A stretch of DNA of 32,000 nucleotides from Planctopirus limnophila DSM 3776. GTDB taxonomy: Bacteria > Planctomycetota > Planctomycetia > Planctomycetales > Planctomycetaceae. Positions 1 through 32,000 of the stretch are shown here, one piece after another. The DNA lies in assembly GCF_000092105.1 (NCBI RefSeq), contig NC_014148.1, forward strand, positions 720,001-752,000, read 5' to 3'. The position numbers were made by a program, and so were the translations under genes. The notes below the pieces were generated by a model that made no database searches, was not told where the DNA came from, and was given only the letters and a program-made list of their open reading frames with translations. The number at the start of each line of letters is the position of its first letter. Position 1 is the first letter of the stretch.

Positions 1-263
1 TTTCCTAGATTACCCAGATTTTAGATTTGGTGGTTGTACGCAGGAATATTCTGGAAATCGACGAGTCGTAAGGTTGGGAATGGGTAACTCGTCAGTTTTT
101 ACGAGAAGACGGCACAATCCGTGCAATTGAAGGATTTTTTCTCGTACATGCCTACCCATGAGTGCAAAATGAAACAAACGCGAGAAGTCGGGCGGAATTC
201 TGCCTCAGACTCGTGCATTGTGCGCAAGTGATGGCTCCTGAATATCCAGAAGAATTCCTACGA

Positions 264-303
264 CCGGTAATGTCGAGTTACCGGCCAACCCCTTCGGGTT
301 TTT
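264..303 (+). terminator. Candidate tandem hairpins with a T-run. This could be the intrinsic terminator of an off-window upstream gene, or a 5' leader structure of the giant gene.
   Basis: CCGGTAA(264-270)/TTACCGG(278-284) form a 7-bp stem with a 7-nt loop. It is followed directly by AACCC(287-291)/GGGTT(296-300) with loop CTTC, running into T299-T303. Confidence 0.3.
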
Positions 304-423
304 CCCTCACGTAGAGTTCGTGCCTCTGAGGGAGGGCCGCGATGTGGTTCGATGACCTAGTTTGTAAGTGATGGGGCCATGACTGAGGACAGGATACGGA
401 GTTCCTGCCGTCGCTTAAGGCCC

Positions 424-428
424 GGAGG
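424..428 (+). promoter_or_regulatory. Shine-Dalgarno-like ribosome binding site for the giant ORF
   Basis: GGAGG lies 6 nt upstream of ATG 435. An in-frame TGA at 384-386 leaves no earlier ATG or GTG, so the start cannot be extended upstream. Confidence 0.6.
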
Positions 429-434
429 TTTTTC

Positions 435-3400
435 ATGTCAGTGACCCAATGGCTGCAGAATCTTGTGGCCTCCAAACAACGCGATGTGGCGACCTGTCTG
501 AAACCAGGCAGTCTGCGCTCGACCCTCCTGCAGGTCGAGCCGCTGGAGGAACGTCGCGTCTTCAGTGTGACCCCCGTGCTGAATGGAAGCGTACTGGAGA
601 TCACTCTCGATGCTGACGGAGACACCGCCTATCTGCGAACTGACGATCTGAATAACGAGCTAGAGGTATACGATCAAACCAACACACTGATTGATTCATT
701 CGATTACAGCACGTTTCATTCGATCAGTTTGATTGGTGATGGTGCGAATAGTGGGGTGCAGACAGTTGTCTTCGACAATTCAACCTCATTGAATCTGGCG
801 GGCGACATCACGACTTCAAGTGATGATATTGAGATCATCAGTATCAATGGCGATTTGAACCTCACAGGGGAATTGTCGCTGACTGTCGGCGAGTCAATTT
901 TTGTTGGCACGAATCGCATCGTATCCGCAGATGACGGAATTTCGCTCCTTGCTTTGAGCGGAACGAACGCAACAGAAGTTAATCTGGCTGCCGATTCGTC
1001 ACTGACGACACTTGGAAAGATTGAGCTTCGCTCTGATGCCGGTGATATCCATGCGGGATTTTTGACTGCGGGCGATCAGATTGAAGTGGTGGCACAGGAT
1101 CAGATCACGTTCGCCAGTGACATCGCCTTTACGACGAGCGGAATCGTCAATCTGGCTGTTACATCCACTTTGGGCGATATTGAACTCAACGGTTCGATTG
1201 ATGCAGACTCTTCGACGGGTGGGGCTTATCTGTTTAACCTCGGGCCTTCGGGAACGCTGTTCCTGAATGGCGATATTCACGCACCGGCTTCTGCGGGGCA
1301 GACCACAGTCGATGGGAATCTGACATTCGGAAATGGTTTCAGTTTCGATCAGTTCTTTCTCACGGGGAGTACGCCGAATGGTGACTATGACACCACGGGA
1401 AGTGCGTTTCTGGTAACGGGTGCCAACCGTGTGGTCGATCTGGGGAATGCAGACTTTACGTTTACCCGAGAGCCCGGCTATCTGGCTGTTGTCGGGGATC
1501 AGTTTCAGGTGATTGCGCTGGCCGACTCCAGCAGCAGCATCACCGGGAATTTCTCCAACCGCTCAGAAGGGGATGAATTCTATAGCGAAGGGGTGCGTTA
1601 CAAGTACTCTCAGGCTGGCGGAGATGGTAACGATGTCGCACTGACGATCCTTTCGCCGACCACCGTCTGGGTCGATGACGACTTTGCCGCACTGTTGAAT
1701 GGCGATGATCCTGCCGGGCCCAGAGTGATGTTTGGTTACGACAGTTTTGCTCTCGTTCAGCAGGGTGTCGATCAAGTGGCAGATATGGGTCTGGTCAATG
1801 TCGCCGCCCATGCCACCAGCTATAACGAAGAGGTCGTCGTTACTGGAAAATCTCTCACGCTCGTTGGCGAGAGCGCCAGCACCACCACCATTTTCTCCTC
1901 CACAGGAACAGCGTTTTCAGCGAGCAACGCAGCTGACATCAGGCTCGAACAGTTGACGTTCTCAGGTGTGAATTCGTTGGACTTAAGTGCCATTGATGCG
2001 ACAACACTCACGAATATCACCACGACTGGTCCGGCAACCATCACAGGCACACAACTGATATTGATCAGTGACGGAGCCTCGAATGATGTGTTCACCATTA
2101 ACGATAGTGGTATCTCATCCAGTGGCTTGCTGATAATCGACCAACTCGATTTCACCGTGGATACTTTGGAAGTTGACGCCGGTGATGGCGATGATCAGAT
2201 CTTTGTGCGTCCCCAGCCCAGCACGACAATCCTGATTGATGGAGGAGATGGAGTCGATACGCTTGAAGCCGACTTCTACGGGCTCTATGGGTTTGCGAAT
2301 ACGCCCGACGGGATGATTGCCGGGGCTGGTGCGTTGACTGCTGCGGACAGGGAGGACGTCACCTACGCCAGCATTGAAAACTACAGCGCATTGGTTGAAG
2401 CCAATGCGGTCATTGTGGCGCAGAATCCCGATGACAACGTCGCCGACAACTGGCTGGTCAAACGCAGTGACAGCGACCCCTCGATTCTCGAAGTCTATGT
2501 AAATGGTGTGCTCGCCTTCCAGCAGGATTATGCGAGTACCAACAGCCTCACAATCAACGGCTCAGGTGACGACGACACTCTGGTGATGGATCTGTCCAAT
2601 GGCGAGATCGATCTCGCGGGCGGATTGCATTTCAATGGCGGGAATGGAAACGACGCCATTGAGTTAAACGGCAGCCAGACTTTCACGAAAGTGACACACA
2701 CTTTCGTCAGTGAGAATGACGGTTCGATTGAAGTCATCGGTAATGGAACCACCAGCATCTCTTACACCGGGCTGGAACCAATTGTCGATAACCTCTCGGC
2801 GACCACGCGCGAGTTCATCTTCACTGGCGGAAACGAGACGATCAGTCTCACTGACGACGCAGCGGCTGGTTACAACCTGATCGATTCATCGCTCAGTGAA
2901 TCGGTTTTGTTTCTCAATCCGACCGACACGCTGATTATCACCGTGCAAAATGGGACGGATACGTTCACAGCGAGTTCGCTGGACGCCGCCTTTGGGGCGA
3001 ACATCTTCGTCACCATGGACGACGCTGACAGTGCTGGCGCAGACGCACTGATTTGGAATGCGGATACGACACTGGGTTCGGTTCTTGTAGCCGGAACGTT
3101 TGAGTTGGTCGTCGAGACAGGCACGATCGACATGAACGCTGCCGTCGACAATACGGCCGGTGGTGGCAGCATTCGGCTCGAAGCCAGCGACGGCATTACT
3201 CAACAGGGCAGTTTAACCACAGCCAGCAATATCACCATTGCCAGCACTGGCGGAACAGTGACGACGGAACTGCTGGAGGCCACTGATGCCGTCAGCGAGA
3301 TCACGATCACGGGAACATCGGTTACACTCGCAGGAAATGTGACTTCGGGAAGTCTTGTTGATATTACGGCCACTGCAGGATCAATCGAACAGACAGGTGG

Positions 3401-6400
3401 CCTCGTCACGTCGCCAACACTGATTCTCGATGCCCAGACAGGAATCTTCGGCACGACGGCGATGGTGGCCCGTGCGATGGAGATCAGTGCCAGCACGATT
3501 ACCGCCAAGACCAACACCGGCGGCATGCAAGTGGAAAACGCCGCGACGACAGCGACGACAGCGACTCTCACTGCGACAACAGGCAATATCCTTTTCAACC
3601 AGACGGGAGGCCAGTCGCTGACGCTGACCAACGTTGCCACCAGCGGCAACGCGAACCTCACCAACAACGCTACTATGACGCTCAACTCGGCGCTGATCAG
3701 CGGTTCGGGGGAACTCACTCTCGAAGGGACCCAAGTCATTTTGGGTGGCAATATCACCGCCTCTGGCCGGGCGACGATCACTGCTACTGATTCGATCACC
3801 CAGACCGCCGGGACCCTCACCTCGCCGATCCTCGAACTCGATGCCCAGAACGGTATCGGTTTAGCCGCTGACGCGATGGAAATCAGCACCAGCGACATCA
3901 GCGCCACCACGGCAACGGTAGGCGTCTTTCTGTCCAACGCCTCTAATATCACGACGGGAGCTGTGACAGCGAGCAATCTGCAGGCAACGACAAGCGGCAA
4001 CATTTCGTTCGTGCAGACGGGTGGTCAGAGCCTGAGTGTGACGAATGTGTCGACGACCAGCGGCGATGCGACGATTTCGAATGCGGGAGATCTGACTGTT
4101 GCAGCGGCGATGGTCCTGGGGACGAATGGTCAGCTGTCGTTGACGACGACCGCCGGTGGCAATCTCTCGCTGGGAACGGCCACGACGGACGGGAATCTGC
4201 TGGTGACGAGTGCGGGTGCATTCACGCAGACAGGAAACACGACGGTCGGCGGCCTGCTCGATGTGGATGCCGTGAATGCGATCGATATTCAGGGAACGCA
4301 GGGGATTACGGGCACGACCTCGATCACATCGTCAGGTTCCACCGTTCGTCTGCGACAGGCGTTGACATCGGGTGGAGCGGTGACACTGGCGGGAACTGGC
4401 GGCATCACACTGGATGCGACGGGGGATGTGACATCGACGGCTGGCGGTATCACGATCATTGGCGATCTGACCACAGCGGCAAATCTCGTCACTGACGATC
4501 AGCCGATCGAGGTGCAGGGGAATGTGCTGCTGACGGGCAGTGTGCTGTTCGACAGCGACAGCACGAACACCGGCACCGGGGCCGATGTGACGGTCACCGG
4601 CGATATCGACCTGGCGACGTTCACACTGACAATCGACGCGGGGCCGGACGGTGATTTCTCGGTGGGGGATGTGACGGGGACGACGGGCGATCTGGTGATT
4701 GAAGAGGCTCATAGCCTGTCGTTTGGTTCGCTGACGGCCGACACGATCAACATCGGGCCGATCACAGGTGATGTCACGATTGGTGCGGGAGGCTTGACAG
4801 CGAACAGTGCCAGCTTCGATCTGGACGGCAACTTCACGAATAGCGGTGCGACGAATGTCACCAATCACCTGCTGGTGCAGGCGGGAGGCTCGATCGAGTT
4901 CGTGGGTGATGTGGAAGCGGGTTCGTTGGAACTGGATGCGGGGACGACGATCGACCTGGGGAACGTGGTTGTCGATACCACGACAGTCCTCACGAGTGTT
5001 GGGGTGCTGACTGTCGGCGGTACGCTCAATACGGGCGGTACGCTGACCGTGGAATCGACGGCGGGCGATGTCCGGTTCGTGCAGACCGTGACGGCCGGGG
5101 GCGAAGTGCAACTCACCGCCGATCAGGAACTGCGGCTCGACAACCTATTGACGGTCACCGCAGGCGGAGCGTCGCTGACGGGTGCCACCGTGCTCTTGGA
5201 CAACGCCACCATCGTGCAGCTGAATGGTGCCGGCGATGACCTGTCGATCACCGGGACGCTAACGACAGGTGCCAATCTATTCACGACCGGCGGCGATATC
5301 ACGATCACAGGGAACACGACACTCACTGAGGGAATCAATGTTGGCTCGACGGGGGGGGATATCCTCTTCAATGGCCTTGTTACTGGTGCCGGTTTCGACT
5401 TGAGCATTGACTCAGCGGCAGGTTCGTTGGAGTTGGGCGGCGCGGTGACTGCGGTGGACGATCTGGTCCTCAAGGGAGCTTCAGTTACTACGCTTTCGCT
5501 GTCGGCGGCGACATTGAATGGGACAACGACAGCCGGCCCCTGGGAAACAACGGGCAACATCACCATCACGGCGGCGATGGAACTGGATGCCACTGGCGGT
5601 CTGTCGATCATCGGCAGTATCAGTGCGGGGAGCCTGCAGGCTGTCGCGACGGGAACATCACTCTTCACCGGCACCATCACGACCACGACCGGCAATGTGA
5701 TTGTCGGCACGACCACAAGCGGGGCGATCGACTTCCAGGACGACGTGACGAGTGCCGGCAATGTGACAGTCACTTCTCTGGGGGCTGTCGACTTCGGAGG
5801 CCATCTCTTTGCGAATGGTGTCACAGGTACCATCGAGGTTATCGGAGCGTCGGTCGATTTCGCGGACGATGTGGAAGCCGCGACCAGCATTGAGATCACG
5901 GCCAACACAGGAGCAATCAACCAGACTGGCGGGACATTCACCACGCTGACGCTGATCTTGGATGCGGGAGCAGGCATCGGCACGACCGGCGTGGTCAACA
6001 CTAGTGCCCGGACAATCACCGCCACGACCAACACCGGCGGCATCAACCTCGCCAACCTCTCGACGGTCACCAATGGAGCCGTGACCGCCACCCTCACGGC
6101 CACTACCAGCGGCAATATCCAGTTGGTGCAGACGGGTGGCCAAGGCCTCACGATCACGAGCGCTGAAACCAACAACGGCGATATCGTGATCTCGAACACG
6201 GGGGCGAACCTTACGGTCACCACGGCCGAGGCTTTGGGTGCGGATGGCGACATCACCCTGAGCACCATTACCTCGGGCAACCTGGAACTGGGGACTGCCG
6301 ATGCGACGGGCGACCTGAACATCACCAGCGCGGGGAGCTATACACAAAGTGGCAATGTCGAGGCGGACGGGTTGGTTGACATACAGTCGGATGATCTGCT

Positions 6401-9400
6401 GCTCACCCAGGGAACAGTCACCGCTGGTACCACGATCAACCTCGAATCGACCAATGGCGGCATCGAAGTTCAGCAGGCGGTCGAGGCCGATGGAAATGTT
6501 GATCTGCAGGCCCTAAGTAACATTCTACTGACGGGAAGTGTCACAACGGCCAGCAACATCACCATTGAAAGTACTATTGGCGACATTACCACAGCTGTAT
6601 TGACTGCGACCGGCCTGACGAGCGAAATCCGTATCAATGGGCAAGACATCAGCCTGGGTGGCGATATCGATGCCGGATCTCTGGTGTCGATTTTTGCTGG
6701 CGACCGCATCAATCAAACAGCCGGAACGATTACATCACCCACATTGGTACTGGATGCACTTTCAGGGATTGGCACCATATCGACCATTCAGGTGGCATCG
6801 AACAATATCGATGCGAAAGCAAGTTCCGGCCGCATCTTCCTGGTGAATGACTCCTCTGTACTGACAGGCGGAGTGACGGCTATCCTGCAGGGAAACAGCG
6901 GAAACATTCAGTTCACCCAAACGGGTGGTCAAGAGCTGACAGTCACCTCAGCCACGACGACTGTCGGCAATATCACGCTCTCCAACGACGGCGCTGATTT
7001 GAACGCGAATAATACTACGACGTCGTCAGGTGGTATATCACTCTTAACAACGACATCCGGCAGCATTACGGCCGGTCTTGTCGGTTCTGGTGGCGGCAGT
7101 GGTGCCATTTCCATCATCAGTGCTCAGAGTGTGACGACGACTAACCAGATCATTACCGACGGCACGATCGTCATCACCGCCGGGACGACCACGGCGGATG
7201 ACATCATCCTTGGCGGAAATCTGCGTGGGGCCGGTGGACCAAATCAGCCAGTTTCCATCACCCTGACTGCCGGCGGGAAGATCGACTCCATTGGTTCCAT
7301 GACGACCAACGGGTTGTTGCAGGCCGAGGCGGGGACCTCGATAGAGATCGACGGCACCATCACCGCCAACGCCCTCGATCTTACGGCGGGAACCACCGCC
7401 CTCGACAGCATCACACTGGGTGTGGTCGATGTGAATACCACGACCAGTCTCACAAGTGGCGGTGCTCTGCAAGTCACCGGGAACTTCGACACGGGGACCA
7501 CGACGACGATCAACACGGGGAGTGCGACGTTCTCGGGGACGTATCGTTCGGGAAATCGTACGGAACTCACATCGACAGGTGATGTCCTCTTTGAGCAGAC
7601 GCTCAATGTCGATGGCGGGGGAATGGAACTCTTCGCCACCGGGACGACGACTTTCTACGCCGCAGTGACTGTCGTGGGAGATGCCCTGATTGGAGATTCC
7701 CTCACCGGTGGGACAGTCCAGGCCCAGGGTCCAGTCGATGTCACGGGCTGGCTCACGATCAACAGCCAGGACAACGTGCTGCTCGATGACACGGTGGATG
7801 TGGGTGGCGACCTGGTGGTTCATGCCGGCAGGGATGGGACGGGAGATCTGGTGATTGGTGGGGATATCGGCGTTACTCGCACACCCACCGGCATCACGCT
7901 GACAGCGGGTGACCTGATCGATGTTGCTGGCTCGATCACCACGACGGGGCTGAGCGGCAACCTGTTCCTGACGAGCGGTACGACAATGACGTTGACTGGG
8001 CCGGTCAATGCTTCGGCGGAAGTGCGGCTGGAGAACTGCGGCCTGTTGTCGATTACTGATCCGGCAGGCATCACGGCGGCTGGCCGAATCATGCAGGCGG
8101 GGGCAGGAGATGTCAGCCTGCATGGGAACATCACTTCGACCAGTGGTGAGGTGAATTTCGCTGAAGATGTCGTGCTGACGAGCGATGTGGTTGTTACTTC
8201 TGGTAGCAGCATCACCTTCCAGAAGACAATCAACGGGACCACTGCCGGTAGTGAAGACCTGACGCTTGATGCCACCACGACGGTAACTTTGGGCGGGGCT
8301 GTCGGAGCGGTAACGCGACTCGGTGTGCTGACCATCGATGGCACGACGGTGACGACGGCCGGGATCACAGCTGCCGCCCTGGATGGTGAGACGACGAGTA
8401 GCGGCAACTGGGATACCACGGGAGATGTGGACATCACCGGTCTGGCGAAGGTCATCGCAGCGGGCAGCTTCACACTGACAGGGAACCTCAACGCCGCTGA
8501 AGTCGAAGCCACTGCCAATAGCGACCTCACCATCACGGGCACAACCAGCACTTCGGCGGGTGGAGATGTCACGCTCACCACCCTCACCACAGGTAATGTC
8601 GAAGTTGGAGCCATCGATGCCGACGGCGATGTGCGAGTCACGACTGTGGGGAGCTATACCCAGAATGGGAACGTTGAAGCGGCCGGGTTGATTGACATTC
8701 AGTCGAATGGTCTTCTGCTCACGGTGAGGACAGTCACAGCTGGCACCACGCTCGACCTGGAATCGACCAACAATGCCATTGAGATTCAGCAGGCTGTTTC
8801 GGCAGGTGGCAATATCACGTTGATTGGCAGCACTAACGTGACTCTTGGCGTCAATGGTGATGTGGCCGCAACGAATGCGGGGAGCACAATCACTGTCACG
8901 GGCGACCTGACCACGGCTGGCGATCTGGTCACCAATAATGGGGCCATCCTGATCAACGACGATGTGACGCTGACGGGGAACGCCAAGTTCGACAGCAACT
9001 CATCGGACGGCGTGGGTGGCGGGGCGGATATCACCGTGAGTGGCGCCGGGGGCATTGACCTGGGCGCGTTCACGCTGACCATCGATGCCGGGTTTGTCGG
9101 TGACTTCGCGACGGATCTCGTTACCGGGACGCCATTGAGCGCACTCGTGATCACGAATGCCCAGGATGCGTCGGTGGGCACGGGGAACTTGACCGCGGGG
9201 ACGGTGACCATCGATCTGGTGGGTAACTTCACCAATCACGGCACCGCGACTGTGAACGACCTCATCGATGTGGCGGCTGGTGGCAACATTCTATTCCAGC
9301 AGGCGATCGATGCCGAGAGTGTCGATCTTTCCGCCAATGAAGATGTCACGCTGAATGGCGATGTGACCGCCGTCACGAGTGTGAAGATGGTTGCGAATGC

Positions 9401-12400
9401 GGATGGGACGTTGCCCGGTGGCAATGTGACGACGCAGGCCATCACCACTTCGGGACTCTCTTCGACCATTGAACTGCGGGGCGATGCGGTCGATCTGGGT
9501 GGCGACATCGAAGCGGGTGAGTCGGTGCTGGTGGTCGCGACCAGCGGTGCGATCACACAACTGGCGGGAACCACGATCACCACGGACAATCTGGGCCTCT
9601 TCGCGGCAGGCGATATTGGTACAGGGCTGCAGTTCTTCCAGACGGATGTGAATCGGTTGGCCGTCCGTTCGACGAGCGGCGATGTGTTCCTGGAGAACGC
9701 CAGCGATCTGGAAATCGGCGGAGTGACGTTCGAGAGCTTCACGGGAGCGTCGGCAGTCAATCTGACCGTCAACGTCGTCGCTGGTGCGCTTAATGTGAGC
9801 GGCAACGTCAACACGACCGACGACATCACGTTGGACGCCACGAGCGGCATCACAATCTCGGGAGATGTCCTTTCCACCGGTGGCACGATCCTTCTCGACG
9901 CTGACAGCGATGCCGACGCTAACGGTGTCTTCAACGTGACAGCGACCGGATCGGTGGAAGCAACGTCCGAAGCGATTCGTATCACGGCGAGTGATGTCAT
10001 GCTGGCTGGTTCGCTGACAGCCAGCGGCGCCGGAACGTTTGGCCCGAATAACGCTCCAGTTGGTTTTGTCGAGATCCGCCAATCGACGGCTGCAGCGACG
10101 ATTGGTCTGGGATTGGCCGCTGGGGATCTTTCACTGGATGCGGCCGAACTGGCCAATATCACCACCAATCAACTGATTGTCGGGCGGACAGATGGTGGCG
10201 ATGTATCGATCGCAGCAGCGGGTAATCTTTCCCCGCACATCGGGACGCTGGTGCTGCTGACAAACGGGAATGTGGCGGGGGCGGTCGATGGCTCGCCGGA
10301 TGTCTCAGTGGGTCAACTGGCCATTGTCGCCGGTGGGCAGGTGGCGCTCGACTTCGATGTCACCACGCTGGCGTTAAGTGCCGGGAATGCGGTGACGGGA
10401 CATGTGCTGCAGGATACGGCCGGGAGCCTGACGATTGGTTCGCTGGCTGAAGCGGTCGGCGGGACGCTGGTCGCCGGTGTGCAGACGGGGACAGGGCAAA
10501 CGACCATCGAAGCGCTGGGCGGGGACACGGGCGATCTGATTATCAACTCGCTCATCGTGGCGGGCGGGAACAGTCTGACACTGATGGCCGATGACGATGT
10601 GACGGTGAACGCCGATGTAACGCTGGCGACGGGCACCCTCGTCATCGAGGCCGATGCCGATGGCAGCAGCAACGGCGAGATCACGATTGCCAGTGGTGCG
10701 GATGTGGCCGTCACTTCGGGGCTGGCAACTGACAGCATCACACTTTGCGCCGCCGACCTGGATGTGGCAGGGACTGTTAATGTCGGTCTGGGGACGGTCG
10801 AGCTCCTCACCAGTACCGCCGCAGGGACATTCGGGCTGGGTTCGGGAAGTGGTAGCTACGAAGTGACGCAGTCGGAACTGGATCAGATCACAGCCAACCG
10901 GCTGCTGGTCGGATCGGCCACCAAGACCAACGCGGGGATCGAACTGGGGGATGTGAGCTGGAGCGGCGCGGGGAAGGAAGCCCGCCTGACAACCGACGGC
11001 GCGATCACTCAGGATGCGGGCTCGACGCTCGCCATCACCACGCCGACCCTGGTGCTCGATGCAGCGACAGGGATTAATCTGCAGGTGAATGCCGACAGTC
11101 TTTCTGCTCGCAATCGCACCAGTGGCGACATCGTGCTGGTCGATACCACTGGGGGGCTCACCATCGCCAACGATCTGGTCGTCGGTGGGTTGGTCAATCA
11201 GACGGCGGGCGGTGCGATCGATCTGCGAGTGGCGGCCAACACGCTCACCACTTTGGCCGGGGCACAGATCGCCACGAATGTCGGTCACATTAGGCTGCGG
11301 GCCGACGAATATGTGCTGGGCGCGGGAATCAACGCAGGGACGGAGACGGTTCTGCTGCAGAATGACACGGCGGGCCGGACAATCAGCCTGAACGGTGCGG
11401 CGGCGGGGATCAACTTGTCGCAGGCTGAACTGCAGGGGATTGTCGCCGGCACGCTGGAAGTGGGCCGGGCTGATACGGGAGATGTGAGCGTTGGCGATAT
11501 CGATGGGCTGAATGTCACCACGCTGGCGATCATCACCAACGGCTCAATTGAGCAGAACCTGACCAGTGTGATTACCGTCGCCAACCTGGCGCTGGTCGCG
11601 CAGACAGGCATTAACCTCACCACACGGGTCGATACACTGGCGCTGCGGAACGGGACGTCGGGTAGCGTGACCATCAATCAGGGGAACCGGGCGCTCACGC
11701 TGGGTGAAGTGAACCTCAAGGCCTCGACGGTGACGGGAACCACCCAGAACGGCAGTGGCGACCTGGAGATCACTGCCGCCAATAGTGTGACCATCACCGA
11801 AGAGATTACCAGCAGTGGCAACGTACTGATCGATGCGGTGGGTGCAATCAGCCAGCAGGCCGATATCGACGCCACCGGTGAGACAGTCACGCTGGAAAGC
11901 GATGCGACCATCGGCATGGCCAGCGGCACCAGCATCACGGCGACCAGTGCGACACTGACGGCAGTGGGGGACGTCACTCTGGCGGAAATTGTCGCGGGGA
12001 CGATCGAGGTCACTTCAACGGGTGGTTCGATCCAGGATGTGGATGTCTCCGACAGCACGGTCAATTTGAACGCCGGGGCGGGTTCGATCACGCTCGCCGC
12101 TGCCACGGGAATCGGCACGACCGGCGGGGCGGCGGGAACGCTCGAACTCAGCGGCAAGACAATTAGCGCTACCAGCACAAATGGCGGCATGAATCTGTCC
12201 AACGCCTCCAATATCACGACGGGAGCTGTGACAGCGAGCAATCTGCAGGCAACGACAAGCGGCAACATTTCGTTCGTGCAGACGGGTGGTCAGAGCCTGA
12301 GTGTGACGAATGTGTCGACGACCAGCGGCGATGCGACGATTTCGAATGCGGGAGATCTGACTGTTGCAGCGGCGATGGTCCTGGGGACGAATGGTCAGCT

Positions 12401-15400
12401 GTCGTTGACGACGACCGCCGGTGGCAATCTCTCGCTGGGAACGGCCACGACGGACGGGAATCTGCTGGTGACGAGTGCGGGTGCATTCACGCAGACAGGA
12501 AACACGACGGTCGGCGGCCTGCTCGATGTGGATGCCGTGAATGCGATCGATATTCAGGGAACGCAGGGGATTACGGGCACGACCTCGATCACATCGTCAG
12601 GTTCCACCGTTCGTCTGCGACAGGCGTTGACATCGGGTGGAGCGGTGACACTGGCGGGAACTGGCGGCATCACACTGGATGCGACGGGGGATGTGACATC
12701 GACGGCTGGCGGTATCACGATCATTGGCGATCTGACCACAGCGGCAAATCTCGTCACTGACGATCAGCCGATCGAGGTGCAGGGGAATGTGCTGCTGACG
12801 GGCAGTGTGCTGTTCGACAGCGACAGCACGAACACCGGCACCGGGGCCGATGTGACGGTCACCGGCGATATCGACCTGGCGACGTTCACACTGACAATCG
12901 ACGCGGGGCCGGACGGTGATTTCTCGGTGGGGGATGTGACGGGGACGACGGGCGATCTGGTGATTGAAGAGGCTCATAGCCTGTCGTTTGGTTCGCTGAC
13001 GGCCGACACGATCAACATCGGGCCGATCACAGGTGATGTCACGATTGGTGCGGGAGGCTTGACAGCGAACAGTGCCAGCTTCGATCTGGACGGCAACTTC
13101 ACGAATAGCGGTGCGACGAATGTCACCAATCACCTGCTGGTGCAGGCGGGAGGCTCGATCGAGTTCGTGGGTGATGTGGAAGCGGGTTCGTTGGAACTGG
13201 ATGCGGGGACGACGATCGACCTGGGGAACGTGGTTGTCGATACCACGACGGTTCTCACGAGTGTGGGGACATTGACCGTCGGCGGCGACTTCGACACAGG
13301 GACGACCTCAGATATCTCCAGCGGCGATGTGACGTTCGTCGGCACCTACCGCTCGGGTGGGCGGACGGAGATCGCTTCGACCGGGAATGTGCTGTTCCAG
13401 TCGACGCTGGATGTCGACGCGGATGGACTGGAGATCATCGCTGACGGGACGACGACGTTCGATCAGGCCGTCACAGTCGTTGGCAACGCGGTCATTGGCG
13501 ACACGAACAGTGGCACGGTGCAGGCGGTGGGCTTGGTGGATGTGGCAGGCGATCTGACGATCATGACGGCGGGTGACATCGATCTGGATGACACGGTCGA
13601 TGTGGGTGGGAACCTCCTGTTTGATGCGGGGCAAAACGTCAATGTGGCGGGTGCTACTGATGTCGTGGGTAATGCGACGGTCACAGCGGACGACGATATC
13701 GACTTCGGCAGCACGCTTGATGTGGGTGGGGTATTGAGCCTGACGGCGGGAACGGCCAACACGGACGACATCCGGCTGGCAGGGAATGTGGGTGCCACGC
13801 GGACGCCGACTTCGATCACGCTGGATGCAGGTGGGTTGATCCAGGCATTGGGGACGGTGACCACGAGTGGGCTGTTGGAAGCCGATGCGGGGACTTCGAT
13901 TGAGGTGCAGGGGCTCTTGACGGCCAATGCGCTCGATCTCGATGCCGTTACCGACATCACGCTGGACGATGTGAGTGTGATGACGAACAGTCTGCTGCGG
14001 GCGGGCGATGCGATTCTGGTGAACGGGACGTTCAATACGGGTTCGCTGGATGCGGTGGCTGCTGGGACAACGACGTTTAATGAAGCCGTCACGGTGACGA
14101 CGGGGAATGGGGTCATCGGCGACGCGACGAGCGGAACGGTGCAGGCCTTGGCAGCGCTGGATGTCAGCGGCGATCTGACGATCACGACGGCGGCTGATAT
14201 TGATCTGGATGGGACGGTCGATGTCGGTGGGAACCTGCTGTTTGATGCGGGGCAGAACGTCAATGTGGAGGGTGCCACGGATGTGGTGGGAAGTGCAACG
14301 GTCACGGCGGACGACGATATTGACTTCGGCAGCACGCTCGATGTGGGCGGGGCGCTGAGTCTCACAGCGGGTGTGGCCAACACGGACGACATCCGGCTGG
14401 CAGGGAATGTGGGTGCCACGCGGACGCCGACTTCGATTACGCTGGATGCAGGTGGGTTGATCGACGCTTCGGGGACGGTGGCGGCGGGGGGAATTCTGAC
14501 GGCCGATGCCGGGACTTCGCTGAACTTCGATCAGGCGGTCACGACGACGGGTGCGGGGAGCGACATCCTTCTGACCAGTGGCACAACGATGCGGCTGGCG
14601 GGAGCGGTGAATAGCAGTGGCGAAGTCGAACTGGACAACGGTGGGCTGCTCTCCATCCTCGATCCCGCCGGAATTACAGCAGCAGGCCGAGTGGTGCAGA
14701 TCGGGACGGGGGATGTGAGTCTGCATGGGGACATCACTTCGACCAGCGGTGAGGTCAACTTTGCTGAAGATGTGGTGCTGACGAGCGATGTGGTCGTAAC
14801 CTCGGGGAGCACGATCACCTTCCAGAAGACCATCAACGGCACAACAGCCGGTGCGGAAGACCTGACACTCGACGCGGTGGGTGATGTGACCTTGGGCGGG
14901 GCTGTCGGCAACACGACCCGACTGGGCGCGCTCGTCATCGAAGCGGCTGCCGTCTCCACCCAGGCACTGACGGTCGCCTCGCTCGACGGTACTTCGCAGA
15001 CGGGGAACTGGACAACCACGGGGAACATCGACGCGACGGGGGCCGTGCTGCTGGAGGTGGCAGGGAACCTCGACATCAATGGCAACCTGGAGGCAGACAG
15101 CCTCGATGCAGTAGCCGACGGGACTTCGCTGTTCGCGGGGACAGTCGATGTCACGAATAACGCGGTGATCGGGGCGGCGACTTCCGGGGCGGTGACGATC
15201 AACGATCTCGTCACAGTCGGGGGCGATCTGACAGTCCGCTCAGCTGACGACATCACAATTGGAGATGGACTGCTCACCGATGGAATGGATGTCACCGGGG
15301 CTGTGGTTATGAATAGTGTCAGTGGTGATGTCACGGTGCGGGGCACCACCGAGGCGGGTTCGCTGAATACGAACGCGGGGAATGACATCCTCTTCGACGG

Positions 15401-18400
15401 GTCGGTCACGACGGTCGGCGGGATGGTGCTCACCGCCGGTCAGGATATCGACGTGACGGGGGCAGTCGATGCCGGGGCGACCTTCAGCGCGACGGCGACC
15501 GCTGGTGCGATCTCGCTGGATAGCACGTTGACCACGGGGGCTGCCGCCGATTTGACGAGCGGGACGACGACGACAGTGCTGGGTGTGGCATCGATCGATG
15601 GCAATCTGGATGTGCTGGCGGGGGACACGATCCGTTTTGCCCAGACTCTGGATGCCACGGGTGCGGTGACACTGGAAACAGGGGCAAGCGCCACCGACGA
15701 GATCCTGCTGGAGGGTGCGGTTGGCGGCGTGGCCAGCCCGACTTCGATCACACTGACATCCGGCGGCAAGGTGCTGGCTTCGAGCCGCGTGACAACGAGC
15801 GGCACGCTGGAAGCCGATGCTGGAACTTCGATCGAGGTGCAGGGACTGCTCACGGCCAATGCGCTCGATCTGGATGCCGGGACGGACATCACGCTGGACG
15901 ATGTGCTGGTGACGACGAGCAGTCTGCTGCGGGCGGGCGGCAACATCGAAGTGAACGGGACGTTCGACACCGGTTCCTTGGATGCGATCGCGGGGGGGAC
16001 GACGACGTTCAATGACAGTGTCACGGTGACGGCGGGGAACGCGGTCATCGGCGATACGAACAGCGGGACGGTGCAGGCACTCGACTCGCTGGATGTGGCA
16101 GGCGACCTGACGATCACGACGGCGGGTGACATTGACCTGGACGGCACGGTCGATGTTGGTGGGAACCTGCTGTTCGACGCGGGGCTGAGCGTCAATGTGG
16201 CCGGGGCCACCGATGTGGTCGGTGCTGCGACCGTCACGGCGGACGACGACATCGACTTCGGCAGCACGCTTGATGTGGGTGGCGCACTGAGCCTCACAGC
16301 GGGAATGGCCAATACGGATGACATTCGATTGGCGGGGAATGTGGGTTCCACTCGGACACCAACTTCGATCACGCTGAATGCGGGGGGATTGATCCAGGCG
16401 TTGGGTTCGATCACGACCAGCGGGCTGTTGGAGGCTGATGCCGGGACTTCGATAGAAGTTGTGGGGGATCTGGACGCGGGTTCTCTGGAACTCGACGCCG
16501 GGACGACGATCGATCTGGGGAACGTGACAGTCGATACCACAACAGTCCTCACATCGGTAGGAACGCTGACTGTCGGTGGCGACTTCGACACGGGGACGAC
16601 TTCGACCATCTCCAGCGGCGATGCGACGTTCACGGGGACCTACCGTTCGGGCGGACGGACGGAGATCGCTTCGACGGGGAATGTCTTGTTCCAGTCGACG
16701 CTGGATGTCGACGCGGATGGACTGGAGATCATCGCTGACGGGACGACAACGTTTAGTCAGACGGTCACGGTCGTCGGCAACGCGGTCATCGGGGATACGA
16801 ACAGCGGAACGGTGCAGGCGTTGGCAGCGCTGGATGTGGCAGGCGATCTGACAATCACGACGGCGGCTGACATTGATCTGGATGGCACGGTTGATGTCGG
16901 TGGAAACCTGCTGTTTGATGCGGGGCAGAATGTCAATGTGGCGGGTGCTACTGATGTCGTTGGTAATGCGACAGTGACGGCGGACGACGATATTGACTTC
17001 GGCAGCACGCTCGATGTGGGCGGGGCACTGAGCCTGACGGCGGGAACGGCCAATACGGACGACATCCGGCTGGCGGGGAATGTGGGTGCCACAAGGACGC
17101 CGACTTCGATCACGTTGGATGCCGGTGGTTTGATCCAGGCGTTGGGGACGGTAACGACCAGCGGCACTTTGGAAGCCGACGCGGGAACTTCGATTGAGGT
17201 GCAGGGGCCACTGACGGCTGACTCGCTGGATCTCGATGCCGTGACGGATATCACGCTGGATGATGTGGATGTCACCAATGCGAGCGTGATCGCGGCGGTG
17301 GGCGATCTGCTGGTGAATGGAACTTACGATGTCGGGACGACCAGCACGATCACGGCCAACGATGCGACATTCGTCGGTGCCTATGAAACAGGTGGTCGGT
17401 CGGAATTGGATCTGACGGGCGACTTCGAGGCCCAGTCGACGTTCACAGTGGTCAGCGGCGGGTTGGAGCTGCTGGCCAACGGAACGACGACATTCGTGGG
17501 CGTGGTGGAGATCACAGGTGCGGCGGTCATCGGCGAACTGACCAGCGGGACGATTAACGCGCAAGAGACCTTCACGGTCACCGGCGGCGATCTGACGCTC
17601 CAGAGTGCCGACGACATCGACTTCGACCGGGCGCTGGATGTCTCGGGTGCGATTGTCGCCACTGCCGGGAACGACTTCCTGGCCCAGGAGACAATTGACG
17701 CCGCTTCGCTGACAATCGATGCCTCGCGGGATGTCCTGATTGATGGAGCGGTGGCGACCAGCGGACTGGTGGATGTCACCGCCGGTCGCGATGCGGTCTT
17801 CGGCGATACGCTCGATGCGGGGACGACACTCACGGTGAAGGCGACGACGGGCGATGTGAGGTTTGTGGGGGCTGTCACCGCGGGTAGTGTCGTGGTGGTG
17901 ACGGCGACTGTCGGCGAGATTCGAGTTGATGATCTGCTGACGGTCACCGACGGCTTCGTGCTGCTCGAAGGCTCAAGTGTTCTGCTCGATAACGATACCG
18001 TGGTTCAACTCAACGGTGCAGGACGCGGCCTGACCATTTTGGGGACGCTCACAACGGGTGCCGATCTACTCACGAATGGCGGAGACATCCTTACGGGCGG
18101 TGGCGGCATGACCTTGACCGATTCCATCACGATTGAGACTGCCGGAGGGAATCTCGAATTCAACAGCACTATCAATGGGCAAGTCGCCAGCACATTCGAC
18201 CTGACGATTGATACGGATGACGGCCGCGTGGATTTCAACAATTCCGTGGGCGACATTAACCCTCTCAGGAATCTGGTCATCAGTGAGGCTGGAGATGTGT
18301 TGCTGACCGATGTTCAAGCCGATTTGCTGAGTATTGCGGACAGCTCAGGCACAGTCACTTTTGTTGGTGATGTGATCACAACCGCAGCCAATGGACTGGA

Positions 18401-21400
18401 TGTGACGGCCGAGGCGATCGTCATGCTGGCGGGGAGTTCGCTGAACTCGACCGGGCAGGATGTCGTACTGACGGCGAACGATATCGACCTGAACGGCGAT
18501 GGCATCACAGCCACCGGGGTCACTGTGTTCCTCCAGACTCGTGACGACGCGACGGCCATCGGGCTGGAGAACTCCTCCACGGCGATGAACTTCACCGATG
18601 CCCAGCTCGACAAGATTCTTTCAAATAGCCTCGTTATCGGGACGGCGACCAACACGGGCGGAATCACCGTCGGCACCGATGCTCCGCTGACGATGAATCA
18701 ACCCGAGGTGCAACTGCTGACGGCTGGTGATGTGACAGTGAACGGCTCGCTGACGGTTCTGGGGACGGGGACACTCGCGGTCGATGCGGGTGACGATGTG
18801 GCGGTCTTCGGGACGCTGGCCACCACGAACGGTGCGCTGGTCGTGAACGCGGACGACAACATCACGATGGGGGCTGCGGGACGTGTGACGAGCACGGGTG
18901 GAACGATCACTCTCGCCGCCGATGCTGATCTGAATGGAGCCGGCTCGTTCACCATGACGAACGGCGCCATTGTCGAATCGCAAACGCAGTTGGTGACGAT
19001 CACGGCGGCGGGTAATGTGACTGTCGGTCAGGTGATCTCCGGTCGAACGGGTGGGCTGGCAATCGATGTTGTGTCGCGAAACGGCGCGATCATCGATGGT
19101 GGCGACACGGGGGGCTCGGATCTGATCGCCAACGGTGCGGGGGCGATCACGCGGCTCGATGCGGCCACGGGGATCGGCAGTGCGACGGGTCTGGCAAGCG
19201 ATGCCGCCCTGGAAACCACGGTTTTTGAGCTTCAGGCGACCAACCGCACGAGCGGCGACATCCGCATCGACGAGACCGATGCCTTGCGGCTGCAGGATAT
19301 CGACAACCAGGGGCCGGGGGCCATCGCCGTTCAATCGGTTGGGACGATGACGCTGCTGACGGGCTTTGATGTGACTGCCGCCAGCGGTCTCGTTTCGCTG
19401 TTGGCGACAGGTGCGGCGGCCGATCTGCTGCTCAACGGCTCGGTCACGACGACGACGAGTTCGATCACGCTGGGAGCGGGTCGGAATGTGCAGTTCAGTG
19501 GTGTGACGACCATCCAGACGAACGGCAACATCGGGATCACGGCGACGAACGGCACAGTGCGGATGCTCAACGGCTCGGTGGTGAATGCGGGAGCCGGGAC
19601 GATCGCCGTGACGGCTAATGGAGATGTCAGTATTTCGCGACTGGTGACAACAAACGCGACGACGAGTGCCGTACAGATCACCTCGCAAACCGGTGGCATT
19701 CGTGATAGCGGCGAAAGTGGTGGGGCTGATATTCAGGCCGACAGTGCAGGGGCCTTGGTCACCTTGAGGGCCGCGACAGGGATCGGCAGCGTTTCCGATG
19801 GCGGTGCCGATGCACCACTGGAACTGCAAGTTGCTCGACTGGATGCGATCAACAGCACCAATGGCGATATTCGGTTCAGCGAAGCGACGGGGCTGAACAT
19901 TGAACGCCTGACTCAACAGGGAGCGGGTCAGATCGAGGGTGTGGTGAACGGGGCCACGATCATCACCGCGGCGGGTCAGGGGATCAGCAGCCAGACGGGG
20001 GACATCTCGCTCACGGTGAATGGTGCCGACGCGGATTTGACGGTGCTGAACAACGTCTCCACGACCGGCGGCGACATCACCCTGAACGTGCGGGGGGATG
20101 TCACTGCAGCGGCAAATGTGACGATCGCTTCGCAGGGCGGGAACATCGTCATCGCGGCGGACAGCGATCTCAACAACGTGGGTGGAATTGCCTTGGCGGA
20201 TGGCTCGTTGATCGATGCTGGTGCGGGGACGATCGTGCTCTCCGCCGCCGAGAACATCGCGGTGAGCCGGCTCGTCTCGACGAATGCCGGGGGGGCGGCG
20301 GTGTCGCTCACTTCGCGGCTGGGGGCGATCACCGATGCGGGGGACACGGGCGGCGTGGATATCGACGCACCGACAGTGGTGCTGCGGGCCGCAACAGGTA
20401 TTGGTTCCGGCAACGCCCTGGAGACGAACATCGCCACGCTCGCTGCACGGAACACGACCAGCGGTGGCATTCAGATCGACAACACTGCTGGGGCTGGGCT
20501 GAATGTCGCAACAGTGGATGGACTGACGGGAATCACGAACGCGGGGGCCAACGGGCTGGTGTCGCTGGTAACGTCAGGGGATGTCTTCATCAACGGGGCG
20601 GTGCTCAATACGGCGGGGGGGACGATCGAGATCACTTCGCTGACCGGGGATATCACTCTCAACCAGCGGTTGGCAGCCAAGGGAGGGAATGGTTCGATCT
20701 CTCTGGATGCGGATGAGGATATCAATCTCAACGACACGGGTTCGCAGCCAGATGTGGAAGTTCAGGGAGCGGGGAGCGTGGTGGGTGTCGCCGGTGGTCT
20801 GGTGAACTTCGCACCAAATGTGCAGGTGGCCAGCCAGACGGGGGCGGTGACCGATGTGCCGCCGCTCTTGATCAATGTGCAGACACCACAGGTGCAGGCG
20901 GATGGTTCGGCACAGGTCTCGGGGACTTTTGGCCGTCCGGGCGAGAAGAATTTCATCATCACAGTCGACTGGGGCGACGGGACTGTCGAGACGTTCTATT
21001 TTGATCAGCCGGGGAACTTCCTGTTCAAGCATACTTACAACGGCAATCCGGATCCGAACAACCCGGCTTCACCAATCCCGATTACAGTGACGATCGAGCA
21101 GGATCCGCTCATCCGCTTCTTTGAAGCCCGCGTGGTGGAACAGAACACGACGACGGTTACGAGTTTCGCGAGCGTGCCGGGCGAAGGATTGGCGGGAAGC
21201 ATTCCGTTCGATCTGACGCCACCGGTGCGGCCCGTACCGGAACCAGCGCAAACAAGGCTTGATGAAGCGCTCTTATCGCAGAGTGTCGGATTGAGTCTGA
21301 GTGATGTCCTGCAGGATGAAAGTACTGCCGGCGAAGCTGTTGGTGACGATGAGATCCAGGTTGTGATCCAGGTGCTTGGTGCCGATGGAGAGGTTCTCCA

Positions 21401-22151
21401 GAGCGTGGCTTTGAACGAGAGTGTGCTCGACGATCTCCCGAAAATTTTCAAAAAGTTGCCAGACGGGCAATACAAGGTGGTGGTTCGAGAGCCGGGTGAA
21501 CCTGTTGAGAGAACTGTCCTTGAAGTCGAATTGCGTCAGGGACGGATCGTCAACGAGCAGGAACAGGATCTTGACCGACCCCCACGGGAAACAGGGAACC
21601 CGTCAGGTGTGAATCCGGAAGCGAATATGCCAGGGGCTGGTAACCATCGTGCTGCTGGCGAGAGTGAACGGATGGCCCAGTTCTCGAGAGAGGGCCAGGA
21701 AAACCAGCAGGCCGCACAGGGTTTTGGATATCGTTCGTGGCGAATTCAATCCCGGCTGGACGAAGCCTTGGGAGCGAAATCGGTTGAGCAAGAGACTGGT
21801 CGAGGGCAGGATGTTCTGTTCGAAGTCAAAAACAGTGAGTCGAGCCGTGATGCCTCGCTGATGAGGGTTTTATCGCTCGTAACGGATGTATCAGATCCTC
21901 TGATGAAGGAGGTGAATGAGGCAGAAATTCCCCTGAACGAAGATTTCGACTCGATGGAACGAAGGGAATCGCTGGAGATCGATACCGAGATTGCCTGTAT
22001 GGAAGAAAATTCGGGAGGATACTGGATCACTCAGGTCGCCATAGCCGGTACGATCATGTTGGGCGGAGTGGCTGTCACAAATTCTCTGACTGATAAGGTT
22101 TCGCCGCTGGCGAGAGGTCGTCGGCTCATGCGAAGATTATCGGGAAGATAG
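435..22151 (+). CDS. Giant (7,238 aa) beta-strand-repeat, beta-helix-like surface fibre or adhesin-like protein with a C-terminal TM anchor
   Basis: This is a single open frame of 7,239 codons with ATG plus SD. The ~20-residue T/G/D/A/V/L rungs repeat consistently in this frame only. Recognisable motifs include GGDGNDV, GDGDD and GNGND, a PKD-like WGDG..HTY segment, and a terminal TM helix followed by RGRRLMRRLSGR. Paralogous modules differ mainly at synonymous positions, which supports translation in this frame. Confidence 0.93.
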   Translation: MSVTQWLQNLVASKQRDVATCLKPGSLRSTLLQVEPLEERRVFSVTPVLNGSVLEITLDADGDTAYLRTDDLNNELEVYDQTNTLIDSFDYSTFHSISLIGDGANSGVQTVVFDNSTSLNLAGDITTSSDDIEIISINGDLNLTGELSLTVGESIFVGTNRIVSADDGISLLALSGTNATEVNLAADSSLTTLGKIELRSDAGDIHAGFLTAGDQIEVVAQDQITFASDIAFTTSGIVNLAVTSTLGDIELNGSIDADSSTGGAYLFNLGPSGTLFLNGDIHAPASAGQTTVDGNLTFGNGFSFDQFFLTGSTPNGDYDTTGSAFLVTGANRVVDLGNADFTFTREPGYLAVVGDQFQVIALADSSSSITGNFSNRSEGDEFYSEGVRYKYSQAGGDGNDVALTILSPTTVWVDDDFAALLNGDDPAGPRVMFGYDSFALVQQGVDQVADMGLVNVAAHATSYNEEVVVTGKSLTLVGESASTTTIFSSTGTAFSASNAADIRLEQLTFSGVNSLDLSAIDATTLTNITTTGPATITGTQLILISDGASNDVFTINDSGISSSGLLIIDQLDFTVDTLEVDAGDGDDQIFVRPQPSTTILIDGGDGVDTLEADFYGLYGFANTPDGMIAGAGALTAADREDVTYASIENYSALVEANAVIVAQNPDDNVADNWLVKRSDSDPSILEVYVNGVLAFQQDYASTNSLTINGSGDDDTLVMDLSNGEIDLAGGLHFNGGNGNDAIELNGSQTFTKVTHTFVSENDGSIEVIGNGTTSISYTGLEPIVDNLSATTREFIFTGGNETISLTDDAAAGYNLIDSSLSESVLFLNPTDTLIITVQNGTDTFTASSLDAAFGANIFVTMDDADSAGADALIWNADTTLGSVLVAGTFELVVETGTIDMNAAVDNTAGGGSIRLEASDGITQQGSLTTASNITIASTGGTVTTELLEATDAVSEITITGTSVTLAGNVTSGSLVDITATAGSIEQTGGLVTSPTLILDAQTGIFGTTAMVARAMEISASTITAKTNTGGMQVENAATTATTATLTATTGNILFNQTGGQSLTLTNVATSGNANLTNNATMTLNSALISGSGELTLEGTQVILGGNITASGRATITATDSITQTAGTLTSPILELDAQNGIGLAADAMEISTSDISATTATVGVFLSNASNITTGAVTASNLQATTSGNISFVQTGGQSLSVTNVSTTSGDATISNAGDLTVAAAMVLGTNGQLSLTTTAGGNLSLGTATTDGNLLVTSAGAFTQTGNTTVGGLLDVDAVNAIDIQGTQGITGTTSITSSGSTVRLRQALTSGGAVTLAGTGGITLDATGDVTSTAGGITIIGDLTTAANLVTDDQPIEVQGNVLLTGSVLFDSDSTNTGTGADVTVTGDIDLATFTLTIDAGPDGDFSVGDVTGTTGDLVIEEAHSLSFGSLTADTINIGPITGDVTIGAGGLTANSASFDLDGNFTNSGATNVTNHLLVQAGGSIEFVGDVEAGSLELDAGTTIDLGNVVVDTTTVLTSVGVLTVGGTLNTGGTLTVESTAGDVRFVQTVTAGGEVQLTADQELRLDNLLTVTAGGASLTGATVLLDNATIVQLNGAGDDLSITGTLTTGANLFTTGGDITITGNTTLTEGINVGSTGGDILFNGLVTGAGFDLSIDSAAGSLELGGAVTAVDDLVLKGASVTTLSLSAATLNGTTTAGPWETTGNITITAAMELDATGGLSIIGSISAGSLQAVATGTSLFTGTITTTTGNVIVGTTTSGAIDFQDDVTSAGNVTVTSLGAVDFGGHLFANGVTGTIEVIGASVDFADDVEAATSIEITANTGAINQTGGTFTTLTLILDAGAGIGTTGVVNTSARTITATTNTGGINLANLSTVTNGAVTATLTATTSGNIQLVQTGGQGLTITSAETNNGDIVISNTGANLTVTTAEALGADGDITLSTITSGNLELGTADATGDLNITSAGSYTQSGNVEADGLVDIQSDDLLLTQGTVTAGTTINLESTNGGIEVQQAVEADGNVDLQALSNILLTGSVTTASNITIESTIGDITTAVLTATGLTSEIRINGQDISLGGDIDAGSLVSIFAGDRINQTAGTITSPTLVLDALSGIGTISTIQVASNNIDAKASSGRIFLVNDSSVLTGGVTAILQGNSGNIQFTQTGGQELTVTSATTTVGNITLSNDGADLNANNTTTSSGGISLLTTTSGSITAGLVGSGGGSGAISIISAQSVTTTNQIITDGTIVITAGTTTADDIILGGNLRGAGGPNQPVSITLTAGGKIDSIGSMTTNGLLQAEAGTSIEIDGTITANALDLTAGTTALDSITLGVVDVNTTTSLTSGGALQVTGNFDTGTTTTINTGSATFSGTYRSGNRTELTSTGDVLFEQTLNVDGGGMELFATGTTTFYAAVTVVGDALIGDSLTGGTVQAQGPVDVTGWLTINSQDNVLLDDTVDVGGDLVVHAGRDGTGDLVIGGDIGVTRTPTGITLTAGDLIDVAGSITTTGLSGNLFLTSGTTMTLTGPVNASAEVRLENCGLLSITDPAGITAAGRIMQAGAGDVSLHGNITSTSGEVNFAEDVVLTSDVVVTSGSSITFQKTINGTTAGSEDLTLDATTTVTLGGAVGAVTRLGVLTIDGTTVTTAGITAAALDGETTSSGNWDTTGDVDITGLAKVIAAGSFTLTGNLNAAEVEATANSDLTITGTTSTSAGGDVTLTTLTTGNVEVGAIDADGDVRVTTVGSYTQNGNVEAAGLIDIQSNGLLLTVRTVTAGTTLDLESTNNAIEIQQAVSAGGNITLIGSTNVTLGVNGDVAATNAGSTITVTGDLTTAGDLVTNNGAILINDDVTLTGNAKFDSNSSDGVGGGADITVSGAGGIDLGAFTLTIDAGFVGDFATDLVTGTPLSALVITNAQDASVGTGNLTAGTVTIDLVGNFTNHGTATVNDLIDVAAGGNILFQQAIDAESVDLSANEDVTLNGDVTAVTSVKMVANADGTLPGGNVTTQAITTSGLSSTIELRGDAVDLGGDIEAGESVLVVATSGAITQLAGTTITTDNLGLFAAGDIGTGLQFFQTDVNRLAVRSTSGDVFLENASDLEIGGVTFESFTGASAVNLTVNVVAGALNVSGNVNTTDDITLDATSGITISGDVLSTGGTILLDADSDADANGVFNVTATGSVEATSEAIRITASDVMLAGSLTASGAGTFGPNNAPVGFVEIRQSTAAATIGLGLAAGDLSLDAAELANITTNQLIVGRTDGGDVSIAAAGNLSPHIGTLVLLTNGNVAGAVDGSPDVSVGQLAIVAGGQVALDFDVTTLALSAGNAVTGHVLQDTAGSLTIGSLAEAVGGTLVAGVQTGTGQTTIEALGGDTGDLIINSLIVAGGNSLTLMADDDVTVNADVTLATGTLVIEADADGSSNGEITIASGADVAVTSGLATDSITLCAADLDVAGTVNVGLGTVELLTSTAAGTFGLGSGSGSYEVTQSELDQITANRLLVGSATKTNAGIELGDVSWSGAGKEARLTTDGAITQDAGSTLAITTPTLVLDAATGINLQVNADSLSARNRTSGDIVLVDTTGGLTIANDLVVGGLVNQTAGGAIDLRVAANTLTTLAGAQIATNVGHIRLRADEYVLGAGINAGTETVLLQNDTAGRTISLNGAAAGINLSQAELQGIVAGTLEVGRADTGDVSVGDIDGLNVTTLAIITNGSIEQNLTSVITVANLALVAQTGINLTTRVDTLALRNGTSGSVTINQGNRALTLGEVNLKASTVTGTTQNGSGDLEITAANSVTITEEITSSGNVLIDAVGAISQQADIDATGETVTLESDATIGMASGTSITATSATLTAVGDVTLAEIVAGTIEVTSTGGSIQDVDVSDSTVNLNAGAGSITLAAATGIGTTGGAAGTLELSGKTISATSTNGGMNLSNASNITTGAVTASNLQATTSGNISFVQTGGQSLSVTNVSTTSGDATISNAGDLTVAAAMVLGTNGQLSLTTTAGGNLSLGTATTDGNLLVTSAGAFTQTGNTTVGGLLDVDAVNAIDIQGTQGITGTTSITSSGSTVRLRQALTSGGAVTLAGTGGITLDATGDVTSTAGGITIIGDLTTAANLVTDDQPIEVQGNVLLTGSVLFDSDSTNTGTGADVTVTGDIDLATFTLTIDAGPDGDFSVGDVTGTTGDLVIEEAHSLSFGSLTADTINIGPITGDVTIGAGGLTANSASFDLDGNFTNSGATNVTNHLLVQAGGSIEFVGDVEAGSLELDAGTTIDLGNVVVDTTTVLTSVGTLTVGGDFDTGTTSDISSGDVTFVGTYRSGGRTEIASTGNVLFQSTLDVDADGLEIIADGTTTFDQAVTVVGNAVIGDTNSGTVQAVGLVDVAGDLTIMTAGDIDLDDTVDVGGNLLFDAGQNVNVAGATDVVGNATVTADDDIDFGSTLDVGGVLSLTAGTANTDDIRLAGNVGATRTPTSITLDAGGLIQALGTVTTSGLLEADAGTSIEVQGLLTANALDLDAVTDITLDDVSVMTNSLLRAGDAILVNGTFNTGSLDAVAAGTTTFNEAVTVTTGNGVIGDATSGTVQALAALDVSGDLTITTAADIDLDGTVDVGGNLLFDAGQNVNVEGATDVVGSATVTADDDIDFGSTLDVGGALSLTAGVANTDDIRLAGNVGATRTPTSITLDAGGLIDASGTVAAGGILTADAGTSLNFDQAVTTTGAGSDILLTSGTTMRLAGAVNSSGEVELDNGGLLSILDPAGITAAGRVVQIGTGDVSLHGDITSTSGEVNFAEDVVLTSDVVVTSGSTITFQKTINGTTAGAEDLTLDAVGDVTLGGAVGNTTRLGALVIEAAAVSTQALTVASLDGTSQTGNWTTTGNIDATGAVLLEVAGNLDINGNLEADSLDAVADGTSLFAGTVDVTNNAVIGAATSGAVTINDLVTVGGDLTVRSADDITIGDGLLTDGMDVTGAVVMNSVSGDVTVRGTTEAGSLNTNAGNDILFDGSVTTVGGMVLTAGQDIDVTGAVDAGATFSATATAGAISLDSTLTTGAAADLTSGTTTTVLGVASIDGNLDVLAGDTIRFAQTLDATGAVTLETGASATDEILLEGAVGGVASPTSITLTSGGKVLASSRVTTSGTLEADAGTSIEVQGLLTANALDLDAGTDITLDDVLVTTSSLLRAGGNIEVNGTFDTGSLDAIAGGTTTFNDSVTVTAGNAVIGDTNSGTVQALDSLDVAGDLTITTAGDIDLDGTVDVGGNLLFDAGLSVNVAGATDVVGAATVTADDDIDFGSTLDVGGALSLTAGMANTDDIRLAGNVGSTRTPTSITLNAGGLIQALGSITTSGLLEADAGTSIEVVGDLDAGSLELDAGTTIDLGNVTVDTTTVLTSVGTLTVGGDFDTGTTSTISSGDATFTGTYRSGGRTEIASTGNVLFQSTLDVDADGLEIIADGTTTFSQTVTVVGNAVIGDTNSGTVQALAALDVAGDLTITTAADIDLDGTVDVGGNLLFDAGQNVNVAGATDVVGNATVTADDDIDFGSTLDVGGALSLTAGTANTDDIRLAGNVGATRTPTSITLDAGGLIQALGTVTTSGTLEADAGTSIEVQGPLTADSLDLDAVTDITLDDVDVTNASVIAAVGDLLVNGTYDVGTTSTITANDATFVGAYETGGRSELDLTGDFEAQSTFTVVSGGLELLANGTTTFVGVVEITGAAVIGELTSGTINAQETFTVTGGDLTLQSADDIDFDRALDVSGAIVATAGNDFLAQETIDAASLTIDASRDVLIDGAVATSGLVDVTAGRDAVFGDTLDAGTTLTVKATTGDVRFVGAVTAGSVVVVTATVGEIRVDDLLTVTDGFVLLEGSSVLLDNDTVVQLNGAGRGLTILGTLTTGADLLTNGGDILTGGGGMTLTDSITIETAGGNLEFNSTINGQVASTFDLTIDTDDGRVDFNNSVGDINPLRNLVISEAGDVLLTDVQADLLSIADSSGTVTFVGDVITTAANGLDVTAEAIVMLAGSSLNSTGQDVVLTANDIDLNGDGITATGVTVFLQTRDDATAIGLENSSTAMNFTDAQLDKILSNSLVIGTATNTGGITVGTDAPLTMNQPEVQLLTAGDVTVNGSLTVLGTGTLAVDAGDDVAVFGTLATTNGALVVNADDNITMGAAGRVTSTGGTITLAADADLNGAGSFTMTNGAIVESQTQLVTITAAGNVTVGQVISGRTGGLAIDVVSRNGAIIDGGDTGGSDLIANGAGAITRLDAATGIGSATGLASDAALETTVFELQATNRTSGDIRIDETDALRLQDIDNQGPGAIAVQSVGTMTLLTGFDVTAASGLVSLLATGAAADLLLNGSVTTTTSSITLGAGRNVQFSGVTTIQTNGNIGITATNGTVRMLNGSVVNAGAGTIAVTANGDVSISRLVTTNATTSAVQITSQTGGIRDSGESGGADIQADSAGALVTLRAATGIGSVSDGGADAPLELQVARLDAINSTNGDIRFSEATGLNIERLTQQGAGQIEGVVNGATIITAAGQGISSQTGDISLTVNGADADLTVLNNVSTTGGDITLNVRGDVTAAANVTIASQGGNIVIAADSDLNNVGGIALADGSLIDAGAGTIVLSAAENIAVSRLVSTNAGGAAVSLTSRLGAITDAGDTGGVDIDAPTVVLRAATGIGSGNALETNIATLAARNTTSGGIQIDNTAGAGLNVATVDGLTGITNAGANGLVSLVTSGDVFINGAVLNTAGGTIEITSLTGDITLNQRLAAKGGNGSISLDADEDINLNDTGSQPDVEVQGAGSVVGVAGGLVNFAPNVQVASQTGAVTDVPPLLINVQTPQVQADGSAQVSGTFGRPGEKNFIITVDWGDGTVETFYFDQPGNFLFKHTYNGNPDPNNPASPIPITVTIEQDPLIRFFEARVVEQNTTTVTSFASVPGEGLAGSIPFDLTPPVRPVPEPAQTRLDEALLSQSVGLSLSDVLQDESTAGEAVGDDEIQVVIQVLGADGEVLQSVALNESVLDDLPKIFKKLPDGQYKVVVREPGEPVERTVLEVELRQGRIVNEQEQDLDRPPRETGNPSGVNPEANMPGAGNHRAAGESERMAQFSREGQENQQAAQGFGYRSWRIQSRLDEALGAKSVEQETGRGQDVLFEVKNSESSRDASLMRVLSLVTDVSDPLMKEVNEAEIPLNEDFDSMERRESLEIDTEIACMEENSGGYWITQVAIAGTIMLGGVAVTNSLTDKVSPLARGRRLMRRLSGR
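525..569 (+). other. N-terminal 'LLQVEPLEERRVFSV' motif (LExLExR type), a possible non-classical export or sorting motif
   Basis: These are residues 31-45 of the giant protein. The preceding 30 residues (MSVTQWLQNLVASKQRDVATCLKPGSLRSTL) have no hydrophobic h-region. From memory, LExLE(D/E)RxxxS motifs recur near the N-termini of large planctomycete extracellular repeat proteins. I could not verify that here. Confidence 0.5.
1617..2666 (+). other. Head region with five GGxGxD-like (RTX/hemolysin-type Ca-binding-like) motifs and a pectate-lyase-like beta-helix start
   Basis: The GGxGxD-like motifs are GGDGNDVAL (1617-1640), DAGDGDDQIF (2175-2204), DGGDGVDTL (2238-2264), NGSGDDDTL (2556-2582) and NGGNGNDAIEL (2634-2666). 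The segment 'FGYDSFALVQQGVDQVADMGLVNVAAHATSYNEEVVVTGKSLTLVGES' (approx 1730-1880) resembles the usual start of right-handed beta-helix domains. Confidence 0.5.
3929..4984 (+). repeat. Copy 1 of a 1,056-bp near-identical intragenic direct repeat
   Basis: Line-by-line comparison with 12194-13249 (offset 8,265 = 3 x 2,755) found one mismatch, T3943 versus C12208, a synonymous TCT/TCC change. The encoded 352 aa are identical. The shadow ORFs 3949-4221(-)/12214-12486(-) and 4289-4492(-)/12554-12757(-) are also identical. Confidence 0.9.
12194..13249 (+). repeat. Copy 2 of the 1,056-bp near-identical intragenic direct repeat
   Basis: Same comparison as for copy 1. Identity breaks down upstream of 12194 (a12193 versus t3928). 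It decays after 13249, with mismatches at 13250, 13253 and 13265. Confidence 0.9.
13161..17273 (+). repeat. Array of diverged paralogous modules. The 'DLTITTAxDIDLDGTVDVGGNLLFDAGQNVNV...' units start at 13551, 14172, 16104 and 16845. A second-order repeat has an offset of 3,294 bp.
   Basis: Segment 13161-13979 aligns in frame with 16455-17273 (offset 3,294 = 3 x 1,098). Unit spacings are 621 bp (A to B) and 741 bp (C to D). Protein identity is about 94% between units A and D over 143 codons, and DNA identity is clearly lower. Confidence 0.85.
18980..20740 (+). repeat. Three tandem, diverged ~203-210-aa super-repeats, each carrying an 'L(D/R)AATGIGS...LE..v..L.A.N.tSG.I' signature
   Basis: The anchor serines in 'VVSRNGAIIDGGDTGG', 'ITSQTGGIRDSGESGG' and 'LTSRLGAITDAGDTGG' lie at 19074, 19683 and 20313, giving periods of 609 and 630 bp. 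The AATGIG motifs lie at approx 19155, 19764 and 20382. Confidence 0.75.
20880..21110 (+). other. PKD-like / Ig-like domain at the end of the repeat rod
   Basis: 'QVSGTFGRPGEKNFIITVDWGDGTVETFYFDQPGNFLFKHTYNGNPDPNNPASPIPITVTIEQD' matches the PKD hallmark pattern WxxGDG ... HxY ... hydrophobic strand ... D. Confidence 0.55.
22023..22148 (+). other. C-terminal TM helix plus Arg-rich tail (membrane anchor or sorting-signal-like terminus) of the giant protein
   Basis: The terminal sequence is ...EENSGGY-WITQVAIAGTIMLGGVAV-TNSLTDKVSPLA-RGRRLMRRLSGR-stop. It is the only long hydrophobic stretch I saw in the protein. By the positive-inside rule, the basic tail places the extreme C-terminus in the cytoplasm. 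Confidence 0.7.
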
Positions 22152-22364
22152 CTGAGTTCGAGTCCTGAAGAACCTGAGTAGAGAAGCGATTCAGGTGACG
22201 GAAACTCCCTGAGAGTCGCTGAATACTCTGAATTGTAATTTCAGATGGTGGTTGGAAGTCGTGAGGGCCAGGTTGCATCGAATTGCAAGCAGGCCACATT
22301 ACGCAAGTGGTGATCCACTCAATGAATCATGCTGGTCGAGATCATCAGCCGGGGTTAGCGGGCC

Positions 22365-25300
22365 ATGTTGAGATGTCCGAGCTGTGGAACGAGAGTTACG
22401 GGAGCAGATCTCGTCAGTGGGATCTGTTCGCGCTGCCATAGCCGCTTGAGTGATGAAAACGACCATTCTGAGCTTGAGAGTGATACTCTCGACACCATGC
22501 TTTCCGATCCGGGAATCGTTGAGCCTGCGGCAGCCTCGGATGATTCGCTCGATCTTTCTGGAGCGGGTCACCCATCATCCGCATCGCTGGCACAGCCTGA
22601 GAAACCTCTGCCGGAAAAACCATCGGACTCGGCCATGGCGACCCCTGTTTTGCCAGGGGAAACGATTTCGCCACCGTTAAGAACTCTGGATGCCAGTGCG
22701 GTCGAATTTACCCCGATTGAGTCTTTGAAGAAAGATGCGGGAGCCCAAGGTTCACCGGTGGCTGGACGGGAGACACCCGACGAGTTTGACAATGGCGGTC
22801 GCACGATGGTGATTGCCGACAGCTCGGTCTTCTTTGCCGACTCGGCAGATATTGTCGTCCTGCCAGAAGATTCCGGTTCGCTGGGCGATTCTGCAGATGA
22901 CAGTTCCTCAATCGGCCAGACGCGGGCATCTGACGATGAAGATGTCCGCATGGTGACGGAAGAGAGTATCGATCTTTCCGGCTCCGTTGATCTTTCGGGA
23001 CCCGGTGATCAGACGATGATCTCTGATGAGTTTCCAGACCCGGCTAATGGCCCGGCTCATGGTGAAACTTCAGACGATTTTCTGCCTGCAAAACCGGCGG
23101 CTCAAACGCTCGCGATTGGTACTCCGGAAGGAGAAGCCGACGACAGCTACATGGCCACGTATGTAGCTGATGATGAAGCAGAACGAGTTCAGCAGGAAAG
23201 GGCCGATGCGGGCGCGACGTATGTGGGCCCGGAGTTTGCCGATCTGGAATCAGGAGATACCGCCGCGACGTTTGTCTCGGATGATGTTCCTGAGGCCATT
23301 ATTAAAACGATCGCCTCAGTCTGGGGAGATGAACCTTCCGGGAATGACGTTAAGCCTGTGACGAGCCTGAAGGGTCGGGAAGTTAAGCGTATTCCTGGTC
23401 CTCGCCAGACGCTGGTGATCAAACATCGCTCGTTGACGCATGGGCCAGGGCCCAAAGTTGGATCGGATCAGGCGGAGTACGAAGTCATTCGTATTCTTGG
23501 CGAAGGTGGTATGGGGGTGGTCTACGAGGCCAGGCAGACCTCGGTGGATCGCGAAGTGGCCGTCAAGATGCTGAAATCAGCGTCGGCCAAGAATGAGCGT
23601 CAGCGGCAGAAGTTTCTGGCTGAGGCGGTCGTTACGGGTGATCTCGAACATCCGAACATTGTTCCGATTTACGATGTCGGATCGGCCAAAGATGGCTCGC
23701 TCTTCTACTCGATGAAAAAAGTTCAGGGGACACCCTGGCTGAAAGTCATTTCGAAAAAGTCACTCATCGAGAATCTGGAGATCCTGCTCAAAGTGGCCGA
23801 TGCCGTGGCATTTGCCCACGCCCGGGGAGTGATTCACCGCGACCTGAAGCCCGAAAACGTGATGCTGGGTGAGTTCGGTGAAGTGCTGGTCATGGACTGG
23901 GGGCTGGCACAGCCTTCGGCGGCCTTCCGGCGGAAAGACAGCATTGTCGAGAACACGACCATGGGCGGGACTCCCGCTTACATGGCACCGGAAATGGCCA
24001 CAGGGCCGATCACCAAAGTCACTCCCCAAAGCGATGTGTATCTGCTGGGAGCCATCCTTTTTGAAATCTTGACTGACATGCCGCCGCATGCAGGCAAGAC
24101 GGCTATGAAATGCCTCATGGCTGCAGCGAGAAATGAGATTGTCGAGACTGATCAGGAAGGGGAATTGATTGCCATTGCGTTGAAAGCGATGGCGACAGAT
24201 CCGAATGACCGATATCAGTCGGTGATGGATTTTCAGGCGAGTATCCGCGAGTACCTGTCACACTCGGAGAGTGTGCAGATGACGGTGCGGGCCGAAGATG
24301 ATCTCAGTGAAGCGGGTCGCCTGGGGGGATATGAAGGGTTTGCCAAAGCCCTCTTTGGATTTGAAGAAGCTGTCGAGCTTTGGGATGGAAACCTGCGGGC
24401 CAAACAGGGCGAGCGGAAAGCCCGTCTGGCTTATGCCAACTTCGCCATTGAGAAGGGTGATTACGATCTCGCGAAGTCGCTTTTGCACCCGACGGAAGCA
24501 GAACATCAGCCGCTGATCAAACTGATCGACGAGGCAGTGGCCGAGCGGGAAGGTCGGCAGCAGCGCATTCGCTTATTGAGACGCACTGCCAGCGTGCTCG
24601 TGGGTGCCGTCGTCGTGGTGGTGACCATTGCGTTCTTCTGGATTCGAGCCGAAGCCAATCGAGCCATGCTTGCCGAAAAAGATGCCACTAAACAGCGGGA
24701 TGTGGCCGTCAAGAATGAAGAGGCGGCGAAGCTGGCTCGTGACGACGCCGAAGCTCGTCGCAAAGAAGCGGAACTGGCCAAAGAACAGGCAATTATCGCG
24801 AGAACAGCGGCTCAGACGGCAGAAATGCAGGCCCGTGAAGCTCAGTCTGTCTCGGAGAAGGAGCGGGCGAAAGCTGAGTTAGCCCGCATGGCCGCCGAAA
24901 AGGCCAAGGCCAGTGAAGAGTACGAAGCCTATATTGCCAGAATTGGTCTGGCCTCGGCAAAGATCAATGAGAATGCTTTTGCGACTGCCAAAGAATTGTT
25001 ACTGGATTGCCCCACCTACCTGAGGAATTGGGAGTGGGGGCGATTGATGCATTTATGCAGCCAGCAATCGAAACAGATTCAAGCCGGTTCGCCACTGGAT
25101 GCACTGGACATACAGCATGAAAAAGGATTGTTTGCCACCGGTGGCTGGGATGGAACAGCACGGATCTTTCAGTTGAAAGATGGGGCTCCGAAGAATGTTC
25201 TCAAAACTCAGGGTCAGTATGTACATGCTGTCGCCTTCCAGCCCCAGGGAGATCTGATCGCCTTAGGTGGCAGTGAAGCGGGAGCGTATCTGCAGCTTTG

Positions 25301-27935
25301 GAGTGTTGAATCCGGTGAGCGGGTGCGCATTTTGAAAGGGCATGCCGATGGAGTGCTCTCGGTCGAATTCAGCCGGGACGGCAAGCAGCTCTTGAGTACC
25401 TCGTACGATAAGTCGATCCGGCTGTGGGATGTGGAAACTGGCGAGGTTGTCAAAACGTTTGAAGGGCACAACTGGTGGGTGTGGTCCGCACGATTTTCTC
25501 CGGACGGGAAGCGGATTGTCTCGGCAGGACAGGATGGAATTGTCCTGGTTTGGGATGTGGAGAGTGGTCGGCATTTGCCACCATTTACCGGTCATGAGGG
25601 CCCGGTCTTTACCGCGACATTTGATCCTACGGGCAATTATGTGGCCAGTGGCGGTTACGACCGCACAATCCAACTCTGGAGCCCGGAAAATATTCAGCCA
25701 TTTGATTTTCGACGAGTGGCAGAAGAAGTCCAGGAGTCTTCCGAGAAAGCTGTGCTCGAAATCAGTGCCGAGCAACGCTCTGAAGCGAAAATTCTCAAAG
25801 GCCATGAAGGGGCCGTGCGTGCACTTCATTTTTCCAGAGATGGGGGTTTGCTGCTCAGTGGTGCTCAGGACAATACAGCCAGGTTATGGGAGTTGCCGCA
25901 AGGGCGAGCCACTCTCGTGCTGCGAGGCCATGATGGCTGGGTACGGGCCTGCGACTTCAGCCTGGGTGACCGGCAGATTCTGACCGCCAGCTACGATTCG
26001 ACTGTTTGCGAATGGAGTACCGATCGTTACGAAGAGTTTCGCGTGCTGAATGGTCGCGTGTTTGAAGGGCATGAAGATGCCGTACTTTCAGCCGCCTGGG
26101 CACCCAATCAGCAATCAATTGTCACAGCCGGTCGCGATCGAACAGCGCGTACGTGGAATGTCGAAACAGGCGATAAACAGTTGCAGTTCAAAGAAGGTCA
26201 TGAGTTCCTGGCTTCGAAGGCCATCTTCTTTGATGGTGGTAAACGACTGGCAACGGCAGGAGTCGATAACACATTGCGATTGTGGGAAGTCGAAACCGGT
26301 TCTCAGACAAAGCTCCTCGAACACACCGGGAGAAGTGCCGCTTTTGACATTTCAACCGATGGAAAGTGGCTGGTCACGGGAAGTGATCGCAAAGTGGTCG
26401 TACTGCGTGATCTTTCAACGTTGGAAACAATCTTTGAGCTGACCGGTCATCAGCATGAGCCCACAGCAGTGGCGATCTCACCCGATGGCAAGACAATTCT
26501 TTCAGGGGATCTGCGTGGCCGAATTCTGTTGTGGTCTCGCGAGACAGGCGGCCTTCTGGGAAAGCTGGATGGTCATTCCCGTCGTGTGCAGAAAATCATC
26601 TATGCGACGGATGGGCGTAAGGCGTACAGCGCCAGTGCAGATAACACGGTCGCGGTCTGGGATCTGGGATCGATGGCAGAGATTCGTCCGGCTGTGATGA
26701 AGCATCCGGAATCAGTGTTGACGATGGCACTTTCGCCGGATGGCAAGCAGCTCGTCACCAGTGCTGCAGATAACACTTTAAGGCTATGGTCGACGGCCGA
26801 TGCCAAGCTGGTAAGTGAATATCGCCTGCCGGAAGGGATGGTCAATTCGCTGGAAATTTCTCGTGATGGGCGTCTTCTGGCCATTGCGAATGCAGAAACA
26901 CGGCAGGCCGAGATCCTGGTACTGCCTGGGTTCAAGCGAATTCCCATGGAGATGGGAGGGTCCGTCGTTGATCTGAAAAAGCGAGGGGCATTGTTGTGGG
27001 CAGTCGCCTTTGGGCCGGAAGCTGAGACATTAATGACGATTGGTGGCACCGATGCCCGCTTATGGAACCTGCGCGATGGTCGGGAAATGATGTCGTTCAG
27101 CCCGAATGGAGTGGTGGCTTCAGCGAGGTACTCGCCTGATAATCAGTGGATTGTCACGTCGAGCTGGGATAACTCAGTGAAGGTGTGGAAAGCTGCGACT
27201 GGCGAATCGATGGTCAGGTTGGAAGGTGGGCATACGTCTGCCGTCAATATGGCCAGTTTCTCACCTGATGGTGAACTGATTCTGACAGCCAGTGACGATG
27301 GAACTGCTAAACTCTGGGACTGGAAAGCCGCACCACCGAAGGTCGTCAAAGTGCTGGGGCTGCATACAGGGCGGGTGCGCTCGGCCATTTTCAACCACGA
27401 TGGCTCGCGCATTGTGACGACATCATCCGATAAGACCGCCCGCTTGTGGGATACGACGACGGGTGAATGTCTGCAGATCTTCCAGGGGCATGAGTGGCCT
27501 GTCCTTTCTGCCGCTTTGAGTGAAGATGGAAAGTTGCTGCTGACGGGCAGTGAAGATAAGACCGCCCGCTTGTGGAATGTGGCCACCGGGAGAGAACTAT
27601 TTGTTCTGGCCGGGCACACAGCTCCCGTGACAAGCGTCGATATTTCGCCAGATGCCACCCGGCTAGTGACAGGGAGTCAGGACGAGACCGTCAAACTGTG
27701 GGATACTCGCACCTCGAACGAGATTCTGACGCTTTCACGTCATACCCAGGACGTGACGAGCGTCGCCTTCTCGCCCGATGGCCGACAGATTCTCACGGGC
27801 AGCCGGGATGGTACTGCAATTATCTGGCTGGCTCGTGAATGGCGAGATGAAGCGAAGAATGGTATCGAAAAAACTGCTCAACCGATGGAAGCCAAAGAAG
27901 CACAGGGACTTCTCAAGACGGTTGCCGCAGAGTGA
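22365..27935 (+). CDS. Receptor-type Hanks Ser/Thr protein kinase: N-terminal zinc ribbon, acidic linker, kinase domain, TM helix, coiled coil, about 21 WD40 repeats
   Basis: ATG 22365 is the first start after the in-frame TAG at 22356-22358. The N-terminus reads MLRCPSCG..x13..CSRCH. Kinase motifs present are GEGGMGVVY, VAVKMLK, HRDLKPEN, DWG, GTPAYMAPE and DVYLLGAILFEIL. The TM segment is ASVLVGAVVVVVTIAFFWI. An A/E/K/R-rich heptad-like region follows. There are many GH-x(25-30)-(D)xxxRLW(D/N/E) units. Confidence 0.95.
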   Translation: MLRCPSCGTRVTGADLVSGICSRCHSRLSDENDHSELESDTLDTMLSDPGIVEPAAASDDSLDLSGAGHPSSASLAQPEKPLPEKPSDSAMATPVLPGETISPPLRTLDASAVEFTPIESLKKDAGAQGSPVAGRETPDEFDNGGRTMVIADSSVFFADSADIVVLPEDSGSLGDSADDSSSIGQTRASDDEDVRMVTEESIDLSGSVDLSGPGDQTMISDEFPDPANGPAHGETSDDFLPAKPAAQTLAIGTPEGEADDSYMATYVADDEAERVQQERADAGATYVGPEFADLESGDTAATFVSDDVPEAIIKTIASVWGDEPSGNDVKPVTSLKGREVKRIPGPRQTLVIKHRSLTHGPGPKVGSDQAEYEVIRILGEGGMGVVYEARQTSVDREVAVKMLKSASAKNERQRQKFLAEAVVTGDLEHPNIVPIYDVGSAKDGSLFYSMKKVQGTPWLKVISKKSLIENLEILLKVADAVAFAHARGVIHRDLKPENVMLGEFGEVLVMDWGLAQPSAAFRRKDSIVENTTMGGTPAYMAPEMATGPITKVTPQSDVYLLGAILFEILTDMPPHAGKTAMKCLMAAARNEIVETDQEGELIAIALKAMATDPNDRYQSVMDFQASIREYLSHSESVQMTVRAEDDLSEAGRLGGYEGFAKALFGFEEAVELWDGNLRAKQGERKARLAYANFAIEKGDYDLAKSLLHPTEAEHQPLIKLIDEAVAEREGRQQRIRLLRRTASVLVGAVVVVVTIAFFWIRAEANRAMLAEKDATKQRDVAVKNEEAAKLARDDAEARRKEAELAKEQAIIARTAAQTAEMQAREAQSVSEKERAKAELARMAAEKAKASEEYEAYIARIGLASAKINENAFATAKELLLDCPTYLRNWEWGRLMHLCSQQSKQIQAGSPLDALDIQHEKGLFATGGWDGTARIFQLKDGAPKNVLKTQGQYVHAVAFQPQGDLIALGGSEAGAYLQLWSVESGERVRILKGHADGVLSVEFSRDGKQLLSTSYDKSIRLWDVETGEVVKTFEGHNWWVWSARFSPDGKRIVSAGQDGIVLVWDVESGRHLPPFTGHEGPVFTATFDPTGNYVASGGYDRTIQLWSPENIQPFDFRRVAEEVQESSEKAVLEISAEQRSEAKILKGHEGAVRALHFSRDGGLLLSGAQDNTARLWELPQGRATLVLRGHDGWVRACDFSLGDRQILTASYDSTVCEWSTDRYEEFRVLNGRVFEGHEDAVLSAAWAPNQQSIVTAGRDRTARTWNVETGDKQLQFKEGHEFLASKAIFFDGGKRLATAGVDNTLRLWEVETGSQTKLLEHTGRSAAFDISTDGKWLVTGSDRKVVVLRDLSTLETIFELTGHQHEPTAVAISPDGKTILSGDLRGRILLWSRETGGLLGKLDGHSRRVQKIIYATDGRKAYSASADNTVAVWDLGSMAEIRPAVMKHPESVLTMALSPDGKQLVTSAADNTLRLWSTADAKLVSEYRLPEGMVNSLEISRDGRLLAIANAETRQAEILVLPGFKRIPMEMGGSVVDLKKRGALLWAVAFGPEAETLMTIGGTDARLWNLRDGREMMSFSPNGVVASARYSPDNQWIVTSSWDNSVKVWKAATGESMVRLEGGHTSAVNMASFSPDGELILTASDDGTAKLWDWKAAPPKVVKVLGLHTGRVRSAIFNHDGSRIVTTSSDKTARLWDTTTGECLQIFQGHEWPVLSAALSEDGKLLLTGSEDKTARLWNVATGRELFVLAGHTAPVTSVDISPDATRLVTGSQDETVKLWDTRTSNEILTLSRHTQDVTSVAFSPDGRQILTGSRDGTAIIWLAREWRDEAKNGIEKTAQPMEAKEAQGLLKTVAAE
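23478..24245 (+). other. Protein kinase catalytic domain (Hanks type)
   Basis: Subdomains I-XI are recognisable. These include the Gly loop, catalytic Lys (VAVK), Glu (FLAEA), HRDLKPEN, DWG (23895-23903) in place of DFG, APE, and a conserved Arg in DPNDRYQS. Confidence 0.9.
24588..24644 (+). other. Single TM helix separating the kinase domain from the coiled coil and WD40 region
   Basis: The 19 hydrophobic residues ASVLVGAVVVVVTIAFFWI are preceded by RQQRIRLLRR. Positive charge on the kinase side supports an N-in/C-out topology. Confidence 0.8.
25090..27835 (+). repeat. WD40 repeat region with about 21 blades, enough for three 7-bladed beta-propellers
   Basis: I counted about 21 units by eye. 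Examples are GHADGVLSVEFSRDGKQLLSTSYDKSIRLWDV, GHNWWVWSARFSPDGKRIVSAGQDGIVLVWDV and GHTAPVTSVDISPDATRLVTGSQDETVKLWDT. Confidence 0.85.
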
Positions 27936-28030
27936 TGTTTTGCTGAAGGTCAACGCAGGGAACAGCGCCTGATCTCTAACTCCAGTGTGCAGTTGCATGC
28001 CGCGACGGAGTTCATGACGCCCCTCGTGAT

Positions 28031-28060
28031 GGTGTCTGGGCTTTTGTACTGACAGACACC
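28031..28060 (+). terminator. Weak candidate hairpin between the convergent kinase (+) and DUF493-like (-) genes
   Basis: GGTGTCTG(28031-28038)/CAGACACC(28053-28060) form an 8-bp stem with a 14-nt loop. No clear U-tract follows on either strand. Confidence 0.25.
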
Positions 28061-28104
28061 CATACGCAGGAGAGACATCTCATGCTTTTCAGGTTGCACA
28101 GTTC

Positions 28105-28389
28105 TCAGAGCAGCATGACGAGTCCTTCGACCGTTTGAATTTTCCGGTAAATGGCCAGAACATGGTAAGAGCTTTGAACCATAGGTTCGACAGTCAGCGA
28201 GACATGTCGGCCCTGTTTGGTTTCCCGGATGGAATGTTTGGGCACCTCGGGATGATCCAACTCGGACTGAATGGCAGTCAGAATACGGCTGGGAAAATCA
28301 TTATCGGCTTTGCCAATCACCTTGAAGGTGAACACGCACGGAAAGCTGTGCATCGCCTCCAGAAGCTCTAAAGCGGGAAAAGTTTCCAT
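28105..28389 (-). CDS. DUF493 / YbeD-like small protein (94 aa)
   Basis: The start is ATG, with AAGGAAA about 14 nt upstream. 'FPCVFTFKVIGKADNDF' resembles the FPC-x-F-x-(I/K)V(I/M)G signature I associate with the YbeD/UPF0250 family. The size of about 90 aa also fits. Confidence 0.7.
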   Translation of the reverse strand: METFPALELLEAMHSFPCVFTFKVIGKADNDFPSRILTAIQSELDHPEVPKHSIRETKQGRHVSLTVEPMVQSSYHVLAIYRKIQTVEGLVMLL

Positions 28390-28732
28390 GGGTACAGATT
28401 TCCTTTGCTAACGAAGCGGCACTGGCACTCACCGTTGATCCGTTCTCTGCGATTCTCGATCGGGCGTGAGTTTCGGCCTGTGGTGACCTTCGTTCTATTG
28501 TCGAGGCCGAAGGGAAAAACAGAATACTGAACTTCCATGATTTCTGATTTTACAGACTCCAGTAAAAATCAAACATGGTGTAGGCTATGCGAACATGCTT
28601 CGAAGAACGATCGCCTGAGATGGATCATCGATAGAAGGTGGGGCGAAGGGCTGCTGCTGGCCTCGTCTTCCTTGACTGATTCACTTTGAGATGCCTCCTG
28701 CCGACTGACACCTTGAATACGAAATGGAATGA

Positions 28733-29764
28733 ATGATGCGCGCACTCCAGCTTGTTGAACCGAGAGCTTTCCAGTTCATTGAAATTCCTGAAGTGGCAGA
28801 GCCGGGTGCAGGTGAAGCTGTGGTCGAAGTGCATCGTGTGGGAATTTGCGGCACAGACCTGAGTGGGTATCTGGGGAAGATGCCTTTCTTTTCGTATCCA
28901 CGCATACCGGGACATGAACTGGGTGTGCAGGTGCTGGCTGTGGGTGAGGGTGTCACCAATGTTAAGCCGGGGGATAAATGCTCGGTCGAGCCTTACATCA
29001 ATAACCCGGAGAGTTTTGCCAGTCGCCGAGGACGGGGGAACTGCTGTGAAGAGTTAAAGGTTCTGGGTGTGCACACGGATGGCGGATTGCGGCGGCGATT
29101 TATTGTTCCTGCCCGCAAGTTGCACCCTGCCCAGAAATTATCGTGGGAGCAGTTAGCACTCGTCGAGACATTAGCGATTGGATGCCATGCGGTCGATCGC
29201 TCGATGGCGCAGCCTCAGGAAGATGTGCTGGTGATTGGAGCCGGGCCCATTGGACTTTCCGTCATTGAGTTTGTGAAGCTGTCGCAGGCGCGTGTGATTG
29301 TGATGGACATGAATGCCCAGCGGCTGGCTTTCTGCCGGGATGTGATGGGAGTTCGTAATACGATTCTATCCACCGGGGATGGCAAAGAGCTGCAAGAACT
29401 TGAAAAGCTGACTGATGGGCATCTGGCGATGGCGGTCATCGATGCGACAGGTTCAGCCCGATCGATGTCGCAGGCCTTGCAGTATGTGGGGCATACGGGA
29501 CGACTCGTTTATGTAGGCATTACGACTGATGTCCTCTCGTTTGGGCACCCCCTGATGCACCGCCGGGAAATGACGATCATGGGTTCGAGAAATGCCATGC
29601 CTCAAGATTTTGGGCGCATTATTGATCATATTGAAGCTGGGCGGATTGATACCCGGCCCTGGATCACGCACACGATTCCGTTTGACAATGTGATTGATGA
29701 GTTTGAGCGTTTCACCAAGCCAGAAACGGGTGCAATCAAAGCCATGATTGATCTGGATTGTTGA
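28733..29764 (+). CDS. Zinc-type medium-chain dehydrogenase/reductase (alcohol, sorbitol or threonine dehydrogenase-like), probably NAD-dependent
   Basis: The protein contains GICGTDL and GHE catalytic-zinc ligand motifs. It also has 'GVTNVKPGDKCSVEP' and a Rossmann motif VIGAGPIGLSVIEF followed by 'VIVMD'. The four-Cys structural-zinc loop is not evident, only NCCEE. The start could be ATG 28733 or 28736. Confidence 0.92.
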   Translation: MMRALQLVEPRAFQFIEIPEVAEPGAGEAVVEVHRVGICGTDLSGYLGKMPFFSYPRIPGHELGVQVLAVGEGVTNVKPGDKCSVEPYINNPESFASRRGRGNCCEELKVLGVHTDGGLRRRFIVPARKLHPAQKLSWEQLALVETLAIGCHAVDRSMAQPQEDVLVIGAGPIGLSVIEFVKLSQARVIVMDMNAQRLAFCRDVMGVRNTILSTGDGKELQELEKLTDGHLAMAVIDATGSARSMSQALQYVGHTGRLVYVGITTDVLSFGHPLMHRREMTIMGSRNAMPQDFGRIIDHIEAGRIDTRPWITHTIPFDNVIDEFERFTKPETGAIKAMIDLDC

Positions 29765-29890
29765 TCCCAGTGATGCTTCCGCCAGCACGGCACACCGAGC
29801 GCTGTAAAATCCTGGCGTCTGGATCAACCTGGGGCGTGAGTGCCAATTCCCCTCTGGATCAACCACCACCACGAACAACCATTCAGGCGG

Positions 29891-30451
29891 CTATCTCTGG
29901 AAGGCATTCTGGATCGACAGCAGCATGGCCCTTTCCAGAGGAGCGTCCCGGCCGCGAGGAATCCAGCCGCTGGGTGAGGATTGACCCACGACTAAATCCA
30001 GATCGCGCTGCAAAGGCGTGTGATCCTGGAAAGTCGCGCCACCTGCGAAATTCGCAGCCCCTGCGACATCTTCGATCTCTTTGAAAGCTTCAACAGAAAT
30101 AAAATAACCTCCCTGAGCAGGGGTCACGCTGATGTAAGCTTTGCGGCGGATCGATTGTAGTGTGCTTTCCCAGCGGGAGTAGCCATCTGCCGAATCACGA
30201 TGCCAGGGCTCAAGAATCCCTGCGCCGGTTTTAAATTTGGTCTCAATCACCCCATCGATACGACTTTCCCGTTCGATTTCGAACAGGTAATCGTGTACGA
30301 CATCGACGGTAGTTTCCCACGCCTGCTCTTCATTCTGAGCCCGGACGAACAGCGGATTGCCCATCGGTTGGGCGGCTGTCTGCGGACCTCCAGCACAGCC
30401 TGCAATCAGTAGCAGACCCCAAATCGCGAGGAAGTATCTGGTCGCATCCAT
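29891..30451 (-). CDS. Hypothetical lipoprotein (186 aa from ATG 30451)
   Basis: The ORF-track start at 30460 is a TTG. The ATG at 30449-30451 gives MDATRYFLAIWGLLLIAGC, a textbook lipoprotein signal peptide with lipobox L-I-A-G-C. I recognised no family for the mature part. Confidence 0.72.
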   Translation of the reverse strand: MDATRYFLAIWGLLLIAGCAGGPQTAAQPMGNPLFVRAQNEEQAWETTVDVVHDYLFEIERESRIDGVIETKFKTGAGILEPWHRDSADGYSRWESTLQSIRRKAYISVTPAQGGYFISVEAFKEIEDVAGAANFAGGATFQDHTPLQRDLDLVVGQSSPSGWIPRGRDAPLERAMLLSIQNAFQR

Positions 30452-30637
30452 GCTGAACAATTTCCGTTTCCGCCTGGCAGATCCTTTGCGAAGCGACTGA
30501 ACTGTGGGAAATCATCACAGAATCTCGCAAAGAAGGCCAAAACCAGCAAGACGAGTTCCACCGGCAGGCATCTCCCAGGAGAAACAAAGCGGAATTCGAT
30601 AGATCACCTCAAAGCAAGGCTGCTCAATCACATAAGC

Positions 30638-30672
30638 AACGAGGGCCAGCCCCTATGGGACTGACCCTCGTT
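30638..30672 (-). terminator. Candidate stem-loop terminator downstream of the small Cys-rich gene
   Basis: AACGAGGGCCAG(30638-30649) pairs with CTGACCCTCGTT(30661-30672). On the minus-strand RNA this is a 12-bp stem with one G-U pair, whereas on the plus strand the same position is a C-A mismatch. The loop is 11 nt. The hairpin lies about 90 nt after the stop at 30763. No U-tract is present. Confidence 0.4.
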
Positions 30673-30762
30673 TCGTACCCAAATTGATTCAAGAACAAAA
30701 ACTCGACGAAATCTCAGGAGAGATCTTCGTAAGGTGTTTTCGATCAGGAGTTTAGCGAGATT

Positions 30763-31161
30763 TCAGAATGTCACGGATTCAGTGGCAGCTGCATTGGCAG
30801 GAACCAGTGCCGAAACTGGCTGCTCGATCTCGACAGTTGCCAGTGCGGCAGCGCGGCCCTTCATACTGCAGCAGCTCTGCTCTTCAGCCGTCCCCAGCAT
30901 GGCCATGGCTTCTTCGTGGTTCTGGCTCAGTGGGCAGCAACCGCCACTGCTCTTCATGGAACAGGGAGAACTTTCAACGGGTTTGCCACTGATGGCGGCA
31001 ACAATATTGGCCTGTTCGCTCCAGGCCAAGGTCCCTGCAACACCTAACCCGAGGGCTGCGAGAACGAGCAGAAAGGGCTGGCTCTTCCGGGGAGCCGTGG
31101 CTGCGGGCGATTCCACGTAGCTCAAGGTGTCGTCTGTGGGAAGATTCTGTTGATCTGACAT
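30763..31161 (-). CDS. Small single-pass membrane protein (132 aa) with duplicated Cys motifs
   Basis: The ATG is preceded by GGAG (GGAGTGAGCC-ATG). The TM segment is PFLLVLAALGLGVAGTLAW. The C-terminal part contains 'PCSMKSSGGCCPLSQNHEEAMAML' and 'EEQSCCSMKG'. I prefer this ORF over the overlapping + strand ORF 30734-31120, which has no RBS and a less protein-like sequence. Confidence 0.5.
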   Translation of the reverse strand: MSDQQNLPTDDTLSYVESPAATAPRKSQPFLLVLAALGLGVAGTLAWSEQANIVAAISGKPVESSPCSMKSSGGCCPLSQNHEEAMAMLGTAEEQSCCSMKGRAAALATVEIEQPVSALVPANAAATESVTF

Positions 31162-31521
31162 GGCTCACTCCGAAGGGAAAGGAACGGGATTAATTCATGA
31201 AGAGGGTTTAAGCTACCGCAGATAAACCGCCTTAAGTGACTGTAATTAAGAGACTTGCGCCGTGGGGGGTAGAGTCTTTTTCGGTCTTGGTTTCAGAGAT
31301 CGTTATCACGCACACAGGAGTTACCTCGGGATTGTACCAGTGAACCCGCAGAAAACCAAAAAGCATTATTTGTGAATAATCCTGTGCAGAGCCATAAGCA
31401 CACCTTTGTCGACGAACTCATGTTTCTGGGAAGAGATCAGCGGCGTGGAAAAAAAGACCTTCCGAAGATAACCGCCTGTCACACTTGGCGCTGCTCTCAC
31501 TGTTGAGATATCCTTCGCGGT

Positions 31522-31609
<88 letters not shown>

Positions 31610-32000
31610 TCCTATTGCAGTGGCATTGGGTTCATGTTGCGACCGCGTTGATTTCGGGGGCGAGGTACGATTGAACTTATCAAACGACGTGGGCTCCATA
31701 AGGCGATGTTGACCGCATTTGCCGAGAATTGCGTCCTGACGACCACCAAGAGATCTGAAAGCGGGGTCGATTCAACGCAATCCGATGGCCCAATGTAGAT
31801 TGACACGCGGGTGCCGACTGTTCTCGTCAATGTCCGCGGATCGATTCATTAGAAATTCAGTGACGGAGGCAAGGCGTGCGCCCCCGGGAGGGCGAGTGGG
31901 TTCAGGGAACTCGTGAATGAGTCTCAGCAATTCGCCGGTACTCAAGTGTTCTCCGTCTGTGCGTCCTCGCTTCCTGTACCCTTTTCTGGTGATCGTTGTC

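Follow-up and report, generated by a model that had tools for sequence, protein, structure and literature searches.

The window, that is, the whole 32,000-nucleotide stretch of Planctopirus limnophila DSM 3776 that was analysed (NC_014148.1:720001-752000), carries a giant open reading frame (ORF) and, directly downstream, a gene for a receptor-type Ser/Thr kinase. Stops occur in all six frames of positions 1-434, thus the 434 nt lying 5′ of the giant ORF are non-coding. The features of the locus are as follows.

424-428, plus strand: Shine-Dalgarno-like GGAGG, 6 nt 5′ of ATG 435; the identical sequence precedes the ATG in the related locus L018
435-22151, plus strand: giant ORF of 7,238 aa, ATG start, lone stop TAG at the end of the translation
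435-569, plus strand: N-terminal leader, aa 1-45; a basic stretch, then LLQVEPLEERRVFSVT at aa 31-46 (nt 525-572)
570-2534, plus strand: N-terminal non-periodic region, aa 46-700, with a 'GGDGNDVALT' end motif at aa ~395-405 and one RTX-like nonapeptide at aa 603
2535-3014, plus strand: widely shared ~150-aa module, aa 701-860, from an exhaustive homology search
3075-20744, plus strand: predicted beta-solenoid rod, aa 881-6770; ~20-residue coils of three strands each, several super-repeat families
3929-5020, plus strand: internal duplication, copy 1, 1,092 nt; matches copy 2 at 99.2% identity, without a difference across the interior 1,040 nt
12194-13285, plus strand: internal duplication, copy 2, partner of 3929-5020
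13122-17384, plus strand: tandem super-repeats of 207 and 247 aa, aa 4230-5650, 60-93% mutual identity (tiled BLAST, autocorrelation)
20865-21104, plus strand: PKD-like Ig-fold domain, aa 6811-6890; DWGDG at aa 6845; AF2 beta-sandwich, pLDDT 65-79
21357-21584, plus strand: small alpha/beta domain and DRPP, aa 6975-7050, 'VLDDLPKIFKKLPDGQY...LDRPP'; family signature
21585-22013, plus strand: charged linker ('stalk'), aa 7051-7193, 31% D/E/K/R; AF2 pLDDT <40, probably disordered
22014-22085, plus strand: uncharged hydrophobic segment of 24 residues, GGYWITQVAIAGTIMLGGVAVTNS, aa 7194-7217; KD19 = 1.55
22086-22151, plus strand: basic tail, 33% K/R, and the TAG stop
22365-27935, plus strand: receptor-type Ser/Thr kinase, 1,856 aa (Pfam, NCBIfam); conserved partner gene

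The sequence-only reading had reported an uninterrupted plus frame from 435 to 22151, and this is correct. ATG 435 is the first possible start downstream of an in-frame stop; together with the Shine-Dalgarno-like sequence and the agreement of orthologue N-termini, this fixes the start codon. Promoter and terminator scans around the gene found nothing. The protein is Thr/Gly-rich, Cys-poor (four Cys) and extremely acidic, its 844 D+E and 172 K+R giving a net charge of about -670. Comparison with Planctopirus hydrillae gave a dN/dS of 0.099 over 3,771 codons. The frame is open in L005 (3,781 codons), L018 (4,041 codons) and L006, all colinear with the window, and two independent assemblies, both colinear, jointly cover the full length. 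The low dN/dS and these open colinear frames confirm, at the level of sequence, that the giant ORF is a real coding sequence under purifying selection. That it could be an assembly artefact, or a decaying pseudogene built of repeats, is scarcely credible. The perfect internal repeat of 1,040 nt could indeed mislead assemblers, and the TAG in the window is premature relative to the orthologues, which read TGG and run 10 codons further. However, comparison for frameshifts or misassembly found frame and order kept in three independent assemblies, the 1,092-nt duplication recurs in L018 at equal spacing, and the sole length difference of the P. hydrillae orthologue is one whole 247-aa unit, missing in frame. 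The dN/dS is low throughout (0.07-0.23 across 500-codon blocks against P. hydrillae) and the premature stop costs just 10 tail residues. As far as sequence comparison allows, the artefact and pseudogene readings are already refuted.

Most of the protein is repetitive. Autocorrelation of identity and of hydrophobicity peaks at lags of 20-21 residues, with sub-lags of 6, 8 and 14, over aa ~880-6770 (nt ~3075-20745), in agreement with the repeat span of ~3200-20750 given earlier from sequence alone. The peptides quoted then as rungs are all present: VDVGGNLLFDAGQNVNVAGAT occurs twice (aa 4388 and aa 5486), as does DVVGNATVTADDDIDFGST (aa 4409 and aa 5507), and LDVGGALSLTAGTANTDDIRLAGN lies at aa 5526. 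Structure prediction on a tile had been proposed as a check of the solenoid; AF2 returned one for aa 4230-4700 (471 aa), with pLDDT 95.7, pTM 0.89, 70 strands and 20.2 aa per coil, three strands to each coil. The regularity of this model and the 20-21-aa periodicity over aa 880-6770 therefore identify ~5,900 residues as a predicted three-stranded beta-solenoid of ~20 residues per coil. Using the canonical rise of 0.48 nm per coil, and not a rise taken from the model, ~290 coils would give a rod of ~140 nm for aa 881-6770. The earlier estimate of 0.1-0.15 micrometre is thus reasonable. Super-repeat copy number differs between species.

Foldseek searches of the PDB with the solenoid tile listed beta-helix proteins exclusively, none of them significant. 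HxuA, HMW1, EtpA and autotransporter passengers appear in this list (E > 0.1, TM ≤ 0.36), and the S-layer protein RsaA is among the best of the non-significant matches. The Pfam beta-helix repeat families (Beta_helix PF13229, Fil_haemagg_2, PATR) have no match above threshold; the single beta-helix-family match is DUF5649 (E 0.0027), whose 18.4 bits fall short of the cut-off of 25. No significant family emerged anywhere in the giant protein when overlapping tiles were scanned against Pfam and NCBIfam, with permissive thresholds at both termini, and searches of PDB sequences from either terminus and from a solenoid profile were likewise without a match. Of the domains for which HMM searches had been suggested, beta-helix, PATR, PKD and HemolysinCabind models all lack a match in the giant protein; the PKD-like label alone holds, by fold and by transitive homology.

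The non-periodic region, aa 46-700, has no Pfam, NCBIfam or PDB sequence match. The adjoining module (aa 701-860) follows the pattern '...VTHTF..DGS..V.G...I.YTGLEPI.DN..A..R.FTF.GG.E.I.L.DD...' and has no curated model. Most of the 770 matches in the exhaustive search align best to this module; it occurs four times in P0017, and the proteins that host it bear a T9SS tail, GEVED, Beta_helix or DUF5649.

The N-terminus had been described as non-classical. In fact, aa 32-44 (LQVEPLEERRVFS) fit RRLxxExLExRxLLA, the planctomycete cell-surface signal that PMC8567305 (Seeger et al. 2021) cites from Studholme 2004 and that Pfam models as PF07595. Residues L32-x-x-E35-x-L37-E38-x-R40-x-V42-F43-S44 match the consensus at 5/5 fixed core positions, V-F-S at the motif end standing for L-L-A through three conservative replacements; the RR is out of register, R28 lying two residues upstream. 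The motif, at aa 31-46, sits inside the first ~50-70 residues, and hydropathy reveals no hydrophobic h-region in the first 60. The leader is identical to that of L018 at 49/50 residues, against only 64% identity over the first ~300 aligned residues, and P0010 has the motif without a change. Scored with a PSSM derived from 43 related leaders (leave-one-out median 30.0 bits), the leader reaches 29.0 bits, within the training range and equalled at 0/188,567 background positions. The motif is found in 48/134 (36%) related full-length proteins sharing modules and in 1.4% of control windows. The PF07595 HMM (gathering cut-off 25.5 bits) gave no match at E ≤ 10 to the 60-aa leader of either the window protein or P0010; positive controls, leaders from three relatives, scored 31.9, 24.9 and 21.2 bits. 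Because this match is absent, we file the leader as a divergent variant. Its residues make it a diverged version of the cell-surface signal specific to planctomycetes (Planc_extracel type), and not a formal member of the Pfam family. A Tat signal, suggested by 'RRVF', was rejected: in most related leaders one R stands at this place (LEDRTLL), and there is no h-region behind it.

Giant proteins bearing this signal have already been reported as likely surface proteins, among them 8/10 of the longest T. immobilis proteins in the passages on that species in PMC8567305. There, 8/20 of the detected signal carriers were confined to the SDS fraction, and an export role of the leader is put forward as a hypothesis. 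Genes of >20 kb are reported from about half of planctomycetal genomes in the corresponding passage of PMC5177795 (Kohn et al. 2016). The earlier claim that the architecture belongs to no described adhesin class is therefore right only in part and does not hold as it stands, since the leader fits a published signal and giants with this signal are recognised.

The C-terminal ~440 residues comprise the PKD-like domain, the alpha/beta domain with DRPP, the charged linker, a weakly hydrophobic segment and the basic tail. The top Foldseek match of the PKD-like domain is the PKD domain 4xed (E 5e-4, TM 0.75, 2.7 Å); 1wgo and 6aem also appear in the list. In the alignment the domain falls on the last PKD unit of the family members described below, 6/8 of which match PF18911 (best E 1e-14); the window's own PKD-like sequence has no match to Pfam PKD/PKD_4. 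The label given to it earlier is thus supported by fold and by transitive homology, not by a direct Pfam PKD match. The alpha/beta domain (AF2 pLDDT 66-68) has a BLASTP match to P0003, and invariant columns of alignment A3 run through it and DRPP: L198 D200 L201 P202 F205 L208 P209 D210 Y213 ... D247 R248 P249 P250. The charged stalk noted from the sequence is also real, and contains a conserved 'SW..(R)(L/V)D.A' element in the alignment.

We note that much of this module occurs in a family of short PKD-array proteins (P0003-P0008, 515-875 aa) from distant Planctomycetota, for example MCA9229492.1, a 'hypothetical protein'. Homology to the window protein covers their last PKD-like unit and continues through the alpha/beta domain ('DLPxxFxxLPDxxY') to DRPP, at 25-29% identity (pairwise E 2e-19). 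Leaders of the same type are found on the full-length members P0003, P0005, P0006 and P0007, and the same flanking genes, for a divergent RHxPLYFEE protein and a kinase-TM-WD40 protein, occur at L001/L008 (P0003), L007, L009 (P0004) and L013. In contrast to the window protein, they have 3-5 PKD units and no solenoid. The short members end in a weak hydrophobic stretch, 'SW..RVD.A' and RKNR, whereas the Planctopirus protein adds a 130-aa extension and a better hydrophobic segment; the same C-terminal signature is seen in the otherwise different P0034. The comparison across Planctomycetota that had been recommended therefore finds C-terminal module and flanking genes conserved in short PKD-array proteins. 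On alignment, a C-terminal module (PKD-like, alpha/beta, DRPP) common to giant and short proteins is a new observation.

The sequence-only reading ended the protein in a TM helix acting as tail anchor. The uncharged 24-residue segment followed by a K/R tail agrees with this. On the other hand, its KD19 lies below the solenoid maxima (1.64-1.77) and AF2 did not build it as a helix; the overall C-terminal model is poor (pLDDT 44), and we used only its PKD-like core. At the homologous position the short members are weaker still (KD19 0.45-1.09). Membrane anchoring is uncertain for these reasons: the segment may serve as an anchor, as a marginal and not a family-wide feature. The last 638 aa have no NCBIfam match to LPXTG, PEP-CTERM or GlyGly-CTERM, and no such motif is visible.

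The kinase gene is separated from the giant gene by a 213-nt spacer in which no terminator-like site was found. Its product begins with a zinc-ribbon-like CxxC pair and an acidic region, followed by Pkinase (aa 372-590), one TM helix (aa 742-760, nt 24588-24644, KD 2.65), a coiled coil and WD40 propellers (aa ~900-1830). Membrane STK-WD40 proteins are abundant in Planctomycetota. The partner kinase is 43-47% identical to the product of the gene directly 3′ of the short members at L007, L008, L009 and L013, and at these four loci the order is the same: a divergent unknown gene, the family protein, a kinase-TM-WD40 gene. The upstream divergent gene encodes an RHxPLYFEE protein and is conserved, L018 included, where a gene for a small TM protein and an ORF judged sulfatase-like from its translation also lie upstream. 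Some short-member loci have OEP, HlyD-like and M50-like genes upstream. A T1SS or RIP link through these genes was considered and rejected, as they are not conserved and are missing in L007 and L018. The conserved gene order indicates that giant protein and kinase are possibly coupled, although the abundance of membrane STK-WD40 proteins in the phylum counts against this. As a feature of gene order, this conserved pairing with a membrane receptor kinase is the most useful new feature of the giant locus.

We consider it probable that the giant protein is an exported, envelope-attached beta-solenoid fibre, one of the giant surface proteins of the phylum, possibly kinase-coupled. PKD domains and an acidic, Cys-poor composition are typical of extracytoplasmic proteins; the PKD-like fold, the net charge of about -670 and the four Cys therefore point to a location outside the cytoplasm. 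The leader would direct export. The C-terminal end would stay at or near the cytoplasmic membrane, with the basic tail in the cytoplasm and the linker, alpha/beta domain and PKD-like domain in the periplasm. The acidic rod of ~140 nm, N-terminal modules at its tip, could then project either through the envelope or along it, as a fibre for adhesion or spacing. Repeat duplication within the Planctopirus lineage would have enlarged the variable ectodomain that an ancestral cassette protein already had, and the perfect 1,040-nt duplication and the copy-number differences between species suggest that this expansion is still ongoing. The conserved gene neighbourhood suggests a joint action of the C-terminal module and the kinase's WD40 propellers in the periplasm, which could for instance report fibre state or engagement.

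Where the C-terminus resides is the point at which another reading departs: an exported fibre whose C-terminal segment and basic tail are a sorting or processing signal, or are membrane-peripheral, the rod then lying on the outer membrane or wall, or being shed, in the manner of an S-layer or sheath. The marginal hydrophobicity of the segment (KD19 1.55) fits this, and the 12-15-residue weak stretch, 'SW..RVD.A' and basic tail of the short members look more signal-like than anchor-like. The recurrence of the C-terminal signature in P0034, the appearance of RsaA among the best non-significant Foldseek matches and the report in PMC8567305, in its T. immobilis passages, of leader proteins in the SDS-soluble envelope fraction point the same way. 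However, no known sortase-type motif or NCBIfam model matches, the conserved neighbourhood lacks a processing enzyme, and the tail past the hydrophobic segment is 21-31 residues. Typical sorting-signal tails are shorter than this. We judge a released or outer-layer fibre unlikely, though worth keeping in mind. A cytoplasmic scaffold, its bulk inside and the C-terminal segment alone in the membrane, could account for the lack of an h-region in the first 60 residues and for a single hydrophobic segment at the extreme C-terminus. By the positive-inside rule a basic tail faces the cytoplasm, thus the bulk of the protein should be outside. The PKD-like domain, together with a composition that is extremely acidic, poor in Cys and rich in Thr and Gly, also points outside the cytoplasm, and the leader recurs on proteins with extracytoplasmic domains and, in the T. 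immobilis passages of PMC8567305, on envelope-fraction proteins. We therefore regard such a scaffold as very unlikely.

Export as a classical Gram-negative adhesin, whether a TPS exoprotein, an autotransporter or a T1SS RTX protein (LapA, SiiE, MpIBP), would find some support in the fold class, the beta-helix being common to HxuA, HMW1, EtpA and autotransporter passengers (again with Foldseek E > 0.1). Three GGxGxD-like, RTX-like nonapeptides (aa 603, 735 and 1637) and the OEP and HlyD-like genes at some short-member loci could be taken likewise. The nonapeptides are isolated, none of them C-terminal, and the OEP/HlyD genes are missing from L007 and the Planctopirus loci. No tile, permissive thresholds included, matches Haemagg_act/TPS, Fil_haemagg_2, Autotransporter, HemolysinCabind or PATR: for the TPS domain (Haemagg_act) this covers Pfam over aa 1-1000 even at E ≤ 10 as well as PDB sequences, and for the autotransporter barrel the last 638 aa, where a sub-threshold DUF4097 is the one exception. 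NPNL and NPNG motifs occur nowhere in the giant protein. The C-terminus is a disordered linker in AF2 (after aa 7050) with a hydrophobic segment, neither barrel nor RTX block, and neither the window nor L018 has a TpsB, ABC or MFP gene beside the giant gene. The absence of a TPS signature, a C-terminal barrel and an RTX signal, reported from the sequence, is thus upheld by the Pfam/NCBIfam tiles and motif scans. We find a classical adhesin extremely improbable, and the idea already largely refuted.

Giant genes are a hallmark of Planctomycetota and were reportedly treated by Reva & Tummler in 2008. Passages in PMC8567305 and PMC5177795 give the functions of their products, namely adhesion, carbohydrate binding and surface structure, as inferred from domain content only. 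Genetic tools exist for P. limnophila (PMC5394234). The present locus offers a defined test case: one strongly constrained 7,238-aa solenoid protein with a leader, and with a C-terminal module and kinase neighbour common to short relatives. Should the pairing prove functional, the abundant kinase-WD40 receptors of planctomycetes would gain their first candidate for a ligand or partner, and the building and monitoring of surface fibres by these cells would become easier to approach. Otherwise the gene adds another to the uncharacterised giant surface proteins. More speculatively, the three-gene cassette might be a planctomycetal surface-sensing unit, the exported protein acting as antenna or tether with its C-terminal module read by periplasmic WD40. 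The Planctopirus antenna would have been rebuilt from a short PKD array to a ~140-nm beta-solenoid, perhaps one of the fibres emerging at crateriform structures, giving a contact or mechanical sensor that feeds Ser/Thr phosphorylation. We think this rather unlikely.

Among known systems, the TPS exoproteins (FhaB, HMW1, HxuA, EtpA) resemble the window protein in being long beta-helical rods of ~20-residue coils with an adhesin-like shape; the likeness to their right-handed helix is one of coil pattern, drawn from a predicted model. Unlike them, the window protein lacks a TPS domain, NPNL/NPNGI, a TpsB partner and Fil_haemagg HMM repeats, and the Foldseek values (E > 0.1, TM ≤ 0.36) are not close. 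T1SS RTX adhesins (LapA, SiiE, MpIBP) are likewise giant acidic repeat fibres with Ig-like domains and one end retained at the cell. They consist of Ig-like repeats and carry the RTX block and secretion signal at the C-terminus and a retention module at the N-terminus, whereas the window protein is a predicted beta-solenoid with a leader at its N-terminus; an RTX array and neighbouring T1SS genes are both lacking. The planctomycetal membrane Ser/Thr kinases of PMC11032199 share with the partner kinase a cytoplasmic Pkinase, a single TM and a predicted periplasmic WD40 array; the passages on them name no ligand, partner or gene order, and the adjacency to the family was observed here. The closest parallel is with the giant surface proteins of Planctomycetota. 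In the passages on T. immobilis, these mostly contain integrin-beta/Calx, Ig-like, cadherin and dockerin domains, whereas the bulk of the window protein matches no Pfam model and its leader is divergent, under the PF07595 threshold; the passages on giant proteins in PMC8567305 and PMC5177795 make no mention of the C-terminal module and kinase cassette. As those passages describe them, the giants are otherwise much alike: from the same phylum, of comparable size (4,000-10,500 aa in T. immobilis), acidic, repeat-rich and uncharacterised in function, with a basic stretch and LxxExLExRxLL[A/S] in the first ~50 residues and no Sec h-region.

The reading frame of the giant gene begins at ATG 435, the first start downstream of an in-frame stop, and is preceded by GGAGG at 424–428; nucleotides 1–434 carry stop codons in all six frames.

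435–22151, + strand: giant ORF with an ATG start, 7,238 codons and a single stop at its end
3929–5020 and 12194–13285, + strand: internal duplication of 1,092 nt inside the giant ORF

The product contains 15% Thr, 13% Gly, 11% Ala and 8.5% Asp, with 0.5% Lys and 4 Cys, and has a net charge of about −670. In a genome scan the C-terminal module matched Planctopirus hydrillae JC280 (95% amino acid identity) and a Planctomyces metagenome-assembled genome (MAG; 93%). The frame is open over all 11.3 kb of the P. hydrillae locus (3,781 codons), which continues with the same kinase–WD40 and zinc-dependent alcohol dehydrogenase genes. Comparing the window with this locus (Nei–Gojobori, 3,771 codons) gave a dN/dS of 0.099 at a dS of 0.43, and every 500-codon block lay between 0.07 and 0.23. 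In a metagenome contig, L018, the first 4,041 codons are present without a stop up to the contig end; it is colinear with the window, and no indel exceeds 14 aa. Jointly, L018 (aa 1–4041) and P. hydrillae (aa 3220–7238) corroborate the whole architecture. The dN/dS ratio and the independent assemblies refute the reading of the frame as an artefact or a pseudogene, to which we assign a negligible probability.

The interior of the duplication (3943–4982 and 12208–13247, 1,040 nt) is identical in its two copies, which lie 8,265 nt apart; at the edges there are six synonymous differences and one non-synonymous. The duplication is also present in L018, where its copies are again about 8.3 kb apart. 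The 1,040-nt identity suggests recent duplication or gene conversion, and an identical repeat of this length is a risk point for assemblers. The sole large indel between the window and P. hydrillae is one whole 247-aa (741-nt) repeat unit, in frame, present at approximately 16460–17200 of the window and absent from P. hydrillae; repeat copy number differs between close species.

Two further features of the ORF were observed. Where the window has its stop TAG (22149–22151), the three relatives compared (P. hydrillae, the MAG and a further locus, L004) all have TGG (Trp) and read on for 10 further codons, WLSSSREDAE and stop. An in-frame remnant, LSSSPEEPE and stop, is still legible beyond the window TAG, which is either a recent nonsense mutation or a sequencing error and shortens the tail. 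G+C is 0.58–0.64 in the solenoid-coding part (3000–21000) against 0.50–0.55 in the flanks and neighbouring genes, with GC skew positive throughout. The Gly/Ala/Thr/Val/Asp-rich composition is most simply the cause of the raised G+C, and foreign origin need not be implied.

The protein is divided as follows (residues of the giant protein).

aa 1–45, + strand: leader with the planctomycete cell-surface motif
aa 46–700, + strand: non-periodic region; GGDGNDVALT closes one sub-domain
aa 701–860 (2535–3014), + strand: module of about 150 aa, VTHTF..DGS...YTGLEPI.DN..R.FTF
aa ~881–6770, + strand: beta-solenoid region, from periodicity and an AlphaFold2 tile
aa 6811–6890, + strand: PKD-like Ig domain; AlphaFold2 core pLDDT 65–79, DWGDG at aa 6845
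aa 6975–7050, + strand: small alpha/beta domain with invariant L.DLP..F..LPD..Y and DRPP
aa 7051–7193, + strand: charged linker, low model confidence
aa 7194–7217, + strand: uncharged hydrophobic segment; hydropathy score (KD19) only 1.55
aa 7218–7238, + strand: basic tail, 33% K/R

No part of the giant protein matches a solved structure by sequence. In the solenoid, autocorrelation of identity and hydrophobicity peaks at 20–21 residues with sub-lags of 6, 8 and 14, and super-repeats of 207 and 247 aa (aa 4230–5650) and about 203 aa (aa 6090–6770) are superimposed. The three rung peptides quoted in the sequence-only reading were all located, at aa 4388/5486, 4409/5507 and 5526. AlphaFold2, run on aa 4230–4700 with an alignment of in-window paralogues, returned an all-beta model (pLDDT 95.7, pTM 0.89) with 70 strand elements and 20.2 residues per coil. 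A Foldseek search of the PDB with this model found no significant relative; the non-significant list consists of beta-helix proteins only (RsaA, HxuA, EtpA, HMW1, VacA, tapirin and an antifreeze protein). About 290 coils, each assumed to rise by the canonical 0.48 nm, would make a rod of about 140 nm, in agreement with the length first estimated from the sequence.

Residues 32–44 of the leader, LQVEPLEERRVFS, fit LxxExLExRxLLA position by position, a motif reported by Studholme et al. as cited by Seeger et al. 2021 (PMC8567305). That paper describes the motif in 52 proteins of T. immobilis, including eight of the ten longest (4,016–10,566 aa); 20 were detected by proteomics, eight of these in the SDS-soluble fraction only (PMC8567305). 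Among full-length proteins sharing a module with the giant protein, 48 of 134 have [LIVMF]E.R.[LIVMFA] among their first 90 residues, always preceded by an Arg/Lys-rich stretch; in control windows the frequency is 1.4%. PF07595 matches three related leaders (31.9, 24.9 and 21.2 bits) and does not match that of the giant protein. Under a matrix derived from the leaders of 43 related proteins (leave-one-out median 30.0 bits) the giant leader scores 29.0 bits, a value reached by none of 188,567 background positions. Conservation is concentrated here: 49 of 50 leader residues are identical in L018, compared with only 64% identity over the first ~300 aligned residues, and the motif is identical in P0010, a related protein with 59% identity. 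By hydropathy the leader has no Sec-type h-region. The N-terminus of the giant protein carries an already described motif.

The aa 701–860 module is common to most of 770 matches from an exhaustive search, sometimes in multiple copies (up to four in the related protein P0017), and several hundred large proteins bear it. It matches no Pfam or NCBIfam model, and its hosts carry T9SS tails, GEVED, Beta_helix or DUF5649; we regard it as a candidate new domain family.

At the other end, the best Foldseek match of the PKD-like domain is the PKD domain 4xed (E 5e-4, TM 0.75), and in alignments the domain corresponds to the final PKD unit of relatives matching PF18911. The PKD-like label given from the sequence therefore stands on fold and homology to relatives, although the domain's own sequence matches no Pfam PKD model. 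The KD19 of aa 7194–7217 is below maxima within the solenoid itself, and a membrane anchor at the C-terminus is marginal. The C-terminal 538 aa retrieve a short family (P0003–P0008), annotated as hypothetical proteins of 515–875 aa in distant Planctomycetota. Full-length members begin with a leader of the same kind (PFSPRRLExRRLLDASAAGLL) and 3–5 PKD units; after these come the same alpha/beta domain with DRPP, a weak hydrophobic stretch, SW..RVD.A and a basic RKNR end. These proteins share with the 2,289-aa P0034 a C-terminal signature in which a short hydrophobic stretch rich in Ala, Gly and Val is followed by W..(R/Q)VD.A and then by a strongly basic end; the leader-bearing proteins that have it differ widely in length. 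A second C-terminal type, SFTRAAR..RR, occurs in P0014, P0020 and P0050. Both types are possible C-terminal sorting elements.

The genes on either side of the giant gene are as follows.

22365–27935, + strand: receptor-type Ser/Thr kinase of 1,856 aa, directly downstream of the giant ORF
L018 2179–3195, − strand: divergent upstream gene; its product has a hydrophobic segment at the N-terminus, a Pro-rich region, and RHxPLYFEE..ER.GY in its C-terminal domain

The kinase has a zinc-ribbon-like N-terminus with two CxxC pairs, about 350 acidic low-complexity residues, a Pkinase domain (aa 372–590), one strong TM helix (aa 742–760, KD 2.65), an Ala/Glu/Lys-rich coiled coil and WD40 repeats or propellers (aa ~900–1830). 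Planctomycetal STKs of this architecture, with a cytoplasmic kinase and periplasmic WD40 domains, have been described (PMC11032199). The 213-nt spacer before it contains no terminator-like site, which is weak evidence. The kinase is 98% identical in P. hydrillae, and its orthologue directly follows the short family gene in L001/L008, L007, L009 and L013 (43–47% over ~1,500 aa). The divergent gene, which matches no Pfam or NCBIfam model, is kept upstream of every family member; in L018 it is immediately upstream of the giant gene (36% identity, E 3e-30), and in the window genome it would lie just left of nucleotide 1. Since the short-member loci share these flanking genes and the C-terminal module, the giant protein is best read as the Planctopirus version of the middle gene in a conserved three-gene cassette, its variable ectodomain apparently expanded into a solenoid.

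In L001 (1539–9095) the cassette is preceded by genes for a TolC-like OEP, two HlyD-like proteins and an M50-like peptidase of 724 aa. L013 (1–3260) shares the HlyD-like pair and the M50-like gene; its OEP gene would fall beyond the locus end. Neither L007 nor the Planctopirus-type L018 has any of them, so they do not belong to the conserved unit. Downstream in the window, after a gap of about 800 nt, the kinase gene is followed by a gene of the zinc-dependent alcohol dehydrogenase family (343 aa, 28733–29764; syntenic in P. hydrillae and the MAG) and by tRNA-Ser (anticodon CGA, 31522–31609, + strand).

The most likely arrangement, inferred from these results and held with moderate confidence, is an exported fibre attached to the cell envelope. 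Export would be directed by the leader, and the C-terminal end would stay in or close to the cytoplasmic membrane, its basic tail on the inner side. As an adhesive or spacer fibre, the acidic rod would hold the N-terminal modules away from the cell. The kinase may sense the membrane-proximal module through its periplasmic WD40 domain, a suggestion drawn from gene order. A surface-sensing unit made of fibre and receptor kinase is a more far-reaching reading, which we consider unlikely. A released or outer-layer fibre, whose C-terminus serves as a sorting signal, is favoured by the weak hydrophobicity of the C-terminal segment and the recurrence of its signature in P0034; it too is held only as a possibility on the unlikely side.

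The composition, the PKD-like domain, the positive-inside rule and the associations of the leader all speak against a cytoplasmic tail-anchored scaffold, which we judge very improbable. Still less probable is a classical T5SS or T1SS adhesin: the defining features, when tested, were not found, and neither NPNL nor NPNG occurs anywhere in the giant protein.

In P. limnophila, fibres 6 and 12 nm in diameter arise from crateriform structures joining the outer and inner membranes (PMC5394234); a link of the giant protein to these fibres is speculative. About half of planctomycetal genomes contain genes above 20 kb, most of which have been assigned to surface proteins (PMC5177795, PMC12673574, PMC11573180). 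As giant surface-protein genes are known in the phylum and the leader is already published, the proposal of an undescribed adhesin class is not supported. To these known systems the present analysis adds a high-confidence solenoid model, a protein whose bulk belongs to no curated family, a conserved C-terminal module and a receptor-kinase cassette.

Follow-up and report, generated by a model that had tools for sequence, protein, structure and literature searches.

Two near-identical modules within a giant gene of Planctopirus limnophila probably reflect recurrent intragenic gene conversion

Adhesins of the Alp/Rib, Aap/SasG, Bap and LapA types carry many near-identical repeats of about 80-130 aa arranged head to tail, and their copy number varies between strains. 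In Neisseria pilE/pilS, Borrelia vlsE and Anaplasma msp2, many silent donor cassettes lie outside the expression site, and conversion creates diversity. The giant genes of planctomycetes are regularly fragmented or wrongly assembled from short reads and, to our knowledge, little is known about their evolution. Concerted evolution by RecA-dependent gene conversion has been described for tufA/tufB of Salmonella and for the rrn operons of E. coli (PMC5485169, PMC8022953, PMC6053082). Here, we analysed a near-identical pair of modules inside one giant ORF of Planctopirus limnophila DSM 3776, using a stretch of 32,000 nucleotides (the window).

The ORF lies at 435-22151 on the plus strand (21.7 kb, 7,238 aa), and an exact-sequence look-up identified it as ADG66422.1 / WP_013108853.1 of this strain, with the NCBI product name 'hemagglutinin repeat-containing protein'. 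Pfam gave no match, either over the full length at E <= 0.01 or in the N- and C-terminal parts at E <= 1, and NCBIfam gave none for any part of the 7,238-aa protein. Omega was 0.09-0.14 in comparison with the P. hydrillae orthologue, indicating that the ORF is a real coding gene under constraint. The protein is rich in Thr, Gly, Ser and Asp, and ends in a hydrophobic segment followed by a basic tail. The 352-aa unit that occurs twice in it was confidently modelled as an all-beta repeat fold (pLDDT 93), which we read as a predicted beta-solenoid, and a PDB fold search with this unit returned weak beta-helix neighbours including the HMW1 secretion domain and HpmA, all at E > 0.1. We read the gene as a putative surface-fibre gene of this freshwater bacterium. 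In the 90% sequence cluster of the protein, the representative is a 180-aa fragment.

A base-by-base comparison of 3929-4984 with 12194-13249 found a single mismatch over 1,056 bp, an exact count that depends on the 2010 Sanger/454 assembly. The mismatch is T at 3944 in copy 1 and C at 12209 in copy 2 (codons 1170 and 3925, TCT and TCC, both Ser) and is thus synonymous. An earlier note on this DNA had likewise counted one synonymous mismatch, a figure that did not grow into many more on careful alignment, although it had placed it at 3943/12208. As that note had also claimed, the copies are offset by 8,265 bp (3 x 2,755), share the frame of the ORF and have identical 352-aa translations. Both copies are coding parts of one ORF, and the in-frame offset is therefore no evidence of design. 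The features are as follows:

3929..4984, plus strand: repeat copy 1 (codons 1166-1517), one mismatch to copy 2, flanks orthologous to P. hydrillae site 1
12194..13249, plus strand: repeat copy 2 (codons 3921-4272), full-length collinear match in P. hydrillae L003 10001-11056
3944..3944, plus strand: the single synonymous difference, T in copy 1 and C at 12209 in copy 2
3930..4459, plus strand: 5' half of the repeat, at both sites in three lineages and homogenised within each
4460..4984, plus strand: 3' half of the repeat, confined at site 1 to the window genome, with a different module of about 555 bp in the relatives
4985..12193, plus strand: spacer between the copies (7,209 bp), collinear with P. 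hydrillae
4985..5020, plus strand: degraded homology 3' of the tract, 78% identical to 13250-13285

The longest exact intragenic match was 1,040 bp (3945-4984 = 12210-13249). When copy 2 was left out, the longest exact repeat in the gene was only 63 bp, and chance similarity was rejected given that codon-shuffled versions of the gene gave longest matches of 14-17 bp. The best other intragenic DNA pair reached 86% over 819 bp and the best other protein paralogue of the unit 35% identity, which bears out the earlier observation that the remaining paralogous modules are far more diverged. The dS between the copies was 0.007, compared with 0.32-0.39 between species over the same codons, and dN/dS was about 0.14; protein-level selection cannot explain an identity that extends to synonymous sites and was rejected as its cause. 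A tandem duplication of 8,265 bp was rejected as well, since only the 1,056 bp are shared and the offset profile showed no other similarity at that spacing. To the left of the repeat, copy-to-copy similarity dropped immediately to about 48%, and to the right a short degraded homology remained (28 of 36 positions identical between 4985-5020 and 13250-13285).

We then compared the locus in related lineages, as the earlier note had proposed. Only three lineages have both sites sequenced, namely P. limnophila (the window, copies W1/W2), P. hydrillae (L003, H1/H2) and a metagenome relative (VFQR01001661.1, M1/M2), and both relatives carry sequence resembling the repeated module (R) at both sites, with orthologous flanks. 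In a four-sequence site test of the window against P. hydrillae, the left flank gave 48 orthology-type and 0 concerted sites and the right flank 42 and 1, so that both flanks group by position. In contrast, the 5' 529-bp core gave 55 concerted and 0 orthology sites and groups by genome. In comparison with the metagenome relative, the same core gave 61 concerted and 0 orthology sites for the window and 10 and 0 for P. hydrillae. The probability of such a sorted flank/core/flank order arising by chance is about 1e-30 to 1e-39. Within genomes, core identity was 99.8% for W1-W2, 97.0% for H1-H2 and 99.8% for M1-M2, the last of which could partly be an assembler effect since VFQR01001661.1 stops inside its copy 2; between genomes, it was 88% for W against H or M and 96-97% for H against M. 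These data show that the grouping is mosaic, where the tract begins and ends, and how old the event is in relation to speciation. Taken together, R-like sequence at both sites, orthologous flanks and a genome-grouped core indicate that the arrangement with two sites is old and that what is recent is the identity alone.

The homogenisation is not confined to this pair. In the same P. hydrillae gene, L003 11669-12279 and 13598-14211 are 94.8% identical, compared with 78.5% for the window counterparts, a further lineage-specific homogenisation. The gene that lies upstream in the relatives, used as a query, gave no orthologue from P. limnophila but led to a more distant relative (L005), in which orthology to the window ends at 3939 and a different module follows.

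The 3' half of the repeat has a different history at site 1. Copy 2 is collinear end to end with P. hydrillae L003 10001-11056 (87% DNA and 90% protein identity), within a long orthologous alignment that joins window 5034-16459 with L003 2849-14262. Over the 3' half (alignment A1, columns 661-1262), W1 equals W2 and is 87% identical to H2 and about 46% to H1. Site 1 measures 576 bp in the window (4458 to 5034) and 606 bp in P. hydrillae (L003 2243 to 2849), a similar length which indicates that sequence was replaced and not inserted. The full-length, collinear counterpart of copy 2 in P. hydrillae suggests that copy 2 was the likely donor and copy 1 the recipient for the 3' half. The relatives' site-1 module of about 555 bp is 91-92% identical to a paralogue lying 1,398 bp downstream of it in P. 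hydrillae (H1), or about 1.4 kb downstream, and may itself be secondary. Loss of an ancestral full-length site-1 copy in the relatives may thus be an alternative to a gain in P. limnophila. At the left end, position 3944/12209 is C in copy 2 and in 4 of 4 copies of the two relatives, indicating that T3944 in copy 1 is the derived state. At sites 3933-3935, which precede 3944, the two window copies agree with each other and differ from the relatives, and the tract therefore covers 3944.

The flanks grouping by position and the core by genome, in three lineages, led us to choose gene conversion among the possible origins. The pattern is that of concerted evolution: similarity within a genome exceeds that between positional orthologues, the tract is discrete with orthologous flanks, and the identity includes synonymous sites. 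We consider it probable, at roughly 85%, that the pair results from recent non-reciprocal homologous recombination (gene conversion) between paralogous modules of one ORF. Under this reading, module R would have been present at both sites before the P. limnophila and P. hydrillae lineages split, and each lineage would since then have repeatedly overwritten one R copy with the other. The latest tract in the window genome would be 3929-4984, with its left end at the old homology edge and its right end inside the short degraded homology. In its 3' half, the tract would either have replaced the different module that the relatives carry at site 1 or have been preserved against replacement by that module, and T3944 would most simply be a later mutation in copy 1. 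By analogy with tufA/tufB, one copy may have suffered a break or a stalled fork and undergone RecA-dependent repair with the other copy as template.

An assembly or polishing artefact would mean that the real sites differ more, or that only one copy exists, and that collapsed 454 contigs, 1,000-bp pseudo-reads or polishing with short reads had made the finished sequences alike. The DSM 3776 genome (2010) was assembled from 4.8x Sanger (8-kb library) and 19.1x 454 data, with the Newbler contigs divided into pseudo-reads of 1,000 bp and Illumina reads used to polish the consensus (PMC3035269). No single read of that era spans 1,056 bp, and separate assemblies of this strain from short reads are interrupted within the gene at repeated 31-mers. 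Antisense ORFs across the junctions, looked up to find further contigs of DSM 3776, gave no hit. However, both sites hold R-like sequence with orthologous flanks in the independent assemblies of two relatives, and an artefact at site 1 needs two false joins, of which the one at 4984/4985 would have been made over only about 36 bp at 78% identity with the frame kept. Moreover, the assembler had not merged the copies near their left edge, as the mismatch at 3944 shows. A few SNPs could be masked and a few differences lost through polishing, which could not, however, produce the structure itself. We therefore regard a structural assembly artefact as unlikely, and an artefactual origin of the pair as a whole as having only a small chance.

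The identity might alternatively be maintained as a recombination switch, selected because crossover gives useful 4,483-aa and 9,993-aa fibre variants in populations. The perfect identity over 1,040 bp, in frame and in direct orientation, is plausibly a good RecA or recombination substrate, and crossover would now permit in-frame deletion or duplication of an 8,265-bp unit made up of the spacer and one copy. The homogenisation recurs in three lineages, and a whole 741-bp unit (16081-16821) differs in presence between P. limnophila and P. hydrillae, indicating that module-level length change does occur in the gene. Against this, both copies are kept in 3 of 3 lineages with near-constant spacing (8,265, 8,286 and 8,283 bp in P. 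limnophila, P. hydrillae and the metagenome relative), and neither a deletion or duplication allele nor any repeat-number difference of the 1,056-bp pair was seen among them. The spacer is conserved, with 2,387 codons collinear with 2,384 in P. hydrillae (dS 0.52, dN 0.074, omega 0.14), and appears to be under purifying selection. There are just two copies, with no more repeats and no site-specific recombinase signals, and the genes beside the ORF encode a kinase-WD40 protein and a dehydrogenase. Recurrent conversion, in turn, requires no selection for switching. We consider a maintained switch very improbable. The product sizes in the earlier note are arithmetically correct (7,238 -/+ 2,755 = 4,483 or 9,993), and its 'built-in mechanism' for fibre length is reasonable as a potential, although the retained copies, spacing and spacer constraint lend it no support. 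If such a switch were real, clonal Planctopirus populations would make 4,483-, 7,238- and 9,993-aa versions of a surface fibre, from a length-switching contingency locus built of two dispersed repeats, unlike the usual tandem array.

A very recent duplication, in which P. limnophila would have acquired the 1,056 bp as a new insertion at a second site without prior homology, would fit the near-identity, the sharp left boundary, the lack of the 3' 525 bp at site 1 in the relatives and the end of orthology at 3939 in L005, but it is the least probable of these alternatives and for the 5' half largely refuted by the sequence comparison, since both closer relatives carry the 5' 529 bp at site 1 and share its left boundary, site 1 is about equally long in the window and P. 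hydrillae, and both flanks are orthologous. Of the three origins that the earlier note had offered, gene conversion is thus the one that we retain, while recent duplication and artefact are considered unlikely.

Gene conversion at this locus would provide a clean, datable intragenic case in a planctomycete giant gene. Module phylogenies and paralogue-age estimates in such genes would be unreliable, because identity reflects the last conversion and not the duplication. In this planctomycete, which is genetically tractable, the locus is also a specific spot at which long reads could measure how often conversion and deletion occur.

We finally compared the locus with the known systems. The TpsA or filamentous-haemagglutinin-type beta-helical exoproteins, the source of the NCBI name, resemble the giant protein in being very long and rich in Thr, Gly, Ser and Asp, with a predicted all-beta repeat unit. 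However, the giant protein matched neither a TPS domain nor a Fil_haemagg repeat at the thresholds given above, and no TpsB-like neighbour was found within the window. Cassette-based antigenic variation shares the non-reciprocal copying into an expressed surface-protein gene, whereas in the present case the two partners both lie within one expressed gene and diversity is lost through conversion; only two copies were found, both inside the ORF, and a scan of the P. hydrillae genome found one locus. The repeat adhesins are likewise large repetitive surface-type proteins with DNA-level repeat homogenisation and in-frame units, in which recombination would alter fibre length. In contrast to their arrays, and to adhesins of variable length, the present gene has two dispersed 352-aa copies with 2,403 unrelated codons between them, in equal number in three lineages. 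The closest likeness is to tufA/tufB and the rrn operons. Those are separate essential genes, whereas the partners here are modules of one ORF, 8.3 kb apart in direct orientation, with a match over just part of their length in two of three lineages, and a role of RecA here would follow by analogy. As in those systems, paralogues within a genome are closer than orthologues between species, discrete kb-scale tracts end at the limits of homology, and the process recurs across lineages. Taken together, the sequence comparisons point to recurrent intragenic gene conversion rather than to a new duplication, which makes the locus a clear instance of an established process and calls for no new mechanism.

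A base-by-base comparison of 3929-4984 (copy 1, at site 1) with 12194-13249 (copy 2, at site 2), both inside the giant gene (435-22151, plus strand, 7,238 aa), revealed a single mismatch, T at 3944 and C at 12209, which changes TCT to TCC (both Ser; ORF codons 1170 and 3925). One synonymous mismatch had been reported in the earlier note, but its position, given as 3943/12208, lies 1 bp further right; the offset of 8,265 bp (3 x 2,755) and the identical 352-aa translations of both copies were confirmed. The longest exact match between the copies is 1,040 bp, while the figure for the whole window drops to 63 bp when copy 2 is removed, and a codon-shuffled giant gene gives 14-17 bp. The second-best intragenic DNA pair shares 86% identity over 819 bp and the second-best protein paralogue of the 352-aa unit 35%, so the pair is a true outlier, far above the other paralogous modules as originally claimed. 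Identity drops abruptly to ~48% at the left edge and fades gradually at the right edge, where 4985-5020 is 78% identical to the sequence after copy 2.

The giant protein exactly matches ADG66422.1 / WP_013108853.1 (P. limnophila DSM 3776, 5.42-Mb chromosome). Two public short-read assemblies are 100% identical to the window, one from 16997 onward and the other from 19968. NCBI names the product 'hemagglutinin repeat-containing protein'; Pfam and NCBIfam gave no match to any part of it, and membership of the TpsA/FHA family was not supported. The AlphaFold model of the 352-aa unit (pLDDT 93.4) contains ~39 short evenly spaced strands and is read as a probable beta-solenoid. Its PDB fold matches were all weak (E > 0.1), and many were beta-helix proteins, such as VacA p55, the HMW1 secretion domain and a bacterial antifreeze protein. 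It is fair to regard the giant protein as probably a long fibre. At its N-terminus, LQVEPLEERRVFSV occupies the usual place of a classical signal peptide; at its C-terminus, a basic tail, RGRRLMRRLSGR, comes after a hydrophobic segment, VAIAGTIMLGGVAV. Its 90% protein cluster is represented by a 180-aa fragment in a large protein database, and the gene is therefore invisible to word-based homology searches.

Directly downstream, 22365-27935 encodes a protein of 1,856 aa that combines a Ser/Thr kinase domain (residues 372-590) with a long WD40 repeat run, followed by a zinc-type alcohol dehydrogenase gene (28733-29764). GC skew is positive nearly throughout 1-32000, the cumulative skew climbing steadily to 3.56; GC content is 0.58-0.64 over 3-21 kb of the giant gene and 0.50-0.56 in its first 3 kb and the downstream genes.

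The genome scan yielded one relative, P. hydrillae JC280, and the metagenome scan yielded contig VFQR01001661.1 (94.6% identity to P. hydrillae); both have an orthologous giant gene. Upstream of it in the P. hydrillae lineage lies a 338-aa hypothetical gene (minus strand, 2179-3195 of the metagenome contig); since a search of the protein database gave no P. limnophila orthologue, the region upstream of the giant gene (window 1-434) may differ between species. Comparing the locus across related genomes, as the earlier note had proposed, showed sequence like the repeat at the same two sites in both relatives, 8,286 bp apart in P. hydrillae and 8,283 bp in the metagenome relative, with the core grouping by genome. 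For the site test, copies 1 and 2 of the window (W1, W2) and of P. hydrillae (H1, H2) were aligned including flanks, and informative sites were counted.

Informative sites in the four-copy alignment (orthology: W1 with H1, W2 with H2; concerted: W1 with W2, H1 with H2)
130 bp left of the repeat: 48 orthology sites, 0 concerted
Repeat, first 529 bp: 0 orthology sites, 55 concerted
Right of 4986: 42 orthology sites, 1 concerted

The probability of such a sorted order by chance is ~1e-30 to 1e-39. With the metagenome copies (M1, M2) added, the window and this relative gave 61 concerted and 0 orthology sites, and P. hydrillae and this relative 10 and 0. Core identity within genomes was 99.8% (W1-W2), 97.0% (H1-H2) and 99.8% (M1-M2); between genomes it was 96-97% for H to M and 88% for W to either. 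Over the same codons, dS was 0.007 between the window copies versus 0.32-0.39 between species, with a between-species dN/dS of ~0.14. Flanks that group by position, a core that groups by genome and low dS together form the standard signature of gene conversion, which recurs in three lineages. The left boundary is common to all three (window 3929-3933), which fits tracts ending where homology stops. Of the three origins offered in the earlier note, we thus favour intragenic gene conversion with concerted evolution, at a probability of about 0.85.

A fresh duplication or insertion is contradicted by the age of both sites and by the similar length of site 1 in P. hydrillae. Of the three lineages, P. 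limnophila alone has the 3′ half of the repeat (4460-4984) at site 1; both relatives carry a different module of similar length there (606 bp, 2243 to 2849 of the P. hydrillae locus, versus 576 bp, window 4458 to 5034). In P. hydrillae, copy 2 is collinear over its full length (87%), and copy 2 is most simply read as the donor. A repair event using the shared 5′ half and the weakly homologous 4985-5020 as anchors would then have overwritten the module between them. The opposite polarity, in which the relatives' module is a secondary replacement, may also apply because a paralogue 1.4 kb downstream shares 91-92% identity with that module. With either polarity, the site 1 sequence was replaced, not inserted. 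A Logan contig (SRR25993461_1898, 1-3803) represents a more distant giant-gene relative (~70-77% DNA identity), whose orthologous left flank, 82-85% identical, aligns from window 421 to 3939, the left edge of the repeat. Beyond 3939 its sequence switches to a further module type that shares only 62-64% identity with the repeat. This third type at the site indicates that site 1 is a recurrent module exchange point. The contig ends 272 nt past the 3939 equivalent, possibly at a repeat of its own.

A structural assembly artefact is unlikely. The genome, finished in 2010, combined 4.8x Sanger coverage (8-kb clones) with 19.1x 454 coverage; Newbler contigs were cut into pseudo-reads of 1,000 bp, and Illumina reads served to polish the consensus (PMC3035269). 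This process could have removed a handful of true differences, so the single mismatch is an assembly-dependent number. However, the 3′ half at site 1 would need a false join at 4984/4985 with only ~36 bp of 78% similarity, and both sites are also present in two independent assemblies of relatives. Finishing could not plausibly have created the structure, and the near-identical pair is taken as a real feature. Logan contigs end exactly at repeated 31-mers. The start of one public short-read contig, 16997, coincides with the first unique 31-mer past a 50-bp exact repeat (16977-17026, partner 14304-14353), so breaks of the giant gene in k-mer assemblies are predictable.

The earlier note had also proposed crossover between the copies as a mechanism of length variation. 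Its arithmetic, an in-frame deletion or duplication of 2,755 codons, is correct, and the in-frame property is automatic because both copies are coding segments of one ORF. The mechanism itself gained no support: no such deletion or duplication allele was seen among the three lineages, spacing is conserved, and the spacer is constrained (2,387 codons versus 2,384 in P. hydrillae, collinear, dS 0.52, omega 0.14). The arrangement has persisted while the lineages diverged substantially and the copies stayed homologous, which speaks for a deletion product that is either rare or counter-selected. Elsewhere in the gene, length does vary at the level of modules. In 13155-17300, where diverged units of 621 and 741 bp (62-89% mutual identity) form an array, one 741-bp unit (247 codons, 16081-16821) is extra in P. 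limnophila relative to P. hydrillae, an in-frame difference that makes up most of the gap between 7,238 and ~7,003 aa. At the P. hydrillae locus, 11669-12279 and 13598-14211 are 94.8% identical, whereas their window counterparts (13863-14476 and 15806-16405) share 78.5%; both P. hydrillae units are slightly closer to window 13863-14476. These units are a second case of lineage-specific homogenisation in the giant gene. Gene conversion is a known process, and the copy pair adds a new, unusually tidy case of its intragenic form in a planctomycete giant gene.
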